A stretch of DNA of 64,000 bases, taken from Verrucomicrobiia bacterium (GTDB lineage: Bacteria > Verrucomicrobiota > Verrucomicrobiia > Limisphaerales > UBA11358). The translations under genes and the position numbers were made by a program. The stretch is from assembly GCA_035605035.1 (NCBI GenBank), contig DATNHI010000106.1, positions 849-64,848 of the forward strand, in the 5' to 3' direction. The notes beneath the pieces are model-generated. The model made no database searches and was not told the origin of the DNA. It worked only from the letters and a program-made list of their open reading frames with translations. Positions 1 through 64,000 of this stretch are shown piece after piece (positions within the stretch are counted from its first letter, which is position 1; the number at the start of each line of letters is the position of its first letter).

Positions 1-480
1 CGTGCCGGGATTGGCGCCCGTAATCCCGGCGATTTCTTCGAGTGAAAAATCCTCGATGAAGTGCAGCAGCAGCACCGCGCGTTGCGGCAATGGCAATTGG
101 TTCAGCAAATTCATGAACCCGGCTTCCTGTTCCTGCCGGATAAGCAAATCGTCCGGGCTGTGCTCAAATTCATCCGGCAATTCAGCAATTTCCTCGCGCA
201 AAATCTCTTCGCGATTCTGTTTCCGCCAGCGTTGAGCGCATTTCTGGTGCGCAATGCCGAAAAGCCAGCTCCCGAATTTCGCGTTATCGCGCAGGCCGCC
301 GATATGCCGGACGGCGGCGATGAATGTCTCCTGCACAATGTCCAGGCTCGTTTGCTCGTCATGCACCAGTTCAAAAACATAAACGTAAAGCGGCAGTTGG
401 TAGCGGTGGAACAGGGCGTCCCAGGCCGCCGGTTCTCCGGCGCGGGCCTGCGGCACGGGCAGTTGTTCGCGTTCAGCCAC
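1..480 (-). CDS. ECF-type sigma-70 family RNA polymerase sigma factor, C-terminus cut by left window edge
   Basis: Absent from ORF track because it runs off the edge. Reverse-strand GTG at 480, in frame to nt 1. Hand translation VAEREQLPVPQARAGEPAAWDALFHRYQLPLYVYVFELVHDEQTSLDIVQETFIAAVRHIGGLRDNAKFGSWLFGIAHQKC...LPLPQRAVLLLHFIEDFSLEEIAGITG shows sigma region 2 and region 4 patterns. Confidence 0.85.
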   Translation of the reverse strand, partial: MAEREQLPVPQARAGEPAAWDALFHRYQLPLYVYVFELVHDEQTSLDIVQETFIAAVRHIGGLRDNAKFGSWLFGIAHQKCAQRWRKQNREEILREEIAELPDEFEHSPDDLLIRQEQEAGFMNLLNQLPLPQRAVLLLHFIEDFSLEEIAGITGANPGT

Positions 481-615
481 TACCAGCATTTACAACAAGA
501 GGAATGCGCAAGGCGAGAAAAGGTTCAATCAAATTGAACAGAAGCTAACGAAGAAAACGAAGGGGCACATTTTCTTTGTTCCCTTTGTTGCCTTCTGTAA
601 CGAAGTTGGTTTCTG

Positions 616-1986
616 CTATCTCCAGACCCAATCGCTTTTTTCGCGGTCAACCGAACCGTCTTCCTTCAACACCACCTGTCCACCATCATCCGTTTCATTC
701 CAGCCGACGGAATAGAGCAAGAATTTGCCGTCGCTGGTGCGGTGATAATGCAAAGGCTGACCGCCGATAATGTCGTGCGGCAGTTTTTCGATGAATTGGG
801 GCACGAGCGCGTCGAACGTTTCGGGATAGCCGCCGTGCGCGAGGCGATAACGCTCCAGCGCACAGGCGATTTGCGCTTGGTTTGCCATTGTTTGGTTGTG
901 CGCGGTGGTTTGGCATGCCCGGTTGAAATTGGGAATGGCGATTGCCGCAATGAGTCTATATGGTGATATGCCGCGGCCGACAAATTTGTTAAGATCACGC
1001 AGATTCTGCTCAAAGAATCCTGGCGAAATGGTGTCGTGTGCCTCATCAAAACCATCCAGCGTATTCAATTCCATCTTTGTGACATTGACCATGTTTTGAT
1101 AAGTCCAGCCGCTTGGCCAGAACCACCAGCAGAATCTTTCGAGCCGACTTTGGCGATTAACATTCCACAGCTTTAACCAGCTTCCGTATGCCATTTCAAC
1201 CTCCCGGCAAGTACGCACCGGCCCCTCACGGAGAGCTTCCAGCACAAAGGGAGTCAAATGCACTTCCGCAAATTGTTTTTGCAATTCAGCCAGTTGCGCC
1301 TCCTGCCAGATGTGTTGTCGCACTCCTTCCGCGGCGGCATCCGTATAAAGCCCGGCGACGGCCACGTTGATCATCGCGGCCACCAGGGTCATCGGTTTGC
1401 CGGTGGGTGCGACTTGCAACAGACGGCAAAGGTCGTGCAACAGCGTCAAATCCTCCAGTGCCTGTTCCGGCTGGTTCAACAGCAAATGACTATGTGCTCG
1501 TTGAGCCAGGGTCTGTGCGACGGCGCGCACGGCAACAAAATCCGGGATCGGCATCGCAACCGGGTCGTGATAATCGCCCTCCATCCGCGCGTAAGGCCGT
1601 TTGAGCGCTTCGCGAATGAGATTGAAGTCCGGTGTGAATTGGTCGCTCCAGGCCAGATAGTCCCTGGCGTCTTTTTCGGAACTGATGCCGTTGGTTGTGC
1701 CTATCGTACTTGTTTTTGGATTGGCGAGCCGTTTGGTCAAGTCACCCGTTGCATTCGGATTTCTGACAAACCACGCCTGCATCTTTGGCGCAGCGAAAAA
1801 ATTCCGGTCAGCCGGCACGGGCGGCGGAATAAATTTGTCCCAATCCAAAACAAAACCCTTCGCCTCGAATTCGTGTTTGCACTTTTGCCAGGCGTGCCAG
1901 CCGCGCAAATCCTCCTCGGCGTAGAAAATCAAAACCAGGGCAACCAACGCGGCCAGAACGATTGAGGTCCACTTCAGAGCTTTCAC
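616..1986 (-). CDS. hypothetical membrane-anchored protein (N-terminal TM helix, large extracytoplasmic domain)
   Basis: 456-aa ORF. N-terminus MKALKWTSIVLAALVALVLIFY is hydrophobic. C-terminus LERYRLAHGGYPETFDALVP...GGQPLHYHRTSDGKFLLYSVGWNETDDGG resembles pseudopilin-like C-terminal folds. No family assigned. Confidence 0.6.
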   Translation of the reverse strand: MKALKWTSIVLAALVALVLIFYAEEDLRGWHAWQKCKHEFEAKGFVLDWDKFIPPPVPADRNFFAAPKMQAWFVRNPNATGDLTKRLANPKTSTIGTTNGISSEKDARDYLAWSDQFTPDFNLIREALKRPYARMEGDYHDPVAMPIPDFVAVRAVAQTLAQRAHSHLLLNQPEQALEDLTLLHDLCRLLQVAPTGKPMTLVAAMINVAVAGLYTDAAAEGVRQHIWQEAQLAELQKQFAEVHLTPFVLEALREGPVRTCREVEMAYGSWLKLWNVNRQSRLERFCWWFWPSGWTYQNMVNVTKMELNTLDGFDEAHDTISPGFFEQNLRDLNKFVGRGISPYRLIAAIAIPNFNRACQTTAHNQTMANQAQIACALERYRLAHGGYPETFDALVPQFIEKLPHDIIGGQPLHYHRTSDGKFLLYSVGWNETDDGGQVVLKEDGSVDREKSDWVWR

Positions 1987-2039
1987 GCCCTCGCTTTACA
2001 GGATTGCCAATGGCGCGTCAATCGCGCTAAATAAGGTGA

Positions 2040-2531
2040 ATGCCAACGGTCGCCGAACAACTCCGCGCCGGGCGCGAGGCCAAAAAACTCACGATCCAAC
2101 AGGTCGCGGACGCCACCAAAATCCGCACCGACCACATCCGCGCGCTGGAGGAGGGAAATTTCAACGTGTTCTCCGCGCCGGTGTATATCCGCGGGTTTGT
2201 CCGCAATTACGCCACACAGCTCAAACTCGACGTGCCGCAAGTCATGGCCGCGCTCGATGCCGAACTGGGCCGCACGGAAAAATTCAGCGAACCGCCACCG
2301 CTGGTCGAGCAGCCCAAAACCGTGCTCGATCACCTCATGGATTGGCTCGTCAAACTGAACTGGCGGGTGGGGGCCGCCGGCCTCGCCGCCGTGGGCGTCG
2401 TCCTGGTCCTCGTGCTCGCCGGTCTGGCGTGGCGGCATCACAACCGCAGCCATCCGGTGGTCAATCTGCCGCCCGCCGTTTATCAAACCACCAACTCCGG
2501 CGAAACGCTCCCGCTGCCGTCACACCGCTGA
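2040..2531 (+). CDS. RodZ-like helix-turn-helix membrane protein
   Basis: N-terminal HTH LTIQQVADATKIRTDHIRALEEGNF...YIRGFVRNYA, followed by a TM segment AAGLAAVGVVLVLVLAGLAW. Confidence 0.7.
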   Translation: MPTVAEQLRAGREAKKLTIQQVADATKIRTDHIRALEEGNFNVFSAPVYIRGFVRNYATQLKLDVPQVMAALDAELGRTEKFSEPPPLVEQPKTVLDHLMDWLVKLNWRVGAAGLAAVGVVLVLVLAGLAWRHHNRSHPVVNLPPAVYQTTNSGETLPLPSHR

Positions 2532-2534
2532 CTT

Positions 2535-2620
2535 TGTAGGAGCCGAGGTAACGAGGCTCATTTCAAGCCGAATCTTGAATCTGGAATTAAGAAGTGAGCC
2601 TCCTCACGTCGGCTCCTACA
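2535..2620. repeat. 26-nt-arm inverted repeat (tgtaggagccga... family), copy 1, between convergent genes
   Basis: Left arm tgtaggagccgaggtaacgaggctca. Right arm tgagcctcctcacgtcggctcctaca is its near reverse complement. About 34-nt loop. Sits exactly between the stops at 2531 and 2623. Confidence 0.85.
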
Positions 2621-2622
2621 TT

Positions 2623-3219
2623 TCACACATCGGTCAGATAAATCGCCCGGTTGCGCCATAAATAAATCGCGCCGGACGCCACCGTCAGCCCGACGGTCAG
2701 CCAGAGCATGAATTCCGCGAACGCCGGCACCCACGACAGGAAAAAATTTCGCAGCCAATCCTTCCATTCCGCGCAGGCGTCCAGGACCAGCAGGGCGTTG
2801 ATGGTGATAATTTGCGAGATGGTCTTGTGTTTGCCGAAGTTTTCCGCCGCCAGCACAACGTTTTTTGACGCCGCCAACAGTCGCAGGCCGGTGATCGCGA
2901 ATTCGCGCGCGACGATGATGATGACCATCCACGCGGCGACCTTGACCGGCGCGTGCGGGTCCAGACGCGTGCTTTCGACGAACGCAATGAACGCCGAGCA
3001 GGTCATGATTTTGTCCGCCAGCGGGTCCATGAGGATGCCGAAATTGGTGATGAGCTTGCGGCGGCGGGCGAGCCAGCCGTCCAGGAAATCCGTGGCGCCG
3101 GCCAACGAGAAAAAAATCAGCGCCAGCGTGTCGTTATACCGGATCGGCGAGAACAGCGCCCACAGAAAAAGCGCCGTCAACACAAAACGAAAGACCGTCA
3201 GCTTATTGGGCAGGTTCAT
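2623..3219 (-). CDS. pgsA: CDP-diacylglycerol--glycerol-3-phosphate 3-phosphatidyltransferase
   Basis: MNLPNKLTVFRF...GATDFLDGWLARRRKLITNFGILMDPLADK is the CDP-alcohol phosphatidyltransferase motif. ORF track start 3246 probably over-extended; ATG at 3219 preferred. Confidence 0.85.
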   Translation of the reverse strand: MNLPNKLTVFRFVLTALFLWALFSPIRYNDTLALIFFSLAGATDFLDGWLARRRKLITNFGILMDPLADKIMTCSAFIAFVESTRLDPHAPVKVAAWMVIIIVAREFAITGLRLLAASKNVVLAAENFGKHKTISQIITINALLVLDACAEWKDWLRNFFLSWVPAFAEFMLWLTVGLTVASGAIYLWRNRAIYLTDV

Positions 3220-3229
3220 TTCGTAAAAG

Positions 3230-3294
3230 TGTAGGAGACGACGCAAGGAGTCTCACTTTAAAAATATTTGAGCCTCGTTACCTCGGCTCCTACA
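3230..3294. repeat. inverted repeat of the tgtaggag... family, copy 2
   Basis: Arms tgtaggagacgacgcaaggagtctca and tgagcctcgttacctcggctcctaca. Lies between the apgM stop and the pgsA start. Confidence 0.8.
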
Positions 3295-3303
3295 AAATCA
3301 AAC

Positions 3304-4545
3304 TTACGCCCCGAATTTGTCGAACATCCGCGCATTGGCCTGCATCAGGCGGATGAGATACTTCGCCTCGAACACGCCCAGCGAGCCGAGGTTCGCGCCG
3401 GTTTCGGTGAAGCGTTCCAGCTTGTCCGTGCCGCTGAACGCCGAGTGCAACAGCACCGGTTGCGGATGCCACGAATGGCCCTTGACCGCCACCGGCGTCG
3501 AATGGTCGCCGGTGATGACCAGCACGTCGGGCTTTTTCCGCAGCAAAATCGGCAGCGCGGCGTCGAAATCCTGAATCGCATTCATTTTCGCCACGAAATT
3601 GCCGTCTTCGCCGTATTTGTCCGTGTATTTGTAATGGATGAAAAAGAAATCGAAATTGTCGTATTCCTTGAGGTAACGCTCGAACTGCTCGGTGATGGTC
3701 GCCGGGCCTTCAATCTTCTTCATGCCCACGAGTTGCGCCAGGCCTTTGTACATGGGATAAACCGCCAGCGCGGCGGCCCGCAGCTTGTAACGCTCCGCGA
3801 ACAGCGGGAGGTGTGGCTGGTGCGCGATGCCGCGCATGAGAAAACCGTTGGCCGGCTTTTCCCGCACGAGGAGGGGCAGCGCAGCCATGTAAAAACCCGT
3901 GATAAGCGCGGCCATTTTTTTCTGCCCGGCGTTGTTCTCGTCGCGCGGACGAACGGTGGGAATGGGAAAACCTTCGCGGTTCGGATCGGCGTCGGTCAGC
4001 GGCCCTTCGAGTCCGCTGCCGCGAAACACGACGACGAACCGGTGTTCCTTGCCGGCCTTGATGAGGATTTCGGTGTCGCCGAGTTGTTTTACTTCTGCCG
4101 AGAGCATTGCGCACAGTTTCTCGCACGTCTCCGTCGGGATGCGTCCGGCGCGGCGGTCGGTGACGATTGCCTTCTTGTCGAGCGTGCAGAAGTTTGCGCG
4201 GGCGCAAACGTCGCCGGGCTTGAGTTCCATACCCAGCCCCAGCGCCTCAATCACGCCGCGGCCGACCTGGAACTCCAGCGGATCGTAACCAAACAAGCCG
4301 AGATGCCCCGGCCCGCTGCCGGGTGTGATGCCGGGCGCGACGGGAATCATCCGGCCCTGCGCCGAATCCTTGCAGAGCTGGTCGAGGTTCGGCGTGGTGG
4401 CAGCTTCGAGCGGTGTCAGGTAATTTTGTTCCCGCGTGGCGAGATCACCGAGGCCGTCCAGCACGACCAGCGCGAGCTTGGCGTTGGTTTTCAGCGTCAG
4501 TTCGGAATAAAGCGCGTCCAGATTCATCCGCCCATTTTGCCGCAA
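3304..4545 (-). CDS. apgM: cofactor-independent phosphoglycerate mutase, archaeal/ApgM type
   Basis: KLALVVLDGLGD...PNLDQL...GITPGSGPGHLGLFGYDP...VLVITGDHSTP. Alternative start at 4527 (MNLDALY). Confidence 0.8.
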   Translation of the reverse strand: MRQNGRMNLDALYSELTLKTNAKLALVVLDGLGDLATREQNYLTPLEAATTPNLDQLCKDSAQGRMIPVAPGITPGSGPGHLGLFGYDPLEFQVGRGVIEALGLGMELKPGDVCARANFCTLDKKAIVTDRRAGRIPTETCEKLCAMLSAEVKQLGDTEILIKAGKEHRFVVVFRGSGLEGPLTDADPNREGFPIPTVRPRDENNAGQKKMAALITGFYMAALPLLVREKPANGFLMRGIAHQPHLPLFAERYKLRAAALAVYPMYKGLAQLVGMKKIEGPATITEQFERYLKEYDNFDFFFIHYKYTDKYGEDGNFVAKMNAIQDFDAALPILLRKKPDVLVITGDHSTPVAVKGHSWHPQPVLLHSAFSGTDKLERFTETGANLGSLGVFEAKYLIRLMQANARMFDKFGA

Positions 4546-4626
4546 GCGCGCCGGAGCGCAATGCGATTCCCGATGGGCCGGTAAAGTTACGCTTTTCAGC
4601 CATGTTATTTGTGTTAATCTCCAGCG

Positions 4627-5565
4627 GTGCTCACGAGTTCAGCGACCGAACAAACCACGCTGCGACGGAGACGGCTCAATTTCCTCCGCTGGTTGCCGGT
4701 CGCCGCGTCGCTGACCCTGCTGATCATGATCGCGATTATTTCCACCCGAACGATGTCGGATTTGAAGCAGGCAACCTATCGCCACCAGCACACGGTTCAG
4801 GAAATCCTCGCCGCGCATGCTTATGAAGACAATATCGTGGACATCCAGAACAACATGCGCGATTTCGTGACGATGGGCGATGCCGCGGCGCTCGCCGCGT
4901 GTCAGCGCTGCATCGTCCAGGAGCAGCAGCAGTTCGACCGGCTCGTCAACCTGACGCGCGACAACCCTGAACAGCAGCAGCGTTTGCAGGCCCTCTCCGT
5001 AGCAATGAAGGACCTGTTTGCCTACGACACGCGGTTGATTGACACTTACAAGCTACACGGCGCCGAGGCGGTGCTGCAAATCGAGCAAACGGGTGAAGGC
5101 CGGGCCGTCACCGGCCGCGCGCGTGACATTTTGAAGAAGTTCACCGGCGTGGAACAGGGATTGTTGGACGCGCGCGCCGCCATGGAACAGACGGATTACA
5201 ACAATACCGAGCGCTTGCTCATTGTTGGCAGCGTGCTGGTCGTGGCGCTGCTCGTGCTGGCTAATTTCGTGACCAGCCGCGAAATGGCCCGACGCCGGCG
5301 CGCGGAAATCGAACGCGAAAAACTCATCGCCGAGCTGCAGCGGACCCTGGCCGAGGTAAAAACCCTGTCCGGCCTTATCCCGATTTGCGCCTGGTGCAAG
5401 AACGTCCGCAACGACCAGGGCTACTGGCAAACCGTCGAGCAATACGTCCATTCGCGTTCCGACGCCAGCTTCTCGCACAGCATCTGCCCCGGTTGCCGGG
5501 AAAAATTCAAAGACGAAATTGCCAAAGGCCACCGGCCGGGCGAACCATCGCCGTCACAAAATTGA
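4627..5565 (+). CDS. CHASE3-like sensor protein with Cys-rich C-terminal module
   Basis: N-terminal TM helix, CHASE3-like periplasmic region (HTVQEILAAHAYEDNIVDIQNNMRDFVTMGD), second TM helix, coiled coil, then LIPICAWCKNVRNDQGYWQTVEQYVHSRSDASFSHSICPGCREKF. No kinase, GGDEF or other known output domain seen. Confidence 0.65.
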   Translation: MLTSSATEQTTLRRRRLNFLRWLPVAASLTLLIMIAIISTRTMSDLKQATYRHQHTVQEILAAHAYEDNIVDIQNNMRDFVTMGDAAALAACQRCIVQEQQQFDRLVNLTRDNPEQQQRLQALSVAMKDLFAYDTRLIDTYKLHGAEAVLQIEQTGEGRAVTGRARDILKKFTGVEQGLLDARAAMEQTDYNNTERLLIVGSVLVVALLVLANFVTSREMARRRRAEIEREKLIAELQRTLAEVKTLSGLIPICAWCKNVRNDQGYWQTVEQYVHSRSDASFSHSICPGCREKFKDEIAKGHRPGEPSPSQN

Positions 5566-5595
5566 ACTTCGCCACCGGCATGCCGGATTTTCAAC

Positions 5596-6822
5596 GTGAC
5601 TCCGCTGCAATTGCATGAATTTCATCACCGCCTCGGCGCGCGATTTGCGGAAGTGAACGGCGCAGAAGTGGTGAACGATTACGGCGTTTGGCTGGCCGAA
5701 CACGCTGCGCTCCGCGAAAGCGCCGGTGTGATTGATTTGAGTTTTCGTTCGCGAATCTGCCTGGTCGGCAGCGACCGCGTCCGCTTTCTGCACGGACAGG
5801 TCACGAACGACGTGAAACGTTTGCAGGTCGGTGAAGGCTGCTATGCCGCGCTGGTCACGGCCAAAGGCAAAATGGAGAGTGGCCTGAACATTTTCTGCCT
5901 GCCGGACGAACTGCTGCTGGAGTTCGAGCCAGGCCTGACCGGAAAAATTTCGCAACGGCTCGAAAAATTTATCGTCGCCGATGATGTGCAAATTTTGGAT
6001 GCCGCGCCGCAGTACGGCTTGTTGAGCGTGCAAGGGCCAAGGGCGGAAGATGTGGTCCGCGCGACTGGATTGTTTGGGTGGGGCGAGGATCCTGACGGGC
6101 CGGATTCTACGGGCAACCAGCACGGCTCGTCAGGAGCCTCGCCCCACCAATTCCCAACCAAGCCATTCGACTCGGTGAAAATTTCCGATGCGACGCTCGG
6201 CGAAATTTATCTCGCGAATCAGCCGCGTTTTGGAGTGCGGCGACATGTCGCCGCTTTTCAAAGCGCGGACATGTCCACGCACTCCACGATTTCAAGCGGC
6301 TTCGATTTGTTGGTCCCCAACTCATCTCTGGCTGCCGTGGCGGACAAACTCATCGCTGCCGCAAAGTCCGTCGGTGGTCTTGCCTGTGGTTGGCAGGCGT
6401 TCGAGACCGCGCGCATCGAGGCGGGCATTCCGCGCTTCGGCGCGGACATGGACGAAACGAACCTGCCGCTCGAATGCGGCATCGAAAATCAGGCGGTGAG
6501 CTACAACAAAGGCTGTTACATCGGGCAGGAAGTCATCAACCGTGTCCACAGCTTCGGTCATGTCAACCGGGAATTGCGCGGCCTGCGTCTCAGCGACCCC
6601 GCAAGCGCGGGGCTGCCATTACCACAACGCGGTGACAAGCTTTTCCATAACGACAAGGAAATCGGCTACGTCACCAGCGCCGTCAAATCGCCGGTGCTCA
6701 ACGCGGTCATCGTACTCGGTTACGTCCGCCGCGAAGCGAACCAAATCGGGACCGAGTTGTTGCTGCGAACGGCGTCCGGCGAGAGCCCCGCGAAGATTGT
6801 AGAATTGCCGTTTGTGAAATGA
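5596..6822 (+). CDS. GcvT/YgfZ-family folate-binding protein carrying two in-frame palindromic insertions
   Basis: AGVIDLSFRSRICLVGSDRVRFLHGQVTNDV and C-terminal KGCYIGQEVINRV are aminomethyltransferase-fold signatures. About 75 extra residues in the middle. Confidence 0.75.
   Translation: MTPLQLHEFHHRLGARFAEVNGAEVVNDYGVWLAEHAALRESAGVIDLSFRSRICLVGSDRVRFLHGQVTNDVKRLQVGEGCYAALVTAKGKMESGLNIFCLPDELLLEFEPGLTGKISQRLEKFIVADDVQILDAAPQYGLLSVQGPRAEDVVRATGLFGWGEDPDGPDSTGNQHGSSGASPHQFPTKPFDSVKISDATLGEIYLANQPRFGVRRHVAAFQSADMSTHSTISSGFDLLVPNSSLAAVADKLIAAAKSVGGLACGWQAFETARIEAGIPRFGADMDETNLPLECGIENQAVSYNKGCYIGQEVINRVHSFGHVNRELRGLRLSDPASAGLPLPQRGDKLFHNDKEIGYVTSAVKSPVLNAVIVLGYVRREANQIGTELLLRTASGESPAKIVELPFVK
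6079..6146. repeat. inverted repeat inside the ygfZ-like CDS (in frame)
   Basis: Arms tggggcgaggatcctgacg and cgtcaggagcctcgcccca. Translated as GWGEDPDG...GSSGASPH. Confidence 0.8.
6232..6285. repeat. second inverted repeat inside the ygfZ-like CDS (in frame)
   Basis: Arms ggagtgcggcgacatgtcg and ggacatgtccacgcactcc. Translated as GVRRHVAAFQSADMSTHS. Confidence 0.8.
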
Positions 6823-6955
6823 TTTTCGGAGGGACGAGTTACACGAGTCCCTGACTAATCTGCAATCGGAATTCGGGAGTTCGCGAGGATCAGCGTCCAC
6901 TCAACGCCGGCTCGCGGGTACGCTCGCCCCACCAACTGGCGAGGGACTACCCGCC

Positions 6956-8413
6956 TCACCGCTTCAACGCTGAAACTGCGACTTGCTTGCTGACTTTCGC
7001 GAGGCGTTTTTCCCATTCGCCCTTGTGCGCCAACGGGTCGGCGTCCGTGCCCCAGAGTTTCTTGACCATCTCCAATTGCGGCACGAACGGGCATTTGGCC
7101 TTGGGATTTTTGTAAATCTCCTCCATCTCGCGCAACGCGAACTGCGCGCCGGTCATCACCGCCGACGAGCCGAACCGTTCGTTGAGTTGGTGCGCCGCGT
7201 CGTCCAGCGCGCCCCAGCGTTCCGCGTCGGTTTTGCCCCAAAGCGTCGGCTGCGTGTCCAGCCGCGCCAGGTTCCAGAACCCGATGCGGATTTGCCGGAC
7301 CGGTTTGGCCTGGTCGCTCATGATCTTCCGGAAAATATTTTCCAGGACCGCGTTCATGACGGAATTTTGAAATTGTGGTTCGTGAAAACGGTGACCGCCG
7401 CTGACTTCGCTGAAATCGTTGAACCGGATCGTCAGGCCCAGCTCGCGCGCCTGCATTTGCTCGCGGCGCAACTGGCCGACCAGCCGCGTCGCCTCGCTCA
7501 ACGTAAACGTGAGCGCGCCCTCGTAATCCGGCTCGTCGTAAGGCAGCGTCGTGTTGCTGGAAATCGTCGTGCGGTCCTTCACCTGCAACAGCAACGGCTC
7601 GCTCCACAGGCCGTTGGCGAACAGCCAGAGTTGCGTGCCCCAGATGCCGAACTTTTTCCGGAGCAGGGTCGAAGGCAATTTCGCCACGTGCCCGAACGTC
7701 TGCGCGCCCAGCGCCGCCAACGCGCGCTGGCGGTTTTTGCCGATGCCGGAAAGCTCGCGCACGGAACGGTCCTTGAGAAATTCTTTTTCGTCGCCGGGTT
7801 TGATTTCGATGAACCCGGGCTTGGCGGCGTCCGTCGCCAGCTTGGCCAGCCGCGATGAATTGGCCAGACCGGCCGAGACCGGCAATTTTACTTCCCGCGA
7901 AATGCGTTCGCGGATTTCGCCCACGTATTTTTCCGGCGTCGTGTCGCGCCAGACGTGACGGTCCATCGTGGTGAAATCCAGGAAACCTTCGTCAATCGAG
8001 ATGGGAACCAGCGTGGGCGAATATTCCTCGAGGATGCGGAACATCTGCCGCGACAGCTCGCGGTAGTCGTCGTAGTGCGGTTTGCACAGGACGCCGCGCG
8101 GACACAGCCGCGCCGCCTCGAAACACGCCATGCCGGTCGTGATGCCGAATTTCTTGGCCGCGCGATTGGCGGCGATGACGATGCCGTCGCCGCGCCGTCC
8201 GCCGCCGACCCAGACCGGGCGGTCCCGCAATTTGGGATTGCGGGCAATCTCGCAACTGGCGAAGAAACTGTCGCCGTCCACGTGCAGGATGCGAATGGGT
8301 GTGCTCACAACAAGCGCGTTTCGTTGGAGTTCACGCTTCAGCGTGTCTTCATGCCCTAAACAACCTGAAGGTTGAACTCCAACTGTGCGTTGTTCAGGTT
8401 CGCCCAAAACCAT
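6956..8413 (-). CDS. dinB: Y-family DNA polymerase IV
   Basis: ILHVDGDSFFASCE...ISIDEGFLD are Y-family catalytic motifs. A GTG at 8308 (VSTPIRILHVD) is a plausible true start. C-terminal extension relative to typical DinB. Confidence 0.85.
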   Translation of the reverse strand: MVLGEPEQRTVGVQPSGCLGHEDTLKRELQRNALVVSTPIRILHVDGDSFFASCEIARNPKLRDRPVWVGGGRRGDGIVIAANRAAKKFGITTGMACFEAARLCPRGVLCKPHYDDYRELSRQMFRILEEYSPTLVPISIDEGFLDFTTMDRHVWRDTTPEKYVGEIRERISREVKLPVSAGLANSSRLAKLATDAAKPGFIEIKPGDEKEFLKDRSVRELSGIGKNRQRALAALGAQTFGHVAKLPSTLLRKKFGIWGTQLWLFANGLWSEPLLLQVKDRTTISSNTTLPYDEPDYEGALTFTLSEATRLVGQLRREQMQARELGLTIRFNDFSEVSGGHRFHEPQFQNSVMNAVLENIFRKIMSDQAKPVRQIRIGFWNLARLDTQPTLWGKTDAERWGALDDAAHQLNERFGSSAVMTGAQFALREMEEIYKNPKAKCPFVPQLEMVKKLWGTDADPLAHKGEWEKRLAKVSKQVAVSALKR

Positions 8414-8548
8414 ACGCTGTCAATCCTGACTTATGACCTTGGACAAAGGCGGTCCAAGCGGAAATTTTTCATATTCTCATCCTGGAATGGTCGCCGTGCC
8501 GACGACCCTGATTTAGTTGGGACGGCGGCACGCCGTCCCTCCCGGCTT

Positions 8549-8606
8549 AAATCTCGTCGCCCCCCCACCATTTTGCGGATCCAATCCCCCTGTGACACAC
8601 GGGCGC
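8549..8606 (+). repeat. ghost copy of the purM 5' leader/start region
   Basis: Core ttttgcggatccaatccccctgtgacac (8571-8598) matches ttttgcggatttaatctccctgtgaaac (9866-9893, contains the purM GTG) at 24/28 nt by hand count. Weaker similarity on both flanks. Confidence 0.6.
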
Positions 8607-8634
8607 TTCGCCGTAAAGACTTTGCCTGAAGATT

Positions 8635-8976
8635 TCAGCCAATGCCTTCGAGCCGGTCGGTATAGACGTTCACCAGCTTGTGGGATTTGAGCAGCGTTTC
8701 AACCTGCGGCCAGACGCGGGCGAGCAAGGCATGAAAAACATTGCGGCGGAGATTGCCGAATCGCAGATGCACCACCCGTGGCGGCGGCGATTGCGTGATA
8801 ATCCGGTCTGAAAAATCCGCATCCTTGCTCACGATGACCAAATCATGTTTCCGGGCAAATTCCCAGATCTGTGAATCAGTTGGCTGCCTGGCGATTTTGG
8901 ATGTGGAAACAATGGGAAGCTTCGGCGAAAACCGCAGCCGCGTGGGCAGGTTTTCATCGAAGAGAAAGCCCTTCAT
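8635..8976 (-). CDS. DUF5615-like (PIN-like) putative toxin
   Basis: MKGFLFDENLP...IWEFARKHDLVIVSKDADF. 4-nt ATGA overlap with the upstream DUF433 gene. ORF track start 9033 likely over-extended. Confidence 0.7.
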   Translation of the reverse strand: MKGFLFDENLPTRLRFSPKLPIVSTSKIARQPTDSQIWEFARKHDLVIVSKDADFSDRIITQSPPPRVVHLRFGNLRRNVFHALLARVWPQVETLLKSHKLVNVYTDRLEGIG

Positions 8977-9197
8977 GCCGGCTGCACCACGGAAAAATGA
9001 TTGCCCATCACGCGCGAAGCGTAATCGAGACACGCCTGAACGTCAGCACGCGTGAGCCTGGGATACTCCGCGAGCACGTCCTCGACCGAATCGCCGGCGG
9101 CAAGGAATTCCAACACCGTCTGCACCGTGATGCGGGTGCCGCGAACGACCGGCCGCCCGTTGCAAACATCCGGCTTGATGGAGATGCGTTCCGACAT
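8973..9197 (-). CDS. DUF433-like putative antitoxin
   Basis: ISIKPDVCNGRPVVRGTRITVQTVLEFLAAGDSVEDVLAEYPRLTRADVQACLDYA is the typical DUF433 pattern. Confidence 0.75.
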   Translation of the reverse strand: MSERISIKPDVCNGRPVVRGTRITVQTVLEFLAAGDSVEDVLAEYPRLTRADVQACLDYASRVMGNHFSVVQPA

Positions 9198-9486
9198 GCC
9201 GTTACGCTAGCACATTTATGCGTGAATCCAAGAGGAAAAGCGGCGCGCTGGAGCGACACGGGCATTTGCGCAGGAGCGCGGACAGCTTGTCCGCGAGTTG
9301 AATTTGCTGCTTCCATGCATACGCGGGCAGGCTGCCCGCGCTCCGAAATCAAAAGCCCGTCACGGCTGACATCTTTGTAGTCCAATAATCCAGATCAAGC
9401 TAAAGCTCCGTTAGGAGCGGCATCATCGGGAAATCTGCACGGAATATACCGCGCCTGCGAAGTTTCAATCGGCCCTGGCGTTACTG

Positions 9487-9717
9487 CTAAGGACCTACTG
9501 GCCGAGCAAGTTTTATATCTTTCATCTCGTTTTCGTCTGGTGTCGCCACCACCAGATTCACATTACAAGTGAATTGCCTGACCGTTTTTGAACCTCCACT
9601 GACCGCTGTATAAGTGTATTTACCGTTCGAATAAGCTGCCACCCTTATGACATCACCATCAACCACATTTCCCTCGCGGGCATAGTCGGTGAAATGGAGA
9701 CAGTGATTGCTGGTCAT
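9487..9717 (-). CDS. small hypothetical protein in an AT-richer patch
   Basis: ORF only (MTSNHCLHFTDYAREGNVVDGDVIRVAAYSNGKYTYTAVSGG...). Visibly lower GC than surroundings. No family recognised. Confidence 0.3.
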   Translation of the reverse strand: MTSNHCLHFTDYAREGNVVDGDVIRVAAYSNGKYTYTAVSGGSKTVRQFTCNVNLVVATPDENEMKDIKLARPVGP

Positions 9718-9886
9718 GATTGGTATAGGGAAACAAACAGCCGTATGCTTAAAAGTCTCAGGGAATCTAACTTGGGATCGCAGATGATTCCCCATCCGGT
9801 GCGGGCCTAAACAGCGGCCTTGCACCCGCCGATGTCATAAGTGAAATTTTCTCGCCCGCGAATCCTTTTGCGGATTTAATCTCCCT

Positions 9887-10978
9887 GTGAAACAAAAGGC
9901 TTATGCCCGGGCGGGCGTGGATATTGATTTGGGCAACCGGGTCAAATCCACCCTGCCGCAACTGCTCGCCGCCACGCATCGCCGTGAGGTGCTCGGCAAA
10001 GTCGGCGGCTTCGGTGGTTTGTTCGCGCTCGACCTCAAGAAATACCGCGAGCCGGTCCTCGTATCGTCCGTGGACGGCGTCGGCACCAAGCTCAAAATCG
10101 CCTTCGCCATGGACCGGCACGACACCATCGGCGCCGACCTCGTGAACCATTGCGTGAACGACATCGCCGTGCTGGGCGCCGAGCCGCTGTTCTTCCTGGA
10201 TTATCTCGGCACGGGCAAACTCGAGCCGCACGTTTTCACCGAAATCATCAAGGGCTTCGCGCGCGCGTGCTCCGAAAACCATTGCGCACTCATCGGTGGC
10301 GAGACGGCGCAGATGCCTGGCTTTTACCAGAAAGGCGAATACGACGTGAGCGGCACCATCGTCGGCGTCGTCGAAAAAAGCAAAATGCTCAACGGCCAGA
10401 AAACTGTGCGCGTCGGCGATGCGGTCGTTGGCATCGCGTCCAGCGGCTTGCACACGAACGGCTATTCGCTCGCCCGGAAAATCTTTTTCGAGCAATTGAA
10501 ATTGAAACCCACCAGCCGCGTGCCGGGACTGAAAGGCACGATTGGTTACGAACTGCTGAAAGTCCATGTAAGCTACGGGCCGTTGGTGCAAAAGTTAATT
10601 GCAAAGTTCAACAACGTAGCGCAGACGTCTCGTCTGCACAGCAAAAGCAGGCGGGACGCCTGCGCTACTATCAAAGCCTTCGCCCACATCACCGGCGGCG
10701 GGTTTGTGGACAACATCCCGCGCGTTCTCCCGAAAAATTGCGACGTCGTCATCCACAAAGGTTCGTGGGACATGCTGCCGATTTTCGAAATCATCGAAGC
10801 CAAAGGTGGTGTGCCGGAAACCGAGCTTTATCAGGTGTTCAACATGGGCATCGGCATTGTGGCGATTGTGTCGGCGGCCAAGGCAGGCGCGATTTTGAAA
10901 TTCATCCGCAGCCAGAAGCACCGGGCGTGGCTCATTGGCGAAGTGGTGAAGGGCCAAGGCCAGGCGCGGGTGATTTGA
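9887..10978 (+). CDS. purM: phosphoribosylformylglycinamidine cyclo-ligase (AIR synthetase) with an in-frame palindromic insertion
   Basis: AYARAGVDIDLGN...GGFGGLFAL...DGVGTKL...AHITGGGFVDNIPRVLP. GTG start. Confidence 0.9.
   Translation: MKQKAYARAGVDIDLGNRVKSTLPQLLAATHRREVLGKVGGFGGLFALDLKKYREPVLVSSVDGVGTKLKIAFAMDRHDTIGADLVNHCVNDIAVLGAEPLFFLDYLGTGKLEPHVFTEIIKGFARACSENHCALIGGETAQMPGFYQKGEYDVSGTIVGVVEKSKMLNGQKTVRVGDAVVGIASSGLHTNGYSLARKIFFEQLKLKPTSRVPGLKGTIGYELLKVHVSYGPLVQKLIAKFNNVAQTSRLHSKSRRDACATIKAFAHITGGGFVDNIPRVLPKNCDVVIHKGSWDMLPIFEIIEAKGGVPETELYQVFNMGIGIVAIVSAAKAGAILKFIRSQKHRAWLIGEVVKGQGQARVI
10621..10662. repeat. two small GC hairpins inside the purM CDS (in frame)
   Basis: gcagacg-tct-cgtctgc and caggcg-gga-cgcctg. 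Translated as QTSRLHSKSRRDACAT, just before the conserved AHITGGG. Confidence 0.8.
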
Positions 10979-10981
10979 AAG

Positions 10982-11503
10982 ATGATATTGCGGACACCGT
11001 ATCGCTCAAGTCGCCCGTCAATTGACATGCTGGCAGTCAATTGGGCTGTCTTCAGTTTCGTGATGATGGTGGTTTTTGTCATTGGACTTGCGCTGCCGCA
11101 GCAATTCATAAAATTTGCAGTCTCCTTTCCGACAGGATTCATTCTGGCCGGTATTTTTGCGATCAGCTTGCACAGCCTCATAATCTTTCTTTTGTCGCGG
11201 TCCAAAAAACTGCGAACCGCTGCCGCATACACCGATGGAAGGGCGGTCAAAATATTGGAGTACACCGTATCAGCGGTCTGCTGGGTTTTATATTCTTTGT
11301 TGTGGTGGTATGGCGCGCTTGAAGCGACAGCGATTTTTCTTTTCGTTCCAACCTACTTTGTGACGTCGTTAGTAGTTTATCATGTCTGCTTCAACTACTT
11401 CGCGCGCGACGAAATCAACAAAAAGACTCTGTGGGTGTTGGTGGGAAATATCTGGACCCTCGGCCACTACGCCTTGATCTTTTTGAAGGTTCTCAAACCA
11501 TAG
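10982..11503 (+). CDS. hypothetical multi-pass membrane protein (cargo behind purM)
   Basis: 173-aa ORF with several hydrophobic segments. AT-richer than flanks. Starts 3 nt after the purM stop. Confidence 0.55.
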   Translation: MILRTPYRSSRPSIDMLAVNWAVFSFVMMVVFVIGLALPQQFIKFAVSFPTGFILAGIFAISLHSLIIFLLSRSKKLRTAAAYTDGRAVKILEYTVSAVCWVLYSLLWWYGALEATAIFLFVPTYFVTSLVVYHVCFNYFARDEINKKTLWVLVGNIWTLGHYALIFLKVLKP

Positions 11504-11509
11504 TTTTTT

Positions 11510-11585
11510 TCTCACAAACTCAAGCAGCCCGGCGTGGTTCATCGGTGAAGTCGTCAAAGGCAAAGGCGAAGCGCGGGTGGAATAA
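11510..11585 (+). pseudogene. ghost purM 3' end
   Basis: Reads ...AWFIGEVVKGKGEARVE* versus real PurM ...AWLIGEVVKGQGQARVI*. 42/55 nt identical by hand count, same frame and same stop position; several differences are synonymous. Confidence 0.8.
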
Positions 11586-11755
11586 GCCCGAAGTCCGAAT
11601 ACCGAAATCCGACCCGTCCTCCGTAGCAGCACTGCGGAGGGTGGAAAGAAATCCGAATTGCGAAATCCGATCAAGTGAGGCGAGCACTCACGAGCATTTC
11701 GGGCTTCGGGTTTCGGCCTTCTTTTGGAATTCGGATTTCGGGCTTCGGATTTATC
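11586..11755. repeat. composite heptad-periodic inverted repeat (atccgaa / ttcggat units) with a nested cctccgtagcag..ctgcggagg hairpin
   Basis: Left side cccgaagtccgaataccgaaatccga...atccgaattgcgaaatccga. Right side cttcgggtttcgg...ggaattcggatttcgggcttcggattt. Confidence 0.8.
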
Positions 11756-12787
11756 TCAGTAACTCATCCGGTCCAGCTTCACCTTGCCGCGGAAAATCCA
11801 GTAGATGCAGACGGTGTAGGCAATCACCAGCGGCACGCCGATGCACGCGATGATGAGCATAATCTCCAACGTCTTCGGCGAGGACGCGGCGTTGATAATC
11901 GTCAGGCTGTTTTCCGGGTTCGGTTGGCTGAAGACGAGATTCGGATATTGGTCCAGGCCAAACAACGCCATCAGCGTAATCATCGTCGCGCACGATGACA
12001 GGAACGCCTTCCAGTCGCGGCCGTGGTAAAATTCGCGCGGGATGTTGGCGATGGCGAGCATGTTCGCCAGCGCGATGCTGAACAACCAGGGATTTTCCCG
12101 CACGCGCGCCGCCATGTGCGGAACGTAGAGCAGTGTGGCCATCGTCGTGATGGCAGCGCAGATCACGAAGAAAATGATGCTGTTCATCGCCCAGCCGCGC
12201 AATTTGTCGTGGAGCGGGCCTTCGGTTTTCATCAGGCCGTAAATCGCGCCGTGCATCATGAACAACGCGACGGTCGTAACACCGAGCAGCAACGGATACG
12301 GTTTGAGCAAACCCAAAAACGTCCCGGCGAATTCGCCGTTTTTGTCAATCGGAACGCCCCAGGCGATGTTGCCCATCGCTACACCGATGAGCAACGCTGA
12401 CACAAGGCTGCCGGCAGAAAAGCCGATGTCCCACATCTGTCGCCACCAGCGCATCGGTTGTTTGCTGCGGAATTCGATGGCCACGGCGCGAAAGATCAGC
12501 GCCACCAGCAGCAGGACGAAAGCCAGATAAAAACCGGAGAACACCGTGGCATAAACGTTCGGAAACGCGGCGAAGAGCGCGCCGCCGCCGGTGACCAGCC
12601 AGACTTCGTTGCCGTCCCAGACAGGCCCGATGGCATTGAGCAACGTGCGCCGTTCCATATCATCCTTCGTGAACAGGTGGAGCGCGCCGATGCCGAGATC
12701 AAAGCCGTCGAGCATCGCGTAGCCGGTAAACAGCACCCCGACGAGGATGAACCAAGTAGTATTCAGATCAAAATTGGCAGAGTTCAT
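11756..12787 (-). CDS. cydB: cytochrome bd ubiquinol oxidase subunit II
   Basis: MNSANFDLNTTWFILVGVLFTGYAMLDGFDLG is a typical CydB N-terminus. ORF track start 12868 reads through the repeat (SDFGIRISDF) and is rejected. Confidence 0.85.
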   Translation of the reverse strand: MNSANFDLNTTWFILVGVLFTGYAMLDGFDLGIGALHLFTKDDMERRTLLNAIGPVWDGNEVWLVTGGGALFAAFPNVYATVFSGFYLAFVLLLVALIFRAVAIEFRSKQPMRWWRQMWDIGFSAGSLVSALLIGVAMGNIAWGVPIDKNGEFAGTFLGLLKPYPLLLGVTTVALFMMHGAIYGLMKTEGPLHDKLRGWAMNSIIFFVICAAITTMATLLYVPHMAARVRENPWLFSIALANMLAIANIPREFYHGRDWKAFLSSCATMITLMALFGLDQYPNLVFSQPNPENSLTIINAASSPKTLEIMLIIACIGVPLVIAYTVCIYWIFRGKVKLDRMSY

Positions 12788-12965
12788 GGGTGGCAGGAAA
12801 TCCGAAATCCGAATGCCGAAATCCGAAAGAAATCCGAATACCGAATTCCAAAAAAGCGCGGCGCACAATCACTGGCATTCCGGGTTTCGGATTTCGGGCT
12901 TCTTTCGGGTTTCGGATTTCGAGCCTCGGATTTTGGGCATCGGGTTTCGGATTTTGAGTTCATGG
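12788..12965. repeat. heptad-periodic inverted repeat filling the cydA-cydB spacer
   Basis: aatccgaaatccgaatgccgaaatccgaaagaaatccgaataccgaa ... ggtttcggatttcgggcttctttcgggtttcggatttcgagcctcggattttgggcatcgggtttcggatttt. Confidence 0.85.
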
Positions 12966-14327
12966 TTATTCCCGTGTTGGCAAAGCGAGCTTGCCTGCCG
13001 GGGTCAGGTCAGCGTCGTCCGGTCCGTGCTGGATCTTGTCGTTGAGCAGATAAATGAACACCGCGAACAGCAGGAAATAAATGAACGTGAACAAAATCAG
13101 CGACGAGAGAACGGCACTTTTTGCCACGACGGCCGACAAACCCGCCGGCGTGCGCATCAGGCCATAGACAATCCATGGTTGGCGTCCGACTTCGGCGGCG
13201 AACCAACCGAGCTGGTTGGCGATTTGCGGTCCGAGCACGGAGAAAACGAGGATCCACAGCAGCCAGCGCCGTTCATGCAGCGAGCCGTGGCGGAAATACA
13301 AAAAGCCCAGTGCTGCAATCGCGATCATCGTGAAGCCGACGCCTACCATGCCGTGAAAAAACAGGAACGACGCTTCGACCGGCGGACGGTCTTCGGGCGC
13401 GAAGGCGTCCAGACCGGTTACCATCGTTTTGGTTTCAAAGCCGACGAGAAAACTCAACAGCCCCGGCCATTGCAGGCCAACGACCTTCTCCTGTTTTTCG
13501 TCCACATAACCCACGAGCGTCAGCGGTGCGTTGGAAGAAGTTTCATAGAGTCCTTCAAACGCGGCGAGTTTGGCCGGCTGATTTTTCGCCACGCTTCGGG
13601 CACTGCTGTCACCGCTGACCAGTTGCAGCAGCGAGGCGACCAGCGCGACGGTCAAACCGACCCGTAGCGATGCCCGCGCAAAATCCAAGTTTCGTTTCTT
13701 CAGAAGATACCACGCGCTGACGCTCACCACGAGGAACGCGCCCGCCTGCCACGCCCCGCACAACACGTGAAACAGCCGGTCCACCATTGATGGATTGAAC
13801 ACCAGTTGCCAGAAATCCTTGACTTCCGCGCGCGCCACGCCGTTGTGAGTCACGATTTGGTAACCGGCGGGCGTCTGCATCCACGAGTTGGCGACGACGA
13901 TCCAGACCGCGCTGAAATGCGCGCCCAGACAGACCATGCACGTGGAAAAGAAATGCAGCTTGCGACTGACTTTGTCCCAACCAAACAACAACACCGCGAG
14001 AAAACCGGATTCGAGGAAGAACGCGAAGATCCCTTCCGCTGCCAGCGCGCTGCCGAACACGTCGCCGACAAAACGCGAATACGTCGCCCAGTTTGTGCCG
14101 AACTCGAATTCCATCACGATGCCGGTCGCCACGCCGATGGCGAAGGTGAGGGCGAAGACCTTCGTCCAGAATCGTGCCATCTGGTGATAGACCGGATTTT
14201 TGGTTTTGAGCCACAATCCCTCCATGCAGAGGAGCAGAATGCCAAGGCCGATGCTTAACGGCGGGTAGAGATAATGAAACGCGACCGTGGCCCCGAACTG
14301 GATGCGGGCAAGTGTCAATACATCCAT
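12966..14327 (-). CDS. cydA: cytochrome bd ubiquinol oxidase subunit I
   Basis: [28 protein letters not shown]...[12 protein letters not shown] are CydA hallmarks. Confidence 0.9.
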
Positions 14328-14419
14328 ACGCCCTAATTTTGCCGGGGCGAAGTCAAACGGTCAAGACGCCAAAAAAGGAATCAAAAAACATTTTCCCGAT
14401 TTGTTGATTTCCTGATTCA

Positions 14420-15784
14420 ATGCTTTCGGCAATGAAACTTCTGGTCATCGGTTCGGGCGGACGCGAACACGCGCTGGTGTGGAAACTCGCGCAGTCACCG
14501 CACGTCACCCAACTGTGGTGCGCGCCGGGTAACGCTGGAATCGGACAGGAAATAGTGGGACAGGCTTCCAGCCTGTCTGTGGCAACGAACAGGCAAGATG
14601 CCTGTGCCACGGCACGGGCCGCAAAAAATTCTCCCCTTGTCGAATGCGTCAATATTTCCGCCGGAGATTTGCCAAAGCTTCTCGCGTTCGCGCAGGAGAA
14701 GAAAATCGAACTTACCGTCGTCGGCCCGGACAATCCGCTGGCGCTAGGCATCGTGGATTTATTCCAAAAAAACGGCCTGCGAATCTGGGGTCCGAACCGG
14801 AAGGCCGCGCAGTTCGAGTCGTCCAAGGTTTTCTCGCAGCGGTTCGTGGAGAAATACGGCATCCCAACGGCGCGCGCCGGGACGTTTTCGGTGGCAGGAC
14901 CCGCCAAGGCCTTTGCCGCGTCACTCGGCGGCAAATGCGCCGTGAAAGCCGACGGCCTCGCGCTCGGCAAAGGCGTTCTGATTTGCACGAACATGGCAGA
15001 AGCGAACAAGGCGATTGACGAAATCCTGGTCGGCAAAGCCTTTGGCGCGGCGGGCGCAAAGATTGTCATCCAGGAATTTCTGGAGGGCATGGAAATTTCG
15101 CTGCACGCGCTGTGCGACGGTAAAACGGCGAAGCTTTTTCCGACGTCACAGGACCACAAACGCGCGCTGGACTGTGATAAAGGTTTGAATACAGGCGGCA
15201 TGGGCACCTATTCGCCGACGCCGTTCCTGAGCGAAAAGGAATTGGCGGAGACGAGCCGCAAGATTCTGGAACCGTTCACGCGTGGTTGCGCGGCGGAGGG
15301 TATTGATTTTCGCGGCATTCTATATCCCGGCATCATGCTCACGAAGTCCGGCCCGAAGGTGCTGGAATTTAACGCCCGGCTCGGTGACCCGGAAACGCAA
15401 GTCTATCTGCCGCGGCTGGAAAACGACCTGGTCGAACTGCTCGACGCCAGCGCCAGCGGCACACTCGATAAAATGGAATTAAAATGGAGTCCGGTGGCGG
15501 CGGTTTGTGTGGTCATGGCCAGCGGCGGTTATCCCGGCAGTTACACGAAGGGCCAGCCCATCCTGGGTCTGGCCGAAGCGGCGAGATTGCCGAACACAAA
15601 AGTATTTCATGCTGGAACGGCATTGAAGGACGGTCAAATCGTGACGAACGGCGGCCGGGTCCTTGGGGTGACCGCGCTCGGCAAGGATTTGAAATCCGCA
15701 CAGGCGGCGGCCTATGCGGCAGTTGAAAAAATCCATTTCGACGGCGCGCATTTCCGCCGCGATATCGCGGCGAAGGCGCTTTGA
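14420..15784 (+). CDS. purD: phosphoribosylamine--glycine ligase with an in-frame palindromic insertion
   Basis: MKLLVIGSGGREHALVWKLAQSP (likely start 14432)...CAPGNAG...ATP-grasp core...GGRVLGVTALG. Confidence 0.9.
   Translation: MLSAMKLLVIGSGGREHALVWKLAQSPHVTQLWCAPGNAGIGQEIVGQASSLSVATNRQDACATARAAKNSPLVECVNISAGDLPKLLAFAQEKKIELTVVGPDNPLALGIVDLFQKNGLRIWGPNRKAAQFESSKVFSQRFVEKYGIPTARAGTFSVAGPAKAFAASLGGKCAVKADGLALGKGVLICTNMAEANKAIDEILVGKAFGAAGAKIVIQEFLEGMEISLHALCDGKTAKLFPTSQDHKRALDCDKGLNTGGMGTYSPTPFLSEKELAETSRKILEPFTRGCAAEGIDFRGILYPGIMLTKSGPKVLEFNARLGDPETQVYLPRLENDLVELLDASASGTLDKMELKWSPVAAVCVVMASGGYPGSYTKGQPILGLAEAARLPNTKVFHAGTALKDGQIVTNGGRVLGVTALGKDLKSAQAAAYAAVEKIHFDGAHFRRDIAAKAL
14559..14605. 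repeat. two small hairpins inside the purD CDS (in frame)
   Basis: gacaggc-ttcca-gcctgtc and acaggca-aga-tgcctgt. Translated as GQASSLSVATNRQDACAT in the loop after CAPGNAG. Confidence 0.8.
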
Positions 15785-15816
15785 CCGCGAAATTTTATTA
15801 ATGACCCGGAACGTGC

Positions 15817-17370
15817 ATGTTGGTTGCCCGGCCACTTAATGCCACGATGCTCTCCCGACTCTTCCGCCGCAAATCGCTCGACCAACTGAGTGCCGAGGCG
15901 ATAGCGCCGCAGTTTCAGCTCAAACGCGCGCTCGGGCCGGTGCACCTGACATTGCTCGGAGTGGGCGCGGTCATCGGCGCCGGCATCTTCTCTTCCATCG
16001 GCGACGCGGTGGCGGGTGGGCAGAATCATCCCGGCGCCGGCCCGGCAGTCATTGTGTCGTTTGTGTTGTCGGCGATTGCGTGTGCCCTGGCGGGATTGTG
16101 CTACGCGGAGTTTGCCGCCATGGTGCCGGTGTCCGGTTCGGCTTATACCTATACTTACGCCACGTTGGGCGAACTGGCCGCGTGGATCATCGGTTGGGAT
16201 CTTATCCTCGAATACGCCATCGGCAACGTCGCCGTGGCGATCTCGTGGTCGGCTTACTTTCAGGAACTGCTGCGCGGGCTGGGCCTGCACTGGCCGTTAT
16301 GGCTGGGCGTGGATTTTCGTTCGGCACTGCAGGCCGCGAAGCAGATCGCCGCGGCCAAGGCCGCCGGCATTGATCCGGCGACCCTGGATGCAACGGTGCG
16401 AGAGGCAGCCCAGGCGTTTACGGACGCGCCGCGCCTGGCTGGCGTGCCGCTCATCTTCAACTTACCCGGGTTCGGCATTGTGATGCTGTTGACCTGGATT
16501 CTGGTCATCGGCATCCGCGAAAGTTCCTGGTTCAATTCGGCGATGGTGATTGTGAAGCTCGTCATCCTGGCTTTTTTCATGACTTTGGGCGCGTTCTACG
16601 TGAAACCGGAAAACTGGACGCCATTTGCGCCCAACGGCTGGGCCGGCATCACCAGCGCCGCGGCGATCATCTTTTTTGCTTACATTGGTTTTGATGCGGT
16701 TTCAACCGCCGCCGAGGAAACCCGCCAGCCGCAGCGCAACGTGCCAATCGGCATTCTCGCCAGCCTCGCCGTTTGCACGGTCATCTACATCGTGGTGGCG
16801 GTGGTGCTGACCGGCCTCATACGGTGGGACAAACTGGGCACGGCCGAGCCGCTGGCTACGGCATTTTCCGGGCTGGGGCTGAACTGGGCCGTAGGCATTA
16901 TTTCCGTCGGCGCGCTGGTGGCGAACACGTCGGTGCTGCTCGTCTTTCAGTTCGGGCAACCGCGCATTTTTTTCAGCATGGCGCGCGACGGCTTGTTGCC
17001 GGCCTGGGCGGCAAAAGTTCATCCCCGGTACCGCACACCGCACGTGACGACCATCCTGACCGGTGTGCTGGTCGCGGGCTTTGCCGGGATTACGAACCTC
17101 AACGAAATGCTGGAGCTTTGCAACATCGGTACGCTGTTTGCTTTCGTGCTGGTGGCGACCGGCATCCTGATCCTGCGGCGCACGGACCCCGACCGCCCGC
17201 GATCGTTTCGCACGCCGCTGTGTCCGTGGGTGCCGTTGGCGGCCATCCTTTCCTGCGGCTGGTTGATGCTCAAGTTACCGTGGAAAACCTGGTGGTGGTT
17301 CTTTGTCTGGCTCGCCGTCGGGCTGCTGATTTATTTTCCCTACAGCATGCGGCGGAGCCGGCTCCGGTGA
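15817..17370 (+). CDS. APC-family amino acid permease (cargo behind purD)
   Basis: About 12 hydrophobic segments. GVGAVIGAGIFSSIG and FFAYIGFDAVSTAAEE motifs. Alternative start 15847. Confidence 0.8.
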   Translation: MLVARPLNATMLSRLFRRKSLDQLSAEAIAPQFQLKRALGPVHLTLLGVGAVIGAGIFSSIGDAVAGGQNHPGAGPAVIVSFVLSAIACALAGLCYAEFAAMVPVSGSAYTYTYATLGELAAWIIGWDLILEYAIGNVAVAISWSAYFQELLRGLGLHWPLWLGVDFRSALQAAKQIAAAKAAGIDPATLDATVREAAQAFTDAPRLAGVPLIFNLPGFGIVMLLTWILVIGIRESSWFNSAMVIVKLVILAFFMTLGAFYVKPENWTPFAPNGWAGITSAAAIIFFAYIGFDAVSTAAEETRQPQRNVPIGILASLAVCTVIYIVVAVVLTGLIRWDKLGTAEPLATAFSGLGLNWAVGIISVGALVANTSVLLVFQFGQPRIFFSMARDGLLPAWAAKVHPRYRTPHVTTILTGVLVAGFAGITNLNEMLELCNIGTLFAFVLVATGILILRRTDPDRPRSFRTPLCPWVPLAAILSCGWLMLKLPWKTWWWFFVWLAVGLLIYFPYSMRRSRLR

Positions 17371-17384
17371 GCCAAGTCGTGAAA

Positions 17385-17456
17385 TCGGTCAACGGAAGAA
17401 AAATCCATTTCGACGGCGCGCATTTTCGCCACGACATCGCGGCGAAGGCATTTTGA
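17385..17456 (+). pseudogene. ghost purD 3' end, copy 1
   Basis: ...KIHFDGAHFRHDIAAKAF* versus real ...KIHFDGAHFRRDIAAKAL*. 49/54 nt identical over the terminal block by hand count. Confidence 0.9.
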
Positions 17457-17469
17457 ATTGCGAAAAAAA

Positions 17470-19185
17470 TTACTGTTCGGCAGCTTGCGGCGGAATATTT
17501 GTATAACTGGCGTCTTCATGCACCCGATTGCCGGCAGGGTCAATGATTGTTGCGGTGACAAACACGAGCGTGTGCCGATTAAGAGAGTTTGTTTTGCTGC
17601 CATCAAGTTCTGCAAGCGCGGCGTCTGTTTGAACTTGATTGTCCTTCAGTCCAAAAACCAGCGTCTGATCGTCAAAAAGATTTACTGAATTCGTTGTTGA
17701 TTGCACACGAAATTGAGGCGACACCGTTGGCACGTCAATTTCCTGCCCGGCTGAATTATAAGCTGGTGTCGTGTTTGTAGATTGAGCGTAACCCAAAAAT
17801 TCAACCACCGAAGCGATGACAGGCAATTCGATGGTATAACTGTCAGGCAGCACGCGCGGTATCGCGTCGAGAACCGGTCCCGTTTCAACATTTTCAGTTT
17901 GAGGAACAATGCTGGAAGTGCCATTTGTTTCTTGAAGGCAAAAATTGGTCACGACAGAAATAATCTGTGTTGCCCGCATTTGAACTTGGCGTCCGCTGGT
18001 TAACACCACTTCTGGTTCGGCGAGAGTTTCAACATCATTGCGTGAGCGTAATTGCTTTAACGCAATACGGAAGTTTTCGTCGGTAAGAATACCGGCACTG
18101 GTCGAATCATACCAACCGGCAGATACGTCTTTCGGCATCGTCAGAAATCTTGCTTTGATGTGGATTTGCGGGATGGACGAATTGGTATCCGGACTAAAAC
18201 GCAAATGTGACGATGTTTGCAACGGGCGATTTTTTTCGGCGAGTTCGTCAAGCTGTCGCCGCAAGACGCCGGTTTCACCGCGTAATTTCAGCAATTCGTC
18301 AAATTGGTCTTCTGATAATTTTTTTGCATCGCCAACTTGAGCGAGACGATTTGAATAACTTTCGTTGTCCGTTTGCAATTGCGCGATTTGTTGGTTCAAC
18401 GACGTTTGCTGTTGTTGCAATGCGCCGATTTGTTTTTGCAATTGAATCGAGTAAATGCCGCTGCCAATTGCGGCGACGGCAAATCCAGCGATGAGAATTT
18501 TGTGAATCATAGTCATTCCGAGGGTTGTAGTTGTTAAGGCGACGGTGGTTGAAATTGTAGCGGCCAATCCAACCGGTGCGGATTGGACGGCGTTGGCGGA
18601 AATCAGAACCGCCAGTCCGCTCGCGCCAATCGTCACGTTACGTTTCGATAAAAATTCGCGCAGCCGCTCCACGGCGCGGCTGACGCGCTTTTGCGCGGCA
18701 TCGTCGCTCACGCCGAGCGCCCGGCCAACGGCGCGGAAATCCTGGTTCCGGAAAAAACGGAGCAACAAGGCTTCGCGGTCTTCTTCGCCGAGGCTGTCGA
18801 GCGCTTCATCCAGCGCTGGCCGGATTTGTTCCCAATCTGCGGAAGGTCCGGCATTGGAAAGAAATTGATTCATGGCTTGCCTTTCGTTTGCGAGCCGGCG
18901 CCGGTCATCGCGCAAATGCTTGAGCGCCGCATAGCGCGTGGCACGGTGTAGCCAGCCGGCCAGTGAAGCCTCCACCGCCAGCCGTTCGGCCACCGATCCT
19001 GCTTTGCGCGCCAGGTCCACAAAAACTTTTTGAGCAATGTCTGCCGCCAAATCGGCGGATTCCACCTGCCGCAAGGCGGCGGAATACACGAAGTCCGTGT
19101 GGCGCGTGACGATTTCGCGGAACGCGGCTTCGTCACCGCGCTCGGCGTAGTCGCGGAGCAGTTGGACGTCGGATTTGTCGCTCAC
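17470..19185 (-). CDS. ECF sigma domain / TM / coiled-coil / secretin-like C-terminal fusion protein (paralog A)
   Basis: N-terminal sigma r2/r4 (FREIVTRHTDFVYSAALRQV...LLLRFFRNQDFRAVGRALGVSDDAAQKRVSRAVERLREF). TM segment MIHKILIAGFAVAAIGSGIYSI. Q-rich coiled coil. C-terminus LAEPEVVLTSGRQVQMRATQ...GPVLDAIPRVLPDSYTIELPV...HTLVFVTATIIDPAGN resembles the secretin domain pattern. Confidence 0.75.
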   Translation of the reverse strand: MSDKSDVQLLRDYAERGDEAAFREIVTRHTDFVYSAALRQVESADLAADIAQKVFVDLARKAGSVAERLAVEASLAGWLHRATRYAALKHLRDDRRRLANERQAMNQFLSNAGPSADWEQIRPALDEALDSLGEEDREALLLRFFRNQDFRAVGRALGVSDDAAQKRVSRAVERLREFLSKRNVTIGASGLAVLISANAVQSAPVGLAATISTTVALTTTTLGMTMIHKILIAGFAVAAIGSGIYSIQLQKQIGALQQQQTSLNQQIAQLQTDNESYSNRLAQVGDAKKLSEDQFDELLKLRGETGVLRRQLDELAEKNRPLQTSSHLRFSPDTNSSIPQIHIKARFLTMPKDVSAGWYDSTSAGILTDENFRIALKQLRSRNDVETLAEPEVVLTSGRQVQMRATQIISVVTNFCLQETNGTSSIVPQTENVETGPVLDAIPRVLPDSYTIELPVIASVVEFLGYAQSTNTTPAYNSAGQEIDVPTVSPQFRVQSTTNSVNLFDDQTLVFGLKDNQVQTDAALAELDGSKTNSLNRHTLVFVTATIIDPAGNRVHEDASYTNIPPQAAEQ

Positions 19186-19242
19186 TCACTTATTAAACAA
19201 CCGCGCCAGGAAAAATCCGACAAAGTTTTTCAAAATTTCCTG

Positions 19243-19357
19243 CGTGACGGCTCGGGCGAAAGATCTGAAACCCGCGCAAGCCGCCGCCTGCGCGGCTGTG
19301 CCGAAAATCCATTTTGACGTCGCGCATTTCCGCCGCGACATCGCGGCGAAGGCGTTG
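19243..19357 (+). pseudogene. ghost purD 3' end, copy 2
   Basis: KDLKPAQAAACAAVPKIHFDVAHFRRDIAAKAL versus real GKDLKSAQAAAYAAVEKIHFDGAHFRRDIAAKAL. 46/50 nt over the terminal block; stop lost. Confidence 0.9.
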
Positions 19358-19362
19358 AGGTG

Positions 19363-20988
19363 TTATTGACGTTTTGGAAAATCCCGGCCATCCACAACCG
19401 TCGGCGTCACAAACATCAAGAGGCTTTTTGGCCCAGCCGGCATATTTGTGGATCCAGGCATCCATCCATCGTCGGCCATTTCTGTTGCCATGACAACCGT
19501 CTGGCCGGGAGATAATGTCACTTGATTTGTTAATTGAATTGTCTGCACGTCCGGCTGCGAAGGATCGCCGGTCAATTGGTTTAATTTCGCTCCGAGATTC
19601 AAATTAAAAGTAGAGGAGTTGGTTGAAAAATAGGGCTTCACATCCAGGTTGACGCCGATATTCGTGTAATTCACGCTGGCATTCGCGTTTGTGCCCTCGG
19701 CGGAAAGCACGGGAAACGCCTTGGTCACGGAAATTTGAGCTTGTTCTCCATTGATGGTAACTATTCGCGGTGCGCTGATGACATTGGCGTCACTAGCCCC
19801 TTGCAACGCTTCATTGATGACCTTGAATTGCTGTCCGGTCAGTAAGCCGGTTTTTACACCGTGCGCGTCCGACTTCCACCCAACTCCAAGAACTTGCAAA
19901 TTTTCGGTGGGAAGAGAAACAAATTGTGCCCTCAAGAGAATCTGAATCTTTTCCACTTCCGGCACACTGTTCGTCTCCGTTTGCGCCGCGACCGGTAAAG
20001 CATTTTGCTGCCGCCTCAATTGCGTCATTTCGCCGCGCAATCTCAGAAGTTCCGTCTCGTTGGCGCGCAATTGTTTGTTTTCCTGTTGAAGTGACGCCAG
20101 TTGATTTGTCGCCTCGTCACGCTCCTGTTGCAATTGCTGGATTTGTTCGGTCAACGTCGTTTGTTTTTGACGCAGTGAATGAATTTGGTTTTGCAGTTGA
20201 AACGCATAAATGGTCGCACCAACAGCGGCGGCACCCAAGATGATGAAGAGTGTTTTTTGGATTGTGGTCATGGCGATGGCTTTGGTGGCGGCAATTACGG
20301 CTGAAGTGTGAACAGCGGCTCCGGCCAGAACAGCGGCGGTTGAAATGCTCGCAGCCAGCCCAACCGGCGCGGCTTGAACGGCGTTGGCGGAAATCAAAAC
20401 CGCGAGTCCGCTCGCGCCGATGGTCACGCTGCGTTTCGAGAAAAATTCGCGCAATCGTTCGACCGCTCGGCTGACGCGCTTTTGCGCGGCGCCTTCGGAC
20501 GCGCCCAAAACTTCACCGACTTCGCGCAGATTTTTGTTTTCAAAATAGCGGAGCAGAATCGCGCTGCGGTCAGCATCGTCAAGCGTGTCCATGGCTTCGT
20601 CGAGCAGCGGCTCGATTTCGAACCAGACAGGCGGGACGCCTGTGCCACTTTCGGTCGCATTCATATTGTTCATCTCCACGGCGATTTGCTCGCGCAATTG
20701 GCGGCGCGATTCCTTTCGGATTACGTCAATCGCGGTTCGGCGCGTGACGGCGTAAAGCCACGGCGTCAGGGAACTGACAGGCGGGACGCCCGTGCCACCA
20801 ATCTTGCCGGCGTCGCGCGCCAGATCGGCGAAGACGGATTGCGAAACTTCCTCAGCCAGTTGCGGTGAGCGGACTTGCCGCAACGCGGCGGAATGAACCA
20901 GATCCAGGTGCCGCCTGACAATTTCGGCGAAGGCGTCCTGTGAATTTTCCCGCGTGTATTGCCGTAGCAAATCCAAATCGCTTGTCAT
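19363..20988 (-). CDS. ECF sigma domain / TM / coiled-coil / secretin-like fusion protein (paralog B)
   Basis: Start chosen at MTSDLDLLRQYTRENSQDAFAEIVRRHLDLVHSAALRQV (ATG at 20988). The segment VSRAVERLREFFSKRSVTIGASGLAVLISANAVQAAPVGLAASIS is near identical to paralog A. C-terminus VISAPRIVTINGEQAQISVTKAFPV...IGVNLDVKPYF...LLMFVTPTVV is secretin-like. Confidence 0.75.
   Translation of the reverse strand: MTSDLDLLRQYTRENSQDAFAEIVRRHLDLVHSAALRQVRSPQLAEEVSQSVFADLARDAGKIGGTGVPPVSSLTPWLYAVTRRTAIDVIRKESRRQLREQIAVEMNNMNATESGTGVPPVWFEIEPLLDEAMDTLDDADRSAILLRYFENKNLREVGEVLGASEGAAQKRVSRAVERLREFFSKRSVTIGASGLAVLISANAVQAAPVGLAASISTAAVLAGAAVHTSAVIAATKAIAMTTIQKTLFIILGAAAVGATIYAFQLQNQIHSLRQKQTTLTEQIQQLQQERDEATNQLASLQQENKQLRANETELLRLRGEMTQLRRQQNALPVAAQTETNSVPEVEKIQILLRAQFVSLPTENLQVLGVGWKSDAHGVKTGLLTGQQFKVINEALQGASDANVISAPRIVTINGEQAQISVTKAFPVLSAEGTNANASVNYTNIGVNLDVKPYFSTNSSTFNLNLGAKLNQLTGDPSQPDVQTIQLTNQVTLSPGQTVVMATEMADDGWMPGSTNMPAGPKSLLMFVTPTVVDGRDFPKRQ
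20627..20793. repeat. two copies of the acaggcgggacgcc(t/c)gt hairpin inside paralog B (in frame)
   Basis: 20627-20643 and 20777-20793. Translated on the minus strand as ...SGTGVPPV... and ...GGTGVPPV.... Paralogs A and C lack them at the aligned positions. Confidence 0.8.
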
Positions 20989-21177
20989 GCTTTTGAAAGT
21001 ATATCGCCGCCGGACGACGAAATCCGACACAATTTCCCCGGTTGAATCCAGGCTCGACGGAGGCTTCCACCCTCCGTAGCAGAGCAACTGCGGAGGACGG
21101 GCGCCCCACCACTTTTCCCGGCGGCCGTGCGCAAGCATCTTTACTTTCGCCGTTTTGTCGCGCATTGTGGAGGCAGC

Positions 21178-21894
21178 ATGACACAACGTTATTTCAGGCT
21201 CTCGATTCTGGTCTTGGCCGGCGTGCTGGTGGCGCAAGTGGCGTCGTCCGCGGACACGACCAACCCGGCGCTGGCGAAGTCGGAGATTTTGGAAGGCAAC
21301 GTCGCCTATCTCCGCGTCAGCCACGTCGCCGCTGGCCTTTCGGATGAAATTGGCGTGGCCAACAGCGCGTTGACGACCACGAACAAAGTTGCCGGAACCG
21401 TCCTGGACCTGCGCTTTGCCGACGGTGACGATGCGGCGGCGGCGACCGCAACCGCAAATCGGCTGGCGGCAAAGAAGCTGCCCCTGGCAATTCTGGTAAA
21501 CGACGAGACGCGTGGCGCAGCGGTAACATTGGCAACGGCCTTGCGTGCGTCGCGGGCGGGGCTGATTTTCGGCAGCGTGCCGGCGGCGGTGAAACCGGAC
21601 ATTGCCGTCGCGGAAGACCCCGCCGACGAGAAAAGGTTTTTTGAAAATCCCTACGCGACGCCGGCCACCAACGCCGTCGCCGCGCTGTCCGGCACAAATG
21701 AATTTCTGCCCTGGGTGGACCATACCAGCGAAGCGGATCTGGTCCGTGCGAAAATCAAGGATGGCGACGAATTTGAAAATCCGCCGCCGCCGCACGCGGC
21801 GGGACCGCAAAAGCCGGTGATTCGCGACCCGGTCCTGGCGCGCGCGGTGGATTTGATCAAGGGACTTGCGATTGTCCGGGAATTCCATCCTTGA
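21178..21894 (+). CDS. secreted S41 (C-terminal processing peptidase)-like protein, probably non-catalytic
   Basis: Signal-like MTQRYFRLSILVLAGVLVAQVASSA. GNVAYLRVS...GTVLDLRFADGDD...PLAILVNDETRGAAVTLATAL aligns to the S41 core, but the SASASE serine motif is replaced. Confidence 0.5.
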   Translation: MTQRYFRLSILVLAGVLVAQVASSADTTNPALAKSEILEGNVAYLRVSHVAAGLSDEIGVANSALTTTNKVAGTVLDLRFADGDDAAAATATANRLAAKKLPLAILVNDETRGAAVTLATALRASRAGLIFGSVPAAVKPDIAVAEDPADEKRFFENPYATPATNAVAALSGTNEFLPWVDHTSEADLVRAKIKDGDEFENPPPPHAAGPQKPVIRDPVLARAVDLIKGLAIVREFHP

Positions 21895-21908
21895 TTTCGG
21901 GTTGACGA

Positions 21909-24122
21909 TTGGCGGTTCGCGACTCACCTTGGACTTTGCGCGGCATGAAAACCATTCTGTTCATTTGCACCGGCAACATCTGCCGCAGCCCGATGGCCGA
22001 GGGGCTTTTTCGCCGGGCGACCGACGGACGCGGGGAATACCGCGTGCTGTCGGCGGGCCTTGGCGCGGCGAACGACCAGCCGCCGACGCCGCATGCGGTG
22101 TCGGCCATGCGCGAACTGGGCATTGACATTACCGGCCACCGCAGCCGGATGCTGACGGCGGGCCTGGCGCAAGAGGCGGATTATATTTTCGGGATGACGC
22201 GCAGCCACGTGGACACGGTCGCGCTGTTGTTTCCGGAGGCGGAGGAAAAGACCTTTTTGCTGCGCGAATTCGACGAAACGCTGGAGCCATTTGAAAAGGA
22301 CATCAGCGACCCGATTGGCAGTTCCTACGAGGTGTATGTGAACTGCCGCAACCAGATCAAGCAGGGCATCGCGTCTCTTTTGAAATTTATGGAACAACAC
22401 GAAACCCCGTCGGCCGCGCCGGCGGCCAAAGCCGTGGCGACCACAAACTTTGCGCTTGGCGCCGACCACGGCGGCTACGAATTGAAAGAGGCGTTGAAAC
22501 AGCATCTGCAGCAACGCGGCTTGAACGTCACGGACTTCGGCGCGAAATCGAAGGAGCCGGCCGACGATTATCCCGACTTCGCCCAACCCGTGGCGCAGGC
22601 CGTGGCTGGCGGGCAGGCGGAGCTTGGCCTGCTCATCTGCACCAGCGGCGTGGGGATGAGCATGACGGCCAACAAAGTGCCGGGTGTCCGGGCCGCCCTG
22701 GTCACCGACGAACCGGCGGCGGCGTTGGCCCGGCGGCACAACGATGCCAATGTGCTCTGCCTCGCCGGCAAATCCACTTCCGTTGAGGCCGGCAAAAAGA
22801 TCCTCGACGCCTTCCTCGACGCGAAATTTGAAGGCGGCCGGCACGAACGCCGCGTCCACAAGATGGAGGCCCGGCCCGTGCCGCCGCAACTCCGTCTGCA
22901 GAGCGTGGATCCGGTCGTGGCCGCCGCCATCGAGCGCGAGCGGCGGCGCCAGCAGGAAAACATCGAGCTGATCGCCAGCGAAAATTTCGTCAGTCCGGCG
23001 GTCCTGGAAGCGCAGGGTTCCGTGCTCACGAACAAATATGCCGAGGGCCTGCCGAAGAAACGCTGGTACGGCGGCTGCGAGAACATTGACACCGTCGAAC
23101 AACTCGCCATTGACCGGGCAAAGCAGCTTTTTGGCGCTGAACACGTGAATGTCCAGCCGCACTCCGGCAGCCAGGCAAACATGGCGGTCTATTTTGCCGT
23201 GCTGAAACCCGGCGATAAAATGCTGACGATGGATTTGAGCCACGGCGGCCATCTGACGCACGGGAACAAGGTGAATTTCTCCGGCAAATTTTTTGAAATT
23301 GTCCACTACGGCGTGCGCAAGGACGACGAGCGGATTGACTACGACCAGCTCGCCGCCCTGGCGCGCGAGCACAAGCCGAGGATGATCACCGTCGGCGCCA
23401 GCGCCTATCCGCGCATCATTGATTTCAAACGCATGGGTGAAATCGCCCGCGAAGTCGGCGCGTATCTGCTGGCCGACATCGCGCACATCGCCGGCCTGGT
23501 GGCGGTGGGAATTCATCCCAGCCCGATTCCGCACGCGGATTTTGTGACGACCACGACGCACAAGACCCTGCGCGGCCCGCGCGGCGGATTGATTTTGTGC
23601 CGCGAAAAAAATGCAAAGGAGATTGATTCCACCGTTTTCCCCGGCATCCAGGGCGGGCCGCTGGAACACGTCATCGCGGCCAAGGCGGTTTGTTTCCAGG
23701 AAGCGTTGCAGCCGTCGTTCAAGGCGTATCAGGAACAGATTGTGAAAAACGCTAAGGCGCTGGCCGAAGGCATGAAGCGCAACGGCTACCGTATCGTTAG
23801 CGGCGGCACGGACAATCACCTGATGCTGGTGGACGTGGGTGTGAAAGACCTCACGGGCAAGGCCTGCCAGACGGCGCTCGACGAAGCCGGCATCACAGTG
23901 AACAAGAACACGATTCCGTTTGAGACGCGCTCACCGTTCCAGGCCAGCGGCGTCCGGCTGGGCACACCGGCCGTGACGACCCGCGGCATGAAGGAACCGG
24001 AAATGGCGGCCATTGCGGACATGATTTCCGAAGTGCTGCTGGACATCAAAAACATCGAGGCGGCGCACAAAGTCCGCGAACGCGTGCGCGAATTGACGGC
24101 GAAATTCCCGCTGCCTTATTGA
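21909..24122 (+). CDS. glyA: single ORF joining LMW protein-tyrosine-phosphatase, ribose-5-phosphate isomerase B and serine hydroxymethyltransferase
   Basis: aa 13-160 [17 protein letters not shown] (LMW-PTP P-loop). aa 178-320 [13 protein letters not shown]...[23 protein letters not shown]...[10 protein letters not shown] (RpiB). aa 328-737 IELIASENF...[10 protein letters not shown]...[13 protein letters not shown] (SHMT). No stop between domains. Likely start 21945. Confidence 0.85.
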
Positions 24123-25537
24123 TTGGGCGGTGGAAAAGCCATGTGCTGTTGTTCCCAAGCGCCAAAATCACCATCAGGTTCGGCGTGCAGTTGTGCATGG
24201 CCGTCCGCGAAACCATAAACCTTGACCCATTCCCCGTTGTACAACCAGGGTTGGTTTTCCCGGACAATGATGGTGGAGCCGGGGTTGGTAATGCTTTTCC
24301 ACGATCCTTGATAAACAATTTCGAGTTGACTCAAATTACTGCGAACCGAATTTAAATCGCCGCCCAAATAGGGTGCGGCCTGATCAAAGTTCGTGGGAAG
24401 CTGATCTTCGTTGGCATTTGCATACATGATCATTCCCATCACCGATTGTTTGGCGTTGTTCATCTTGAACAGGGCGGCCTTTTCCTGTGCCGCATGCAAA
24501 TCAACCTTCTCATCTTCCGATTGCTGTTGGTTTGAGGTTGCGAGATCCGGTGAGGCACGCAGCTTCCCAAGTTCGTTTGTCCGTTGGCGAAGCATTCCCA
24601 CTTCACCCCGAAGCCGCAGCAAGTCGTTGAATTGTTCATCCGTCAGTGATTTGGCTTCGCCAACCTCCGCAAGGCGGTTGGAAAAGCCTTCGTTGTCCGC
24701 ATGCAATTGCGCGATTTGCTGGCGCAAAGACGTGTTTTCGTCACGCAATTGAGTTTGGGTTTGATGTTGAACCACCAAAGCGGTTGTCACGCCAGCCACG
24801 ACCAGCGCGCTGACGCCGAGTTTCAGTTGGGTTGCAGTCATAATTTTCAAAAGTGTAAGGGGGGTTCCTGCGCCGGCGGCAATCGAAGCAGTCGAAAGCG
24901 TCGCGGCCAGGTTTGCGGGCGCCAGTTGGACCGCGTTGGCGGAAATCACGGACGACAGCGCGGTCGCCGTCGTGATGCCGCGTTTGGCAAAAATGGTGCG
25001 GAGCTTTTCGAGCGTCCGTTCCACCCGCATCCGCGCGGCGTTTTCGTTGAGGCCAAGCTTCGCGCCGAGTTCGGCGAATTGCTGGTTCTCAAAATAGCGC
25101 AGCAAAACGGCTTCGCGGTCGGTTTCTCTCAGTTCGTGCATGGCGTCGTCCAGCACCGGGCGAACCATTTCCCAATCGGCTTCGGACCCGGGTTGGGCAG
25201 ACGGGGTGCCCGATCCGCTATTTTGAATCGGTTCACGCATAAATTTTTCCTCGCGGTCGCGCCGGCGATTTTCCGTCCGCACGATTTTCGCGGCGGCAAA
25301 GTGAGTGCTGGTATAAAGCCAGCCGGTCAACGTTTCGCGACGCGCAAGCGAACCCGCCTTGCGCGCGAGGTCGGTGAAAACAGTCTGCGCCACATCCTGT
25401 GCCAGATGCGCATCGCCGTTGACCTGTCGCAATGCGGCGGAAAAGACCAGATTGACGTGCCGCCGCACCAGTTCGGCGAAGGCGTCTTCAGAATTGGTGT
25501 TGGCGTAACAACGCAGCAGTTCGGTATCCGGCGTCAT
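24116..25537 (-). CDS. ECF sigma domain / TM / coiled-coil fusion protein with a different C-terminal domain (paralog C)
   Basis: [39 protein letters not shown]... (ATG at 25537). TM and coiled coil as in A and B. C-terminus ...[27 protein letters not shown]... is not secretin-like. 7-nt convergent overlap with the glyA end. Confidence 0.75.
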
Positions 25538-25658
25538 GTGCAACTTATAGCACCCGCCGAAACGGAAATCGCACAAGAAAAAAGACACGGATTTCAACGA
25601 TTTGCACGAATGGAAACCGCGCAAAGCCGGTAGATGATCATTCGTGTAATTCGTGTCT

Positions 25659-25735
25659 AAAAATCTCTTTGACAACGCGGTCAAGGTGCGGCATTCTAGC
25701 TGTGAGTTGACTGCGAAATTCCCTTGCCGTGTTGA
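25659..25735 (+). pseudogene. ghost glyA 3' end
   Basis: gagttgactgcgaaattccc versus real gaattgacggcgaaattccc (18/20). Reads ...[14 protein letters not shown](frameshift)PC* versus real ...[17 protein letters not shown]. Confidence 0.7.
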
Positions 25736-25866
25736 GGCTGCGCTGCCTCAGACGCTCGGTTGATGTAATCCATTTTGAACTTTTCCGGCCATCGGGCGTC
25801 CAATGCGTGACGGCCTTTCTGTCCGGCAATTGGAATCCGGTCAATCCAACCAGTTTAATTTTGTTT

Positions 25867-27357
25867 ATGCCAAGAGTTTCAACGAGAAAAGCCAAAGCTA
25901 AACCGGTCGCGGAAGTTCCCGCGGCAGCACCGCCGGATTTGAATAACGGCGCGGTGGCCACAGAAACCGCCGTCGCCGAACCGTCGGGTTCCGCCGACTT
26001 GCAGCCGCCGTCCACACCGGTCGAACTGGCCGAAGAGCCGAAGGTGGAGGAGCCAAAGGTAGAAGAACGCCGCGGCCCGCAACGCGACAAAATTGTCACG
26101 TCGCTCAACATCGCCAAGCTGCAGGCCATGCAGATGAGCGAGTTGAACCACATGGCGCGCGAGTTGGGGGTGGAAAATTTCGGCACCATGCGCAAGCACG
26201 AGGTCATTTTCCACATCCTCCAGAAAAACGCCGAACGCGCGGGGGTGCTGTTTTCGGAAGGCGTGCTCGAAGTGCTGCCGGAAGGCTTTGGTTTCCTGCG
26301 TTCGCAGAGTTTCAATTACCTGCCCTGTCCGGAAGACATTTACGTTTCGCCATCGCAAATCCGCCGGTTTGACCTGCAAACCGGCAACCTCATCGCCGGC
26401 CAGATCCGGCCGCCCAAGGAAAAGGAAAAATTTTTCGCGCTGCTCAAGGTCGAGGGCGTGGACGGCGAAGACCCGGACAAGGCCAAGGAAAAAACGCATT
26501 TCGACAATCTCACGCCGCTGTTCCCGGACAAGCGGTTTATCCTGGAAACCGTGGCCGAGGAAGTGAACACCCGCGTGCTCGATCTCGTTTGTCCGATTGG
26601 CAAGGGCACGCGCGGTCTCATCGTCGCGCCGCCGCGCACGGGCAAGACCGTGCTCATGCAGAAAATCGCCAACGCCATTCTCAAAAACAACCCGGAGACC
26701 TACCTGTTCATCCTGCTGATTGACGAACGGCCGGAGGAGGTCACCGACATGGAACGCACCTGCCGCGGCGCGGAAGTGATTTCGTCCACGTTCGACGAGC
26801 CGCCGGAACGCCACGTGCAGGTGGCCGAAATGGTCATCGAAAAGGCGCGCCGCATGATCGAACACAGGCGCGACGTGGTGATTCTGCTCGATTCCATCAC
26901 GCGCCTCGCCCGCGCCTACAACACCATCCAGCCGCACTCCGGCAAAATCCTGTCGGGCGGCGTGGACGCCAACGCGCTGCACAAGCCGAAGCGCTTTTTC
27001 GGCGCGGCGCGCAACATCGAGGAAGGCGGTTCGCTCACCATCATCGCCACCGCGCTGGTGGACACCGGCAGCCGCATGGATGAAGTCATTTTTGAAGAGT
27101 TCAAAGGCACGGGCAACATGGAGGTGCATCTCGACCGCGCACTGGTGGACCGCCGCATTTTCCCGTCCATCAACGTCGAGATGTCCGGCACGCGCAAAGA
27201 GGAACTGCTTTATCATCCGGACGAGTTGAGCCGGATTGTGCTGCTGCGCCGCGCGCTCACCGGCGTGCCGCCCGTCGAGGCGATGGAACTGCTGTTGGGC
27301 AAATTGAAAAAGACCAAGAGCAACATCGAATTCCTCCTGAGCATGACGGTGAGCTAG
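25867..27357 (+). CDS. rho: transcription termination factor Rho with an N-terminal low-complexity extension
   Basis: [21 protein letters not shown]...[14 protein letters not shown]...P-loop PPRTGKT...[25 protein letters not shown] at 25867 preferred over ORF track start 25729. Confidence 0.9.
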
Positions 27358-27399
27358 CAAGCCCGCCTGATTTCCAGGTCAGGCAACACTCCGAGTTTC

Positions 27400-28017
27400 T
27401 CAATTTTGTTTGCGCACCGATTTCCAATCGGTCCGGCCGCGGACTCCATCAATCAACTGTTCGGTGGTCCAAAGCTGAATGGGGCCAATGTTGGCATAAT
27501 TGGTAACGCTCTTCCGATTTTTGCCCGCCGCAACGGTAATCATGCAGGCGCTGTATTCCAGCGGATTGGCGCGATACGTGTCCTGGAAATTTTTGAAGCC
27601 ACCCGTGTCCAGCGCATAGCAAAGGCGCGCAAAAGTCGGCAAATCAATCAGCCCGACGGCCTGTGATTTTTTGGGCTGGAACACGTCCAATTCGGCCTCG
27701 CCGGAGCGATGAAAGGTCACGCGATAAATCGGGCTGGCATCGGCATTGGTCGTGCGCGCCAGGGAAATGCTGTCATAGGGCAGGCCAGCCCGGAACGCGG
27801 CCAGCCGGTCGGCGGGAAGGTTTCCCAGGTACAGTGGTTTATAGACCTCGGGCACATTGGTTACGGCCTCCGGCGCGAAGAAAACCATCGGCTTCTGGGT
27901 GTCCGTGTTTACTTTTCGAGAACAGGCGCCCAGCAACACCGCCATCACACAAAAAACGCCGACCAAACCGATTCGTGCGGGATTCACTTTAAGCATGTAA
28001 TGGTCATTTCCTTTCAA
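27400..28017 (-). CDS. hypothetical lipoprotein
   Basis: Lipobox VMAVLLGAC after a hydrophobic leader. No family recognised. Confidence 0.55.
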   Translation of the reverse strand: MKGNDHYMLKVNPARIGLVGVFCVMAVLLGACSRKVNTDTQKPMVFFAPEAVTNVPEVYKPLYLGNLPADRLAAFRAGLPYDSISLARTTNADASPIYRVTFHRSGEAELDVFQPKKSQAVGLIDLPTFARLCYALDTGGFKNFQDTYRANPLEYSACMITVAAGKNRKSVTNYANIGPIQLWTTEQLIDGVRGRTDWKSVRKQN

Positions 28018-28137
28018 TGTGACCTTTGCTAGAGCAGAATTATTGCCAATCGTTCCGGCTTATCGGCGAGGCGGGACAAGTGACCAAGGCCGGTCAAATG
28101 CTTCAAAAACCCAATAAACAAGGCTGTTTGATTGCAC

Positions 28138-28166
28138 TTGACGGTTTAAGGCCAAAAACCTATTAT
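28138..28166 (+). promoter_or_regulatory. sigma-70-like promoter candidate for the nusA operon
   Basis: ttgacg, 17-nt spacer, tattat. Confidence 0.45.
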
Positions 28167-28211
28167 ATTCATTCAAGAACGGTAAAATTTGCTGGTTTGA
28201 CCAGCGCGCCA

Positions 28212-28243
28212 AAGTCGGAAGATGTCTATCTCCGACTTTTTTG
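28212..28243 (+). terminator. intrinsic-terminator-like hairpin in the nusA leader (possible attenuator)
   Basis: aagtcgga(a)ga-tgtcta-tctccgactt followed by tttttt, between the promoter candidate and the nusA start. Confidence 0.5.
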
Positions 28244-28272
28244 TTCCCCCGAGCGGGGATGCCGTCGAGCGT

Positions 28273-29577
28273 ATGAATGCGGAATTTTTGACAGTGCTGG
28301 AGTTTTGGGAGCGCGAAAAGGGCATCAATCGTGATGTCCTCGTCGGTGCCGTCCAGGAGGCTTTGCTGTCCGCCGCCAAAAAGGCCGTCGGCCCGGCGCG
28401 CGAATTACGCGTGGAGATTGACCAGAAGAGCGGAGATATCCGGGCGTTCGCCAAACTCATCGTCTCCGACCGGGTCATTTCCAAGCACGACCAGATTTCG
28501 GTTTTTGACGCGCGCCGCCTCAAACCCGGCGCCCAGATTGGCGACGAAATCGAAAAGGAAGTCACGCCGACCGGTTTCGGGCGCATCGCCACGCAGTACG
28601 CCAAGCAGGCGCTCATGCAGAAAATCCGGCAGGCGGAAAAGGCGCTCATTTTCACCGAATTCAAGGACCGCGTCGGCGACATCGTCAGCGGTTCCGTGCG
28701 GCGGTTTGAACGTTCGGACGTGATCCTGGATTTGGGCAAATACGAGGCACTGCTGCCGAACCGCGAGCGCGTGCCCACCGAGGAATATCAGGTCGGGGAG
28801 CGCATCCGCTGCTACGTCAAGGCGGTCGAACAAGGCCCGCACGGTCCCGAAATTATTTTGTCCCGCGCCGACCCGCGCTTCGTCATCAAACTCTTTCAGC
28901 TTGAAGTTTCGGAAATCAATGATGGCACGATTGAAATCAAAGGGGTCGCCCGGGAACCGGGTTTCCGCACCAAAATGGCGGTTTATTCGCGCGACAGCAA
29001 GGTGGACCCCGTCGGCGCGTGTGTCGGCATGCGCGGCCAGCGTGTCAAAAACATCGTCCGCGAACTCAACAACGAAAAGGTGGACGTGATTCCGTGGTCG
29101 CCGGATGTCCGGACGTTCATCACCAACGCGCTCGCGCCGGCCAAGCTCAAGAGCTTTGAGGTGGATGAAGCCGGCAAGCGCGTCAGAATCCTGGTGGCGG
29201 AAGACCAATTATCGCTGGCCATCGGCAAGCGCGGGCAGAACGCGCGCCTGACGGCCAAGTTGACCGGTTGGGAGGTGGACATTGACGCCGAACAGGTCGT
29301 CACGAAGGGCTTCGAGGAAAAGGTCGCCGAGGCCGTCGAGTCGCTCGCGGCCATTCCGGGGATTTCGCGGGAGCAGGCCGATGCGCTGGTGCATGCCGGG
29401 CTGACGCGGCTGGAGGATTTGTTGTCGGCGGATGAAGGCGATTTGAGCAGCATCCCGCAGATTGGCGAACAGGCGGCGGAAATTTTGAAGGCGGCGCGGG
29501 CGGAAGCCGAGCGCCATACGTTGAAAGTCGGCGAGCCGCCAGCGAATCCCGACCTGCATGCCGGGGTGAACAGTTAA
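28273..29577 (+). CDS. nusA: transcription termination/antitermination factor NusA
   Basis: MNAEFLTVLEFWEREKGINRDVL...S1 and KH regions...GMRGQRVKNIVREL...LAIGKRGQNARL. ORF track start 28222 overlaps the leader hairpin. Confidence 0.9.
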   Translation: MNAEFLTVLEFWEREKGINRDVLVGAVQEALLSAAKKAVGPARELRVEIDQKSGDIRAFAKLIVSDRVISKHDQISVFDARRLKPGAQIGDEIEKEVTPTGFGRIATQYAKQALMQKIRQAEKALIFTEFKDRVGDIVSGSVRRFERSDVILDLGKYEALLPNRERVPTEEYQVGERIRCYVKAVEQGPHGPEIILSRADPRFVIKLFQLEVSEINDGTIEIKGVAREPGFRTKMAVYSRDSKVDPVGACVGMRGQRVKNIVRELNNEKVDVIPWSPDVRTFITNALAPAKLKSFEVDEAGKRVRILVAEDQLSLAIGKRGQNARLTAKLTGWEVDIDAEQVVTKGFEEKVAEAVESLAAIPGISREQADALVHAGLTRLEDLLSADEGDLSSIPQIGEQAAEILKAARAEAERHTLKVGEPPANPDLHAGVNS

Positions 29578-29666
29578 GATTTATGACGCAGACCGAAACA
29601 GCGTTGGGAAACGCGCGTTAGCCATGACGGCCTTTCGCACATTCCGGTCGGCGGCGGTGAAAATTT

Positions 29667-32015
29667 ATGCCCGTTCGAATTTACGACATTTCGAAAAAGC
29701 TCGGCCTCGAGAACAAGGAAATCCTCGCGCAGGCCAAGGCGATGGGCATTGCCGCTGCCAAAGTCCCCTCCAGCTCGCTGGATAAAATCACCGCCGAATG
29801 GCTTGAGGAAGAGCTGGTAAAAAGCCATCCGGAAATCGCCGCCCGACTCGCGCCCAAGCCCGCACCTGAACCGCCCAAGCCGCCGCCGGTTGAGGAAAAA
29901 ATCATCGTCATCACGGCACCGCCGCCCGAACCGCCCCCGCCGGAAATCAAGCCTGAACCGCCCCCGGTCATCGAAGCGCCCAAGCCGCCACCACCACCGC
30001 CCAAGCCCGCCGGCCCCAGAATAGGCGACAAAGTCGGATTCATTCAGTTGCCGCACAAGCCGGCGCCGAGAGTCAGCGAGAAAGCCGGCCCGGCCAAATC
30101 GGCACCCAAACCGGCCGCGCCCGGCAGATCAAGCGGCAGGCCCGCCGCGCCAGCGCCGCATAAAGAGGATCGCAAAGCACCGGCGGCTCCGGCCCCGCAG
30201 CCGAAGTTTGTCGCCCCGGCGAGCGCCGAGGTCATCGTCATCAAACCGCCGATTGTCGTCCGCGAACTGGCCGCGCAGCTCAAACAAAAGCCGTTCAAGA
30301 TTATTGCTGATTTGATGGAACTGGGCGTCTTCGCCAACGTGAACCAGGCGATTGACGAAAAAATCGCCCAGCAGCTTTGCGCCAAATACGGTTTCCGGTT
30401 TGAAGTGGAAAAACGCGAGCGCGGGGGCGGAGTCGTCCATGCGCCGATCAAGAAAGTGGAACTCGATGTGGAGGACAGACCGGAGCAACTCAAACCGCGC
30501 GCGCCGGTTGTCACCATCATGGGCCACGTTGACCATGGCAAAACGACGCTGCTCGACGTCATCCGCCAATCGAACGTCGCCGCCGGCGAGGCGGGCGGCA
30601 TTACGCAGCACATTGGCGCCTACACCATTTCCGTGCCCCACCCGGAACGGAAAAAGGAGCTGGCGCAAATCACCTTCCTCGACACGCCCGGCCACGCGGC
30701 GTTCAGCTCGATGCGCGCCCGCGGCGCAAACGTCACGGACCTGGTGGTGCTCGTGGTGGCGGCCAACGACGGCGTGATGCCGCAGACGATCGAGGCGTTG
30801 AACCACGCCCGGGCCGCCAAAGTCCCGATTCTGGTCGCCGTCAACAAGTGCGACCACCCGAATGCGAACCCGATGAAGGTGCGCCAGCAATTGCAGGACA
30901 AGGGACTGGTGCCGGACGATTGGGGTGGTGACACGATTTTCGTGGACGTTTCCGCGCTCACCAAACAGGGCGTGGACAAGTTGCTGGAGATGATTTTGCT
31001 TCAGGCCGAGTTGCTCGAACTGAAGGCGAATCCCGACCGCCGCGCCAAGGGCAACATCATCGAATCCGGTGTCGAGCCGGGTGGCCCGACGGCGACCGTG
31101 CTCGTGCGCAAGGGCACGCTGCGGCTGGGCGACATTATTTTGTGCGGCGAGTTTTATGGCCGCGTCCGCGCCCTCATCAACGAGGAGGGTAATCGCCTCA
31201 AGGAAGCCGGTCCGTCAGTAGCGGTGAAGGTGCTTGGCTTAAACGGTGTGCCGGAAGCGGGCCTGGAGTTCAGCGTGGTTGAGGACGAAAAAGCCGCGCG
31301 CGACGCCGCCGAACAACGCGCCCAGGAAATCAAAACCCAGGATCTGGAGAATCGCTCAAAGGTCACGCTGGAAAACCTGTTCGCTTCGCTGGCGGCGGCG
31401 CAAAGCAAGGTGCTCAAGGTCGTCGTCAAAGCCGACGCGCAAGGCTCGGTGGAGGCCATCGTCGAGGCGCTCAGGAAAATTGAGGCGGAAAAAGTCTCGC
31501 TCGAAATCATTCACAGCGATGTCGGCACCATCACCGAAAACGACGTGGCCCTGGCATCCGCGTCCGATGCCGTCATTCTCGGCTTTCACGCGCGGTTGGA
31601 CAACACCGCCGCCGAAAAGGCGAAGCATGAAGGCGTGCAAATCAAACTGTACGCGATCATTTATGAATTGATTGACCAGGTGAAAGAGGCGATGGCCGGG
31701 CTGCTCGAACCGGTCGTCAAGGAAAACGTCATCGGCTCGGCGGAAGTACGGCAGATTTTCGAATTGTCCAAGGGCACACCGGTTGCCGGTTGCATGGTGG
31801 CCAGCGGCCGCATCGTCAAAGGCAAGGTGCGTGTGCGCCGGCGCAAGGACGTCATCTACGAAGGCATCGCGCAATCGCTGCGCCGGTTTCAGGACGAAGT
31901 CAACGAAGTCCGCGCGGGCATGGAATGCGGCATCCGCATTGAAGGCTACAGCGAATTTCAGGTCGGCGACGTGATCGAGTGTTACACGATTGAAAAAGTG
32001 GCGGCAAAACTATGA
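29667..32015 (+). CDS. infB: translation initiation factor IF-2
   Basis: Pro-rich N-terminus. G domain [17 protein letters not shown]...DTPGHAAF...NKCD. Confidence 0.95.
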
Positions 32016-32019
32016 AATC

Positions 32020-32111
32020 AGGCTCCAGGTTCTTGGGTCGGGTTTCTGGGGAAAGGCAGGATGTTAAGCCCGGCCCCCGGACGCCAGACGCCGGCCCCTA
32101 GACCCCGACTC
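32020..32111. repeat. heptad-periodic inverted repeat in the infB-rbfA spacer
   Basis: ggctccaggttcttgggtcgggtttctgggg ... ccccggacgccagacgccggcccctagaccccgactc. Confidence 0.75.
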
Positions 32112-32113
32112 TC

Positions 32114-32479
32114 ATGCCATCCCTTCGACTCCAACGGGTACGCGAACTTTTGAAGCGCGAAATCGGCGAGGCCATCCGGCGTGAACTCCACGTCAGCGAA
32201 TGTGGGCTGATTTCAGTCAATGACGTGGACGTGGCGGGCGATCTCAAGTCCGCCACCGTCTTCATCAGCATCCTCGGCAATCCCGACCAGCAGAAGCGCG
32301 GTTTTCAGATGCTCAACAACCATCGGATCCGCATCCAGGGGCTGGTTGCCCGCGCCATCGTCCTGAAATACACCCCGAAGCTGAAATTCGCCTTTGACGA
32401 TTCCATCGTGCGCGGAAATCGCGTGCTCCAAATCATCGAGGAACTGGAAAAAACCGCGCCGGGCGGCGATACTGACTGA
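32114..32479 (+). CDS. rbfA: ribosome-binding factor A
   Basis: RLQRVRELLKREIGEAIRREL...VDVAGDLKSATVFISILG. Confidence 0.9.
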   Translation: MPSLRLQRVRELLKREIGEAIRRELHVSECGLISVNDVDVAGDLKSATVFISILGNPDQQKRGFQMLNNHRIRIQGLVARAIVLKYTPKLKFAFDDSIVRGNRVLQIIEELEKTAPGGDTD

Positions 32480-32482
32480 GTT

Positions 32483-33466
32483 GTGAAGAGTTATCCGAAA
32501 ATCATTGACCGCATCCTCGACGCCCTCCGCGGGAGCAAATTTTTTTGCGTCGCCGGTCATATCCGGCCCGACGGCGACTGCGTCGGTTCCCAACTCGGGC
32601 TGGCGCTGGCGCTGCAAAACGAGGGCAAAAAGGTCGTTTGCTGGAACGAGGATCCCGTCCCGCAAAAATATAAATTTCTCGATGCTCACGGGTTGTTCCA
32701 GCAACCGAAGCGCGGCTTGAAATTTGACTGTGTCATTGCCACGGACTGCGCCAGCTTTGAACGGCTGGGCCGGGTCACCCGGTGCATTGCGCAGCGGAAA
32801 ATGTTCATCAACATTGACCATCACGAAAGCAACACGCGTTATGCCGACGTGAACTGGGTGTCCGCGCGCGAGCCGTCCTGTGGCGAACTGATTTATCGCC
32901 TGCTCAAAGTCGCGCGCTGGCCGATCACCAAACCGATTGCCGACTGCCTGTTCACCGCTGTCTCGACGGACACCGGCTCGTTTCAATACTCGACCACGCG
33001 GCCCGGCACGTTCCATGCCGGCGCGGAACTCGTCACGCGCGGAGCAAACCTCGCGAAAATCTGCGACGAAGTTTACCAATCCTATCCGCTCTCGCGGGTC
33101 CGGCTCTTGAAACACATTTACAGCCGGTTCCGGCTGACGCATCATGACCAGATTGCGTATTTCTGGCTGAAGAAGGCGGATTTCGCCCGCGCAGGTTCCG
33201 ACGACGATGAGACCGAAGGTTTGATAGACCACATCCGTGCGATCGCGCCGGTCGTCATCGCGTGCGTGTTCGAGGAAATTGAGCCGGAACTCACGCGTAT
33301 CAGCCTGCGCTCGAAGAGCGACAAGGTGAACGTGAATGAAATCGCCGCGCAATTCGGCGGTGGCGGCCACCCGGCGGCGGCGGGTGCGCGCATTCCGGGC
33401 AAGCCGCTTTCGGTGCAACGCAAGGTGATTGCCGCCGTCAAGCGCGCGCTGAATTCGGCGAAATAA
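32483..33466 (+). CDS. nrnA: DHH-family phosphoesterase (NrnA-like oligoribonuclease/pAp phosphatase)
   Basis: GHIRPDGDCVGS...NIDHHESN...GGGGHPAAAGA. GTG start. Confidence 0.8.
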   Translation: MKSYPKIIDRILDALRGSKFFCVAGHIRPDGDCVGSQLGLALALQNEGKKVVCWNEDPVPQKYKFLDAHGLFQQPKRGLKFDCVIATDCASFERLGRVTRCIAQRKMFINIDHHESNTRYADVNWVSAREPSCGELIYRLLKVARWPITKPIADCLFTAVSTDTGSFQYSTTRPGTFHAGAELVTRGANLAKICDEVYQSYPLSRVRLLKHIYSRFRLTHHDQIAYFWLKKADFARAGSDDDETEGLIDHIRAIAPVVIACVFEEIEPELTRISLRSKSDKVNVNEIAAQFGGGGHPAAAGARIPGKPLSVQRKVIAAVKRALNSAK

Positions 33467-33471
33467 TTTTC

Positions 33472-34185
33472 ATGCAAGAATTTTCCCCGCTCGACGGCGC
33501 CATCCTCATAGACAAGCCTGCCGGCCCGACCTCGCACGACGTGGTGGACGCCATCCGCCGCAAGTTCAGCATCAAAAAAGTCGGCCATTGCGGCACGCTT
33601 GACCCGAACGCCACCGGTTTGCTCATCATCGTGCTTGGGCGCGGGACGAAGCTTTCGGAAAAACTGATGGGCGACGACAAGGTTTATGAAGGCGTCATCC
33701 AATTCGGCGTGGCCACCGACAGCTACGATGCCGACGGCGAAATCATCGAAACAAAACCGGTTCCGCCGCTGACCGCGGAGCAGTTGAATGAAGCTGCTGC
33801 CGTGTTTATCGGCGACTTGATGCAAACGCCACCGATGGTTTCAGCCATCAAAAAAGACGGCGTGCCGCTCTACAAACTGGCGCGCCAGGGCATCGAGGTC
33901 GCACGCGAACCGCGGCTGGTTCACATTTACAATTTTCGTTTCAGGAATTACGAGCCGCCGCTCGGCCAATTTCGCATTGCCTGCACCAAAGGCACTTACG
34001 TCCGCAGTATCGCGCACGAACTCGGCCAGAAACTCGGCTGCGGCGCGCACCTGGCCGCGTTGCGGCGGGTGACTTCGGGAAAATTTGACGTGGCCGACGC
34101 AACGAGGCTGGATGACGTTCTCAAATTGACGGCCACCGAATTGGAGAAAAAGGTGATTCCGTTTCTGAAATTGGCAGCGACATGA
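33472..34185 (+). CDS. truB: tRNA pseudouridine(55) synthase
   Basis: ILIDKPAGPTSHDVV...GHCGTLDPNATGLL. Confidence 0.9.
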   Translation: MQEFSPLDGAILIDKPAGPTSHDVVDAIRRKFSIKKVGHCGTLDPNATGLLIIVLGRGTKLSEKLMGDDKVYEGVIQFGVATDSYDADGEIIETKPVPPLTAEQLNEAAAVFIGDLMQTPPMVSAIKKDGVPLYKLARQGIEVAREPRLVHIYNFRFRNYEPPLGQFRIACTKGTYVRSIAHELGQKLGCGAHLAALRRVTSGKFDVADATRLDDVLKLTATELEKKVIPFLKLAAT

Positions 34186-34322
34186 AAGCTCCAAGCACCA
34201 AGCGCCAATCTCCAGAGAAGCGCCAAATTCCGAACTCCAGGAAGTCTGACGGCAACGAGCGCGTTGTTTGGAATTTGAAGTTTGGAATTTCTCTGGTGCT
34301 TGGTGCTTGAATGTTGGAGCTT
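34186..34322. repeat. heptad-periodic inverted repeat in the truB-ribF spacer
   Basis: agctccaagcaccaagcgccaatctccagagaa ... ttctctggtgcttggtgcttgaatgttggagct, followed by a T-run. Confidence 0.8.
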
Positions 34323-34330
34323 CTTTTTTT

Positions 34331-35254
34331 GTGAAAATCATCCATGCCGCAAACGAGTTGAAACCGGGCAATCGCAAAGTCTGTCTGGCCATCGGTTTTT
34401 TTGACGGCGTGCATCTCGGCCACCAGCAAATCATCCGGCAAACCATCGCCGATGCGCGCCAGCATGACGCCCCGGCGCTGGTGCTCACCTTCGACCGGCA
34501 TCCGAACTCCGTCGTTGCGCCCGCTCACGTGCCGCCGCTGATTTACCCGCTGCCGCAAAAACTGCGCGCGATTGAATCGCTCGGGGCGGACACGTTGCTG
34601 TTGATTCATTTTGACGAAGAGTTCAGCCGGCAAACCGGCGAGGAATTCATCCGCCGGCTGGCGCGCGATTTAGGACAAATTCAAAGCCTGTGCGTCGGCC
34701 TGGATTTTGTATTCGGGCACCGGCGCAGCGGCGACGTCGCGCTGTTGAAAAGACTTGGAGGCGAAACCGGTTTTACCGTTCATGCGTTGGCGGCGGTTTC
34801 ACTTGGCGGCCGGATTGTCAGCAGCACGCGCATTCGCGAGGCGATTCGCGCCGGCAAACTGGACGCCGCGAGCCAGATGCTCGGACGGCCTTACGCCATT
34901 TCCGGCCGGGTCGTGGAAGGCGACCACGTGGGCCGGCCACTGGGGTTTCCCACCGCGAATCTTGACGTGGCCGGTTTGATTCTGCCGCCCAACGGGGTTT
35001 ACGCCGGCCGGACGAAAGTGAAGGAAAAATACCACCGCGTTGCGCTCAACCTTGGTTTGCGACCGACGATGGCATCGGCGGCGCAGCCGCTGCGCGTGGA
35101 GGCGCACCTGCTGGATTTCGGCGGCGACCTTTACGGCGAGGAACTGACGGTCGAAATCGGCGGCAAATTGCGCGAGGAGAGGAAGTTTGCTTCACCGACG
35201 GAATTGCAGCGGCAGATTAGCCGCGATATTGCCGCCGTGCGCGCTTTGGATTGA
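34331..35254 (+). CDS. ribF: bifunctional riboflavin kinase / FMN adenylyltransferase
   Basis: VKIIHAANEL...LAIGFFDGVHLGHQ...GFPTANL. GTG at 34331 preferred; ORF track TTG at 34268 reads out of the repeat. Confidence 0.85.
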   Translation: MKIIHAANELKPGNRKVCLAIGFFDGVHLGHQQIIRQTIADARQHDAPALVLTFDRHPNSVVAPAHVPPLIYPLPQKLRAIESLGADTLLLIHFDEEFSRQTGEEFIRRLARDLGQIQSLCVGLDFVFGHRRSGDVALLKRLGGETGFTVHALAAVSLGGRIVSSTRIREAIRAGKLDAASQMLGRPYAISGRVVEGDHVGRPLGFPTANLDVAGLILPPNGVYAGRTKVKEKYHRVALNLGLRPTMASAAQPLRVEAHLLDFGGDLYGEELTVEIGGKLREERKFASPTELQRQISRDIAAVRALD

Positions 35255-35528
35255 TTAGGTTTAATGCAACCACTTTTACGGTAGCAACTTATATGCCAAG
35301 CAGAACGGCCTCGTCCTGATTTGAGTTTTTTCCGTCCATACGATTGTTCTTGAGTTTTCCGCAAATGCGGTTAGCATGGCGGGGTGTCAGTCTTCCGGTA
35401 TTCTGGCGTTCGCAGTCCCTGAAGTTCAACGGACCGATGAACAATTGTGCAGAACCGACGACGACCGGTCGTGAAGCAGAATCACCCTGTTTCACTGAAC
35501 TAAAACGGATTTTTCAGGTCTGATATTT

Positions 35529-37418
35529 ATGTCGCATCGAAAAAATACGCCGTCAGCCGGCGCCCCGCGCAAGCATAAGCATGGCGGCGGGCGCGGCGCA
35601 GGAACCAAACCGGTCCCGGCGCGGCGACGTTTTGTGATTTCCATTGCCAGGCGGGGACCGTCCAAACCGCTGGACACCAACGGAAAAGCCAAGCCGCACG
35701 CGGCCAATCTCTCTGCGGCCGGCACGCAAAAATTGCCGCCCGGCGGTCATGCCCCCGCGCCCATGGTTTCTTCCGTGGATTTGACGGAGACGGTCAAAAC
35801 GCTGCTCCACCTCGCCCAGGAGCACGGCTACATCACTTACGACGACATCAATGACGTTCTGCCGGACAACCTCAGTCCGGAGGATTTGGACGCGTTGCTG
35901 ACCAAATTGCGCAGTCTCGACGTGGAAATCGTCATGGACCAGGCCGAGGCCGAACGCACCCGGCAGCCCGAACCCGCGCAGCAGGAGGAAGCGGACGAGG
36001 ATGCGCGTCTCGAAATCCTCGATGACCCGGTCCGCATGTACATGAACCAGATGGGCAAAGTCCCGCTGCTCACGCGCGAACAGGAAGTCGAAATTTGCAA
36101 GCGGATCGAAGAGGCCGAGATCGAGATGAAGCGCATCGTTTACAGCCTCGGCTTCACCGCGAAGGAACACATCGCCATCGCGGAAAAACTGCTGTCCGAG
36201 CCGCCGAAGGAGCGGTTCGACCGGGTGATTGTGGACAAGAAAATTGCCAATCGCGAAGGCCATTTGCGCGATTTGCGCAAGCTCATCAAGAAAGTCCATG
36301 CGCTCGACCAAAAGGTGGACGCGAAGTATTTTGCCTGGCAGAAGGCCCTCCAGAAGGGCCGCAAGGAAAAGCTGCAGCGCGAGTTGAAGAAACTCGGCCT
36401 CAAGCTGCAGGAGATGTTTCCCCGTTTTTTCTACAAACAAAAGGTCGTCGAGGAAATGATCATCGTGGCGGGCAACGTCCATGAGAAATTTCAGGCGAGC
36501 CTGCGGCACATCCAGGAACTGGAAGCGTTGCGCACCACCACTGAGCGGCGGGCGGCGCTGGAAGCCGAGCGCGCCAAAATCCAGGTGCTCGAACAGTTCG
36601 TGCGGATGCCGCGCGAGGAATTTTTCAAGGTGTTCAGCGAATTGAAAGGCGCCGCCGACCGCGGGCTGAAGGCCAAGACGCACATGGCCGAGGCCAACCT
36701 GCGGCTCGTCGTGTCCGTCGCCAAAAAATACACCAACCGGGGCCAGTCGTTCCTGGATTTGATCCAGGAAGGCAACATCGGGTTGATGAAAGGCGTCGAG
36801 AAATTTGAATATCGCCGCGGCTACAAGTTTTCCACCTACGCCATCTGGTGGATTCGCCAGGCCATCACGCGCTCCATTGCCGACCAGGCCCGCACCATTC
36901 GCATCCCGGTGCACATGATTGAAATCATGAACAAGCTCTGGCGCGCGCAGAAGCAGCTCACCCAGGAACTGGGGCGCGAACCGACGCCGGAGGAGATTGC
37001 CGATGAAATGCACATGCCGGTCGCGCGCATCCACGCGCTGCTCAAGATGGCGCAACAGCCGGTGTCCCTGCACGCGCCGGTCGGCGATGACGGCGATGTG
37101 AGCGTGGGCGATTTCATCGAAGACAAGACCGCTGAGAATCCGTCCGAAGTCACCAGCTACAGCCTGCTCCGGGAAAAACTGAGCGACGTGCTGACGACGT
37201 TGACCGAGCGCGAACGCAAAATTCTCGAAATGCGTTTCGGCCTGCTCGACGGCTACGAGCGCACGCTCGAGGAAATCGGCAAGATGTACAACGTCACGCG
37301 GGAACGCATCCGCCAGATTGAAGCCAAGGCGCTGCGCAAGCTGCGGCACCCGACGCGCGTCCGCCATCTCCAGGGATTCCTCGACACGCCGGAGCCCGAA
37401 GTGAGCACGACAGCGTAG
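35529..37418 (+). CDS. rpoD: primary RNA polymerase sigma factor RpoD
   Basis: [21 protein letters not shown]...[58 protein letters not shown]...[30 protein letters not shown]. Start uncertain (basic N-terminal extension; MVSSVD is an alternative). Confidence 0.9.
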
Positions 37419-37419
37419 T

Positions 37420-37516
37420 CATTTACGATTTACGATTTTTGATTTACGATTTGCCGGTGCGCGCAAGTTGGCAAGGAGCGCGTAAATCGTAAATCGTGAA
37501 TCGTATATCGTAAATC
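37420..37516. repeat. heptad-periodic inverted repeat (atttacg units) downstream of rpoD, probable terminator-like structure
   Basis: atttacgatttacgatttttgatttacgattt ... gcgtaaatcgtaaatcgtgaatcgtatatcgtaaat. Confidence 0.8.
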
Positions 37517-37518
37517 CA

Positions 37519-38199
37519 ATGAAAGTGACTTACTACGGTCACGCTTGTTTTTCCGTGCAAGTAAAAGAGCGCACGCTGCTATTCGACCCGTTCATTTCCG
37601 GCAACCCGCTCGCCGATGGCATTGACGTAAAAAAGGTGCCGGCGGATTTCATTCTCGTTTCGCACGGCCACGATGACCATCTTGACGACGCGGTCGCAAT
37701 TGCCAAACGCACCCACGCGCTGGTGATTGCGAATTTTGAGGTCGCCAACTGGCTCGAACAACACGGCGCGCCGCGGGTGCACGCGCTGAATCATGGCGGC
37801 GGCTTTCAATTCGATTTTGGCCGCGCCAAATTCGTCAATGCCGTCCATTCCAGCACAATGCCCGATGGCGCCAATGGCGGAAACGCCGGCGGCTTTGTCG
37901 TCGAGAGCGCCGAGGCGAATTTTTATTACTCCGGCGACACCGCTTTGACGTTGGACATGAAACTCATTGGCGAATCCACAAAGTTGAAATTGGCCGTCCT
38001 GTGCATCGGCGACAATTTCACGATGGGGCCGGACGACGCGGTCAAAGCTGCCGGGTTTGTGCGCTGCGACGAAATCCTCGGTGTGCATTACGACACCTTC
38101 CCGCCCATCCGGATTGACCATGCCGCCGCGCAGGAAAAATTCAGGGCTGCCGGAAAGAACCTGCATCTGCTGCGCATCGGCGAGACGCGCGATTTCTAG
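37519..38199 (+). CDS. UPF0173-type metallo-beta-lactamase-fold hydrolase
   Basis: MKVTYYGHACFSVQ...LLFDPFISGNP...LVSHGHDDH. Confidence 0.75.
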   Translation: MKVTYYGHACFSVQVKERTLLFDPFISGNPLADGIDVKKVPADFILVSHGHDDHLDDAVAIAKRTHALVIANFEVANWLEQHGAPRVHALNHGGGFQFDFGRAKFVNAVHSSTMPDGANGGNAGGFVVESAEANFYYSGDTALTLDMKLIGESTKLKLAVLCIGDNFTMGPDDAVKAAGFVRCDEILGVHYDTFPPIRIDHAAAQEKFRAAGKNLHLLRIGETRDF

Positions 38200-39326
38200 T
38201 TATTCGGGTCCACGATGTGCAGGTCAATGCCCGGCGCGTGGTGGAGGAAAAATTGCAACACATTCGGGCGCGTGAATTGCCACCAGCGCCGTTCCGTCGT
38301 ACCCAGCACGACGAGACGGACGCTGTTTTCGCGGCAGAATTTCAGCAGGGCTTCACAAATATTCTCGCTTTCCAGAATGGTGACGCTGCCGCCCAGTTCC
38401 GTTGCCAACTGGACGTTTTGCATGAATTGTCGCTGCAAATCCGACGGAATGCGTATCGGGTCCTCCTTTTTACGGCGGACGTAAACGGCAATCCATTCGC
38501 GATTCAACCGCCCCGCGATGCGCGACGCCGTCCGCAGGAGTTTCGCCGTCGTGACGGGATTGGTGCTGATGAACACCGCGACTTTCTCGCCCACCTCGGC
38601 CGGCAACGCCGTGCCGGCGCGCGGTCGGCGGTCAAGCGCGGCGGCGGTTTCGCGCAACGCCAGCTCGCGCAGGGTGTTCAAATTGTTCTCTGTGAAAAAA
38701 TTCTCGAGCGCGGCCGCGGCGCGGTCGGCGGGGTAAATTTTCCCCAGCTTCAACCGCTCGCGCAATTCCTCGGCCGTCAGGTCAATGTTCACAATCTGGT
38801 CGGCCTCCAGCACAAAACGGTCGGGCACACGCTCGCGCACGTCCACGCCCGTCGCCCGCAGCACCGTGTCGTGCAGGCTTTCCAGATGCTGGATGTTCAT
38901 GGCCGTGATGACATTGATGCTCGCCAGCAGCAGGTCATGCACTTCGAGGTAACGTTTGGGATGTTGCGAGCCGGCAACATTTGTGAACGGTAATTCGTCA
39001 ATGATGCAAACCGTCGGATACCGTTTGAAGATGGCGTCCACGTCGAGCACCTCAACCGTGGTGTTGCCGTGCGGCACTTTTTTGCGGGGAATAATTTCCA
39101 GACCTTCGAGCAACGGCTCCGTTTCCTTGCGCCCGTGCGTTTCAATCCAGCCGATGACCACGTCCACGCCCGCTTTTTTGAGGCGATGCGCCTCCTCCAG
39201 CATCGCGTAGGTTTTGCCGACCCCCGCGGCGTGCCCGAGATAAATCTTCAACTTTCCCAGCCGGCTCTTTTCGATGAGCCGCAGGAAATCTTCCGGCTTC
39301 AAGCGGGGCGCGGCGGGCGGTTCCAC
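38196..39326 (-). CDS. kdpD: short KdpD: KdpD N-terminal sensor domain plus USP-like domain, no TM or histidine-kinase part
   Basis: GKLKIYLGHAAGVGKTYAMLEEAHRLKKAGVDVVIGWIETHGRKET...CIIDELPFTN. C-terminal USP-like KVAVFISTNP...RLVVLG. Ends at 376 aa. Confidence 0.8.
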   Translation of the reverse strand: MEPPAAPRLKPEDFLRLIEKSRLGKLKIYLGHAAGVGKTYAMLEEAHRLKKAGVDVVIGWIETHGRKETEPLLEGLEIIPRKKVPHGNTTVEVLDVDAIFKRYPTVCIIDELPFTNVAGSQHPKRYLEVHDLLLASINVITAMNIQHLESLHDTVLRATGVDVRERVPDRFVLEADQIVNIDLTAEELRERLKLGKIYPADRAAAALENFFTENNLNTLRELALRETAAALDRRPRAGTALPAEVGEKVAVFISTNPVTTAKLLRTASRIAGRLNREWIAVYVRRKKEDPIRIPSDLQRQFMQNVQLATELGGSVTILESENICEALLKFCRENSVRLVVLGTTERRWWQFTRPNVLQFFLHHAPGIDLHIVDPNN

Positions 39327-39338
39327 GCCGCCAAGAAA

Positions 39339-39476
39339 CTATTTTTGCGGCAACTGGTCGAGCGCGAAGTTGAAACCTCTCCGTGCAACGGCAAGATCCT
39401 CCCGCGATGGCAACTGTATCGCCCGCGAAACCGGCAGCCCTCTCTCTGTCACTTGGCTACCAAGTGACCGACCCAT
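39339..39476 (-). pseudogene. ghost kdpC 3' end, 12 nt upstream of kdpD
   Basis: Minus-strand reading ...QVTERGLPVSRAIQLPSREDLAVARRGFNFALDQLPQK* versus real KdpC ...QVPRVARARGLSEARV...RDLGVFGEPRVNIMTLNFALDSLAGK*. Core gtcgagcgcgaagttgaa versus gtcaagcgcgaagttcaa (16/18). Confidence 0.75.
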
Positions 39477-40559
39477 TTAATGTTTTTTAAGTCTTAACCA
39501 TCGCGTGAACAGACAGCCCAAACCCATCAAACAGAGTAGCAGGACTGACCAGTAAGCAAGTCTTGTGTATTTATGAGGCGGTGGGAAAGCGATCACTTTT
39601 TTTGCGAGATGCAGGGTTTCCCTTTCACCTTGCAGAGCCAAACTGTGATATGCACCCACCGAAATAGTTATCACGTTTGTCAAACCGGATGGTATTGCAA
39701 TGGTTCCACCCCAGCCTCTGCCCCATGCAACTAAAGTCCCATCCGACTTGAGGGCTAGACGATGCTGTTCTCCAGCGGCGATTGACACAACATTCGTCAA
39801 ATCCGCTGGGGGTGTGACCTCGCCAAAATTTACATCATGTCCCCAACCCACTACGCGACCGTCAGATTTAAGCGCCAAGCAGTAATGAATTCCGGCTGCG
39901 ATTGCCACCACATTGGTCAAATCGGCTGGAACATTTGTCTGTCCGTATGAGTTATCACCCCAAACGACGACTGTGCCGTTCGACTTCAATGCCATGCTGT
40001 GTTCACCGCCACCGGCGATTGCCACCACATTCGCCAAATCCGGCGGCACTCTGGTTAGATTGGCATTTCCGGGCAATCTGCCTCCCCAGCATACAACTGT
40101 GCCATCCGATTTTAACGCAAGGCTGTGATAATAACCCGCTGCTATGGCGATTACGTTAGTCAGGTTTGCTGGCACTTCAATTTCATCATCACCATCGTAG
40201 CCCCAACCTATAACTGTGCCATCGTCCTTCAGTGCAAGACAGTGCCATTCTCCGGCGGCAATGGCTGTGACGTTCGACAAACCTTCTGGCGTTTTTACCG
40301 GAAAAATGCCACCACCGCCAAGACAAGCTCCCCACGTAATAACCGTCCCATCATTTTTTAACGCCAAGTTGTGACGTAAACCCGCTGCAATGGCGACGAC
40401 GTTGGTTAAGCCCACCGGCACACTTAACTCGCCGAATCCGGCATTCTGTCCCCAAGCCATGATCTGGTTGGCCGGATGAACGAGCGTCTGCATGCTCAAA
40501 TAGAAAATAACGGACAAACAGAACCTGCCAGCACATCGCTGGACTGAAACAGTTTTCAC
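39477..40559 (-). CDS. RCC1-repeat beta-propeller protein with signal peptide and C-terminal TM anchor
   Basis: Repeats of the type NVVAIAAG..H.LALKSDGTVV.WG. C-terminal WSVLLLCLMGLGCLFTRW. AT-richer than flanks. Confidence 0.8.
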   Translation of the reverse strand: MKTVSVQRCAGRFCLSVIFYLSMQTLVHPANQIMAWGQNAGFGELSVPVGLTNVVAIAAGLRHNLALKNDGTVITWGACLGGGGIFPVKTPEGLSNVTAIAAGEWHCLALKDDGTVIGWGYDGDDEIEVPANLTNVIAIAAGYYHSLALKSDGTVVCWGGRLPGNANLTRVPPDLANVVAIAGGGEHSMALKSNGTVVVWGDNSYGQTNVPADLTNVVAIAAGIHYCLALKSDGRVVGWGHDVNFGEVTPPADLTNVVSIAAGEQHRLALKSDGTLVAWGRGWGGTIAIPSGLTNVITISVGAYHSLALQGERETLHLAKKVIAFPPPHKYTRLAYWSVLLLCLMGLGCLFTRWLRLKKH

Positions 40560-40588
40560 CGTGAAATGTTAATCCTGCTGTTGCCGGT

Positions 40589-41893
40589 TTGGGAATCCCA
40601 ATTTTCGTCTGGCTTTGGCCTTTCTTGAAGTTTAAACATCGAAGACAGATGAAAATCATTCCATTGGCGGCAACCCTTTTCTGCGGATTATTTTTCATTG
40701 ATGAGAATGCACACGCACAAACCAACTTGGAATGTATTGGGCACGTCAACGATTCACCATGGGGGGCATTTGATGTGGCGGTTGCCGGGCATTATGTGTT
40801 CCTTGCAAACGGCAGTGATGGTCTCCGAATCTACGATGTATCAACCCCAACAAATCCCATCTGCGTCGGACATGCGAAGGACGGAGGGGTTGGCGCAAGC
40901 GCAATGGGAGTAGCATTATTCGGTGATTATGCCTACATCGCCAACAGCAACGACGGAATGCGTATCTACGATGTTTCCGATCCAACTCACCCGATTAACG
41001 TAGGACGCAGCCCTGAAATCGCCTCCCCAGCAGCTTCATTTGGCATAGCGATTTCTGGTGTGCAACAGCACAGGGCTTTTGCACCCATCCGGTCATGGCT
41101 GTTCGGAAAGCGTAAGTCAGGAGCACGGTATGCCTTCCTAGCAAACTACAATGATGGACTGCGAATCTACGATGTTTCCAATCCCGCCAAACCAAAGCGT
41201 ATTGGCCGTGTGAACGACGGCGGCACAGCTCTTTATGCGGCTGTGTCTGGAAAATACGTATTTCTGGCGAACGACTATGACGGGCTACGGGTATATGACG
41301 TTTCTAATCCCGCCAGTCCGACCAACGTCGCAAGGGTCAAAGATATGGGTTATCCGTGGGGAGTGGCCGTCGCTGGGAAATACGCCTATGTTGCAGACAA
41401 TTTTTACGGCTTTTCAATTTTTGATATTTCTGACGTGACACATCCGGTCGGCGTGGGACATATCAATGACAGTCCACCGCCTCTGTCATTTATTGAAGCT
41501 CATTCGCATACGACCAATAGCAAAACTCACATTGACGGCTCCGCATACGGCATAGCCGTTGCGGGTAATCATGCGTATCTTGCTAATTTTGGCGATGGGG
41601 TTCGGGTTTATGATATTTCCAATCCGACGAACCCAATTAACATCGCGCACACGGCCACAAACTATCAGGGATTCTCAAAGAGAATCGCCGTATCGAGGGG
41701 CTTCGCTTTTGTTGCTAACGCAAATGACGGACTCCGAATTTACAAAGTGTGGGATGACACTCCAACCGCGTCGGAATTTCCTGTTTACACTTTCGCAGTC
41801 ATCGCCCTGAGTTTAATTTTGATTGTGGTCGCAATATCAATCTGGCGATTCAAAGTCAGTTCAGCAAAGCACGAAGCCGACAATTCTTCATAA
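40589..41893 (+). CDS. LVIVD-repeat beta-propeller protein with signal peptide and C-terminal TM anchor
   Basis: Repeats YVFLANGSDGLRIYDVSTPTNP / YAYIANSNDGMRIYDVSDPTHP and similar. Likely start 40649 (MKIIPLAATLFCGLFF). C-terminal FAVIALSLILIVVAISIW. Confidence 0.8.
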   Translation: MGIPIFVWLWPFLKFKHRRQMKIIPLAATLFCGLFFIDENAHAQTNLECIGHVNDSPWGAFDVAVAGHYVFLANGSDGLRIYDVSTPTNPICVGHAKDGGVGASAMGVALFGDYAYIANSNDGMRIYDVSDPTHPINVGRSPEIASPAASFGIAISGVQQHRAFAPIRSWLFGKRKSGARYAFLANYNDGLRIYDVSNPAKPKRIGRVNDGGTALYAAVSGKYVFLANDYDGLRVYDVSNPASPTNVARVKDMGYPWGVAVAGKYAYVADNFYGFSIFDISDVTHPVGVGHINDSPPPLSFIEAHSHTTNSKTHIDGSAYGIAVAGNHAYLANFGDGVRVYDISNPTNPINIAHTATNYQGFSKRIAVSRGFAFVANANDGLRIYKVWDDTPTASEFPVYTFAVIALSLILIVVAISIWRFKVSSAKHEADNSS

Positions 41894-42097
41894 ACATGAG
41901 GGGGTAGCCTTCGCTTCCGGCGAGTTCCTTTCACCGCTTTCCCAAGCGGTTCAAATCTCCCCGGAGCGGAGAAGAAATTTGTTTTGTGGAACGTTTTCCC
42001 CAAGGTGGCTCGGTTTGAGCCAGACGGGCCACCTCGCAACCTTGGGCTGTTTTCTTCTGCTCCGTTGGAGCATCAGGCGGGACGCCCGTGCTACTTT

Positions 42098-42760
42098 TCA
42101 TTTGCCAGCCAGACTGTCAAGCGCGAAGTTCAATGTCATGATGTTCACGCGCGGCTCGCCGAAAACGCCGAGGTCGCGGCCATTCGTGTTTTGTTGAACG
42201 AGTTCGCGGACGCGTGCTTCCGACAGGCCGCGCGCCCTGGCCACGCGCGGAACCTGCAACTCCGCGTTGGCCACGCTGATGTGCGGGTCAAGGCCGCTGC
42301 CGGAAGCGGTTGCGGCATCGGCGGGAACGATGGCATTGGTTGCGAGGCCGTTGTCGGAACGGCAGGTGGCAATGTTCTGCGTGACGTTGGCGACCAGATT
42401 GGATGAGGTCGGGCCGAGATTGCTGCCGCCGGAATGCGTCGCGTCAAAATTGTTCACGCTCACCGCAGATGTTGGATCGCCTGCGCTCGCCGCCGACGGA
42501 CGCGGATGAAAATATTGCGCGCCGGTGAAATTTTGCGCAAGCATTGCCGAGCCGCGCACCCCGCCGGAACGGTCATGCAGCAAACTGCCGTTGGCCTGGT
42601 TCGGGAACAGCAATTGCGACACTCCAAAAACAACGAGTGGATAGAGACCGCACAAAATGACGGCGAAAAAAAGTGTCGCCACCAGCGACCGGCCGAATTC
42701 AGTCAAAATGGTTTTCATAAATTTTTTGCAGGAGACGACGTGAGGAGTCTCATTTTTCAA
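42098..42760 (-). CDS. kdpC: K+-transporting ATPase subunit C
   Basis: Typical KdpC: TM helix then ...GSNLGPTS...SGSGLDPHIS...NFALD. Likely start 42718 (MKTILTEF). Confidence 0.9.
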   Translation of the reverse strand: MKNETPHVVSCKKFMKTILTEFGRSLVATLFFAVILCGLYPLVVFGVSQLLFPNQANGSLLHDRSGGVRGSAMLAQNFTGAQYFHPRPSAASAGDPTSAVSVNNFDATHSGGSNLGPTSSNLVANVTQNIATCRSDNGLATNAIVPADAATASGSGLDPHISVANAELQVPRVARARGLSEARVRELVQQNTNGRDLGVFGEPRVNIMTLNFALDSLAGK

Positions 42761-42789
42761 ATTTGCGCCTCGTTACCTCGGCTGCTACG
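42727..42789. repeat. inverted repeat of the tgtaggag... family, copy 3, in the kdpB-kdpC spacer
   Basis: Arms tgcaggagacgacgtgaggagtctca and tgcgcctcgttacctcggctgctacg. Confidence 0.75.
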
Positions 42790-42799
42790 GTTTCAGTTT

Positions 42800-44812
42800 T
42801 CATGCCAGATGCAGACCCGCGACGATCAGGTCAATGAATTTGATGCCGATGAACGGCAGGATGACGCCCCAGAGGCCGTAAATCAGCAGGTTGATGCGCA
42901 GGATTTGCACCGCGCCGAGCGGGCGGAACTTCACGCCGCGCAGCGCCAGCGGAATCAGTGCGATGATGATGAGCGCGTTGAAAATCACGGCGCTCAAAAT
43001 CGCGCTGTCCGGGCTGTGCAATTTCATGACGTTCAACGGCGCAATGACCGGAAAGGTCACCATCAGCATCGCCGGGATGATGGCGAAGTATTTCGCCACG
43101 TCGTTGGCGATGCTGAAGGTCGTCAGTGCGCCGCGCGTGATGAGCAATTGCTTCCCGATTTCGATGATTTCGAGCAGCTTCGTCGGATTCGAGTCCAGGT
43201 CCACCATGTTGCCGGCTTCCTTGGCGGCTTGCGTGCCGGTGTTCATGGCCACGCCGACATCGGCCTGCGCGAGCGCGGGCGCGTCGTTCGTGCCGTCGCC
43301 AATCATCGCAATCATCCGGCCGCCCTGTTGTTCCTGGCGGATCAACGCCAGTTTGTCCTCCGGTCTCGCCTCGGCGAGAAAATCGTCCACGCCCGCCTCC
43401 TGCGCGATGGCGGCGGCGGTGAGCTTGTTGTCGCCGGTAATCATCACGGTGCGGATGCCCATCGCGCGAAAGCGTTTGAAGCGGTCGGACAGCCCGCCCT
43501 TGACGATGTCTTTCAAATGAATCACGCCGAGCACGCGCTGACGCGTCGCGACGACGAGCGGCGTGCCGCCGGAAAGAGAAATGGTTTCAACCATTTCTTC
43601 AATTTCCGCCGGCAGTTTCCCGCCAACGAACTGGCGGATTGAATTGGCCGCGCCTTTGCGAATTTGTTTGCCTTCGAGATTCACGCCGCTCATGCGCGTT
43701 TGCGCGGTGAATGGCACAAATTGCGCGTTTGGCAACTCGTGAATCGTCCGCGCGCGGATGCCGAATTGTTTGGCGAGCACGACGATGCTGCGGCCCTCGG
43801 GCGTTTCGTCCGCGAGCGACGCAAGTTGTGCGGCGTCGGCCAATTCCCGTTCGGTCACGCCGGGCGCGGGCAGAAAGGCGACGGCCTGCCGGTTGCCGAG
43901 CGTGATAGTGCCCGTCTTATCGAGCAGCAGAACATCCACGTCGCCAGCGGCCTCGACCGCGCGTCCACTCATCGCCAGCACATTGCGCTGGAGCAGACGG
44001 TCCATGCCGGCGATGCCGATGGCGCTCAATAAACCGCCGATGGTCGTCGGAATCAAACAAACCAGTAGCGCGATGAGCACGGCGTTGGAGAAAATCGTCC
44101 CGGAGTAAATGCCGAACGGCTTCAGCGTCACAACCGCGAGCAAAAAGACGACCGTGAGCGCGGCGAGCAAAATCGTGAGCGCGATTTCGTTCGGTGTCTT
44201 CTGACGGCTCGCGCCTTCGACGAGGGAAATCATGCGGTCGAGAAAGCCTTCGCCGGGATTGGCGGTGATGCGGATTCTGATTTCGTCGGAGAGCACGCGC
44301 GTGCCGCCGGTGACGGCGCTGCGGTCGCCGCCGGCTTCGCGGATGACCGGCGCGGATTCGCCGGTAATCGCGGATTCATCTACCGTCGCCGCGCCGAGAA
44401 CAATTTCGCCATCGGCGGGAATGATTTCCATGGCATGCACGACCACGATATCGCCTTTGCGCAGCGAATCGGCATCCACGACTTCAATCCGGTCGCCGGA
44501 AATTTTATTGGCGCTGGTTCGCGTGCGGGTGGCGCGCAGCGCCTTGGCCTGCGCCTTGCCGCGGCCCTCGGCGACGGCTTCGGCGAAATTCGCGAACAGC
44601 ACGGTGAACCAGAGCCAGAGTGCGATTTGGGCGACAAACAGGGTCTGGCCGGGCGAGCGAAAGGCGTCCACGGTGCTGATGGCCGCGCCGACCAGCGTGA
44701 CGAACATGACGGGATTTTTCACCATCAGCCGCGGGTTCAGTTTTTTGAACGCGTCGCCGATGGCGGGCCAGAGAATTTTGGAATCAAAGACGGAAACGGC
44801 TTTCGTTTGCAT
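42800..44812 (-). CDS. kdpB: K+-transporting P-type ATPase subunit B
   Basis: DKTGTIT phosphorylation motif, [16 protein letters not shown]. Confidence 0.95.
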
Positions 44813-44815
44813 AGA

Positions 44816-46615
44816 TTAAAACAGGGTTCCTTTCAGCATCAGAAAATGTTCGACAATCGGGCCGAGCGTGAGCGCGGGCAAAAAAGTCAACGCACCGACG
44901 AGAATCACTGTGCCGACGAGCAGCACGACGAAGGTGATGCCGGTCACCGGAAACGTGCCGGCGCTGGCGGGAACGATTTTTTTGCGCGCCAGCGACCCGG
45001 CGAGCGCGAGCAGCGGCACGATCATGCCGAACCGGCCGAGCAGCATGTCAAAGCCGAGCGTCGTGTCGTACCACGGCGTGTTGGCGTTGAGGCCGGCGAA
45101 GGCGCTGCCGTTGTTGCCCGCGCCGGAGGTGTAGGCGTAGAGCATTTCGCTCAAGCCGTGCGGGCCGTTGTTGTTCAAGCCGGCCTTGCCCCAATCGCTT
45201 ACCGACGCCCAGGCCGTGAACCCGAGAATGATGAACGCGAGAATGACGAACGCCAGCAGCGTCATCTTCACGTCGTAGGCCTCGATCTTTTTGCCGAGAT
45301 ATTCCGGCGTGCGCCCGACCATCAGCCCGGCGATGAACACGGCGAGGATGACAAAAATCAACATGCCGTAAAGCCCCGCGCCGACGCCGCCGAAAATCAC
45401 CTCACCGGTCTGGATGTTGAACATCGGCACCAGCCCGCCGAGCGGCGTGAAGGAATCGTGCATGGAATTGACCGCGCCGCAGGAGGCGTCGGTCGTCACC
45501 GTGGCGAACAGCGCGGAATCGAAGATGCCGAAGCGGACTTCCTTGCCTTCCATGTTACCGTCGGCGACGGCGACGCCGAGTTGCTGATGAATCGGATTGC
45601 CGCGCGCCTCTGCCCACGAGCAAACGAGGACGCCAGCGAGAAACATGACGAACATCGCCGACCAGACCGCCCAGCCGTGTTTTTGATTTTTCGTTTCGCG
45701 GCCGAGGTGATACGTCAGCGCGCTGCCGATGCAGAGGAGCGCCAGCATCTGGAAAAAGTTCGAGAGCGGCGTGGGATTTTCAAATGGATGCGCGGCGTTG
45801 GCGTTCGTGTAACCGCCGCCGTTGGTGCCGAGCATCTTAATGGCCATCTGCGACGCCATCGGGCCTTGCACGATGGTCTGCGTGTCGAGCGTCTGGTTAA
45901 CCATGACTGGATTGCCCTTGGCGTCCACGACCGGTTTGCCGTTCGCGTCGGTTTTTTGGACAGAAACGGTTTGCGGCTCGATGAGCTTGGCGACGGTGTA
46001 AGGTTTGAAATTCTGAATCATGCCCTGCGACACGAAGAACAGCGCCAGCACGAGGCAAATCGGCAGGAGCAGATAATAAATGATGCGCGTGAGGTCCACC
46101 CAGAAGTTGCCGATGGTCTGCGCCGTGTGCCGCGCGATGCCGCGCACGAGCGCGCCGGCGATGGCGATGCCGACGGCGGCGGAAAAAAAGTTTTGGCTGG
46201 CCAGCGCGACCATTTGCGAGAAATACGACATCGTGGATTCGCCGCCGTAGCTCTGCCAGTTGGTGTTCGTGGTAAAGCTGACGGCGGTGTTGAACGCGAG
46301 ATGTTGAGCCAGCGCGCCGAGTTTTTGTGGATTGAGCGGCAGAAATTGCTGCAACCGCAGAATGGCGTAGGTGAAAAGACAGCTCACGAGGCTGAACAGC
46401 AGCATCGCAAACGCGTATTGCTTCCAGCCGTGTTCCTTCGCCGGATCCACGCGCAAGACGCGGTAGGTGAATTTTTCGAACGGGCGCAAAACCGGGTCGA
46501 GCCAGGTGCGACCGTTGGGATTGAGCACGCGGTTGATATACAAACCGAGTGGCTTGGTGACGAGCACGAGCGCGCCGATGTAAAGCGCGAGCTCCAACCA
46601 TTGATGGGCGTTCAT
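44816..46615 (-). CDS. kdpA: K+-transporting ATPase subunit A
   Basis: MNAHQWLELALYIGALVLVTKPLGLYI...TNTNWQSYGGE...LGTNGGG. Confidence 0.95.
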   Translation of the reverse strand: MNAHQWLELALYIGALVLVTKPLGLYINRVLNPNGRTWLDPVLRPFEKFTYRVLRVDPAKEHGWKQYAFAMLLFSLVSCLFTYAILRLQQFLPLNPQKLGALAQHLAFNTAVSFTTNTNWQSYGGESTMSYFSQMVALASQNFFSAAVGIAIAGALVRGIARHTAQTIGNFWVDLTRIIYYLLLPICLVLALFFVSQGMIQNFKPYTVAKLIEPQTVSVQKTDANGKPVVDAKGNPVMVNQTLDTQTIVQGPMASQMAIKMLGTNGGGYTNANAAHPFENPTPLSNFFQMLALLCIGSALTYHLGRETKNQKHGWAVWSAMFVMFLAGVLVCSWAEARGNPIHQQLGVAVADGNMEGKEVRFGIFDSALFATVTTDASCGAVNSMHDSFTPLGGLVPMFNIQTGEVIFGGVGAGLYGMLIFVILAVFIAGLMVGRTPEYLGKKIEAYDVKMTLLAFVILAFIILGFTAWASVSDWGKAGLNNNGPHGLSEMLYAYTSGAGNNGSAFAGLNANTPWYDTTLGFDMLLGRFGMIVPLLALAGSLARKKIVPASAGTFPVTGITFVVLLVGTVILVGALTFLPALTLGPIVEHFLMLKGTLF

Positions 46616-46624
46616 GGCCGTGGA

Positions 46625-46708
46625 CTAAAATTTTTCCGGTTTAAGCATGGCGACAATGAGATAAACACAAAGCGCCACGGAAATAATTCCAAGGATGAGA
46701 TTTTCCAT
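46625..46708 (-). CDS. kdpF: K+-transporting ATPase subunit F (27 aa)
   Basis: Not in ORF track (too short). Hand translation MENLILGIISVALCVYLIVAMLKPEKF* has the KdpF-type hydrophobic helix and a PEKF end. Sits 9 nt upstream of kdpA. Confidence 0.8.
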   Translation of the reverse strand: MENLILGIISVALCVYLIVAMLKPEKF

Positions 46709-46719
46709 AAATTCTTTGG

Positions 46720-46803
46720 TCAGAGCTTTTGGCAACCGACGACATACAGCAAAAAAGCCATAAAAGCGCCACAAACCAATCCGATATAGATTGCGTCCAA
46801 CAT
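46720..46803 (-). CDS. second 27-aa hydrophobic peptide immediately upstream of kdpF
   Basis: MLDAIYIGLVCGAFMAFLLYVVGCQKL*, between the riboswitch candidate and kdpF. ORF only. Confidence 0.3.
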   Translation of the reverse strand: MLDAIYIGLVCGAFMAFLLYVVGCQKL

Positions 46804-46894
46804 AATTTTGTCAACGGCCGCGTCAATGCACATGCCGCAATTGATTTTCACGTTGGGTGAACTTGATGACCGCGGACTTCGCGGTTCAGAGGCT

Positions 46895-47045
46895 CGCCCT
46901 TCCAAATGCCTGCGAGATTAGCTGTCGGGCTTGGCCTTGAAAGTGGCCCGGTGATTCCGTTGCCGGAACCCCTGCGCCCCGTCCTCAACTTTGAGGAATT
47001 TGGGTCTCCCGCATCGGCTTGCAGGAAGGCAAACCGATTTAGGCT
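46895..47045 (-). promoter_or_regulatory. ydaO/yuaA-type (c-di-AMP) riboswitch candidate upstream of kdpFABC
   Basis: Minus-strand RNA AAAUCGGUUUGCC..GAUGCGGGAGACCCAAAUUCC...GACGGGGCGCAGGGGUUCCGG...GCCCGACAGCUAAUCUCGCAGGC. Matches remembered conserved blocks GCGGGGGACCCA, GGGGUGAAUCC and CCCGUCAGCUAACCUCGUAAGCG. Confidence 0.65.
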
Positions 47046-47110
47046 GCAACGGCCAAAGTTAATCACAGCTTCCAAAGTTTGTCAACTCCGCCGCAAACGG
47101 GCTGTTTTTA

Positions 47111-48688
47111 TTGAAAAAACCTTTGCCAACCGGCGCGCCAAAGCGTCTTATTTCCCAACAGCTTATGGCTCGAATCCGGATTTTGCTGGCGTTTGTCTGC
47201 TGGATGCCCGCGATGCTTTTCGCGGAGGAAGAAACGTACTGGCCGGTGGCCATTGTCCCGCCGCAACCGGCGCGCGAATTCCGCGGCGCCTGGCTCGTGA
47301 CCGTCGCCAACAAAGACTGGCCGTCCAAACCCGGCCTGCCCGTCGCGGCGCAAAAGGCCGAACTGGCCGAATTGTTGGACCGCGCGGCGCAGTTGAAATT
47401 GAACGCCATCATTTTTCAGGTGCGCCCGTCCTGCGACGCGATGTATGCCTCGGCGATTGAGCCGTGGTCGGAATATCTCACCGGCACGATGGGCAAGGCG
47501 CCGGAACCGTTTTACGACCCGCTCGCCTTTGCCATCGAAGAGGCACACCGGCGCGGACTTGAACTGCACGCCTGGTTCAACCCGTTCCGCGCGTTGCATG
47601 AGCAGGCCAGGTCGCCCGTCGCGCCGAATCATGTTTCGCGGACGCACCCCGAATGGGTCCGCCACTACGGCAGCCAACTGTGGCTCGACCCCGGGGAACC
47701 GTCCGTGCGGGTTTACGTTTTGGGCGTGATCATGGACGTGGTGCGGCGTTATGACGTGGATGGTGTGCAATTGGATGATTATTTTTATCCCTACCCGGAA
47801 AAGGACGCCGCGGGGCGCGAATTGGGATTTCCCGACGACGCGAGCTGGCGGAACTACGGGCTGTCGAGCCGATTGAGCCGGGACGACTGGCGGCGCGCCA
47901 ACATCAATGCGTTTGTTCAGGGCGTTTACCAGAACATCAAGGCGGCCAAACCGTGGGTGAAATTCGGCGTCAGCCCGTTTGGCATCTGGCGGCCGATGAA
48001 TCCGCTGCAAATCCGGGGCATGGACGCCTACGCGAAACTCTACGCCGACTCGCGCCGGTGGTTGGCGAACGGCTGGCTCGATTATTTTTCGCCGCAACTG
48101 TACTGGTCCATGGATACGCCACAACAGAGCTTTCCCGTGCTCCTCAACTGGTGGGCCCAACAAAATGTTCAAGGCCGGCACCTCTGGCCGGGACTCGACG
48201 CTGCCAATGTCGGGGAAAAGTGGGGACCGGACGAAATCGCGCGGCAAATTGCTGCCACGCGCCAGCAACCCGGCGCCGGCGGGGAAATCTTTTATCACCT
48301 GCGCAACCTGACAGACACTGCCGGGCTGGCCAACGTCGTGCGCGCCGCTTATCCGCAGCCGGCGCTCGTGCCGGCCTCGCCGTGGCTGGAGGCCATGCTG
48401 CCGGGCAAACCCAGGCTCACCATTGCGGAAAACAGCCGCACCAGTTTGAGACTCCAATGGCAAACGGCGGATAGCCGGGCCTCGCTGTGGATTTTGCAGT
48501 TTCGCACCAACCAGGTCTGGACCACGGAAATCCTGCCCGCCGCCCGGACGAATTGGGCGTTTGCCAAGCCCGCGCCGGATTTGATCGCCATCAGTGCGGT
48601 GGACCGGGCGGACGGCGTCAGTACACCCGCTGCGCTCAGGAAATATCGGCTCGTTCCCGTCGGGAAAGGGACCTACATCTGGCGATAG
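47111..48688 (+). CDS. glycosyl-hydrolase-like family 10 (GHL10/YngK-like) secreted protein
   Basis: EFRGAWLVTVANKDWPS...LNAIIFQVRPSCDAMY...LELHAWFNPF...VDGVQLDDYFYP. Likely start 47165. Confidence 0.75.
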   Translation: MKKPLPTGAPKRLISQQLMARIRILLAFVCWMPAMLFAEEETYWPVAIVPPQPAREFRGAWLVTVANKDWPSKPGLPVAAQKAELAELLDRAAQLKLNAIIFQVRPSCDAMYASAIEPWSEYLTGTMGKAPEPFYDPLAFAIEEAHRRGLELHAWFNPFRALHEQARSPVAPNHVSRTHPEWVRHYGSQLWLDPGEPSVRVYVLGVIMDVVRRYDVDGVQLDDYFYPYPEKDAAGRELGFPDDASWRNYGLSSRLSRDDWRRANINAFVQGVYQNIKAAKPWVKFGVSPFGIWRPMNPLQIRGMDAYAKLYADSRRWLANGWLDYFSPQLYWSMDTPQQSFPVLLNWWAQQNVQGRHLWPGLDAANVGEKWGPDEIARQIAATRQQPGAGGEIFYHLRNLTDTAGLANVVRAAYPQPALVPASPWLEAMLPGKPRLTIAENSRTSLRLQWQTADSRASLWILQFRTNQVWTTEILPAARTNWAFAKPAPDLIAISAVDRADGVSTPAALRKYRLVPVGKGTYIWR

Positions 48689-48693
48689 CGGTT

Positions 48694-49126
48694 TTGGAAG
48701 GGCTGTAAGCCGAATTCTGTCTTCACCCTTGCGGATGGAGAGAACCATTTGTCTCAGCAGCCGATACCCGGAACCCGTCCCGCGTTGGCGGGACCGGAGC
48801 GGGCCGCTCCGGAGTTCCCTATTTGGCCTTGCACCCGATGGGGTTTTCCGTGCCGCGTCGCTTGCGCTTCGCGCGGTGGTCTCTTACACCACCTTTTCAC
48901 CCTTGCCCCTCTGAAATTTCAAATTTCAAATTTGAGATTCCAAAGCGGCGGTCTGTTTTCTGTGGCACTGTCCGTCGGGACGGCTCGCGCCGCCGCCGCC
49001 CGCGTGTATCCTCTGAAATCTCAAATCCGAAATTTGAAATTCCAAAAGGTTACGCGGCATCGCGCCCTTTGGTGTTCGGACTTTCCTCTGCCGGCTCGCG
49101 CCGGCGGCGATTCTCCGCCCTTCCAA
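48694..49126 (-). ncRNA. rnpB: RNase P RNA, bacterial type A
   Basis: Minus-strand GGAAGGGCGGAGAAUCGCC...CAGAGGAAAGUCCGAACACCAAAGGGCGCGAUGCCGCGUAAC...CAGUGCCACAGAAAACAGACCGCC...AAGGGUGAAAAGGUGGUGUAAGAGACCACC...GCAAGGCCAAAUAGGGAAC...GACAGAAUUCGGCUUACAGCCCUUCC. P1 closes with GGAAGGGC/GCCCUUCC. Confidence 0.9.
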
Positions 49127-49206
49127 AACCATTGGGAAAATAGCCGATGGGAGCAAAAATCTCAAGGGGTCAATTCCGGTTCGGGCCGCGTCCCTGCGAC
49201 TTCGCA

Positions 49207-49235
49207 TTGACATTTATCGCTTTAAAGGAATAACT
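49207..49235 (+). promoter_or_regulatory. sigma-70-like promoter candidate for the pilus ATPase operon
   Basis: ttgaca, 17-nt spacer, ataact. About 45 nt upstream of the pilB-like start. Confidence 0.4.
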
Positions 49236-49280
49236 TCTCCCTGTGTTCCACAAAATGGGCTAGTGTAAGGCAAGAGCACC

Positions 49281-50984
49281 ATGGCTGAAAAAGACGATTA
49301 TCTGTTGGACTTGCTGGTGGACCTCGGCTCCGTGAATGCCGAACAGGTCGCCGCCGCCCGCCAGGAGGCGCAAACCGCCGGCGTGGGCGTGGTGGACCTG
49401 TTGCTGGCCAACAAAGTTATCCGGCCCGCCGATGTCACCCAGGCCAAGGCCGCGCAATTCGGCGCGGAGGTCGTCCAGCTCGCCAGCCTGCGGATCCCCG
49501 ACGAAGTCATTTCCGTCATTCCCCGCCACATCGCCAAAAAATACCGCGTCGTCCCCATTATGAAAAGCGATGGCAAGGTCGCCGTGGCCATCGCCGACCC
49601 GTCGGATCTGAATACGATTGATTCACTGACCCACCTGCTGAACGCGGAAATCGAACTCCGCGTGGCTTCGGAGCAGGACATTGAAAACGCGCTGGGGCGG
49701 TATTATGGCGGCAAGGGAGACTCGGTGGTGGACAAGGCAATCCAGGAACTGACCCAAAGCGAAGTCGAAGTGCCCGTCGGCGACATGGGCGATGACAGCT
49801 CGGTGGTGGACGCGGACGCGCCGCTCATCCGGTTGGTGAACCAGATCATCGCCGACGCGTTCAAGATGCGCGCCTCGGACATTCATCTGGAGCCATTGGG
49901 CAAGCGCTTCCGGCTGCGCTACCGCATTGACGGTTTGCTGCACGAAATGAAGGCGCCGCCCAAACGGCTGCAGGCGTCCATCATCACGCGGCTGAAAATC
50001 CAGTCGAACATGTCCATCTCCGAGCACCGCATCCCGCAGGATGGGCGTATCCAGTCCAAAGTGGGCAACAAGTTCATTGACCTCCGCGTATCGTGTTTGC
50101 CGACGAACCACGGCGAAAGCATCGTGATGCGTATCCTGGACAAGGAAGGGTTGCGGCTCGGTCTCGGAGAACTCGGTTTTTTCACGGACGACCAGCAAAC
50201 TTTTGAAAGGTTGATCGGCCTGCCCGACGGCATATTGCTGGTGACCGGCCCGACCGGTTCCGGCAAAACGACGACGCTTTATTCCTGCCTGCACTTTATC
50301 AACCGACCGGACCGGAAAATCATCACCGTCGAAGACCCGGTGGAATATATTTTGGGCGGCATCAACCAGGTCCAGGTCAATGAAGTCGTCGGCCTTACCT
50401 TTGCCGCCGCGTTGCGCTCGATATTGCGCCAGGCGCCGAACGTCATCATGATCGGTGAAATTCGCGACCTCGAAACCGCGTCCATTGCCATCAACGCATC
50501 GCTGACCGGCCATTTGGTCTTCTCCACGCTGCACACCAACGACGCGCCGAGCGCTGTCGCCCGCCTGATTGACATCGGCGTGAAGCCCTTTTTGGTCGCA
50601 TCGTCCACGCGTTCACTCATGGCGCAACGCCTCGTCCGCAAGGTTTGCAAAAAATGCGCGGCGCCCTATCAAGCCACCGAAGCCGAGATGAGCGCGCTGA
50701 GTCTCACCCTGGACAACATGAAGGACGCCCACCTGCAGAAAGGGCGCGGCTGCAGTGATTGCTCGAACACCGGCTGCCGCGGACGGTTTGGCATTTTTGA
50801 AATTTTCGTCGTTGACGACGAGGCGCGGAAATTGATTTACGACCGGGCACCGTCGTCCGCGTTGCGCGCACGCGCCCGGGAAATGGGCATGCGGACGCTG
50901 CGCGAGGACGGCATCCGCAAAGTGCTCGCCGGCCTGACCACGCCCGAAGAGGTCATCCGGGCAACCATTGGGGACGAAGCGTGA
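49281..50984 (+). CDS. GspE/PilB-family secretion ATPase with N-terminal MshEN/T2SSE_N domain (copy 1)
   Basis: Walker A GPTGSGKTTTLY, Asp box, MIGEIRD, His box, tetracysteine CKKC...CSDC. Confidence 0.9.
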   Translation: MAEKDDYLLDLLVDLGSVNAEQVAAARQEAQTAGVGVVDLLLANKVIRPADVTQAKAAQFGAEVVQLASLRIPDEVISVIPRHIAKKYRVVPIMKSDGKVAVAIADPSDLNTIDSLTHLLNAEIELRVASEQDIENALGRYYGGKGDSVVDKAIQELTQSEVEVPVGDMGDDSSVVDADAPLIRLVNQIIADAFKMRASDIHLEPLGKRFRLRYRIDGLLHEMKAPPKRLQASIITRLKIQSNMSISEHRIPQDGRIQSKVGNKFIDLRVSCLPTNHGESIVMRILDKEGLRLGLGELGFFTDDQQTFERLIGLPDGILLVTGPTGSGKTTTLYSCLHFINRPDRKIITVEDPVEYILGGINQVQVNEVVGLTFAAALRSILRQAPNVIMIGEIRDLETASIAINASLTGHLVFSTLHTNDAPSAVARLIDIGVKPFLVASSTRSLMAQRLVRKVCKKCAAPYQATEAEMSALSLTLDNMKDAHLQKGRGCSDCSNTGCRGRFGIFEIFVVDDEARKLIYDRAPSSALRARAREMGMRTLREDGIRKVLAGLTTPEEVIRATIGDEA

Positions 50985-51150
50985 GCAGTGGAATGCGTCC
51001 TTGACCAAATCAGTCCAAATGCGAATCTCCCGGCAAAAATTTTCACGTCCTGGCGCGCAACGATTCAATGCGCGCCCGGTCAAATCTGTGACCGACATGA
51101 TTCATGCGGCCGCTGTAGCCTGTTTAACGATTTAACCATTTAACGAACTC

Positions 51151-52266
51151 ATGTCTTACTCCATGTCTGATTTACTACAGTTGGTGGTGGCCGAAGGCGC
51201 CTCCGACCTGCACATCCGCGTTGGCACGCCGCCGGTCATCCGCGTGCACGGCATCCTGCACCGTGTCGAAGGCCCGTCGCTCAAGCCGGAGGACACCGAG
51301 GAATTAATGCGCAGCATCACCTCCGAGGAGCATATCCAGGGCACGCGCGAACGTGGCGGCGCGGACTTCGGGTTCGCGTTCGGCGAGGTGGCGCGCTTCC
51401 GTGTGAGCGTTTTCAAGGAGAAAGGCAATTTCGGCATCGTGCTCCGGCAAATTCCCAGCAAACTTCTGACAATGGAGGAAATCGGAATTCCGCCGAGCGC
51501 GAAGGAACTGCTCTACAAACCGCGCGGCCTGGTGTTGGTGACCGGCCCGACCGGTTGCGGCAAGACCACCACCCTCGCCACGATGATCAATATCATCAAC
51601 GAAGAACGGGACGAGGCACACATCATCACCATCGAAGACCCCATCGAATATTATCACAAGCACAAACGGGCGCTGATTACCCAGCGCGAGATCGGCGTGG
51701 ACGTGCCGAATTTTGCCGAGGGCCTGCGCCGCGCGTTGCGCCAGGACCCGGACGTGGTGCTGGTCGGCGAAATGCGCGACCTGGAGACGATTGACGCCGC
51801 CATCACCGCGGCGGAAACCGGGCACCTGGTCTTCGGCACGCTGCACACGACCGGCGCGGCCAAGACGATTGACCGCATCGTCAACGCCTTTCCGAACAAC
51901 CAGCAGGAACAGATTCGCATCCAGCTTTCGACGGTCCTCCAGGCGGTCATTTCGCAATTGCTGCTGCCGCGCATTGACAAGCCGGGGCGCGTGGCCGTTT
52001 TTGAAATCATGATCAACACACCGTCCATTTCCGCGCTCATCCGCGACAACAAAACGTTCCGCGTCCAGTCGGACATCCAGACCGGCGCCAAGTACGGGAT
52101 GGTGACGCTCGATTCGTTCCTGATTGACAAATATCTGCAAGGCCTGATCGCGCGCGAGGAAGTCATTACCAAGGCGCAGGACCCGACGACGATTCAACAG
52201 AAATTGCAGGAATTGGAACTGGCCCAGGCCACCGGCTCCGACACCGGGCCCAAATCAAAGGGCTGA
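51151..52266 (+). CDS. pilT: PilT-type twitching motility (retraction) ATPase
   Basis: [19 protein letters not shown]...[12 protein letters not shown]...[11 protein letters not shown]...[10 protein letters not shown]. Confidence 0.9.
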
Positions 52267-52276
52267 CCTTTTTCCC

Positions 52277-53983
52277 ATGGCCGAAGAAATTTCCAGTCCA
52301 TTGCTGTCGCTCATCAAGGAGCGGGAGCTGATTGACGACTTGCAATACGAAGAAGTCGTTGCCGAACTGAAGCGCACTGGCGCGCCTGTGATTGAGGTCC
52401 TGCAGGACTTCGGCGTCATGAAGCTCGACGACATCCTGCACGTGATGGCCGCCAACCTCGGCACCGAGGTCGTGTCGTTGCGCGACCGGGAATTTCCTCC
52501 CGCGCTGGTGCAGACGATTCCCGCCAAAGTCGCCCGCATGTATCACTGCGTCCCCGTCGCCTTGAAAGGCTCGACGGTCCAGGTGGCGCTGGCGGACCCG
52601 CTCGACCCGGCGCAGGCCGACGAAATCCAGTTTGCCGCCAAACAGGACGTGCAGGTGGTCGTGGCCGACCCCGCCGAAATCGAGAAGACCCTCGACCGGC
52701 TTTACGGCGCGGACGAAAGCGAAACCTTTTCGGAGATTCTCAAGGAGCTGGGCGCCGACACGGAAATCGCGCGCGAAGCCAGCGAGGCTGACGCCGACGA
52801 TGAAAAGCGCATGACCGAACTGGCCAACGAGGCGCCCATCGTAAAATTCGTCAATCTCGTGTTGCAACAGGCCATTCAGGACCGTGCGAGCGACATTCAT
52901 TTCGAGCCGTTCGAGACGGAATTTCGCATCCGTTACCGCGTGGACGGCGCGCTTTACGAAATGTCCCCGCCGCCCAAGCACCTGGCGTTGCCGGTCATTT
53001 CGCGCCTGAAAGTCATGGCCAACCTGAACATTTCCGAACGGCGCCTGCCGCAGGACGGCCGCATCAATTATGCGGTGGGGAACCGCCAGATTGACCTGCG
53101 CGTGTCCACGCTGCCGACGCAATTCGGCGAATCGCTGGTGTTGCGCGTGCTCGACCGTTCGGCGGTGAACCTGGAACTGGAATCGCTGGGCCTGCCCAAG
53201 CACGTGCAGGAATTCATGAAAGAGGTGATTCAACGGCCCAACGGCATTGTCATCGTCACCGGGCCGACCGGTTGCGGAAAAACGACGACGCTGTATTCCT
53301 GTCTGCGCCGCGTCAACGCGATTGACTCCAAGCTGCTCACGGCGGAAGACCCGGTCGAATATGACATCGAGGGCATCATGCAGGTGGCCATTCATGAGGC
53401 GGTCGGCATGACGTTCGGCAAGGCGCTGCGGTCATTTTTGCGCCAGGATCCGGACATCATCATGGTGGGTGAAATGCGCGACCTGGAAACCGCGCAGATT
53501 TCGATCCAGGCGTCGCTGACCGGCCACCTGGTGATGAGCACGCTGCACACGAACGATTCCGCGGGCGCGGTCACGCGTATGATTGACATGGGCGTCGAGC
53601 CGTTTTTGATTTCCTCGACCCTGATGGCCGTGCTGGCCCAGCGGCTCGTGCGGGTCATTTGCAAGAATTGCCAGACGCCCTTTGAGCCGACGGAGGACCA
53701 GTTGGCGCTGTTGAATCTTTCGCCGCATGATTTGGGCGACAAGGTGTTTCATTACGGGCGCGGCTGCTCGAACTGCAACGACACCGGCTACAAGGGCCGG
53801 AAAGGTATTTTTGAATTGCTCATCATCAACGAACCTATTCGCGCCCTCATCAACGAACGCGCGCCGACGGTGGTGTTGCGGCAGAAAGCCATCGAATTGG
53901 GCATGGTGACCTTGCGCGAAGACGGCTTGCGCAGCATCTTTGAAGGTGATACAACCATCGAGGAAGTCGTCAAATATACTTAA
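52277..53983 (+). CDS. GspE/PilB-family secretion ATPase with N-terminal T2SSE_N domain (copy 2)
   Basis: [23 protein letters not shown]...CSNC. Same architecture as copy 1. Confidence 0.9.
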
Positions 53984-53988
53984 CCGCT

Positions 53989-55290
53989 ATGCCGAAATTC
54001 AATTACGTGGCCCTGGACGCCCGCGGCAACGAAACGAAGGGCAGCCTGGACGTCGCCACTCAGAACGAGGCCATTGGCCGTGTCAAGGAGATGGGCCTGT
54101 TCCCGACCAAAATCGCCGAGGCTGAAAAAGTCCAGGAAAAGCAGGCCGGCCGGAAGGCGAAGACCGGCGGCAAAAAAGGCGGCGGCGGCGCGCTGAATAT
54201 CCAGATCAAAATCCCCGGTCTCAGCGGCCGGGTAAAACAAAAAGTGTTGACGGCCTTCACCCGGCAACTGGCGACGCTGGTGGATGCCGGCCTGCCCCTC
54301 CTGCGCGGGTTGCGCGTCCTCGAAAAACAGGAGCGCAACGCGGCGCTCAAAACCATCATCGGCGAACTGGCCCTGGCGATCGAGGGGGGCAGCACTTTTT
54401 CCGAGGCGCTGGCGCAACATCCCAAAACCTTCAATCGTCTGTACGTGAACATGGTCAAGGCGGGCGAGCTGGGCGGCGTGCTGGAAGTGGTCTTGAAACG
54501 ACTGGCCGAATTCGCCGAAAAAGCGCAGAAGATCAAAGGCAAGATCAAGGCCGCGCTGTTTTATCCGGTGGCCGTGATGATTGTCGCCACCGGCATCCTG
54601 ATTCTGCTGATGACCTTTGTCGTGCCCCGGTTCAAGGAAGTCTTTGCCGGCATGGATGTCACCATGCCGAGATTCACGCTCATCGTGCTTGCGATCAGCG
54701 ACGCCATCCGGCACCACATTCTGCCAACCCTGGGCGGCTTGGCGGTGGCCTGGGTATTGTTGCTTCTGTTTCTCAAGACCAAAGTGGGCCGGCTCATGTG
54801 GGACAAATTCAAACTCAAGATGCCCGCCATCGGGCCGGTCATCAGCAAGGTGGCCATTTCCCGTTTCACCCGCACGCTTGGCACCCTCGTCAGCAGCGGT
54901 GTCCCCATTTTGCAGGCGTTGACCATCGTCAAAGAGACCGCCGGCAACATTGTCATCAGCAATGCCGTCGCCAAGGTCCATGAAAGCGTGAAGGAAGGTG
55001 AAACGATAACCGCGCCCCTGGAAAGTTCGGCGGTCTTTCCGCCAATGGTGGTCAGCATGGTGGACGTCGGTGAACAAACCGGCGCCTTGCCGGAAATGCT
55101 CCTGAGAATCGCCGACAATTACGAAGAAGAAGTGGACAACGCCGTCGCTGCCATGACCTCCCTGCTGGAACCGATCATGATCGTCGCTCTGGCGTTTATC
55201 GTCGGCAGCATCGTCATCGCCATGTTCCTGCCGTTGATCGCCATGATTACCCAGATGAGCGGCGGCGGCGGTGCCGGTGGTGAAGATTAA
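53989..55290 (+). CDS. pilC: GspF/PilC-family inner-membrane platform protein
   Basis: Duplicated T2SSF regions (FTRQLATLVDAGLPLL.. / FTRTLGTLVSSGVPIL..) and three TM segments. Confidence 0.9.
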   Translation: MPKFNYVALDARGNETKGSLDVATQNEAIGRVKEMGLFPTKIAEAEKVQEKQAGRKAKTGGKKGGGGALNIQIKIPGLSGRVKQKVLTAFTRQLATLVDAGLPLLRGLRVLEKQERNAALKTIIGELALAIEGGSTFSEALAQHPKTFNRLYVNMVKAGELGGVLEVVLKRLAEFAEKAQKIKGKIKAALFYPVAVMIVATGILILLMTFVVPRFKEVFAGMDVTMPRFTLIVLAISDAIRHHILPTLGGLAVAWVLLLLFLKTKVGRLMWDKFKLKMPAIGPVISKVAISRFTRTLGTLVSSGVPILQALTIVKETAGNIVISNAVAKVHESVKEGETITAPLESSAVFPPMVVSMVDVGEQTGALPEMLLRIADNYEEEVDNAVAAMTSLLEPIMIVALAFIVGSIVIAMFLPLIAMITQMSGGGGAGGED

Positions 55291-55339
55291 TCCACGACCG
55301 AGCCAAAAGGGCCTTGTTTCCAGGCCGGAAACAAAAGTG

Positions 55340-55385
55340 TTGACAAAATGCGACGCCCGTGCGTAAATACAATGTAATCACATTG
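55340..55385 (+). promoter_or_regulatory. promoter candidate plus palindromic operator for the BrnT/BrnA-like pair
   Basis: ttgaca, 18-nt spacer, taaata, immediately followed by caatgt-aatc-acattg. Confidence 0.4.
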
Positions 55386-55415
55386 CATGGGCGTTTTATT
55401 TACAATTAGCCCGTT

Positions 55416-55709
55416 ATGGAGTTTGATTGGAATAATCCGCCCTTTGAAATGGGTGGTTCTTTGACTCAGCGGGAAATTGAAGAGTCCTTTGAGGATCCGT
55501 TTGCCATCCGGCTGTTGCCCGACTCGCCGCGTTTCGGCGTTCAGGCCCGGTTCTTCAATCTGGGCATGACGGCGGGCGGCGCCGGCGTTTTCAGCGCCTA
55601 TCGGACCAATGGCCGGTTGATCCGGGTTTTGCACGCCCGCGAATTTGACCCGGAAGAACGGTTTTTTTACCAGCGCAAACTGGACCAGACGCTGACGGGT
55701 GAGAAGTGA
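55416..55709 (+). CDS. BrnT/DUF497-like putative toxin
   Basis: MEFDWNNPPF...EIEESFEDPFAIRLLPD...GRLIRVLHAREFDPEERFFY follows the DUF497 pattern. Confidence 0.6.
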   Translation: MEFDWNNPPFEMGGSLTQREIEESFEDPFAIRLLPDSPRFGVQARFFNLGMTAGGAGVFSAYRTNGRLIRVLHAREFDPEERFFYQRKLDQTLTGEK

Positions 55710-55712
55710 CCA

Positions 55713-55798
55713 ATCTGGGGTTTGGGGTCTTGGGTCTGGGGTCCGGGTGCTGAAATCGGTCAGCCCCGGAACCGAGACGCCAGAACCCAGGCCCAAAC
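55713..55798. repeat. heptad-periodic inverted repeat between the toxin and antitoxin genes
   Basis: tctggggtttggggtcttgggtctggggtccggg ... ccccggaaccgagacgccagaacccaggcccaaac. Confidence 0.75.
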
Positions 55799-55803
55799 TT
55801 GAC

Positions 55804-56079
55804 ATGCGAACCTTTGCCAACTGGGAAGACGTGCCGCTCTTCGACAGCGAAGCGGCCGAGGCGAGCTTCTGGTCGGAGAACCGGCCGGACTTGCGCCTGA
55901 TGGAGGCGGCCACCGCCGGGAACGCGGAAGCCTCCGAATCCGTGACCATCACGCTGCGGATGGACCCGCGGATGCTGGCGCGCATCAAGCGGGTGGCCCG
56001 GACCCGCTATTTGAATTATCAGAGTATGATCAAGCAATGGTTGAGCGAACGGATGGAAGACGAACTGCGTGAAAAATAA
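55804..56079 (+). CDS. BrnA/CopG-type putative antitoxin
   Basis: FDSEAAEASFWSENRPDL...ITLRMDPRMLARIKRVARTRYLNYQSMIKQWLSERME matches the CopG-antitoxin pattern (..FW..; I.IRL; YQSLIK.WL.ERL). ATG 55804 preferred over ORF track 55699. Confidence 0.65.
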   Translation: MRTFANWEDVPLFDSEAAEASFWSENRPDLRLMEAATAGNAEASESVTITLRMDPRMLARIKRVARTRYLNYQSMIKQWLSERMEDELREK

Positions 56080-56871
56080 GTGAACGCCATGAAGACGAAA
56101 TCTCGAATGTCGAATGCCCAATGCCGGACTGAAAAGCGAGGCCGTCGCGATTTTGTCATTCGTCATTCGACATTCGACATTCGTGCCTTCACCCTCATCG
56201 AACTGCTCACCGTCATGGCCATCATCGCCGCGCTGGCGGCGTTCCTGTTCCCCGTGGTGGGGCGCATCAAGCGGCAGCAATACATCAAGAACGCGACGGC
56301 GGAAATGGAACAGTTGGAGACGGCCCTTGACCGCTACAAGGCCGCCTACGGCTTCTACCCGCCGGACAATCCATGCAACCCCTTGGTCAACCAGCTCTAC
56401 TTTGAACTGTTGGGAACGACCAATTTGGCTGTTCCTCCTGCCGCGCCGTTCTATCAATCGCTTGACGACCCCACCGTGCAACTCAAGCAATCCGACTTTG
56501 CCAATGCTTTCGGCACCATGGCCGGGAACAATTGCGTGAGCGGTTTTATGAATTGCAGCAAGCCCGGTTCGAGCGAGGACACGCCCAAGGCCCAAAACTT
56601 CCTGCCCAATTTGAGACCCAACCAGACCACCCTCTACAGTAACAACCTTGTCGGGTTAAAATTGATCATCACTTCCGTCAAAGGGCCGGACGTGACGTAC
56701 AAGCCGCTGGGCCTCGGCGCGCCCGACATCAATCCCTGGCGCTACAATTCGTCGAGCCCGACGAACAATCCCGGCGCCTATGACCTGTGGGTCCAACTGG
56801 TAATCAGCGGGAAAACGAATCTCATCTGCAATTGGAACAAGCAAGTGCAATTGAACAGCCCGCTGCCCTGA
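56080..56871 (+). CDS. GspG-like pseudopilin (prepilin-type N-terminal domain)
   Basis: AFTLIELLTVMAIIAALAAFLFPV then AEMEQLETALDRYKAAYGFYPPDN. True start uncertain (GTG 56080, ATG 56089 or ATG 56107); all lie in or before the repeat. Confidence 0.75.
   Translation: MNAMKTKSRMSNAQCRTEKRGRRDFVIRHSTFDIRAFTLIELLTVMAIIAALAAFLFPVVGRIKRQQYIKNATAEMEQLETALDRYKAAYGFYPPDNPCNPLVNQLYFELLGTTNLAVPPAAPFYQSLDDPTVQLKQSDFANAFGTMAGNNCVSGFMNCSKPGSSEDTPKAQNFLPNLRPNQTTLYSNNLVGLKLIITSVKGPDVTYKPLGLGAPDINPWRYNSSSPTNNPGAYDLWVQLVISGKTNLICNWNKQVQLNSPLP
56098..56185. repeat. heptad-periodic inverted repeat (cgaatgt / acattcg units) covering the pseudopilin leader region
   Basis: aaatctcgaatgtcgaatgcccaatgccgg ... ttgtcattcgtcattcgacattcgacattcgtg. 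Confidence 0.8.
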
Positions 56872-57118
56872 TTTTTATGTGCACCGCCTCAAAATCCGCA
56901 TTCGACCGCGGCGAACGGCTCCTGGCCGTTGACTGGCAGGATTGCCGTTGGCGCCCGCGCATCGCGGTGCAATCCCGGCAGGGCGAGGCTCCCGACGGGC
57001 CGTTGTCGCGGGCGGTTAAACGGTTGTCCCCGCCGCCGCGCCGCCCGGTTTCCCCACAACCTGACCTTGTTTCTTTCAAAACCATGAAGGCGATGCCGAT
57101 TTTCTCACGCCTCCGCCT

Positions 57119-58549
57119 ATGAAAACGGTTTATACTGCGATTATTTTCGTGCTGTTGATGACAGACTGTTTCGGCCAGTCTTTTTCGTATCCGACCAATG
57201 CCACGCTACGATGGAAACTGCCATTGGCTGGCGCATCGTTTGCTTTACCGGCTGTTGGGCCCGACGGAATAATTTATGTGATGCAGGATGCCTACCCTGG
57301 CCCTAATCTTTGGGCCATCAATCCAAACGGCACCACCAATTGGGAAAGCACCTTGTATGATGGCACGGTTTCGGTGCCAGTGGTTGGGTCCGACGGAAAT
57401 CTTTATATTTTCGCCACCACTAACTTCGGGAACTTCAATCTCTTCGCGCTCAACCTTGCTGATGGCAGCACGAATTGGTTCTATGTCGGCGATTCTGCTT
57501 CTGAAGGCTCTGATTGCCTCATGCCGGCACTTGATGCCGATGGCACCGTTTATTTTTGCACAAGCGCCGGCGCTATTGATGCCGTTACGAATGGTGTGCT
57601 TGAATGGTCGGCTCTTGGCGATATCGGTCTGGCGGATGGTTCGCCGGTGGTCGGGGCCGACGGCACAATTTATGCCTTTGCGGATGATTCACCACTGCAA
57701 TTCTACGCATTGAATGCCGATGGTTCTTTGAAATGGTCAACGAATTATCCCGGAGTCAGTTTTCCAGCTTATCCTCCGGCCATCGCAGCGGACGGCACCA
57801 TCTATTTTTCCGGCGGTCAGTATTTTTGTGCAGTTAATCCCGCCGATGGTTCAATCGAGTGGGAATTTTCAGCGGCAAATTTTGCGTTTAATTTTGAAAA
57901 TCCTGAAGTTGGCCCGAATGGGACAATTTATATCGAAGCCGTTTCTGACTCAGCTAATATAGCTACTGCTTATACGAATTTATTGTATGCACTCGCGCCG
58001 AACGGCACGGTTGAGTGGACCTTCCCCTTGCCTCAATACTATTCAGCTCATCCCCCGTCATTTCACGAATCCTCGTGTGCGATTGCCGCCGATGGAGAGA
58101 TTTATGTGACTACCACGGCTGGCACGGTTTACTCCATTGCTCCCAATGGGACCATGAACTGGTCGTTTCACACAAATTCAACCGGCTTGCACGCGCCCGT
58201 CATTGGGCCGGACGGCACAGTTTATGTGGACAGTTATGATAATGCCAATCTGTTTGCGTTTTACGGCCCCGCTCCGGTAGCTTGCAGTGCCTGGCCGCAA
58301 TTCAATAAAAATTCGAGACATGTTACCGCCGCCGCAACGGCGTATTTGAGCTCACTATTCATGCGCACCAACGGGTTTCAATTCAACATTACCGGAACCA
58401 GCAACCAGCCGGTTTGTTCCTGTGCCTCCAGTGACCTTGTGAACTGGACCAATATCGGCCGGATTGTTTTAACGAACGGAACTGCAAGTTTTGTGGATGC
58501 CCAATCCACTAATTTCCCGCGCCGATTTTATCGAGCTTTGCCGCAATAG
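57119..58549 (+). CDS. secreted PQQ-like/BamB-like beta-propeller repeat protein with C-terminal beta-sandwich-like tail
   Basis: Repeats DG.IY......L.A.N..DGS..W. Signal-like MKTVYTAIIFVLLMTDCFG. C-terminal ...FQFNITGTSNQP...SSDLVNWTNIG...FVDAQSTNFPRRFYRALPQ. AT-richer than flanks. Confidence 0.7.
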   Translation: MKTVYTAIIFVLLMTDCFGQSFSYPTNATLRWKLPLAGASFALPAVGPDGIIYVMQDAYPGPNLWAINPNGTTNWESTLYDGTVSVPVVGSDGNLYIFATTNFGNFNLFALNLADGSTNWFYVGDSASEGSDCLMPALDADGTVYFCTSAGAIDAVTNGVLEWSALGDIGLADGSPVVGADGTIYAFADDSPLQFYALNADGSLKWSTNYPGVSFPAYPPAIAADGTIYFSGGQYFCAVNPADGSIEWEFSAANFAFNFENPEVGPNGTIYIEAVSDSANIATAYTNLLYALAPNGTVEWTFPLPQYYSAHPPSFHESSCAIAADGEIYVTTTAGTVYSIAPNGTMNWSFHTNSTGLHAPVIGPDGTVYVDSYDNANLFAFYGPAPVACSAWPQFNKNSRHVTAAATAYLSSLFMRTNGFQFNITGTSNQPVCSCASSDLVNWTNIGRIVLTNGTASFVDAQSTNFPRRFYRALPQ

Positions 58550-58562
58550 CCGGTTTAATTTT

Positions 58563-59354
58563 ATGAAAAACATTTCAAATTATTGGCGCCGCCCGCGCGC
58601 GGGTTTCACTCTCGTCGAACTCCTCACCGTCATCGCCATCATCGCCATCCTGGCGTCCATGCTGTTGGTGGTGCTGTCGGCGGCCAAAAAGCACGCGTTA
58701 AGGGTCCAGGCGCACACGGAGGTGGTGGAAATCGCCAATGCCATCGAGAAATACGATTCGGATTACGGACGGTTCCCGGTTTCGACCAACGCGCAATTGG
58801 CGGCCTCGGCGGCGAAGAGCGACTTCACGTACGGCTGGGTGTTCAATACGCCGTCCACTCCGTGTCAAGTTGAGACTTACTTCACCAGCGGCGTCATTCA
58901 AAGCAACGCCGAGGTCATCGCGATCCTGATGGACAACACCACGCTCGCCAACGGGGTGAACACCAACCATGTCAAGAATCCGCAGCAAACCATCTTCCTG
59001 AACGCCAGAATGTCGGGCTACGACCCGTCGGTGGATAAAGGGCAAGCGCCGGGCGGCGTGGACGTGAACGGCGTTTATCGCGACCCGTGGGGCAATCCCT
59101 ACATCATCAGCATGGACCTGAGCTACGACGAAAGTTGCAAGGACTCGTTTTACTGCCGCACCCTGGTTTCCAATTCCGCCGGGTTAAACTCGAATCCGGG
59201 CTTGAACGGCCTGGTCAATCCCAACAACAGCAAAGACAATTTCCAATACCACGGCAAGGTCATGGTCTGGTCCGCCGGGCCGGACGGGCAAATTGATCCG
59301 AGGAGCAACGCCAATGCCGGCGTCAACAAAGACAACGTGTTGAGCTGGCAGTAA
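58563..59354 (+). CDS. gspG: GspG-type major pseudopilin
   Basis: Canonical leader MKNISNYWRRPRAG|FTLVELLTVIAIIAILA and C-terminal DPWGNPY motif. ATG 58563 preferred over ORF track 58491. Confidence 0.85.
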   Translation: MKNISNYWRRPRAGFTLVELLTVIAIIAILASMLLVVLSAAKKHALRVQAHTEVVEIANAIEKYDSDYGRFPVSTNAQLAASAAKSDFTYGWVFNTPSTPCQVETYFTSGVIQSNAEVIAILMDNTTLANGVNTNHVKNPQQTIFLNARMSGYDPSVDKGQAPGGVDVNGVYRDPWGNPYIISMDLSYDESCKDSFYCRTLVSNSAGLNSNPGLNGLVNPNNSKDNFQYHGKVMVWSAGPDGQIDPRSNANAGVNKDNVLSWQ

Positions 59355-59360
59355 TCCCCA

Positions 59361-59454
59361 AAAGCTAAAGGCTAAATGCTAAAGTCTAAAATACAGCTTG
59401 TGCGCCGGGCGCGGGAAAGAAGTTCAGCCTTTAGCCTTCAGCCTTTGGCCTTGG
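59361..59454. repeat. heptad-periodic inverted repeat (gctaaag / ctttagc units) at a pseudopilin 5' end
   Basis: aagctaaaggctaaatgctaaagtctaaaa ... gttcagcctttagccttcagcctttggccttgg. Confidence 0.8.
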
Positions 59455-60293
59455 TTTGCTCCGCCTTCACGCTCATCGAGCTGCTGGTGGTGATTTCCAT
59501 CCTCGGCATCCTCGCCGCGTTGACCGTGCCGGCGTTCAAAAATTTCGGCAAATCAAGCGTCAACCTCAGCGCCTCGCGGCAGATGCTCGACGCCGTGGCG
59601 CGCGCGCGCCAGCTCGCCATGAGCCAGCGCACCACCGTTTATATGGTCTTCGTCCCGACGAATTTCTGGAACGGCAACTCGGGGAGCTGGCCCAACAGTT
59701 GGTGGAGCGGTCCGCCCGGCCCCGGCCTGACGCCCGCGCAAAAAACCGCCGCCACCAATCTGTGCAGCGACCAATTGAGCGGCTACAACTTCATGGCCTA
59801 CGGCGCGATGGGCGATCAGCCCGGCCAGCATGCCTGGCATTATCTCGGATCGTGGCAGACGCTGCCCGACGGCGCGTTCATCGCCCAGTGGAAATTTGGT
59901 CCAAGTTATTTGACCAATTACGTGATTGACCTGGTCAATGGCGCCACCTACCCCGTCGCCGGGTTTCAGCGGACGACCGGTTTTATTCCGTTCCCGACCC
60001 AGGATTCGCCCATCGCGACCACCGTAACGAACCTGCCTTACCTCGCGTTCAATTATCTCGGCCAGTTGACCACCGAAGAATTGACGCCCGCGCCGCTGAC
60101 GCGGGACGCCTATGTCCCGCTGGCGCGCGGCAGCGTGCTGCCCGCCGTCAATCCCAACAAGGCGTTGCAATTCGGCAATCCCGACGTTGCGGAAATGCCG
60201 CCCGGCAACAGCACCAACATTTCCTACAACCTCGTTCACATCAACTGGCTGACGGGCCGCGCGGTCCTGGAATATCACAAAATGGGGCCATGA
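59376..60293 (+). CDS. minor pseudopilin (GspH/FimT-like)
   Basis: SAFTLIELLVVISILGILAALTVPAF...ASRQMLDAVARARQLAMSQRTTVYMVF. Start uncertain (ATG 59376 inside the repeat, or TTG 59451). Confidence 0.7.
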   Translation: MLKSKIQLVRRARERSSAFSLQPLALVCSAFTLIELLVVISILGILAALTVPAFKNFGKSSVNLSASRQMLDAVARARQLAMSQRTTVYMVFVPTNFWNGNSGSWPNSWWSGPPGPGLTPAQKTAATNLCSDQLSGYNFMAYGAMGDQPGQHAWHYLGSWQTLPDGAFIAQWKFGPSYLTNYVIDLVNGATYPVAGFQRTTGFIPFPTQDSPIATTVTNLPYLAFNYLGQLTTEELTPAPLTRDAYVPLARGSVLPAVNPNKALQFGNPDVAEMPPGNSTNISYNLVHINWLTGRAVLEYHKMGP

Positions 60294-61225
60294 AAATTTC
60301 AAGCGAGTTCAGAGTCCAGAGTCCAGAGTCCCGAGTCAACCGACTGCGGGCTATGGACTGTGGACTGCCGACTGTGGACTGTGGACTGCGGACTGGCAAC
60401 TGTGAGTCCGCCTTCACCATGGTCGAGATCGCCATCAGCCTGGCGATCATCGGCATTGCGCTCGTCGCCATCATCGGCGTGTTGCCCATCGGCTTGCGCA
60501 CGCAACGCGACAACCGCGAGGAAACCGTCATCAACCAGGACGCCACCGTGTTCATCGAAGCCATCCGCAACGGCCAGTTCGGACTGAATGATTTGACCAA
60601 TTACGTCTATGCCATCACGAATTATTGGGTTTGGTACAACCCCGATGGCACCCCCAACCGGAACGGAGTGAACGGTTACACCTATTCGGCTGCCTCGGCC
60701 ACGCCGCCGTATCCGACGGCCCCGTTCCCCATCAGTAGCGGGACGAACATCATCGGGCTTTTAAGCACACCGGAATACGTTTTTTTAGACAAAAACGGAA
60801 ACGGAAACTTTGTGCCGACGAACAACCTGTTCAGCGGCGGCATCAGCAACCACGTCGTCGCTTATGTCCGCTCCTTGAGCGGGCCGGCGGAGGAGAAACC
60901 GCCGCAGAACAACGACATCGTGGTGGGCGATGCGTTTGCCTACCGCATCCTGTGCGTGAACGCGCCGCTGGCGATGGACACGAATATGTTCACCCTCACT
61001 GCCTTTCAACCCAACCAGCCGCGGTACAACGCGGCGTTGACGGCCAGCCTGCATGAACTGCGGCTGACGTTTCTCTGGCCGCAACTGCCCAATGGCGCGT
61101 TGGGCGCCGGCCACCTGACCTTCCGCACGATGGTCGCCGGACAGGTGTCACAGATTTTCACCAATAACCAGTGGCTGTATTTTTACCAGCCGAATTCCTT
61201 TACCAACGTCGTCGCCGCGCAATGA
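60290..61225 (+). CDS. minor pseudopilin
   Basis: SAFTMVEIAISLAIIGIALVAIIGVLP. Start uncertain (ATG 60290, ATG 60353 or an in-frame GTG); all lie inside the repeat. Confidence 0.65.
   Translation: MKISSEFRVQSPESRVNRLRAMDCGLPTVDCGLRTGNCESAFTMVEIAISLAIIGIALVAIIGVLPIGLRTQRDNREETVINQDATVFIEAIRNGQFGLNDLTNYVYAITNYWVWYNPDGTPNRNGVNGYTYSAASATPPYPTAPFPISSGTNIIGLLSTPEYVFLDKNGNGNFVPTNNLFSGGISNHVVAYVRSLSGPAEEKPPQNNDIVVGDAFAYRILCVNAPLAMDTNMFTLTAFQPNQPRYNAALTASLHELRLTFLWPQLPNGALGAGHLTFRTMVAGQVSQIFTNNQWLYFYQPNSFTNVVAAQ
60305..60396. repeat. heptad-periodic inverted repeat (agtccag / tgtggac units) at a pseudopilin 5' end
   Basis: gagttcagagtccagagtccagagtcccgagtc ... ctatggactgtggactgccgactgtggactgtggactgcggactgg. 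Confidence 0.8.
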
Positions 61226-62277
61226 CTTCGAAATTTCAAATGACGCATTTGCATCGTGCGGGGAGCACACCCGCCCCGGGTGTGATTGGACGCGCCTCGC
61301 GTCCAATGATGCAGAATAGCGCGGCGGTTGCGTCCGGGAAATTTCCCCGCGTTGCCGGGGTTTCTCGCGAGGGCGCGAAAACCTGCACCCGAGGCGGGTG
61401 CGCTCCCCGCGCGTTCACCCTCGTCGAAGTCCTGGTGGTGATGACGTTGTTGTCGCTCATCGTGCTGGCATTGATGGCGGTGTTCAACAGCACGCAGACG
61501 GCGTTCCGCGCCAGTGTCACGCAGACCGATGTGCTCGAAGGCGGACGCGCGGCGGCGGACCTGATGGCGTCGGACTTGCGGCAGATGTCGCCGTCGCTCG
61601 GCGGCAGCAGCGCGTTTATCAACGGTTTTTACTCCCAGACGCCGGTCAATTTTTACGTCAACACCAATTCCAGCCTGCCGCTCGTGCAATCGCTGCCCGG
61701 CAGCACCGCGCAGCGGGTCAACGTGTTGGAGGGCTTTTTCGCCCTGGGCCGCGGCAACCTGAACGGCAGTCCGGCCTGGATCGGCGTCGGTTATGCGGTG
61801 TATCCGGGATCGCAAACCGATTTGAACCCGCTTTATCGCTTTTACCTGGCCACGAACGTCGCCGCCGCCAGTCCGCAGACGCTGTTCACCAACTTTACCT
61901 ATGCGGTCCTGAGCGGTGCGCTGACGAACTGGAGCCATCTGCTGGACGGCGTGGTGACTTTGACCGTGCATGCCTATGACACCAACGGTGTCTGGATGAC
62001 AAACGGCTACGCCTTCGGATACACCAAGCTCCCGAAGAACATGCTCCTGCTGCCGTCCGCTCCGGGTGCAACCGGCTTCTGCATGTTCAGCAACACGCTG
62101 CCCGCGTCCGTTGAGATTGAACTGGGCGTGCTCGAAGACCGCACGCTCCAGCGCGCCGCGACCTGGCCGAACGGTTCGCTGGCGCAAAGCAACTATCTCG
62201 CGCAGCAGGCGGGCAAGGTCCACCTGTTCCGGCAGCGCGTGACCATTCCCAACGTTGACCCCTCCGCGTACCAATGA
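61222..62277 (+). CDS. minor pseudopilin (GspJ/PilW-like)
   Basis: RAFTLVEVLVVMTLLSLIVLALMAVF...DLMASDLRQ. ATGA overlap start at 61222 or ATG 61306. Leader region full of GC palindromes. Confidence 0.65.
   Translation: MTSKFQMTHLHRAGSTPAPGVIGRASRPMMQNSAAVASGKFPRVAGVSREGAKTCTRGGCAPRAFTLVEVLVVMTLLSLIVLALMAVFNSTQTAFRASVTQTDVLEGGRAAADLMASDLRQMSPSLGGSSAFINGFYSQTPVNFYVNTNSSLPLVQSLPGSTAQRVNVLEGFFALGRGNLNGSPAWIGVGYAVYPGSQTDLNPLYRFYLATNVAAASPQTLFTNFTYAVLSGALTNWSHLLDGVVTLTVHAYDTNGVWMTNGYAFGYTKLPKNMLLLPSAPGATGFCMFSNTLPASVEIELGVLEDRTLQRAATWPNGSLAQSNYLAQQAGKVHLFRQRVTIPNVDPSAYQ
61255..61412. repeat. composite GC-rich palindromic element covering the pseudopilin leader region
   Basis: Outer arms gcggggagcacacccgcc and ggcgggtgcgctccccgc. 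Nested hairpin attggacgcg-cct-cgcgtccaat. Confidence 0.7.
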
Positions 62278-62283
62278 AGAACA

Positions 62284-62377
62284 AATTTACGATTTACGAT
62301 TTACGATTTACGATTGGGGAAAAATCGGCAAAGGCCGCTTCCTTCAATCATCAATCATCAATCATCAATCGTAAATC
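62284..62377. repeat. heptad-periodic repeat (atttacg x4 ... aatcatc x3, aatcgtaaatc)
   Basis: aatttacgatttacgatttacgatttacgatt ... caatcatcaatcatcaatcatcaatcgtaaatc. Confidence 0.8.
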
Positions 62378-62387
62378 CCAATCGGGC

Positions 62388-64000
62388 ATGGCCCTGGTCA
62401 TCACGCTGATTCTGCTCTCGGTGACGCTCATCATGGCCGTCGCGTTCCTGGCCGTCAGCCGCCGTGAACGCAACGCCGTCACCACCACCACCGACACCGC
62501 CACGGCCCGGCTGGCGGCCGACGCCGCGCTCGCCAACGCCAAGGCGCAAATCGTCGCCAGCATCTTCGCGACCAACGCCGCCGCCTATAACTTCGGCCTG
62601 CTCGTCTCCACCAATTACATCAACGGAGTGGGCTTTCTAACCGCTCCTCCGTCAAGCTACACCAGTCTTACCAACGTCAATTATAATTATCCGGGCGGTG
62701 CCCCCATCTCCGGCAACGACCTCATCCAAGACGTGGCCAATCTGTTCTATCTCCCGCGCGCGCCGGTCTATCTGAGCAACCTGGTCACGCACGCCGTGGA
62801 AAACCGCTTTTATTTGGATCTCAACCGCAATGGCGTGGGTGACCCCAATGGCTGGGTGACGAACGTGGACAGCTTTGGCCGCGGTTTCGGAACCATGAGT
62901 TTCCAGGTCGGCGACCCGGAATGGATTGGCCTGTTGGACCATCCGGACGCGCCGCATGGGCCGAAGAACCACTTCGTTGCGCGCTACGCCTTCATCGCCG
63001 TGCCCGTCGGCAATGCGCTCGACCTCAACGCCATTCACAACCAGGCGTACGACACCGTCGCCAACCGCCCGCTCATTCCCCCGAATAACGAATTCTTCCG
63101 CAATCAAGGCGTCGGCTCGTGGGAAATCAATCTGGCCGCTTTACTTGCGGATTTGAACACCAACGAGTGGGGTCAAATCATTGACTTGCCTTCAAATCTC
63201 GGTGGTCCGGCGGGCGGGAGCGGTTTTTATCAATATAACGAACCCTTTACCTTCGATCATGGGCGGGCTTTCAACGACGCACTTTACTTGCTGGCCCACC
63301 GTTACGGGAACGATTACCGGTTGCTGGCCCCGGTTGGAGGGAACAGCCCCAATGGATTATTTACGACAGCAGCCGTTTTCCCGCCGTTTCAGAACAACAT
63401 TGACGCTTACGACAACGGACCGTTGCAAACGGCCTTCGCTGACATCAATGTCAGCGGGCAGAACATTCTTTTTCCTTGGGTCGGCGCGGACAACACCAAC
63501 CAATTCTTCACAATTGGCGAATTGTTCAACACCAACGAAACCGCTGCCTTCGGGATTGACTTGCTCAACGCCAACGCGAGCTTTTTCGGCGGGACAACCA
63601 ATTCCACCTACGACCGCTATACGTTCTACCGGATGCTGGATCAATTGGGGTCCGATTCCGCGCCGGACTCGGGCAAGATCAATCTCAATTACTCCAACGC
63701 CGTCGTTAATATCACCAACGGTCTGGTGGCAAACATTGCCGTCGTGCCCAACGCGGAAACCAATTTCGTTGGCTGGACCAATTTCTTCCTGGCGGCCGCC
63801 GACCGGCTGCTGCGGACTTACACGACGAACTGGTTCCAGGGAAGCACGCTCGATTGTTACACGAATTACACGACCGTGACCAACGTGGTCTTTCAGGATC
63901 CGTCCAATTATCTGGCGACCTATTACGGCATCCACACCAATTACTTTTCCTATGTTGATTCGCTGGGCCGTTTCATTTGGAATGCGCCCAACGGAATTGG
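62388..64000 (+). CDS. large GspK-like / pilus-associated protein, C-terminus beyond the window
   Basis: Absent from ORF track (no stop in window). I hand-translated from ATG 62388 to nt 64000 and found no stop. MALVITLILLSVTLIMAVAFLAVSRRERN... hydrophobic N-terminus typical of GspK/PilX-like proteins. SGKINLNYSN resembles the GspK-type INLN motif. Confidence 0.7.
   Translation, partial: MALVITLILLSVTLIMAVAFLAVSRRERNAVTTTTDTATARLAADAALANAKAQIVASIFATNAAAYNFGLLVSTNYINGVGFLTAPPSSYTSLTNVNYNYPGGAPISGNDLIQDVANLFYLPRAPVYLSNLVTHAVENRFYLDLNRNGVGDPNGWVTNVDSFGRGFGTMSFQVGDPEWIGLLDHPDAPHGPKNHFVARYAFIAVPVGNALDLNAIHNQAYDTVANRPLIPPNNEFFRNQGVGSWEINLAALLADLNTNEWGQIIDLPSNLGGPAGGSGFYQYNEPFTFDHGRAFNDALYLLAHRYGNDYRLLAPVGGNSPNGLFTTAAVFPPFQNNIDAYDNGPLQTAFADINVSGQNILFPWVGADNTNQFFTIGELFNTNETAAFGIDLLNANASFFGGTTNSTYDRYTFYRMLDQLGSDSAPDSGKINLNYSNAVVNITNGLVANIAVVPNAETNFVGWTNFFLAAADRLLRTYTTNWFQGSTLDCYTNYTTVTNVVFQDPSNYLATYYGIHTNYFSYVDSLGRFIWNAPNGI

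Follow-up and report, generated by a model that had tools for sequence, protein, structure and literature searches.

How do palindromic DNA repeats come to lie, in frame, inside a working protein-coding gene, and what becomes of them there? The question is raised by a gene in the 64-kb stretch of DNA analyzed here (the window), which encodes a GcvT-fold protein and in which a sequence-only reading had noted two inverted repeats, at 6079-6146 and 6232-6285, translated without stop codons. We find both repeats, with coordinates that agree to within 1-2 nt, and both lie inside the same 408-residue open reading frame (Table 1). As detailed below, we favor, with a probability of roughly 0.8, an explanation in which the elements are REP/REPIN-type palindromes that landed separately in two loops of the protein, are translated and tolerated, and are recurrently turned over.

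Two inverted repeats in a YgfZ-type gene

The host protein carries the Pfam domains GCV_T (7e-41, in two stretches) and GCV_T_C (8e-16), and a Foldseek search with its AlphaFold2 model returns GcvT (1yx2, TM 0.91, target-normalised) and E. coli YgfZ (1vly, 0.79), with the GcvT aminomethyltransferases 1yx2 and 1woo the nearest solved relatives; these domains and this fold place it among COG0354/YgfZ-type folate-binding proteins. Residues 305-316 read KGCYIGQEVINR, which we take to be the COG0354/YgfZ signature, reportedly given by Waller and colleagues in PNAS in 2010 as K-G-C-[YF]-x-G-Q-E-x3-[RK]. The host protein fits this pattern, and K305, G306, C307, Y308, G310, Q311, E312 and R316 are invariant in an alignment of 141 sequences. 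Homologs number more than 5000, many of them labeled 'folate-binding protein YgfZ' by JGI, and the source MAGs of a few named homologs are assigned to Verrucomicrobiae or Limisphaerales.

The arms of element 1 are 92% complementary, with the tags GTGG at 6078-6081 and CCAC at 6144-6147, and the element reads, in frame, G-W-G-E-D-P-D-G-P...G-S-S-G-A-S-P-H (aa 161-184). Its left arm departs from the arm usual in orthologs, GAGCGTCCCCGCGAGCC, so that it reads EDPDGP rather than ERPREP. The two 27-nt arms of element 2 (6231-6257 and 6260-6286) are 85% complementary across a gap of only 2 nt, each contains an 18-nt palindrome of its own (GCGGCGACATGTCGCCGC at 6237-6254, and 6263-6280), and the translation is G-V-R-R-H-V-A-A-F-Q-S-A-D-M-S-T-H-S (aa 213-230). 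As single-stranded DNA, element 1 folds with -32.7 kcal/mol (z -7.5) and element 2 with -23.3 kcal/mol (z -5.4), in each case with 0 of 200 shuffled sequences folding as well, and the hairpins fold strongly on both strands. An Rfam scan returns no family over threshold, only sub-threshold look-alikes of miRNA hairpins, and a promoter and terminator scan gives nothing above shuffled sequence.

Table 1. Coordinates of the host gene, its two inserted elements and an adjacent repeat unit in the window
Feature	Position	Strand	Evidence
Host gene, GcvT-fold COG0354/YgfZ-type folate-binding protein, 408 aa, GTG start	5596..6822	+	ORF list, Pfam, AlphaFold2, Foldseek
Element 1 (family A), inverted dimer of two 26-nt units, outer ends GTGG...CCAC	6077..6148	+	inverted-repeat search, fold, empty versus filled DNA
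Element 1, left arm, 26 nt	6077..6102	+	inverted-repeat search
Element 1, spacer (hairpin loop), 20 nt	6103..6122	+	inverted-repeat search, fold
Element 1, right arm, 26 nt	6123..6148	+	inverted-repeat search, diversity
Native block between the insertions, SVKISDATLGEIYLANQPRFG, aa 193-213, beta-hairpin in the model	6172..6234	+	100% occupancy in 121-row alignment; AlphaFold2
Element 2 (family D), inverted dimer of two ~27-nt units, outer ends GGAG...CTCC	6231..6286	+	inverted-repeat search, fold, empty versus filled DNA
Solitary family-A unit GGTGGGGCGAGCGTACCCGCGAGCCG, in the spacer between the convergent host gene and dinB-like gene	6908..6933	-	

Insertion into two empty loops

The repeats had been proposed to form part of a single insertion of roughly 75 residues between conserved GcvT-fold blocks. 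An alignment of the host protein with its 120 best homologs (121 rows, 365-448 aa) revises this picture, as the variable columns are confined to two sites that delimit two insertions, a first at ~aa 161-183 (net +69 nt, 23 codons) and a second at ~aa 214-232 (net +57 nt, 19 codons), on either side of a conserved block that every row contains. By this alignment, the native block of residues 193-213 lies outside any insertion. At the DNA level, an empty site 1 reads 'TTC ACA GAA ATT CCC' where the filled site reads 'TTC GGGTGGGGCGAG...CTCGCCCCACCAGCTT CCA', and an empty site 2 reads 'CTC GGC ACG AGC GGA' where the filled site reads 'CTT GGAGTGCGG...CGCACTCCAAATTTTCCGAT GGC'. An example of a junction peptide is GLFGWGEDPDGPDSTGNQHGSSGASPHQFPTK. 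A search of the empty/filled junctions for target-site duplications finds none, and the exact ends of the elements are not definable.

That these are insertions is borne out by orthologs that lack the same residues. Among close orthologs, both sites are empty in P0079, P0117 and P0120, and others are filled at site 1 only or at site 2 only. Both are also empty in the more distant Verrucomicrobiota loci L005-L010 and L013-L020, and both segments are absent from orthologs in five other phyla (Myxococcota, Acidobacteriota, Poribacteria, Nitrospirota and Methylomirabilota); in a cross-phylum alignment, the element 1 segment is gapped in all 30 other rows. A profile search finds both sites empty in 115 of 117 orthologs. 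The matches listed in our contig scan come mostly from other phyla and served as outgroups, not for counting repeats. Since both sites are empty in distant Verrucomicrobiota, in other phyla and in 115 of the 117 profile matches, the empty state is, on this distribution, ancestral at both.

The AlphaFold2 model, calculated from the 141-sequence alignment, is confident overall (pLDDT 87.8, pTM 0.88), and both inserts fall in its least confident stretches. The lowest ten-residue pLDDT means in the protein are those of aa 161-180 (58, 49) and aa 211-230 (62, 51), and values below 50 are confined to aa 176-180 and aa 218-222; a C-terminal dip reaches 66 at aa 311-320. Both insert segments are modeled as coil, the first between a helix (150-156) and a strand (193-198), the second between strands 202-208 and 234-241, and the native block forms strands 193-198 and 202-208 with block-mean pLDDT values of 94-96 over aa 191-210. 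In the model, the two inserts thus flank one predicted beta-hairpin, and from their coil state and low pLDDT they are probably solvent-exposed, consistent with the surface loop that the sequence-only reading had suggested looking for.

Repeat families and their closest kin

We gathered the DNA of ~100 orthologous loci and extracted 80 distinct insert DNAs, most of them hairpins (z about -3 to -10), which we assigned to families by motif and inspection. A common design runs through these families, namely two inverted units whose outer ends carry a four-nucleotide tag. Families C, F, G and J are tagged GTAG; family A, to which element 1 belongs, is tagged GTGG; and families B, D, E, I and K, with element 2 a member of D, are tagged GGAG. 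A search of 1.1 Mb of related DNA, allowing up to three mismatches, also finds units beyond the host gene (A, 6; D, 4; E, 1; F, 6; G, 8; J, 14, of which 5 are J1 and 9 J2); in 0.97 Mb from other phyla, none of these six families has a match. By these sequence matches, the families are real repeats.

Family A occupies both sites and also the downstream spacer. In the window, its solitary unit in that spacer (Table 1) is the one further A copy within 64 kb of the source genome and is followed by a second REP-like unit at ~6937-6960; the corresponding spacer of L091, L092 and L094 holds a tight A-type dimer. No further copy of family D is present in the 64-kb window; a D-type dimer tagged GTAG lies within a 311-aa open reading frame of L102. 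Translated in its other two reading frames and used as a 40-aa query, D returns a single weak match from a 5.8-billion-protein database, which means no more than that D is uncommon in ORF space. The window contains three more in-frame REPs, which lie in purM and in a gene for an ECF sigma factor.

The in-frame palindromes had been likened to Rickettsia palindromic elements (RPEs), reportedly described by Ogata and colleagues in 2000 and 2002 and comprising RPE-1 to RPE-8. As far as behavior goes, the likeness is apt: RPEs are palindromes lodged in frame in functional genes, in segments that are solvent-exposed in Rickettsia proteins that remain functional, and here, too, empty orthologs, a preserved frame and an excess of third-position variation in the gene speak for elements lodged in frame in a functional gene, at positions judged to be exposed from coil state and low pLDDT. 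By size, lineage and end tag, the elements are not RPEs. RPEs are 100-150 bp long, alphaproteobacterial and, it appears, unrelated in sequence, whereas the elements here are 56 and 72 nt long and reside in Verrucomicrobiota-type genes; RPE-4 and RPE-6 are classed as CGTC-tagged in PMC3733652, as compared with GTGG and GGAG ends here. The R. japonica genome paper (PMC3767692) describes an insert present at the same locus in every Rickettsia ortholog, which its authors read as common origin, i.e., one old insertion followed by divergence, whereas near-identical genes here switch between empty sites and unrelated families. The suggestion that the RPE-like habit appears here in a different lineage holds for the lineage itself, but the phenomenon is less new than implied, since in-frame REPs have been published for Verrucomicrobia (Di Nocera et al. 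2013, BMC Genomics 14:522, PMC3733652).

That study reports ~70 copies of in-frame GTAG-type REPs in Opitutus terrae, found as single units or inverted dimers in housekeeping genes, with dimers encoding 20-30 aa, some of them with spacers of 1-2 bp, several families per genome and some genes hit twice. Published variants of the GTAG tag are GYAG, GTRG and GTGG, the last occurring in most O. terrae GTAG-20 units (PMC3733652). The likeness to our elements extends to the phylum, the tagged units, the inverted dimers, the in-frame position and the GTGG tag of element 1, and one REP in our window and O. terrae GTAG-19 both encode the peptide GTGVPPV. The systems differ in that the bacteria studied here appear Limisphaerales-like, and in that the published table, as available, contains neither the family A and D peptides nor a host gene of the YgfZ/GcvT family. 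The GGAG/CTCC ends of element 2 fall outside the GTAG variants published there, although the related D dimer of L102 starts with GTAG. The O. terrae work treats single genomes, without turnover at one site across orthologs (PMC3733652).

The architecture also matches that of REPINs, which consist of two inverted REP units around a less conserved spacer and are mobilized by RAYTs (Bertels & Rainey 2011, PMC3116915; Bertels et al., bioRxiv 10.1101/2021.07.10.451892). In family A, as in REPINs, inverted units enclose a less conserved spacer (0.48-0.59 differences per site, versus 0.09-0.20 in the arms), and REP-flanked RAYT-like genes occur in the relatives L132 and L135. Published REPINs are almost exclusively extragenic and are accompanied by a cognate Y1 transposase gene, present in single copy, that has the same REPs on its flanks (Bertels papers). 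They measure about 100 nt; those here are intragenic and span 56-72 nt. The enterobacterial ERIC and YPAL repeats (Delihas, PMC2229807) resemble ours as small non-autonomous repeats found between and inside genes and differ as larger elements with terminal inverted repeats from Gammaproteobacteria.

The RAYT-like genes of the relatives bear on mobilization. The L135 open reading frame at 7653-8300 matches Pfam Y1_Tnp at 27.5 bits (cut-off 23) and is flanked by REPs of a family other than J; its homolog in L132 (620-1093) has J-type dimers on both flanks, and family J fills site 2 in 10 orthologs. A tblastn search finds no RAYT gene in the 64-kb window, and none of the RAYT-like genes among the loci examined is flanked by A or D, so that mobilization of elements 1 and 2 by a RAYT is inferred. 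By architecture, elements 1 and 2 fit GTAG-type REPs/REPINs, and membership is incomplete because the tags are variants, the copy number comes from 64 kb only and the cognate RAYT is lacking. Strict membership among REPs is further weakened by the family-A 26-nt unit, which by inspection is not self-complementary and needs the inverted pair to fold, and by the GGAG rather than GTAG tag of element 2; the ~27-nt units of element 2, with their inner 18-nt palindromes, do qualify as short palindromic units of the REP kind. The closest known kin of both elements are GTAG-type REPs/REPINs.

Turnover at the two loops and what may drive it

Occupancy was scored in 200 non-identical orthologs, a sample biased by the way it was gathered, for or against filled alleles depending on the query. 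Site 1 is empty in 85 of them and holds family A in 73, B in 27 and C in 15; site 2 is empty in 55 and holds G in 29, D in 22, E in 20, F in 19, H in 18, A in 13, J in 10, I in 9, K in 3 and L in 2, i.e., 3 distinct families at the first site and 10 at the second. Some A and C copies contain further palindromes nested within them. Some sites that look empty are scars, e.g., GCCGGGAGCGCCGGC in L103, a remnant of family E, and L097 is scarred as well; in L120 the left arm of A alone is left and the native loop is gone, and family C stands in place of the native residues EIPAKPFDS. Changes are frequent even between orthologs whose cores are 94-97% identical, where site 2 differs in 14 of 21 pairs and site 1 in 8 of 21. 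The genes of L080 (family D) and L118 (family J), for example, are identical at 1068 of 1149 aligned nucleotides, with the differences, in the stretch inspected, clustered in the cassette between 'CGN CTY G' and 'GGC TTC GAT'. Parsimony on an NJ tree gives 53 and 82 changes, which we do not take as numbers of events because an NJ tree of such close sequences is unreliable; distinct families and near-identical pairs are used instead. In the literature searched, a limited library in which absence is no proof of novelty, we found no description of such multi-family turnover at two loops.

Turnover of this kind invites the idea that the loops are a targeted landing pad, to which REP/REPIN elements home by way of a resident palindrome or local DNA structure, in a form of site-specific cassette exchange. 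The number of families at each site, the nesting inside A and C elements and the exchange of unrelated cassettes in genes ~97% identical, with differences confined to the cassette, are all in keeping with it, as are arms that look younger than the third codon positions of the core (see below). REPs are known to form clustered mosaics and to be targeted by some IS elements. The neighboring genes apgM (60 orthologs), the CHASE3 gene (23) and dinB (10) have near-constant aligned lengths, with no cassette-sized insertions; apgM, however, is more conserved and perhaps less tolerant. Against homing, best-fit insertion points at site 2 spread over ~10 nt (loop positions 17-27) rather than falling on one nucleotide, and family C, the L120 remnant and the L103 and L097 scars reveal how much these loops tolerate. 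An exact single-nucleotide target is rejected on this spread and on the missing target duplication. From the spread of insertion points, the lack of target duplication, the scars and the replacements, the favored picture is one of very tolerant loops into which REPs insert at a high rate, and we regard homing as unlikely, at something like one chance in a few. If it were true, RAYT-type cassette exchange of a so far undescribed kind would be at work, a cytosolic enzyme would have acquired two hypervariable loops, and REPINs would recognize resident palindromes or local DNA structure as targets.

The pattern of nucleotide variation separates the gene from its inserts. In the conserved core of 15 orthologs, diversity at codon positions 1/2/3 is 0.14/0.10/0.38, the signature of a functional coding gene, and the third-position excess shows, at the level of the aligned codons, that the host gene is under purifying selection as a working protein-coding gene. 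No such excess is seen within the inserts. In 15 orthologous copies of family A, the two arms differ at 0.10/0.11/0.09 and 0.10/0.20/0.15 per site by codon position, less than the core third positions, and the spacer, at 0.59/0.56/0.48, varies more than these and more than any other part of the gene. The picture is repeated in families D, E, G, H, F and B, with nearly invariant arms and the variation restricted to spacers and junctions. We read these patterns as indicating that the inserts are under no protein-level constraint, with no positive evidence of selection on the hairpin. Either the arms would postdate the gene lineages, having been inserted repeatedly out of a conserved pool, or they would have been homogenized against other copies. 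Conservation of the arms could also reflect a DNA or RNA structure selected by the host.

A function for the host, in which hairpin or peptide is kept, for instance, to guide mRNA processing or stability, to pause transcription or to serve as a functional protein loop, would account for arms (0.09-0.20) that are more conserved than core third positions (0.38) and for strong folds on both strands, and REPs in transcripts are described in the literature as able to stabilize mRNA. It sits poorly with presence and absence that differ among close relatives, with unrelated families that swap, with the near-universal emptiness of both sites in the profile search, with spacers and peptides that are unconstrained, and with the lack of any Rfam family at threshold. 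Nor does covariation point to selection on the hairpin: pairing in 16 orthologous A copies is 85.1%, as compared with 85.5% after shuffling, and 2 pairs are changed on both sides. We consider a host-selected function improbable, and clearly less probable than homing.

An origin in situ, in which a variable loop would have undergone local inverted duplication or slipped during replication, is very improbable. The EDPDGP left arm of element 1 is a better match to its own right arm than is the family consensus, which points to possible templating within the element, but unit sequences recur at 6908-6933, in downstream spacers, in other open reading frames and at both gene sites, unrelated families of the same tag-plus-stem design occupy the same loops, and J-type units flank a RAYT-like gene. 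An artefact or a pseudogene, i.e., mis-assembly or a decaying repeat-laden gene, draws on nothing but the general tendency of repeats to confuse assemblers and is scarcely credible given an identical 408-aa protein, with one gene call, on contigs of two independent JGI samples (which makes mis-assembly unlikely), in-frame read-through in more than 100 orthologous loci, the third-position excess and a confident AlphaFold2 fold. The evidence for frame here is the tblastn comparison, in which one stop-free, in-frame alignment covers the host gene across loci, with the exception of L003, where the frame shifts near the C-terminus; insert lengths that are multiples of three are a by-product of codon extraction.

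The explanation that we favor, separate landing of REP/REPIN-type palindromes in two tolerant loops, would run as follows. Single-stranded hairpins may be copied into the gene by RAYTs, and those seen today would be the survivors of selection for a length that is a multiple of three, for lack of a stop codon and for a tolerant loop. The inserts are presumably translated, as floppy loops of 23 and 19 residues with no role for the host, and would be neutral. Conservation of the arms would arise from processes at the level of the element: copies may have been inserted recently, or time and again, out of a genomic pool that is itself conserved, or may have been converted against other copies. Insertion, nesting, imprecise deletion and replacement would recur at both loops.

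No case shows more clearly than in-frame palindromic repeats how selfish DNA writes new protein sequence. The presence of such repeats in a soil Verrucomicrobium is ordinary for the phylum; the series of orthologs is unusual, as it offers dozens of natural replicates at two loops, comprising empty sites, ~12 families, nested copies, scars and swaps at ~97% identity. These make testable how REPs and REPINs choose their targets, how fast they turn over and if proteins profit from such insertions at all. For annotators and structure predictors, length variation in conserved proteins of Limisphaerales-like bacteria is often repeat-encoded, with ygfZ, purM and the gene of an ECF sigma factor as examples from one 64-kb window.

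In-frame REP units in the ECF sigma factor and purM genes

We find two solitary REP units (short palindromic units) with the same sequence, GTGG CACGGGCG TCC CGCCTGTC, in a gene whose product fuses an ECF sigma factor and a secretin-like domain. Both are translated as GTGVPPV, which is also the peptide given for the GTAG-19 REPs of Opitutus terrae in PMC3733652; by placement from the protein sequence, the Sigma70_r2 match contains one of them and the r2-r4 linker the other. The purM gene holds a further member of this family, a GTAG-tagged unit that reads GTAG CGCAGGCG TCC CGCCTGC on the minus strand and is translated as ...SRRDACAT... within AIR synthetase. At this peptide 2z01, the best solved PurM, shows an 18-residue gap, and the purM unit is therefore another in-frame, repeat-bearing insertion.

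Palindromic elements and related features in the window and in two loci from related genomes (L132, L135)
Feature	Location	Strand	Context
Solitary REP unit	20776-20796	-	In frame inside gene 19369-20976 (-)
Solitary REP unit	20626-20646	-	In frame inside gene 19369-20976 (-)
GTAG-tagged REP unit	about 10640-10665	-	Inside purM 9845-10975 (+)
REP-like units (G/F-like, V, E-like and GTGG types)	2535-2620, 3268-3290, 42760-42790, 42065-42090, 9324-9345, 21040-21110		
Hairpin GTTGGAGTTCACGCTTCAGCGTGT...ACAACCTGAAGGTTGAACTCCAAC	8323-8383		N-terminal extension of dinB-like ORF 6956-8413 (-)
Long hairpins	11644-11757, 12792-12936, 34180-34314, 37421-37516, 48907-49049, 56089-56198, 62285-62377		Short tandem motifs
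RAYT-like Y1 transposase gene	L132 620-1093		REP dimers on flanks; region L132 505-1165
RAYT-like Y1 transposase gene	L135 7653-8300		REP dimers on flanks; region L135 7560-8470

Other palindromic and repeated elements of the window

The further REP-like units belong to families also found among the inserts of YgfZ-like orthologues, and comprise one dimer and two singles of the G/F-like GTAGGAGCCGAGGTAACGAGGCTCA, a fourth V unit, one E-like unit and one GTGG unit, which adjoins GCTACGGAGGGTGGAAGCCTCCGT. On ORF inspection most of these seem to be intergenic or close to the end of a gene; by a rough count, the window has about 12 REP-like sites, five of them intragenic. The hairpin of the dinB-like ORF probably lies upstream of the true start, and the called 485-aa product may therefore be too long.

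The long hairpins, in which short tandem motifs (GAAATCCGAA..., ATTTACGATTTACG..., AATTTCAAATTTGA...) form halves that are inverted copies of each other, are a class of palindromic element different from the REP-like units, and the majority seem, by the same kind of inspection, to fall outside clear long ORFs. Two 14-mers are each present in three copies at kilobase spacings (18590, 20381 and 24933; 15764, 17436 and 19340); these probably mark paralogous genes, e.g., several of ECF sigma or anti-sigma type, rather than REPs.

Minor insertion sites in YgfZ-like orthologues and RAYT-like genes in relatives

Peptides of the type LVAPK(R/Q)SEGG define minor third and fourth insertion sites in the YgfZ-like orthologues, after aa 217 (14/200) and aa 328 (15/200) of P0079, an orthologue empty at sites 1 and 2, in a sample of non-identical orthologues biased by the manner of gathering. 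These positions map roughly to aa 259-260 and aa 370 of the window protein. One orthologue carries TTLRSIVTEDG after aa 20, and the window gene is empty at all three extra sites. The YgfZ-like orthologue of the MAG represented by locus L003 changes frame near its C-terminus (about 11065-11101), so that tblastn aligns it as two pieces, one in frame 2 and one in frame 1; either a sequencing error or a further insertion could be responsible.

The RAYT-like (REP-associated tyrosine transposase) genes of L132 and L135 are flanked by dimers of REP families, family J at L132 and the ...STAGRMPAAT type known from the orthologue P0096 at L135, that also occupy site 2 of the YgfZ-like gene in other genomes.

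Follow-up and report, generated by a model that had tools for sequence, protein, structure and literature searches.

Displacement arrays are known from polymorphic-toxin loci, namely T6SS effector-immunity, Rhs and CDI orphan modules (Kirchberger et al. 2017, PMC5361080; Koskiniemi et al. 2014, PMC3967940). There, incoming DNA is anchored on a conserved portion of a gene and lands beside it, so that the former 3' end comes to lie further downstream; with repeated events, displaced 3' fragments accumulate in arrays, and these fragments can recombine back with the main gene. A dedicated recombinase is not known for them; for the displaced 3' ends of the T6SS and Rhs arrays, a process like homology-facilitated illegitimate recombination (HFIR) has been put forward (PMC5361080). 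We report an architecture of this kind in a stretch of 64,000 nucleotides (hereinafter the window) from a subdivision-3 verrucomicrobium of soil (Limisphaerales/Pedosphaera-like): cargo beside housekeeping genes is bracketed by the working end of the gene and a short second copy of that end, which we term a ghost, both in the window and in many relatives. The displaced 3' ends of the Rhs/CDI/T6SS arrays are its closest known counterpart. Unlike in those arrays, insertion here is anchored on housekeeping genes (purM, purD, glyA, kdpC), at their starts as well as their ends; the displaced pieces are only 33-140 nt long; the cargo is unrelated to the anchor; and there is no toxin-immunity logic, some ghosts instead seeming to be kept as expression signals of the next gene.

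In Campbell-type insertion-duplication, a circular molecule bearing one homologous segment enters by a single crossover, and the outcome is likewise an intact copy, the insert and a partly duplicated homologous end. In the laboratory, single crossovers of circular molecules in E. coli gave 109-950 bp duplications of the homologous end, for which a site-specific enzyme was unnecessary, whereas classic HFIR was predicted to yield deletions (PMC3240628). The homologies in our loci are shorter, and the literature searched describes no natural insertion-duplication at numerous housekeeping genes throughout a bacterial order. Integrase islands in the 3' ends of tRNA and protein genes also restore the gene end, leave a partial copy at the far end and form tandem arrays of partial copies; here, by contrast, no integrase is seen, there is no conserved core, the targets are many, unrelated and include 5' ends, and the cargo is very small or a single gene. 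Integron cassette arrays share a repeated site between single-gene cassettes whose position varies by genome, but the repeat here is a fragment of the adjacent housekeeping gene and not an attC hairpin, no IntI is seen, and a cassette may point either way and can bring its own upstream region with it.

All six pairs of real and ghost ends that the original prediction had named in the window are present at or near the positions it gave. The lengths were overstated: 55-140 nt had been claimed, and 33-117 nt align with the window's own real ends. Four pairs are significant unaided (the two of purD and those at the purM 3' and 5' ends); for glyA and kdpC the match between ghost and own real end is weak, and relatives provide the validation. 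The architecture recurs when orthologous loci are compared (80 related purD and 80 kdpC loci). Mirror-image ghosts of gene starts occur at 11/81 purD and 3/38 purM loci. At least five unrelated sequences are targeted, at gene 5' and 3' ends both. Where a short, isolated direct repeat has one copy within a gene and the other between genes, gene termini predominate. The ghosts are true remnants of gene termini.

The purM locus carries a ghost at either end of the gene:

8549..8599, plus strand: ghost of the purM 5' region (43 nt upstream and the first 8 nt of the ORF)
8600..9843, minus strand: cargo upstream of purM, with a DUF5615 gene at 8635-9033 (Pfam) and small ORFs at 9008-9385 and 9487-9825
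9844..10978, plus strand: purM (Pfam AIRS/AIRS_C), with the real 5' region at 9844-9894 and the real 3' end at 10916-10978
10982..11503, plus strand: cargo after purM, a 173-aa hydrophobic ORF with no Pfam family
11522..11585, plus strand: ghost of the purM 3' end, RAWFIGEVVKGKGEARVE*

Against shuffled controls both pairs stand out clearly: 39/51 positions are identical at the 5' end (9844-9894 and 8549-8599; z=10.3) and 47/57 at the 3' end (10916-10972 and 11522-11579; z=18). Homology of the related locus L001 to the window starts at 9842, and of the upstream cargo only 9263-9457 is common to the two; the small ORFs at 9008-9385 and 9487-9825 were assigned to no Pfam family. The cargo after purM had been thought to end about 6 nt before the ghost, but 18 nt separate the end of its ORF from the detectable ghost. 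The ghost was also said to keep frame and stop: 19 codons and the stop are indeed kept, and a 1-nt indel lies at its 5' edge. A 57%-identical homologue of the 173-aa product lies between purM and purD in L072. Ghosts of the purM 3' end occur at three loci including the window, and reach about 100 nt in L013 and L038. Another repeat, of 109 nt (11644-11752 and 12825-12933), is no gene ghost but a REP-like palindromic element.

The purD locus is a longer array:

15668..15784, plus strand: real purD 3' end, with an 18-nt perfect palindrome at 15755-15772
15817..17370, plus strand: cargo 1, amino-acid permease (Pfam)
17399..17456, plus strand: purD ghost 1, stop kept
17470..19185, minus strand: cargo 2, sigma-70 r2/r4 and secretin-like fusion gene (Pfam), convergent to purD
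19244..19360, plus strand: purD ghost 2, 111 nt at 79% (family D12)
19363..21927, minus strand: resident neighbour of purD, a second sigma/secretin fusion (Pfam and relatives)

Ghost 1 is identical to 15727-15784 of the real end at 53/58 positions (E 6e-16), and ghost 2 (19259-19354) to 15683-15778 at 79/96 (E 3e-20, BLAST). Three ghost-bounded sigma fusions had been counted in the window; only two, 17470-19185 and 24116-25684, are so bounded, while the one at 19363-21927 is situated past the final ghost; relatives show it to be the resident neighbour of purD, and in them its N-terminal 265 aa are conserved beside the glyA operon. Ghosts of the purD 3' end are found at 27/79 scanned related loci, with a maximum of four per locus, and their left boundaries fall 14 to 120 nt into the 150-nt tail. 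The window and L080 have in common the junction of tail, 33 nt and permease (the tail copy in L080 being a ghost) and that between ghost and start of the 17470-19185 sigma gene, but differ in the order of these two units; a toxin-antitoxin cassette between two purD tails similarly has the same junctions in L014, L037, L002 and L080 at differing array positions. Such shared junctions show reshuffling of cargo-plus-ghost units between arrays, and genome-specific variants common to left and right tail copies show gene conversion between the direct repeats formed by real end and ghost. The real purD end forms a stable hairpin (z -2.7) and has raised third-position conservation. On inspection, the ghosts do not keep this hairpin and changes in its stem are uncompensated; ghost 1 folds no better than shuffles.

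At the glyA-rho junction the features are:

24053..24122, plus strand: real glyA (SHMT) 3' end, type B
24116..25684, minus strand: cargo after glyA, sigma-70 r2/r4 fusion gene (Pfam), convergent
25666..25735, plus strand: ghost glyA 3' end, type A, directly upstream of the rho leader

Here the pair within the window is weak by itself (27/32 identical for 24090-24122 and 25704-25735; z=4.7, equalled by the best shuffle). The same ghost, however, aligns with relatives: 52/67 against the working end of L046, and 54/67 against the ghost of L015. Ghosts of glyA upstream of rho are present at 15 loci (14 relatives and the window), and many species conserve some 70 nt of the ghost. In relatives it contains a promoter-like TTGACT-18 nt-TATTGA before the rho leader; in the window the hexamer TTGACT is followed 17 nt later by TGTTGA. 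The sigma fusion has orthologues at the same place in at least ten relatives and is absent in others. Type A ends devoid of a ghost occur at two separate places within ghost-bearing clades; from the phylogeny we infer cargo loss with a tail swap.

The kdpC-kdpD junction, on the opposite strand, comprises:

39339..39371, minus strand: ghost kdpC 3' end, class I (NFALDQLPQK*), 12 nt before the kdpD start (39326)
39477..41893, both strands: whole kdpC-kdpD cargo
39477..40559, minus strand: RCC1-repeat gene within it (Pfam)
40589..41893, plus strand: LVIVD-repeat gene within it (Pfam)
42098..42172, minus strand: real kdpC 3' end, class II (…LNFALDSLAGK*; Pfam KdpC and tail classes)

This ghost matches its own real end at only 16/18 positions. 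Comparison with relatives again identifies it: in about 30 related metagenomic loci kdpC and kdpD lie just 12 nt apart with no insertion, and these intact junctions are near-identical to the window's ghost, 12-nt spacer and kdpD start, the distance from the match to the kdpD start being 31 nt in both. Ghosts precede kdpD at 11 insertion-bearing loci (10 relatives and the window). The 15-nt sequence AACTTCGCGCTCGAC before kdpD is invariant, synonymous sites included. In L118 the real and ghost kdpC ends are separated by 4 nt, and loci with L116-type kdpD (61-nt spacer) have insertions and no ghost.

The cargo is mixed: sigma fusions, toxin-antitoxin pairs (including PIN/RHH/YafQ), a permease, AMP-binding enzymes, transporters (including ZnuABC), two-component genes, GH97, methylase, Type ISP and REP-like repeats, the last being the sole content of very short spacers (48-270 nt). 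For the large kdpC-site cargos, Pfam families were judged from the 25 best-populated families of 66 cargo ORFs. The reported lack of integrases, transposases and terminal inverted repeats holds for the cargo: no integrase or recombinase was detected in the window cargo (Pfam), in 34 small or unknown cargo ORFs, or in those 25 families. Real and ghost copies have no identical core and no adenine-specific mismatches; the ghosts have no Rfam match, and a terminator scan flagged neither real nor ghost ends.

The differences between real and ghost ends fall mostly in the third codon position (216/339), and several synonymous differences of the purM ghost had earlier been taken to fit allelic divergence. 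This excess vanishes once the consensus of 80 genomes is used to polarise the changes: those specific to ghosts are spread almost evenly over the codon positions (41/52/68), while real-specific ones are coding-like (11/11/90), as for a neutral copy decaying beside a constrained gene end, whatever its origin. Incongruence between the purD 3' end and the gene body is no higher in ghost-bearing than in ghost-free genomes. Of the two hypotheses originally advanced, the first survives in part: recombination via homology at conserved flanking genes is still the best explanation, whereas displacement of the native end by a donor allele finds no support in the polarised changes or the purD test. The second, an insertion mechanism targeting stop-codon-proximal sequence, is not supported in view of the mirror-image 5' ghosts, the variable boundaries (14-120 nt) and the mixed cargo, and several events are ancient and common to many species rather than recurrent.

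In this lineage, whose gene junctions are tightly packed, the ghosts mark hot spots of insertion between conserved genes, and the architecture looks like the scar of recombination-driven gene gain, not a new mobile element. Our preferred reading, to which we assign a probability of about one half, is that the ghosts are scars of homology-anchored insertion-duplication at these hot spots. The incoming fragment would stem from this very hot spot in a related cell and carry a short conserved gene-end piece with foreign genes. It would integrate through the gene-end piece, either circularised, in a single crossover of Campbell type, or in a one-ended event resembling HFIR, with no need of a dedicated recombinase. 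The gene would be left intact with the cargo adjacent, and a truncated copy (5'-truncated, or 3'-truncated at gene starts) would move to the far side with the original neighbour still attached. The displaced copy then decays, and does so neutrally. Certain ghosts probably owe their persistence to signals in them that serve the neighbouring gene; the promoter-like TTGACT-18-TATTGA that precedes the rho leader and the conserved 33-nt terminus of kdpC ahead of kdpD may be examples. Against insertion-duplication, no recent event was caught, as no two near-identical genomes that differ by cargo plus ghost were found; homologies of 33-140 nt are poor RecA substrates, though the observed lengths may be eroded, as in L014; the REP-only spacers and the 4 nt of L118 need no gene import; simultaneous insertion with a long staggered target duplication would give the same picture; and where the working end was probed for an imported origin, the outcome was negative or uninformative.

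A possible though clearly less favoured account places a short local duplication of a tightly packed junction first (by slippage, template switching or a filled-in long staggered break); this would open a harmless gap between working end and copy, in which REP-like repeats and genes would accumulate later through unrelated processes. Neutral ghost-specific and coding-like real-specific changes are expected of an in-place copy, and the working ends are phylogenetically not odd. The short REP-like and L118 spacers, the duplications at tight junctions (the 12 nt of kdpC-kdpD, glyA directly before the rho leader) and the ghost-free insertions at L116-type kdpD also fit it. Simple tandem duplication is nevertheless disfavoured by 12 short-spacer cases, in none of which (0/12, by inspection) the sequence after the real stop is repeated after the ghost, so that a duplication would have to end almost at the stop each time. 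Local duplication also leaves unexplained why cargo comes from the same hot spot of relatives, and why tail-cargo junctions are conserved despite differing array order.

An intact gene end, an element and a displaced partial copy form the classical footprint of integrative elements, and arrays of partial copies resemble tandem integrations. On this view tyrosine or serine integrases would target protein-gene ends as they do the 3' ends of tRNA genes, and a decayed or trans-mobilised site-specific element would bring a replacement gene end, with the ghost as the attR side; we consider this unlikely given the lack of integrases or recombinases in the cargo surveyed, cargos of one housekeeping-type gene or of 48-270 nt of repeats, the unrelated 5' and 3' targets, and variable ghost boundaries with no identical core. 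That the copies are functional elements resembling gene ends (terminators, promoters, leader RNAs), kept or spread for their function, is likewise unlikely. It draws on the conserved, promoter-like glyA ghost, the invariant sequence before kdpD and the hairpin and third-position conservation of the real purD end. Function would account for retention and not for origin, however, and the ghosts are clearly homologous to coding ends, frame and stop included; nor do the hairpin-less purD ghosts, the terminator scan or the near-uniform ghost-specific changes suit it. Chance similarity or assembly artefact is effectively refuted. The window's glyA and kdpC pairs are weak unaided and many relatives are draft metagenome bins, but BLAST gives the other pairs E-values between about 1e-6 and 3e-20, and the arrangement recurs in dozens of independent assemblies, long-read and short-read. 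The nearly identical metagenome contig L081 (JGI; 99.97% over 6.4 kb) reproduces the order of the window, ghost-cydBA-purD-permease-ghost.

The gene order of the region, as read from an ORF listing and Pfam scans, is the following:

6956-8413, minus strand: dinB
8635-9033, minus strand: DUF5615 gene
9887-10978, plus strand: purM
10982-11503, plus strand: 173-aa hydrophobic ORF
11756-14327, minus strand: cydB and cydA
14420-15784, plus strand: purD
15817-17370, plus strand: amino-acid permease
17470-19185 and 19363-21927, minus strand: two genes fusing sigma-70 (r2/r4) with a secretin-like part
21909-24122, plus strand: fused LMW-phosphatase/RpiB/SHMT (glyA) ORF
24116-25684, minus strand: third sigma fusion
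from 25729, plus strand: rho
28222-37418, plus strand: nusA-infB-rbfA-nrnA-truB-ribF-rpoD
37519-38199, plus strand: MBL-fold gene
38196-39326, minus strand: KdpD sensor-domain gene
39477-40559, minus strand: RCC1-repeat gene
40589-41893, plus strand: LVIVD-repeat gene
42098-44812, minus strand: kdpC and kdpB

We call the terminus of an intact gene its real or working end, a diverged and truncated second copy of such a terminus a ghost, and the DNA between the two the cargo. Six real/ghost pairs had been proposed, and the strong ones are recovered by self-comparison of the window: the real purD end is identical to ghost 1 at 53/58 and to ghost 2 at 79/96 positions, the purM 3' pair at 47/57 (z=18) and the purM 5' pair at 39/51 (z=10). 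The glyA and kdpC ghosts match their own real ends weakly (27/32 and 16/18, respectively) and are validated by relatives instead: the glyA ghost matches the working glyA end of L046 at 52/67 positions (L-numbers denote related loci from other genomes or metagenomes), and the stretch of kdpC ghost, 12-nt spacer and kdpD start corresponds to the kdpC-kdpD junction found intact in about 30 metagenomic loci. Another repeat pair, the seventh, lies around cydB (11644-11752 and 12825-12933); it was rejected as a gene ghost, being a REP-like palindromic element. That the architecture is an artefact is unlikely; a JGI metagenome contig 99.97% identical to window positions 11321-17732 has the same order. 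This contig, the only one that an exact-protein look-up for strain variants returned, is in essence the window's own sequence.

The ghost architecture is thus genuine, and it is commoner than is visible from the window alone, with purD, glyA, purM and kdpC ghosts all present in relatives. The 80 loci retrieved with purD are from uncultured subdivision-3 Verrucomicrobia, some in records named Limisphaerales or Pedosphaera, and the backbone purM-(cydBA)-purD-...-glyA-...-rho is conserved among them. Ghosts of the purD 3' end occur in 27 of the 79 scanned loci, with a maximum of four in one locus; within the final 150 nt of the gene, their left boundaries vary between positions 14 and 120. The purD ghosts directly adjoin the next convergent gene. 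Ghosts of the purM 3' end, about 100 nt long, are found in L013 and L038. The mirror image is also seen, with 5' ghosts of purD in 11/81 loci (two copies in L069) and of purM in 3/38. In the nearest relative, L001, the site after purM is empty, but its purM tail does not discriminate between the real and ghost ends of the window. In a crude census of isolated short direct repeats, in which ORF extensions caused several termini to be scored wrongly as 'internal', a gene 3' end with an intergenic copy is the commonest class after gene-internal repeats.

Ghosts of glyA occur in 15 loci including the window. They are about 70 nt long, belong to a single sequence type (LDTAAKVRQRV...FPLPY followed by the stop) that is well conserved across species, and lie directly upstream of the rho leader, the junction being equal to the intact glyA-rho-leader junction of relatives. 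They contain TTGACT-18 nt-TATTGA, a putative promoter. In four genomes without a ghost, glyA immediately precedes the rho leader and its working end is of the ghost type. A neighbour-joining tree built on the glyA body puts these genomes at two distinct positions within clades that bear ghosts, which suggests either that the cargo was lost through recombination between real and ghost copies or that the arrangement spread by recombination. The third sigma fusion lies between glyA and rho in some genomes and is absent from others. The glyA ORF itself (21909-24122) is a single 737-aa frame combining a low-molecular-weight phosphotyrosine phosphatase, RpiB and a serine hydroxymethyltransferase; since its tblastn matches are uninterrupted over the full length in about 30 relatives, this triple fusion seems to be conserved.

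At the kdpC site 80 metagenomic loci were examined (L082-L161). In about 30 of them kdpD starts 12 nt after the kdpC stop, and about 20 have an insertion of 0.2-7.5 kb between the two genes. In 10 insertion loci and in the window, the final 33 nt of a kdpC end (NFALDQLPQK and stop) precede kdpD at a constant distance, and the working kdpC of the ghost-bearing loci ends otherwise (GLAGK and stop, or similar). Within this end, the 15 nt AACTTCGCGCTCGAC (encoding NFALD) are invariant, synonymous sites included, in intact junctions, and across dozens of loci their synonymous sites do not vary. Insertions without a ghost are found with a type of kdpD typified by L116, which has its own 61-nt upstream region, and in L118 the real and ghost kdpC ends are 4 nt apart. 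In the window AACTTCGCGCTCGAC stands at 39357-39371 and 42116-42130 (minus strand), and together with the next 30 nt it could fold into a hairpin (GCCGCAAA...TTTGCGGC) ending at the start codon of kdpD. The kdpD gene here (38196-39326, minus strand) encodes the N-terminal sensor and Usp-like part only (376 aa), without a histidine-kinase domain; that of relatives likewise lacks this domain, and the tblastn matches span the full length.

Short spacers between real end and ghost (48-270 nt) are REP- or MITE-like repeats common to several genomes. Larger cargos include sigma fusions, AMP-binding enzymes, PIN/RHH/YafQ toxin-antitoxin genes, response regulators, kinases, a GH97 enzyme, ZnuABC, a cytosine methylase, a Type ISP enzyme and a permease. 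In relatives, zero to five sigma-fusion genes and some others lie between purD and the glyA operon. The convergent neighbour of purD is a member of this family in most relatives, and the copy following glyA goes back to an old insertion that many species have in common. The prominence of the family reflects what resides in these hot spots and does not point to the sigma genes themselves being mobile. The three window members (17470-19185, 19363-21927 and 24116-25684) are ECF-like sigma-70 proteins (regions 2 and 4) with long C-terminal extensions, two of which match the secretin family; up to five copies of the family lie downstream of purD in relatives. In the 854-aa member the N-terminal 265 aa are the sole conserved part where the sigma portion is absent (L003, L006).

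The original observation that no integrase, transposase or terminal inverted repeats are visible is borne out for the cargo. Pfam scans found no integrase, recombinase or transposase in any cargo ORF of the window, in 66 cargo ORFs of relatives (25 of 41 families listed) or in 34 small or unknown cargo ORFs with the full family list, and the terminal inverted-repeat scores of the six window cargos fall within those of shuffled controls. Integrase-borne elements are hence an unlikely source: a site-specific integrative element has an integrase or recombinase near an att end and an identical crossover core at a fixed position, whereas here the scanned cargo has no such enzyme by Pfam, identity between the copies is 74-98% with no perfect core in common, and the left boundaries of the purD ghosts vary over 14-120 nt within the 150-nt tail. 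Transposon, integron and diversity-generating retroelement readings were rejected on substitution spectra, inverted-repeat scores, cargo families and Rfam. Transposons and IS elements have terminal inverted repeats and a short, fixed target duplication, whereas the present duplications are variable (33-140 nt) and no transposase family is seen in the scanned cargo. Integrons feature IntI, attI and attC hairpins, whereas the repeats here are purD coding fragments whose ghosts have not kept the hairpin, and Pfam detects no integrase between 6.9 and 44.8 kb of the window. Diversity-generating retroelements confine mismatches to adenines in one copy; the five pairs have mixed substitution spectra instead, and no reverse transcriptase family is found by Pfam across the same 6.9-44.8 kb.

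That the ghosts are convergent functional elements is likewise unlikely. No conserved RNA element emerged: Rfam yields nothing at the ghosts, its only matches being RNase P and a c-di-AMP riboswitch elsewhere; purD ghost 1 folds no better than shuffles; and by inspection the stem changes in ghosts are uncompensated. A role as terminators was rejected, as the ghosts are not flagged by a consensus scan and their folds are not conserved. The purD tail itself folds stably (z -2.7). At 15755-15772 the purD codons for RRDIAA form a perfect 18-nt palindrome, CGCCGCGATATCGCGGCG, in the region of which third-codon positions are more conserved than in the rest of the last 150 nt (80 genomes).

The idea that the working ends are imported donor alleles found no support. 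Ghosts differ from their own real ends mostly at third codon positions (56/67/216 by position), which might be read as allelic. When each difference was polarised against the consensus of 80 working ends, the ghost-specific changes were near uniform over codon positions 1/2/3 (41/52/68), and the real-specific ones were coding-like (11/11/90). The ghosts are therefore simply decaying non-coding copies beside constrained coding ends, and these spectra are uninformative on import; the allelic signal apparent in a dN/dS-style comparison of ghost and real ends dissolved on polarisation, and the third-position excess was rejected as evidence of import because the baseline among working ends and the polarised test account for it through neutral decay of the ghost and coding constraint on its real counterpart. 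Ghost-bearing and ghost-free genomes do not differ in how well distances over the final 150 nt of purD fit those of the gene body. Nearest-allele comparison gives a mixed picture, limited by the shortness of the sequences: of 18 ghosts, 5 are closest to their own real end and others to foreign ones. A close relative as donor of the working end would leave no trace.

Several units show that the repeated ends recombine. A toxin-antitoxin cassette between two purD tails has the same left and right junctions in four loci, lying straight after the real end in L014, L037 and L002 and between the third and fourth ghosts in L080. The window and L080 also have in common the tail-33 nt-permease junction (at the real end in the former, at a ghost in the latter) and the junction of the first sigma gene's start with its ghost, the order of units being different. 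At the permease donor junction no microhomology could be read, the L080 sequence downstream of the permease being unalignable, and blastx of array remnants gave no matches. Within a genome, the two tail copies around the toxin-antitoxin cassette carry the same genome-specific variants, and in L014 the core of the flanking copies is 51/52 identical despite decay towards the outside of the ghost; gene conversion thus operates between real and ghost copies. The ghosts are true remnants, and the pattern is recurrent, affects both gene ends and involves units common to several genomes.

As to their origin, we favour homology-anchored insertion-duplication at hot spots, by a Campbell-type single crossover or an event like homology-facilitated illegitimate recombination (HFIR), with a probability of roughly 0.5. 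Cargo would integrate by such a step, which would depend on RecA and on a circular or one-ended linear intermediate, some ghosts may serve as a promoter or initiation region, and cargo would be lost by recombination between real and ghost copies. In E. coli, molecules with one homologous end integrate mostly by single crossover of a circular form, which gave 109-950 bp duplications of the homologous end, and classic HFIR was rare, its predicted products being deletions (PMC3240628). For the displaced 3' ends and orphan arrays of T6SS effector/Rhs loci, a process resembling HFIR has been suggested (PMC5361080). Our loci resemble such arrays in having an intact gene, cargo and a truncated end joined to its former neighbour, since the ghosts join kdpD and the rho leader just as the intact genes do in relatives. 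They also resemble them in successive events with units common at one locus, here with up to four ghosts; the units of toxin-antitoxin, permease and sigma genes keep their junctions at different positions. With respect to the donor-derived working end of a mosaic gene, some ghosts are nearer the real ends of other genomes than their own, but the polarised changes fit simple decay, and 3' end and gene body are as congruent with ghosts as without.

The main rival, which we consider possible but doubtful, is that a tight junction was duplicated locally and the gap filled later. Simple tandem duplication was rejected for the 12 short-spacer cases, in which by inspection the sequence 3' of the real stop is never repeated 3' of the ghost. 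A rather improbable reading is that this verrucomicrobial order has a cassette system without an integrase, which recombines at fragments of housekeeping termini. Each cargo would then move with a copy of a gene end and could loop out and re-enter at real or ghost copies alike, within its own genome or in a different one, so that integron-like arrays may build up beside purD and other core genes; in a more radical version, an unrecognised trans-acting enzyme may cut densely packed junctions between genes with a long stagger.

We read the ghosts as displaced gene ends from recombination-driven gene gain, a known kind of process, and not as a new kind of mobile system. What is new is the use of housekeeping genes as sites, the involvement of both gene ends and the spread across a verrucomicrobial order. 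Gene gain at hot spots lacking mobile-element machinery is poorly documented except at a few toxin loci, and the ghosts are a readable scar of it at ordinary housekeeping genes of Verrucomicrobia from soil and peat that have not been cultured. Tight junctions, as the ghosts show, can be opened only by duplicating shared sequence; here one gene's end apparently includes a promoter or initiation region for the gene that follows. With its ends duplicated, the hot spot in turn seems to become modular, as copies convert one another, cargo is lost with a tail swap and units are reshuffled. Should this be general, short duplicated termini could provide a genome-wide marker with which to date and count integrase-independent gene gains.

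Other repeats and RNA genes were noted in the window. A REP-like palindromic family of AAATCCGAA-type units flanks cydB at 11574-11752 and 12788-12933, one copy lying between the purM ghost and the cydB stop and the other between cydA and cydB; the copies match over 109 nt at 80% identity, and there is an inverted match besides. A REP-like palindrome, GCAGGCGTCCCGCCTGC, appears to have been inserted in frame into the purM coding sequence at 10647-10663 (encoding ...SRRDACAT...), and L001 has a different repeat at the matching spot of its purM (6600-6640). Near the purM C-terminus of L001 (6875-6907) there is a 33-nt element identical, in inverted orientation, to window positions 11613-11645. 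The c-di-AMP riboswitch (46892-47055, minus strand) lies upstream of the kdp operon, and the bacterial class A RNase P RNA gene (48690-49126, minus strand) is nearby. A palindromic element of about 95 nt (37421-37515) separates rpoD from the MBL-fold gene, and a related copy is found 25 kb away at 62285-62378.

Follow-up and report, generated by a model that had tools for sequence, protein, structure and literature searches.

[quoted passage not shown] In HFIR, incoming DNA pairs by homology with a conserved gene at one of its ends only, the other is joined without homology, and foreign DNA is added with neither a recombinase nor an att site. The purM locus described here would be alike in these respects, but HFIR is defined by experiment, whereas the purM event is read from a scar in metagenome-assembled genomes. 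The same mechanism has been proposed for the 'orphan' 3′ regions of Rhs/CDI loci and for effector displacement in the Vibrio cholerae T6SS (PMC5361080), where, as proposed here for purM, a new module brings its own 3′-end of the conserved upstream gene and the old end is pushed downstream. Repeated events there leave strings of orphaned ends, like those described below for one relative (L011) and for the purD gene of our window; however, the displaced ends in those systems are toxin domains with still-useful immunity genes, whereas the displaced purM end is an apparently functionless 18-codon stub of a housekeeping purine enzyme. Cis-mobilizable elements (CIMEs) are derivatives of integrative elements that lack an integrase; CIMEs of 1.2-13 kb and 'microCIMEs' of 130-220 bp occur at the 3′-ends of rpsI, fda and rpmG (PMC7563491). 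They share with the purM locus the 3′-end direct repeats flanking an insert, the element-borne end that keeps the gene intact and the tandem accretion, but CIME repeats are att sites with an identical core, and a tyrosine integrase resides in the element or in its tandem partner, whereas at purM no recombinase was found, no core is conserved and the boundaries vary. Finally, the minimal mobile elements of Neisseria (Saunders and Snyder 2002; Snyder 2007, as cited in PMC3787668) are, in that account, fixed sites at which different cargo is exchanged via conserved flanks without mobility genes. The purM-cydB/purD site is comparable, as relatives carry differing content between the same conserved flanks; minimal mobile elements as outlined there are clean replacements between flanks, however, and partial duplication of a flank lies outside that definition.

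We analyzed a stretch of 64,000 nucleotides (the window) from a soil bacterium of the Verrucomicrobiota order Limisphaerales, in which purM is followed by one small gene (ORF X) and then by a second copy of the purM 3′-end, here called the ghost (Table 1). Loci of other genomes are denoted by L numbers. PurM itself is full length, with the AIRS and AIRS_C matches spanning residues 57-359 of 363, and has 80-90% amino acid identity to the PurM of 80 Verrucomicrobiota/Limisphaerales MAGs; its terminus is intact and fits the clade pattern AW(L/I)IGEVVKGxGxxRVx followed by a stop. A repeat search of the window found a 52 nt direct repeat (10921-10972 and 11528-11579) that is 81% identical with a spacing of 607 nt. 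Recounting positions 10924-10978 against 11531-11585 gave 42/55 identities, as the original prediction had stated, compared with 31/55 for the next-best match in the 64-kb window and with a mean best match of 29.5 (sd 1.0, maximum 34) for 300 shuffled queries. The longest exact run shared by the real tail and the ghost is 9 nt. The 13 differences also agree with what had been claimed: att/atc, ggc/ggt, gtg/gtc (twice), aag/aaa and tga/taa make six that leave the amino acid or the stop unchanged, and the remainder fall in four codons with a replacement (L>F, Q>K, Q>E and I>E). The ghost translates to PAWFIGEVVKGKGEARVE and its stop stands at the homologous position, again as predicted; the assertion that it lies in the same frame holds insofar as codon register is preserved within the ghost, although the offset of 607 nt is not a multiple of 3. 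Since its reading frame has no start codon and is closed by stops just upstream, the ghost is not translated, and a promoter/terminator scan around it found nothing inside it. Furthermore, L093, which is a separate assembly from this species, shows the structure unchanged, indicating that the layout is not an assembly artefact.

Table 1. Features of the purM-purD region, in positions of the window
Feature	Position	Strand	Basis or remarks
purM (AIR synthase), 363 aa, functional gene	9887..10978	+	ORF list; Pfam AIRS 1.7e-25, AIRS_C 3.4e-22; ends in AWLIGEVVKGQGQARVI and stop
Probable imported tract: replacement purM 3′-end, X and short spacer	10800..11530	+	left limit probably within 10800-10953
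Current purM tail (AWLIGEVVKGQGQARVI and stop), repeat copy 1	10921..10978	+	read as the donor allele arriving with X
ORF X, 173 aa (or 158 aa from Met16 at 11027)	10982..11503	+	orphan membrane protein, about five predicted helices
Junction spacer (TTTTTTTCTCACAAACTCAAGCAGCC)	11504..11527	+	from X stop to clear ghost homology; 3′ half already like purM codons QKH with a 1-nt indel
Ghost purM 3′-end (PAWFIGEVVKGKGEARVE and stop), repeat copy 2	11528..11585	+	real tails of L031 and L013 are collinear with it; probably the resident original purM terminus, now non-coding
Hairpin-forming intergenic repeat element, 170 nt	11586..11755	.	'cggatttcgg' units around a central stem at 11613-11645; inverted repeats
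cydB (cytochrome bd subunit II)	11756..12868	-	convergent with purM; Pfam Cyt_bd_oxida_II 7.7e-105, match from residue 35
cydA (cytochrome bd subunit I)	12966..14327	-	Pfam Cyt_bd_oxida_I 9.4e-166
purD	14420..15784	+	tblastn; other conserved flank of the variable region

ORF X starts 3 nt past the purM stop and ends ~10-25 nt ahead of the ghost homology, and its GC content of 46-47% compares with 55-62% in the flanks, in agreement with the earlier description of an AT-richer 173-aa ORF (10982-11503) fitting tightly between the two copies. Searches yielded only 17 homologues among 5.8 billion proteins, and a profile search of 1.84 billion representatives gave nine clusters; X matched nothing in Pfam or NCBIfam, and an exact-sequence lookup returned no record. 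The AlphaFold2 model of X is helical (pLDDT 77) and had no fold match in the PDB by Foldseek. In all of the ~20 loci examined, the X homologues (42-94% identity) lie directly 3′ of purM, the gene after them being cydB, purD, a lactamase-fold gene or others, and the X-bearing loci are scattered across the PurM tree beside X-less sisters. X has no independent existence and is strictly purM-linked. The insert holds only X, as in the original prediction of a single inserted gene, but X is not a free-standing gene, being always joined to a purM 3′-end.

Comparison with 80 Limisphaerales species representatives, none of which carries X, showed purM followed directly by cydBA in at least 14 of them (including L018, L021, L031, L035 and L041), so that relatives without X and with purM directly before the cyd operon, by which the prediction was to be checked, do exist. 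When the window was aligned to one of these, L031, positions 11531-12775 (ghost, hairpin element and cydB) matched L031 positions 7041-8284 (real tail, spacer and cydB) in one HSP of 87.6% identity, whereas the purM body (9843-10953) aligned separately to 5954-7070, the two alignments overlapping by 30 nt in L031. The alignment to this X-less locus therefore breaks at 10953 and resumes at 11531, and that to L013 behaves in the same way. In both L031 and L013 the real purM stop is followed by the same hairpin element as the ghost (fold -100.7 kcal/mol, z = -3.8, in the window), which thus appears to represent the ancestral purM-cydB spacer. L031 is also nearest on both outer sides (92.5% in dinB, upstream of purM, 93.9% in the first 214 nt of purM and 85.7% in cydA), and the permease beyond purD has 88% amino acid identity to that of L031. 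As both flanks are L031-like, the resident genome would have been L031-like, with only the purM tail and X being foreign.

The two tails have different affinities. The ghost matches the real tails of other species at up to 52/55 positions (52/55 in L053, 51/55 in L076 and L077, 50/55 in L007 and 45/55 in the sister L006), far above chance and more than the 42/55 to the tail of its own gene, which is the outcome that the proposed comparison with PurM termini had anticipated. The real tail has its best match, 50/55, in X-bearing L001, equalled by L002, a second contig of the same genotype, but only 39-40/55 to the closest X-less relatives L006 (39/55) and L031. Overall, the real tail leans to X-bearing tails and the ghost to X-less ones (48 vs 22 loci; Mann-Whitney p = 0.017, for non-independent loci and 55 nt), and the consensus tail is matched at 48/55 positions by the ghost and at 45/55 by the functional tail. 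Identity to the closest purM relatives drops over the last ~80-180 nt of purM (from ~90% to 72-76% over the last ~180 nt), and X-bearing loci stay at 82-87%, as measured in 80-110-nt bins and with the purM 3′-end being more variable in all comparisons. This goes in the direction expected of a foreign allele beside X, albeit over a short segment.

The purM/X/ghost layout is clearly a recombination scar, not a new kind of genetic system. Judging from these sequence comparisons, recombination anchored by purM homology together with an illegitimate right join, that is, HFIR, is its best explanation and, we believe, a fairly probable one. The donor/recipient allele model put forward originally is supported by the X-less purM-cydBA relatives, by the collinearity of the ghost with L031 and by the tail affinities. 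In the proposed sequence of events, the ghost (58 nt) would be the lineage's original purM 3′-end, still at its ancestral place before the purM-cydB spacer, and a horizontally acquired piece of ~0.6-0.75 kb would have been spliced in just upstream of it. The incoming piece would have comprised the last ~30-180 nt of a foreign purM allele and X 3 nt downstream. At its left end, homologous recombination would have taken place inside purM, at about 10800-10950; at its right end, a few nt past the X stop, an illegitimate or very-short-homology join would have linked it to the resident purM ~65 nt before the stop. The donor tail would thereby repair purM and the resident tail be left as an untranslated scar. 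Among close relatives, the unit of tail, X and ghost stub may then spread by ordinary homologous recombination, the stub pairing with the recipient's purM tail. We infer the assignment of donor and recipient alleles, the left crossover site and the enzymology.

The purM/X ghost exemplifies a process that recurs, in Limisphaerales, at both purM and purD. In eight other relatives, purM-tail ghosts lie behind cargo other than X, such as toxin-antitoxin pairs, a GH5 cellulase or a methyltransferase; in L011, L012, L014, L023, L030, L047 and L050 these ghosts measure 43-140 nt. In L095/L096, X was inserted with a different junction, the ghost beginning ~290 nt before the stop, at GGGFVDN, and this insertion is independent of that in the window. 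The left boundaries differ among the nine purM ghost loci (~-43, -58/-65, -70, -80, -88, -125, -140 and -290 nt), and every purM ghost includes the last ~43-55 nt. Between purM and cydB/purD, relatives carry nothing, X, YafQ or VapC toxin-antitoxin genes, a methyltransferase, a REP-associated tyrosine transposase, a GH5 cellulase or unknown membrane proteins, in varying orientation. L011 has an array of real tail, 2-kb cargo, an internally deleted ghost ending like the real tail of L019, a toxin-antitoxin pair, a second ghost and cydB, which indicates serial displacement. Behind the YafQ-type toxin-antitoxin pair of L011 and L047 stands ATGAAA..., and the ghost comes after it. In L009, where the order is purM, toxin-antitoxin pair and purD, the toxin stop overlaps a purD start that this ATGAAA... 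resembles. This would fit a donor fragment that was cut a few nt inside the gene following its cargo and then joined at a point of similarity between purD (GTCATCGGTTCGGGCGGAC) and purM (GCCATCGTCTCGGCCGAC). Similarly, the purD gene of the window has two tail ghosts of its own further downstream. Most purD-tail ghosts in relatives begin at -58 despite differing cargo, the purD tail contains an 18-nt palindrome, and the purD ghosts are well preserved across species. Rfam searches on three ghost-bearing relatives gave no matches, so that the 2-kb cargo in L011 and L012 does not correspond to any known intron or RNA. This cargo has just one long ORF, which runs on the minus strand (564 aa in L012), belongs to no family and looks like an antisense artefact.

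Some of these regularities could instead reflect site-specific integration, in which the last ~45-60 nt of purM would be the att site for a tyrosine/serine recombinase encoded elsewhere and X a small integrase-less element, CIME- or cassette-like, with the real tail as attL and the ghost as attR. The anatomy is classical for elements that target housekeeping 3′-ends and bring a replacement end: 81% identical direct repeats from the target 3′-end flank X, the terminal ~43-55 nt are common to all purM ghosts, and tail-cargo-tail arrays occur in L011 and at the window purD. The -58 left boundary shared by many purD ghosts is not predicted by random illegitimate joins and speaks for this explanation, as does the palindrome in the purD tail. 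We nevertheless regard it as unlikely. The repeats have no identical core, with a longest exact match of 9 nt and 81% identity overall; the purM ghost boundaries range from -43 to about -290; and in L011 and L047 the toxin and the ghost are separated by a remnant resembling a purD start, which suggests an accidental junction rather than a designed attP. Searches for a recombinase argue in the same direction. The insert in the window contains no recombinase or transposase and no bounding inverted repeats, and for five ghost loci (L011, L012, L023, L047 and L050) the tested cargo gave no recombinase match in Pfam or NCBIfam. In a survey of the 7 kb past purM in 86 loci, none was found among the top 25 of 83 Pfam families (all families matched by at least two ORFs included) in 71 downstream ORFs, and a motif scan of 821 ORFs, including the whole 64-kb window, gave only one weak recombinase hit; these scans are crude, and a family matched by a single ORF or a divergent enzyme could escape them.

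An integron cassette ends in attC, an imperfect palindrome with RYYYAAC ... GTTRRRY cores, and has an intI-attI platform upstream. Neither such cores nor a palindrome were found in the ghost, purM rather than intI lies upstream, and the cargo orientation varies in relatives, so an integron gene cassette was rejected.

A mirror-image history would lead to an identical final structure. X would then be the old resident, in the order purM-X-purD, the cydBA block would have been imported from a purM-cydBA-purD lineage via purD homology, and the ghost would be the donor's tail. Abutting purM, X and purD genes do occur in distant X-bearing loci (e.g. L003 and L089), and the region is mosaic, L006 being closest in PurM but L018 and L021 in CydB. 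This history seems to us quite improbable, because dinB, the purM 5′ part, the ghost, the spacer, cydBA and the permease are all closest to one X-less genome, L031, because in the PurM-body tree the window falls within a clade made up of purM-cydBA loci, its sister being the X-less L006, and because X-linked tails resemble the real tail and not the ghost. The flanks suggest that the window genome clusters with purM-cydBA lineages.

Under the preferred HFIR reading, the preservation of the ghost calls for comment. The X-bearing loci L005, L086, L091 and L098 share with the window a conserved spacer after X and the start of the ghost, which implies that the insertion goes back as far as the divergence among these X genes, which reaches ~17% nt. 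For neutral DNA of that age, a near-consensus ghost (48/55) is surprising, and luck or later 'refreshing' by recombination would be needed. A ghost retained for function, whether it contributes to a terminator or a regulatory RNA of purM-X or cydAB or offers a homology arm for cassette spread, could account for a copy that is almost undecayed though relatives share the event, and for the similar preservation of the purD ghosts. However, the ghost is deleted except for its first ~15 nt in L005, L091 and L098-L100 and is missing altogether from L087 and L097, and it contains no terminator-like site and no ORF with a start codon; a function is therefore very unlikely, and most likely the ghost does nothing. 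An in-situ tandem duplication of the purM 3′-end, with X landing or arising between the copies and the downstream copy decaying, is hardly credible, since beyond the general ability of slippage or unequal exchange to make direct repeats around a short segment nothing supports it, whereas the ghost is closer to the functional tails of other species than to its own and nearer the consensus than the functional tail, X homologues are fixed behind purM in unrelated lineages, and the largely synonymous differences are those expected of two tails evolving separately under selection and not of a decaying local duplicate.

We read the ghost as an unusually legible record of gene addition, not of a swap, in uncultured bacteria, in which the donor tail, the cargo and the recipient tail may all be read. 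The scar is seen again, with different cargo, at the purM and purD genes throughout an order of soil/freshwater Verrucomicrobiota. If the scars are homology-anchored illegitimate joins, genome-wide counts of tail ghosts would estimate gene gain without mobile-element machinery in uncultured lineages. For annotation, the ghost and X should be labelled neither a purM pseudogene nor a mobile element. More speculatively, and with considerable doubt on our part, the 3′-ends of conserved Limisphaerales genes, purM and purD among them, might be landing pads for integrase-less cassettes that carry a replacement tail on the left and a stub of the same tail on the right. The duplicated tail would then be a portable homology arm that permits entry into any genome with the gene, whatever its downstream neighbour, and repeated entries would produce tail-cargo-tail arrays; or else an unrecognized recombinase might act on the tails, as the -58 boundary and the palindrome of the purD ghosts would suggest.

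Several minor observations were made along the region. By eye, the spacer after X (CACAAACTC) is suggestive of a decayed purD start (CATGAAACTTC), a resemblance that we do not rely on. The X genes of the window and L091 are 94% identical, with 97% in the central part and 86-89% in the flanks. A recent transfer of X between these two was considered and set aside, as the segments are too short to separate a recombination tract from constraint. Genes for a type IV pilus/T2SS-like ATPase, a pilin and a secretin are present in the window and were not counted as evidence of competence. The true start of cydB is probably near 12775, the listed ORF start running into a repeat; the alignments of relatives begin at residue ~26-32, and a second copy of the hairpin element occupies 12825-12933.

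The PurM of this uncultured, Pedosphaera-like lineage of Verrucomicrobiota (order Limisphaerales) shares 80-90% identity with those of 80 MAG species representatives of the group, and its gene is followed by a 173-aa ORF (X) and by a second copy of the purM 3′-end, the ghost. The original prediction that this copy is genuine was borne out: the two ends agree at 42 of the 55 nt compared, the second-best match in the whole window reaches 31, and 300 shuffled queries gave best matches averaging 29.5 (sd 1.0) and never exceeding 34. By repeat search, 10921-10972 and 11528-11579 (81% identity) were the longest direct repeat of the region. As had also been noted, about half of the 13 differences between the real tail and the ghost are synonymous, and the AT-richer X (GC 46-47% vs. 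55-62% in the flanks) fits tightly between the copies, with 3 nt between the purM stop and its start and ~10-25 nt between its end and the ghost. As described, translation of the ghost gives PAWFIGEVVKGKGEARVE and a stop in the position equivalent to that of purM, but the ghost is out of frame with purM, their 607-nt offset not being divisible by three; since its reading frame has stops just upstream and lacks a start codon, it is non-coding. The contig is not chimeric, since L093, assembled independently from the same species, has a structure identical base for base.

Features of the purM-X-ghost-cyd locus and its surroundings
Feature	Position	Strand	Remark
Segment with toxin-antitoxin-like pair	8468-9264		~0.8 kb
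Copy of purM leader and start-codon region	8549-8599		51 nt, 76%; 1.3 kb upstream
DUF433/DUF5615 toxin-antitoxin-like pair	8635-9197	-	
purM leader and start-codon region	9844-9894		
purM	9887-10978	+	ORF list, domain match
In-frame palindrome in purM	10616-10668		53 nt; 22-nt arms, 86% complementary
ORF X	10982-11503	+	ORF list
Ghost purM terminus (second copy)	11528-11585		
Hairpin-forming repeat element, 170 nt	11586-11755		purM/ghost-cydB
cydB	11756-12868	-	
Second copy of hairpin element	12825-12933		cydB-cydA
cydA	12966-14327	-	
purD	14420-15784	+	
Unaligned stretch in purD	14542-14641		~100 nt
Real purD tail	15727-15784		
Amino-acid permease gene	15817-17370	+	
purD ghost 1	17399-17456		last 58 nt of purD, 91% identity
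571-aa gene	17470-19185	-	
purD ghost 2	19244-19360		~115 nt, 79-86%
Paralogue of 571-aa gene	19363-21927	-	38% aa

The X-less relatives provided the decisive comparison, which points to the ghost as the original purM end of the resident. Among 80 fetched relatives (species representatives), none carries X, cydBA lies directly 3′ of purM in at least 14, as the original prediction had proposed to check, and purD does so in 6. Window positions 11531-12775 aligned as a single unbroken HSP (87.6%) to the real purM tail of the X-less relative L031, followed there by the same hairpin element and by cydB; the purM body of L031 aligned separately to 9843-10953, and the 30 nt of L031 in which the two alignments overlap are the duplicated piece; L013 showed the same pattern. 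L031 is also the nearest relative on dinB upstream (92.5%), the first 214 nt of purM (93.9%), cydA (85.7%) and the permease beyond purD (88% aa); the genome is therefore L031-like to either side, and what is foreign is X together with the purM tail. Against other PurM termini, the ghost matched L053 at 52/55, L076 and L077 at 51/55, L007 at 50/55 and the clade consensus at 48/55, compared with 42/55 against the tail of its own gene; the real tail matched the consensus at 45/55 and was best matched (50/55) by the X-bearing L001 and equally by L002, another contig of that genotype. For the sister lineage L006, the values were 45/55 (ghost) and 39/55 (real tail). The ghost was the closer copy for 48 X-less loci and the real tail for 22, vs. 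5 and 6 X-bearing loci, respectively (Mann-Whitney p = 0.017, the loci not being independent). The collinearity with L031 and this allele pattern indicated that the donor/recipient allele model originally put forward is essentially right. Soft evidence would place the left crossover within 10800-10950, because the window purM is ~90% identical to its closest relatives up to the last ~180 nt, in which identity to these drops to 72-76% and that to the X-bearing L091 and L097 is still 82-89%. The near-consensus state of the ghost does not fit neatly with an event common to relatives with up to ~17% nucleotide divergence in X; later overwriting of the ghost by recombination with the then-functional tail would explain it.

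We consider homology-facilitated illegitimate recombination (HFIR), with moderate confidence, the best-supported account of the window scar. A linear fragment carrying the purM 3′-end and X would have been anchored by homology within purM, and its far end joined without homology ~65 nt before the resident purM stop. HFIR has been demonstrated experimentally (PMC3240628) and was proposed for displaced effector and Rhs 3′-ends (PMC5361080), a displacement formally identical to the purM case and likewise yielding strings of orphaned ends. The strongest competing account, less probable but still a candidate, is site-specific integration by a recombinase acting in trans, as for the CIMEs (cis-mobilizable elements without their own integrase) at fda, rpsI and rpmG (PMC7563491). 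Against it speak the missing core in the purM tail/ghost pair, the variable ghost boundaries and the absence of a recombinase from the searched ORFs: X is the sole gene encoded by the window insert, no integrase, resolvase or transposase family was found in the tested cargo of L011, L012, L023, L047 and L050, the 25 most frequent Pfam families in 71 further ORFs 3′ of purM, which include every family matched by at least two of these ORFs, contain no recombinase family, and scanning 821 ORFs (those of the whole window among them) for tyrosine/serine-recombinase motifs yielded a single weak match that is probably spurious. Import of cydBA next to a resident X is disfavoured by the L031-like character of both flanks, and in-situ duplication of the purM end by the allele pattern of the ghost vs. 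the real tail. REP-associated tyrosine (Y1) transposase genes adjoin purM in L007 (7231-7875, -), in L080 (~7249-7817, -; apparently split) and, on the upstream side, in L003 (3078-3524, +). The chemistry of these enzymes produces no target-gene duplications, and no link to the ghosts was seen.

X is a member of a very small orphan family, with 17 homologues among 5.8 billion proteins, 9 clusters among 1.84 billion representatives and no family model in Pfam or NCBIfam; its AlphaFold2 model (pLDDT 77, about five helices) had no fold match in the PDB. All recovered loci (identity 42-94%) have X directly behind the purM stop, followed variously by cydB, purD, a lactamase-fold gene or others, and in the PurM tree the X-bearing loci are scattered, each beside X-less sisters. 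In L095/L096, X precedes a different, much longer ghost beginning ~290 nt before the purM stop, and these loci represent a second, independent X insertion. Within the window's X clade, at least the ghost start is kept in L086; in L005, L091 and L098-L100 a deletion reaching to cydB has left no more than the first ~15 nt, and L087 and L097 have no ghost, so the ghost is dispensable. At distant X-bearing loci, X abuts or overlaps the next gene and the ghost is absent.

The window scar is a clean example of an already-known kind of recombination scar within a locally recurrent pattern, which may make a systematic survey worthwhile. A scan of all loci found further purM-tail ghosts in 8 relatives, with left boundaries varying between cases.

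Further purM-tail ghosts and the cargo enclosed between real tail and ghost
Locus	Cargo	Ghost
L011	2-kb unknown sequence, YafQ-type toxin-antitoxin	115 nt
L012	same 2 kb as L011	~140 nt, internal deletion
L014	0.7 kb, no ORF	77 nt
L023	VapBC	82 nt
L030	methyltransferase	43 nt, decayed
L047	YafQ-type toxin-antitoxin	113 nt, frameshifted
L050	GH5 cellulase	69 nt
L095	X	from ~290 nt before purM stop; contig ends after ~76 nt

In L009, ordered purM-TA-purD, the start of purD overlaps the toxin stop of the YafQ pair. Two other loci, L011 and L047, have ATGAAA and a few purD-like bases between the toxin stop and the ghost, with the junction at a point of resemblance between the purD 5′-end and the purM 3′ region. 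These cases are revealing as to mechanism: such a pattern would be expected of a donor fragment that was cut shortly inside the gene following in the donor and then illegitimately joined to the recipient purM. L011 carries, in order, the real tail, the 2-kb cargo, an internally deleted ghost (matching the real tail of L019 at its end and in the sequence beyond), the TA pair, a second ghost and cydB; L012 has the 2-kb cargo and its right junction in common with L011 and lacks the TA pair. In this series, therefore, newer arrivals adjoin the gene and older tails are pushed outward, and a cassette with its ghost stub can be transferred between genomes via crossover within the tail. The shared cargo (L011 7089-9875, L012 6916-8987) has no intact plus-strand ORF and no Pfam, NCBIfam or Rfam match; its sole long ORF is minus-strand and arginine-rich, L011 has a signal-peptide-like start after the purM stop, and the cargo may be a degraded secreted-protein gene. 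The purM termini before cargo (L008, L011, L012, L014, L020, L030, L050 and the window) tend to end in RV(I/M/T), with GxGx often GQGQ, GRGR or GRGQ. Those directly before cydB/purD end in RV(E/V) (I or T in 0/19, M in 1/19), as do the ghosts. The replacement tails of different cargos may have a common origin.

Two ghosts of purD also lie in the window, in the order real tail, permease gene, ghost 1 right after it, 571-aa gene, ghost 2, and purD-tail ghosts occur in 11 further relatives. Most begin at one position (-58, AAAAATCCATTTCGACGG) despite differing upstream cargo, which does not fit neatly under HFIR; either one old ghost served as a stable right flank during cargo turnover, or a more specific process operated. 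The purD tail contains the palindrome CGCCGCGA(T/C)ATCGCGGCG followed by a T-run. The products of the 571-aa gene and its paralogue have an unusual architecture, a single polypeptide holding both ECF-type sigma-70 regions 2 and 4 and a secretin domain, and other paralogues lie near 24524-25618.

Other repeats were observed around these genes. The intergenic hairpin element (110-170 nt; fold -100.7 kcal/mol, z = -3.8) consists of 'cggatttcgg'-type units inverted around a GC stem (11613-11645); L031 and L013 have it in the corresponding position, and its central stem sequence lies within the purM coding region of L012 and L052. About 30 codons of the listed cydB ORF (370 aa), at 12776-12868, run into this element, and as both the relatives and the Pfam model align from about residue 26-35 onwards, translation probably begins at ~12775. 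The upstream copy of the purM leader, within a segment absent from L021, looks like a 5′-side counterpart of the ghost. The purM palindrome encodes VAQTSRLHSKSRRDACAT, has related half-sites at 20627 and 42073, and lies between KFN and KAFAHITGGG, exactly where the proteins of relatives are longer by 0-25 residues, unrelated in sequence; the site is an in-frame repeat-element insertion hotspot inside an essential enzyme. The purD stretch around SLSVATNRQDACATARAAK, unaligned to relatives that align on both sides, may be a similar in-frame insert.

Follow-up and report, generated by a model that had tools for sequence, protein, structure and literature searches.

What are the two neighbouring hairpins that lie within the reading frame of a purine-synthesis gene in a soil verrucomicrobium, and how did they come to be there? 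We addressed this question on a stretch of 64,000 nucleotides (hereafter the window) that carries the gene, purM, at positions 9887..10978 on the plus strand. The 363-residue product corresponds to phosphoribosylformylglycinamidine cyclo-ligase, with Pfam matches to AIRS (1.7e-25) and AIRS_C (3.4e-22) and with 2z01_A as its top solved relative (E = 2e-102). An earlier interpretation, made from the letters alone (the sequence-only reading), had described two hairpins in this gene, and both were indeed found inside the ORF, GCAGACG-TCT-CGTCTGC at 10621-10637 and (G)CAGGCG-GGA-CGCCTG(C) at 10647-10663. When the boundaries of the extra segment were set by ortholog comparison, it proved to be an in-frame insert of 57 nt, or 19 codons (10613..10669, plus strand), located between ..KFN and IKAFAHITGGG and with the layout aac GTAG C GCAGACG TCT CGTCTGC ACAGCAAAA GCAGGCG GGA CGCCTGC G CTAC t. 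The encoded 19-residue peptide, NVAQTSRLHSKSRRDACAT (N243-T261), is hydrophilic. The insertion had been placed immediately before AHITGGG; the residues IKAF intervene, and the insert ends at T261 (10669).

We then compared this region with that of other PurM proteins. In alignments with solved sequences, a gap of 18-19 residues lies opposite the insert, and all 18 solved sequences are devoid of it. Among 86 cluster representatives of diverse PurM proteins (roughly 40-56% identity), the stretch corresponding to residues 232-273 typically comprises 23 residues, compared with 42 here, and a length of 21-25 residues is seen in 76, so that about 76 of the 86 are without extra residues. The insert is absent from PurM outside the clade. 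With solved and diverse PurM proteins aligning across the segment with a gap, the claim of an in-frame hairpin-repeat insertion was borne out. The identical insert is present in independent assemblies (P0002-P0016 and L001), and is therefore not an assembly error. Across 80 related genomes, the insert was not common to orthologs without the repeat family, and its sequence was shared only with the closest genomes, L001 and L004.

The primary structure of the insert was examined in terms of repeat units. The left unit (10616..10637, plus strand) consists of GTAG (10616-10619), a C, the stem strand GCAGACG (10621-10627), the loop TCT and the stem strand CGTCTGC (10631-10637). The nine nucleotides ACAGCAAAA follow at 10638..10646. 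The right unit (10647..10668) is inverted; on the plus strand it runs through stem GCAGGCG, loop GGA, stem CGCCTGC and a G to CTAC (10665-10668), and its minus strand reads GTAGCGCAGGCGTCCCGCCTGC, with 0 mismatches to the 21-nt family consensus CAGGCGGGACGCCTGYGCYAC. The sequence-only reading had assigned the second hairpin to a repeat family with copies elsewhere in the window, which we could confirm, with kin at 20628, 20778 and 42074, and had left the first one out of it. The latter point did not hold, as the reverse complement of the left hairpin, CAGACGAGACGTCTGCGCTAC, differs from the consensus at only 3 of 21 positions. Two of these three differences constitute a compensatory change in the stem, an A:T pair replacing G:C, and the left unit is thus a variant of the family. 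Because the left arm in reverse complement fits the consensus, the insert is an inverted pair of one unit, that is, two hairpin units of about 22 nt with GTAG/CTAC tags at the outer ends and the spacer forming the loop of a long hairpin. At minimum free energy, the 73 nt of this region pair up as one 21-bp hairpin containing one mismatch, with -39.6 kcal/mol as RNA (z = -8.2) and -21.8 kcal/mol as DNA (z = -6.3), and none of 200 shuffles folded as well.

All seven copies in the window follow the same pattern of a GTAG/GTGG tag, a GC-rich stem of 7-8 bp and a 3-nt loop, and so do 14 arms at orthologous purM sites. We aligned these 21 units, the 14 arms being taken from purM of seven other genomes and defined by position only. 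In the tag, none of the units departs from G1 or G4, and T2 is conserved to at least 90%; GTAG is found in purM and at 42074, and GTGG in purD and a sigma-factor-like gene. In the stem, 94% of the cells are paired and 22 cells have changed on both sides, with GC, CG, UA and AU all occurring as the loop-closing pair. This degree of pairing and covariation was matched by 0 of 500 shuffles, and registers that had been slid paired only to 28-43%. The covariation indicates that maintenance of the hairpin acts on the nucleotides, through either selection or hairpin-templated correction. The unit can be read through in five of its six frames; TAG arises in one frame only, from the GTAG tag.

Concerning the family in the window, a search with the 21-nt consensus allowing up to 3 mismatches identified 7 sites in 64 kb, whereas 0.03 would be expected by chance. 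The 11-nt core with 1 mismatch would on its own not have been significant (8 found, 4.1 expected), and the four exact copies of the core grow to matches of 21-25 nt (family D18). Two single units lie in frame, on the minus strand, in a sigma-factor-like gene (19363-20988, minus strand): GTGGCACAGGCGTCCCGCCTGT at 20627..20648 and GTGGCACGGGCGTCCCGCCTGT at 20777..20798. Both encode GTGVPPV, as residues 115-121 and 65-71, respectively, in linkers that vary in length among three paralogs. The unit CAGGCGGGACGCCCGTGCTAC (42074..42094, plus strand) is situated between convergent genes, its CTAC tag and the stop codon of a kdpC-like ORF (42098-42760, minus strand) being 4 nt apart, the classical position of a REP (repetitive extragenic palindrome) just after a gene end. 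It is the sole extragenic unit, the other 6 of 7 lying inside ORFs. A scan of the window with Rfam 15 at the gathering score gave nothing near the insert, the only matches being RNase P and a c-di-AMP riboswitch, both elsewhere.

The remaining two units form a second in-frame doublet, inside purD (14420-15784, plus strand). At 14555..14610 on the plus strand, GTGGGACAGGCTTCCAGCCTGTC, a spacer and CAGGCAAGATGCCTGTGCCAC follow one another and belong to the same family as the units in purM; the encoded peptide is (I)VGQASSLSVATNRQDACAT (IVGQASSLSVATNRQDACAT). This doublet is missing from solved PurD sequences and from 41 of 43 orthologs. The spacers of the two doublets differ (ACAGCAAAA in purM, TGTGGCAACGA in purD), which is as compatible with two single-unit events or with old divergence as with the transposition of a whole doublet. 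The purD doublet was found only in the window and in genome L058, where the left junction, CAGGAA followed directly by ATAGTGGG, is identical. Taking into account that PurD of L058 is only 79% identical to that of the window while orthologs of 87% identity are empty at the site, this pattern means clean loss in many lineages, short-patch transfer or repeated insertion.

We also counted tagged hairpins in general. With stems of at least 7 bp, the census gave 136, against 39-56 in controls; at 6-bp stems it was uninformative (47 real, 83-90 in controls) and was set aside. In 81 loci, tagged units away from the purM site numbered 118, of which 68 fell within ORFs, compared to a coding fraction of 90%, both values being crude since they rest on greedy longest ORFs, of which small spurious ones inflate the intragenic count. 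The units are thus depleted in genes but far from excluded, consistent with selection acting as a filter.

The units closely resemble the GTAG-tagged REPs defined by Di Nocera, De Gregorio and Rocco (2013, BMC Genomics 14:522; PMC3733652), and a literature search revealed nothing closer. They share with these elements the short stem-loop palindrome, the GTAG/GTRG tag at the end and the occurrence of inverted pairs, seen both in the window and at related loci. GTAG-tagged REPs are extragenic, mostly just after genes, whereas most units in the window lie inside genes; this is compatible with membership, as intragenic representatives of the superfamily are documented. Intragenic copies are most numerous in the verrucomicrobium Opitutus terrae (about 70), and more than half of the intragenic inserts of GTAG REPs are dimers encoding 20-30 residues (PMC3733652). 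The peptides listed for GTAG-19 of O. terrae in Additional file 3 of that study are GTGVPPV, HGRDARAT, TGGTPVP, WHGRPAR and VARASRP, and the dimers include GTGVPPV...HGRDARAT in uvrA and two in purL (PMC3733652). GTGVPPV is identical in our window, where RRDACAT corresponds to (R/H)GRDARAT and VAQASRL to VARASRP, the differences in these two coming from stem variants only. The two systems come from the same phylum and have in common a short stem-loop rich in GC, its GTAG/GTGG tag unpaired, and frequent inverted dimers of 20-30 residues in known genes, including the purine-synthesis gene purL. The peptides of the window are those of GTAG-19 in different frames, and the kind of element is therefore already known. 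On the other hand, the order is different (here subdivision 3, Limisphaerales/Pedosphaera-like MAGs), the host genes here are purM and purD, and the stem is CAGGCG/CGCCTG, whereas the O. terrae peptides imply CGGGCG/CGCCCG. The kinship to GTAG-19 is based on the encoded peptides.

The doublet architecture is reminiscent of the REPIN / REP-RAYT system (Bertels & Rainey 2011; Nunvar et al. 2010, PMC2817692; E. coli TnpA-REP, PMC3479197 and PMC8266576), in which an inverted REP pair forms one long hairpin and the GTAG tag is recognized by a RAYT (REP-associated tyrosine transposase); flanked RAYT genes also occur in two of the related genomes, as described below. Classical REPINs are extragenic, whereas here most units are intragenic, and the window lacks a RAYT. 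REPINs recur as whole doublets, spacer included, at several loci; on this point, the spacers of purM and purD differ, and those of a related type, GACAGGCG, agree between purM and a site outside it (see below). Rickettsia palindromic elements (RPEs), reportedly described by Ogata et al. in 2000, are also palindromic selfish DNA located in frame in housekeeping genes, adding a peptide without destroying the protein. They occur in Alphaproteobacteria, and RPE sequences of R. conorii end in a CGTC tag (PMC3733652). In spite of its RPE-like nature as in-frame selfish DNA, the purM insert, with 57 nt and GTAG tags, was rejected as a member of this group. The best-known RPEs, such as RPE-1, are roughly 100-150 bp in length. 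To our knowledge, a dedicated transposase for RPEs is not known.

We searched for a candidate transposase by tblastn, using six published RAYT/TIRYT proteins and four RAYTs of the clade as queries. Within the 64-kb window no RAYT/Y1-like gene was detected. Several Y1/RAYT-like genes were present among the 80 related loci, in some of these genomes a few kb from the purM site and with flanking units of the same core. One of them, in L079 (18772-19437, minus strand), encodes a 222-residue protein that matches the NCBIfam equivalog NF047646, 'REP-associated tyrosine transposase', with 94.1 bits (cut-off 80). The gene is bracketed on both sides by GTAGCGGCAGGCGTCC(C/T)CGCCTGCCG and GTAGAGGGCGGCATCCTGCCGCCC, with an inverted copy beyond. 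An 82%-identical ortholog of this protein is encoded in L008 (15550-16200, minus strand), in a gene bracketed by a module of about 170 nt that ends in GGCAGGCGGGACGCCCGCCGCTAC and contains the 11-nt core noticed by the sequence-only reading. Near this gene we also found the stem variant of the left purM arm, GTAGCGGCAGACATCTCGTCTGCCG; such CAGAC..GTCTG variants lie at 16485-16509. PurM of L079 and L008 is 80-85% identical to that of the window (tblastn best segment). RAYT genes are thus flanked by units of the same core in two related genomes, and the two loci are REPtrons of the same unit family as in the window. The copies in the window may likewise be mobilized by a RAYT encoded in their own genome.

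Taken together, we consider it likely that a doublet of GTAG-tagged REP units makes up the purM insert, its two inverted copies forming one long hairpin in a REPIN-like manner. The original observation of a repeat-derived insertion is confirmed, and its interpretation is supported and refined to a REP doublet instead of two independent hairpins. REP units are non-autonomous; a RAYT, an enzyme of the HUH/Y1 kind whose gene lies at another place in the genome, is believed to cut and copy them in the form of single-stranded DNA hairpins. A doublet would have been copied into the purM loop, or the two units copied in separately, landing in a short loop between elements of the C-terminal PurM domain or replacing earlier repeat DNA there. 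The insert would have survived because its 57 nt are a multiple of 3, the used frame contains no stop and extra residues are tolerated at this position. It is probably without function for PurM, tolerated selfish DNA that would be neutral for the enzyme, and the loop that carries it is likely to lie on the protein surface. The RAYT step and the neutrality are less certain than the identity as a REP doublet. An AlphaFold2 model of PurM built with 37 close orthologs was set aside (mean pLDDT 37.6, pTM 0.31).

The purM site itself was then examined across relatives. The 120 closest PurM proteins, which come from Verrucomicrobiota MAGs throughout and are 83-100% identical, carry without exception some extra segment at the position of the insert, with very different sequences. 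We compared the DNA between ..KFN and xKAFAHITGGG in 80 genomic loci, one per species, from subdivision 3 (Limisphaerales, Pedosphaera-like), together with the window. Three states were distinguished. In 18 genomes (state A), 12-27 nt encode a short loop of 4-9 residues, such as GKSDL or LVGKPDQ. In 40 genomes (state B), the site is filled with a heptanucleotide tandem array of 30-42 nt whose unit is genome-specific, for example (ATTCAAC)n, (AAATTCA)n or (CGCAATC)n, with a C/A-rich, unstructured sense strand. In 22 genomes and the window (state C), the site holds an inverted hairpin doublet of 54-81 nt with outer GTAG/GTGG/GGAG tags. Some ten sequence types can be told apart among the doublets, of which at least seven are mutually unrelated, and all 23 doublets fold at -34 to -63 kcal/mol. 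Several of the units recur elsewhere in their own locus (L007, L028, L020, L008), and the purM site of each genome thus appears to hold a family of its own. Doublets of the GACAGGCG type in purM of L003 and L005 share a TCCAT..A-rich..AGA spacer with a doublet of L008 outside purM (4965-5037). We had considered that doublet spacers are remnants of heptamer arrays, and rejected this, as the non-purM doublet of the same type has a like A-rich spacer. Empty-site polymorphism was not seen among the closest relatives.

These results bear on whether the insert has been kept for a function. The 19 residues might have been selected as a lineage-specific loop of PurM, with the DNA palindrome incidental, as about ten orthologs with an overall identity of 90-91% have exactly this peptide and each of the 120 closest orthologs has some extra segment there. 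We regard this as very improbable, taking into account that the segments are unrelated in sequence between orthologs otherwise 80-90% identical, that in other genes and frames this DNA unit gives rise to different peptides, and that the covariation of the stem operates at the nucleotide level. The selected entity could instead be the RNA, a hairpin kept in the mRNAs of purine synthesis (purM and purD here, purL in O. terrae) with a regulatory or stabilizing role, for instance by marking a site for processing, by making ribosomes pause or by blocking exonucleases. The very stable 21-bp mRNA stem would suit such a role, as would the doublets in two purine genes of the window and the two dimers in O. 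terrae purL, the conserved arms and variable spacer among close orthologs, and the two of three arm differences that yield G-U pairs on the sense strand. The sense strand, however, does not exceed the antisense strand in stability (mean -47.2 and -48.1 kcal/mol, the sense strand being better in 11 of 23 purM doublets), which argues against a strand-specific role and led us to discard strand asymmetry as a signal of RNA-level selection. Units also occur in antisense orientation in the sigma-like gene and in intergenic DNA, most orthologs lack the purD doublet, a purM site with 4-9 residues suffices in 18 genomes and the region matches no Rfam family. Selection for an RNA element is thus unlikely, if somewhat less so than selection for the peptide.

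A further alternative is compatible with the identity as a REP doublet and differs only on why the insert sits here. The purM loop may be a preferred landing site, for example because resident hairpin or repeat DNA attracts new hairpin elements, so that repeats are replaced repeatedly. All three states lie exactly between ..FN and xKAFAHITGGG, and a doublet or a heptamer array occupies this codon position in 63 of 81 genomes (23 and 40, respectively), whereas the purD site is empty in nearly all orthologs and the loop has no extra residues outside the clade. The states also interleave on a neighbour-joining tree of PurM from which the insert was removed, a tree of a single 345-residue protein at 80-90% identity that is too weakly resolved for counting independent gains. 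On the other hand, selection alone could steer the survivors into a single permissive loop, and no shared target motif beside the GTAG tags was evident in the flanks of the units within the window. A small precedent also exists in recB, where two Xanthomonas species carry different REPs at about one site (PMC3733652). The pattern suggests that this codon position is an intragenic repeat hot spot, and in this respect goes beyond the literature we found. That it has served across a verrucomicrobial order as a long-lived landing pad, with unrelated REP doublets and heptanucleotide arrays replacing each other, we put forward tentatively, and targeted insertion as its cause is likewise possible but doubtful. 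The REP doublet, tolerated in a permissive loop, is the reading that we retain for the insert itself.

Intragenic selfish DNA of this kind was already described for Verrucomicrobia in 2013 (PMC3733652). The purM and purD cases extend that report on O. terrae to uncultured Verrucomicrobia of subdivision 3, and as an instance the insert is ordinary. In terms of annotation, VAQASRL, RRDACAT and GTGVPPV, which are found in many verrucomicrobial proteins, should be regarded as derived from repeats and not as functional motifs. The comparative pattern at the site is the more useful part of the results, and their modest interest comes mainly from the hot-spot pattern. The occupied sites, together with the RAYT genes nearby, offer a dated, alignable series on the gain, replacement and loss of REPs and on the targeting of existing hairpins. 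If the purM position is truly a landing pad, insertion would be targeted to pre-existing hairpin or repeat DNA, beyond mere selection for a permissive loop, and the site would provide a natural system in which the gain, loss and replacement of REPs and REPINs can be followed within coding sequence.

A second in-frame REP doublet was present in the window at 14555-14610, within the ORF of the purine-synthesis gene purD (14420-15784). Among the 43 orthologs compared, this doublet was common to the window and the related genome L058 only, with an identical left junction. The PurD of L058 is just 79% identical to that of the window, and closer PurD orthologs are devoid of the doublet; its spread among orthologs is patchy.

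Concerning the 3' end of purD, its terminal 58-110 nt recur in the window 3' of each of the two following genes (copies at 15727-15784, 17399-17456 and 19303-19360). In the L079 locus, purD-end repeats (about 18540-18600 and 19690-19740) lie on both sides of the module of REP units and REP-associated tyrosine transposase (RAYT) gene. This looks like the insertion of gene cassettes at the purD 3' end with att-like duplication. The window also harbours three paralogous sigma-like genes (17470-19185, 19363-20988 and 24116-25684, all on the minus strand), whose products combine an ECF-sigma-like N-terminus with an extended C-terminal part that includes a membrane segment; of the three, the middle paralog (19363-20988) alone contains REP units. 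Rfam identified a bacterial RNase P class A RNA (48690-49126, minus strand, 224 bits) and a c-di-AMP riboswitch (46892-47055, minus strand, 46.7 bits).

Period-7 tandem arrays are numerous in the window (11588-11752, 12797-12954, 34186-34309, 37421-37516, 59360-59452, 60305-60404 and 62285-62377), mostly as intergenic inverted pairs directly 3' of genes, with a heptamer unit specific to each array pair (AAATCCG, ATTTACG, AAAGCCT and others). An array of like kind, 33 nt in length, occupies the purM loop in 40 of the 80 related genomes, where the unit sequence varies and the length is constant.

We also found RAYT-like genes of other types. One, encoding a 189-residue protein with an HYH motif (78.9 bits against NF047646, slightly below the cut-off), is situated immediately 3' of purM in L002, L035, L041, L049 and L075. 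In L002, a ~110-nt doublet, TTTTGGACTGCGGTGGCAAGCG...GCGCAGTCCAAAA, is found on both sides of this gene (10733-10852 and 11444-11563), and this doublet codes for the common peptides 'DCGGKRSATPL' and 'SGVALRLPPQSK'. A third RAYT-like gene lies in L079 (11294-11914); its product shares 38% identity with RB11751, a RAYT of Rhodopirellula baltica. Each side of this gene carries three direct copies of GTAGCCGCCGACGTCAGTCGGCG (11069-11282 and 11960-12167), a second REP family within the L079 locus.

The GACAGGCG-type doublet occurs at a non-purM site in L008 (4965-5037) and inside purM in L003 and L005. The doublets at these sites have a common TCCAT..A-rich..AGA spacer, which hints at mobilisation of this type as an intact doublet, in a REPIN-like manner.
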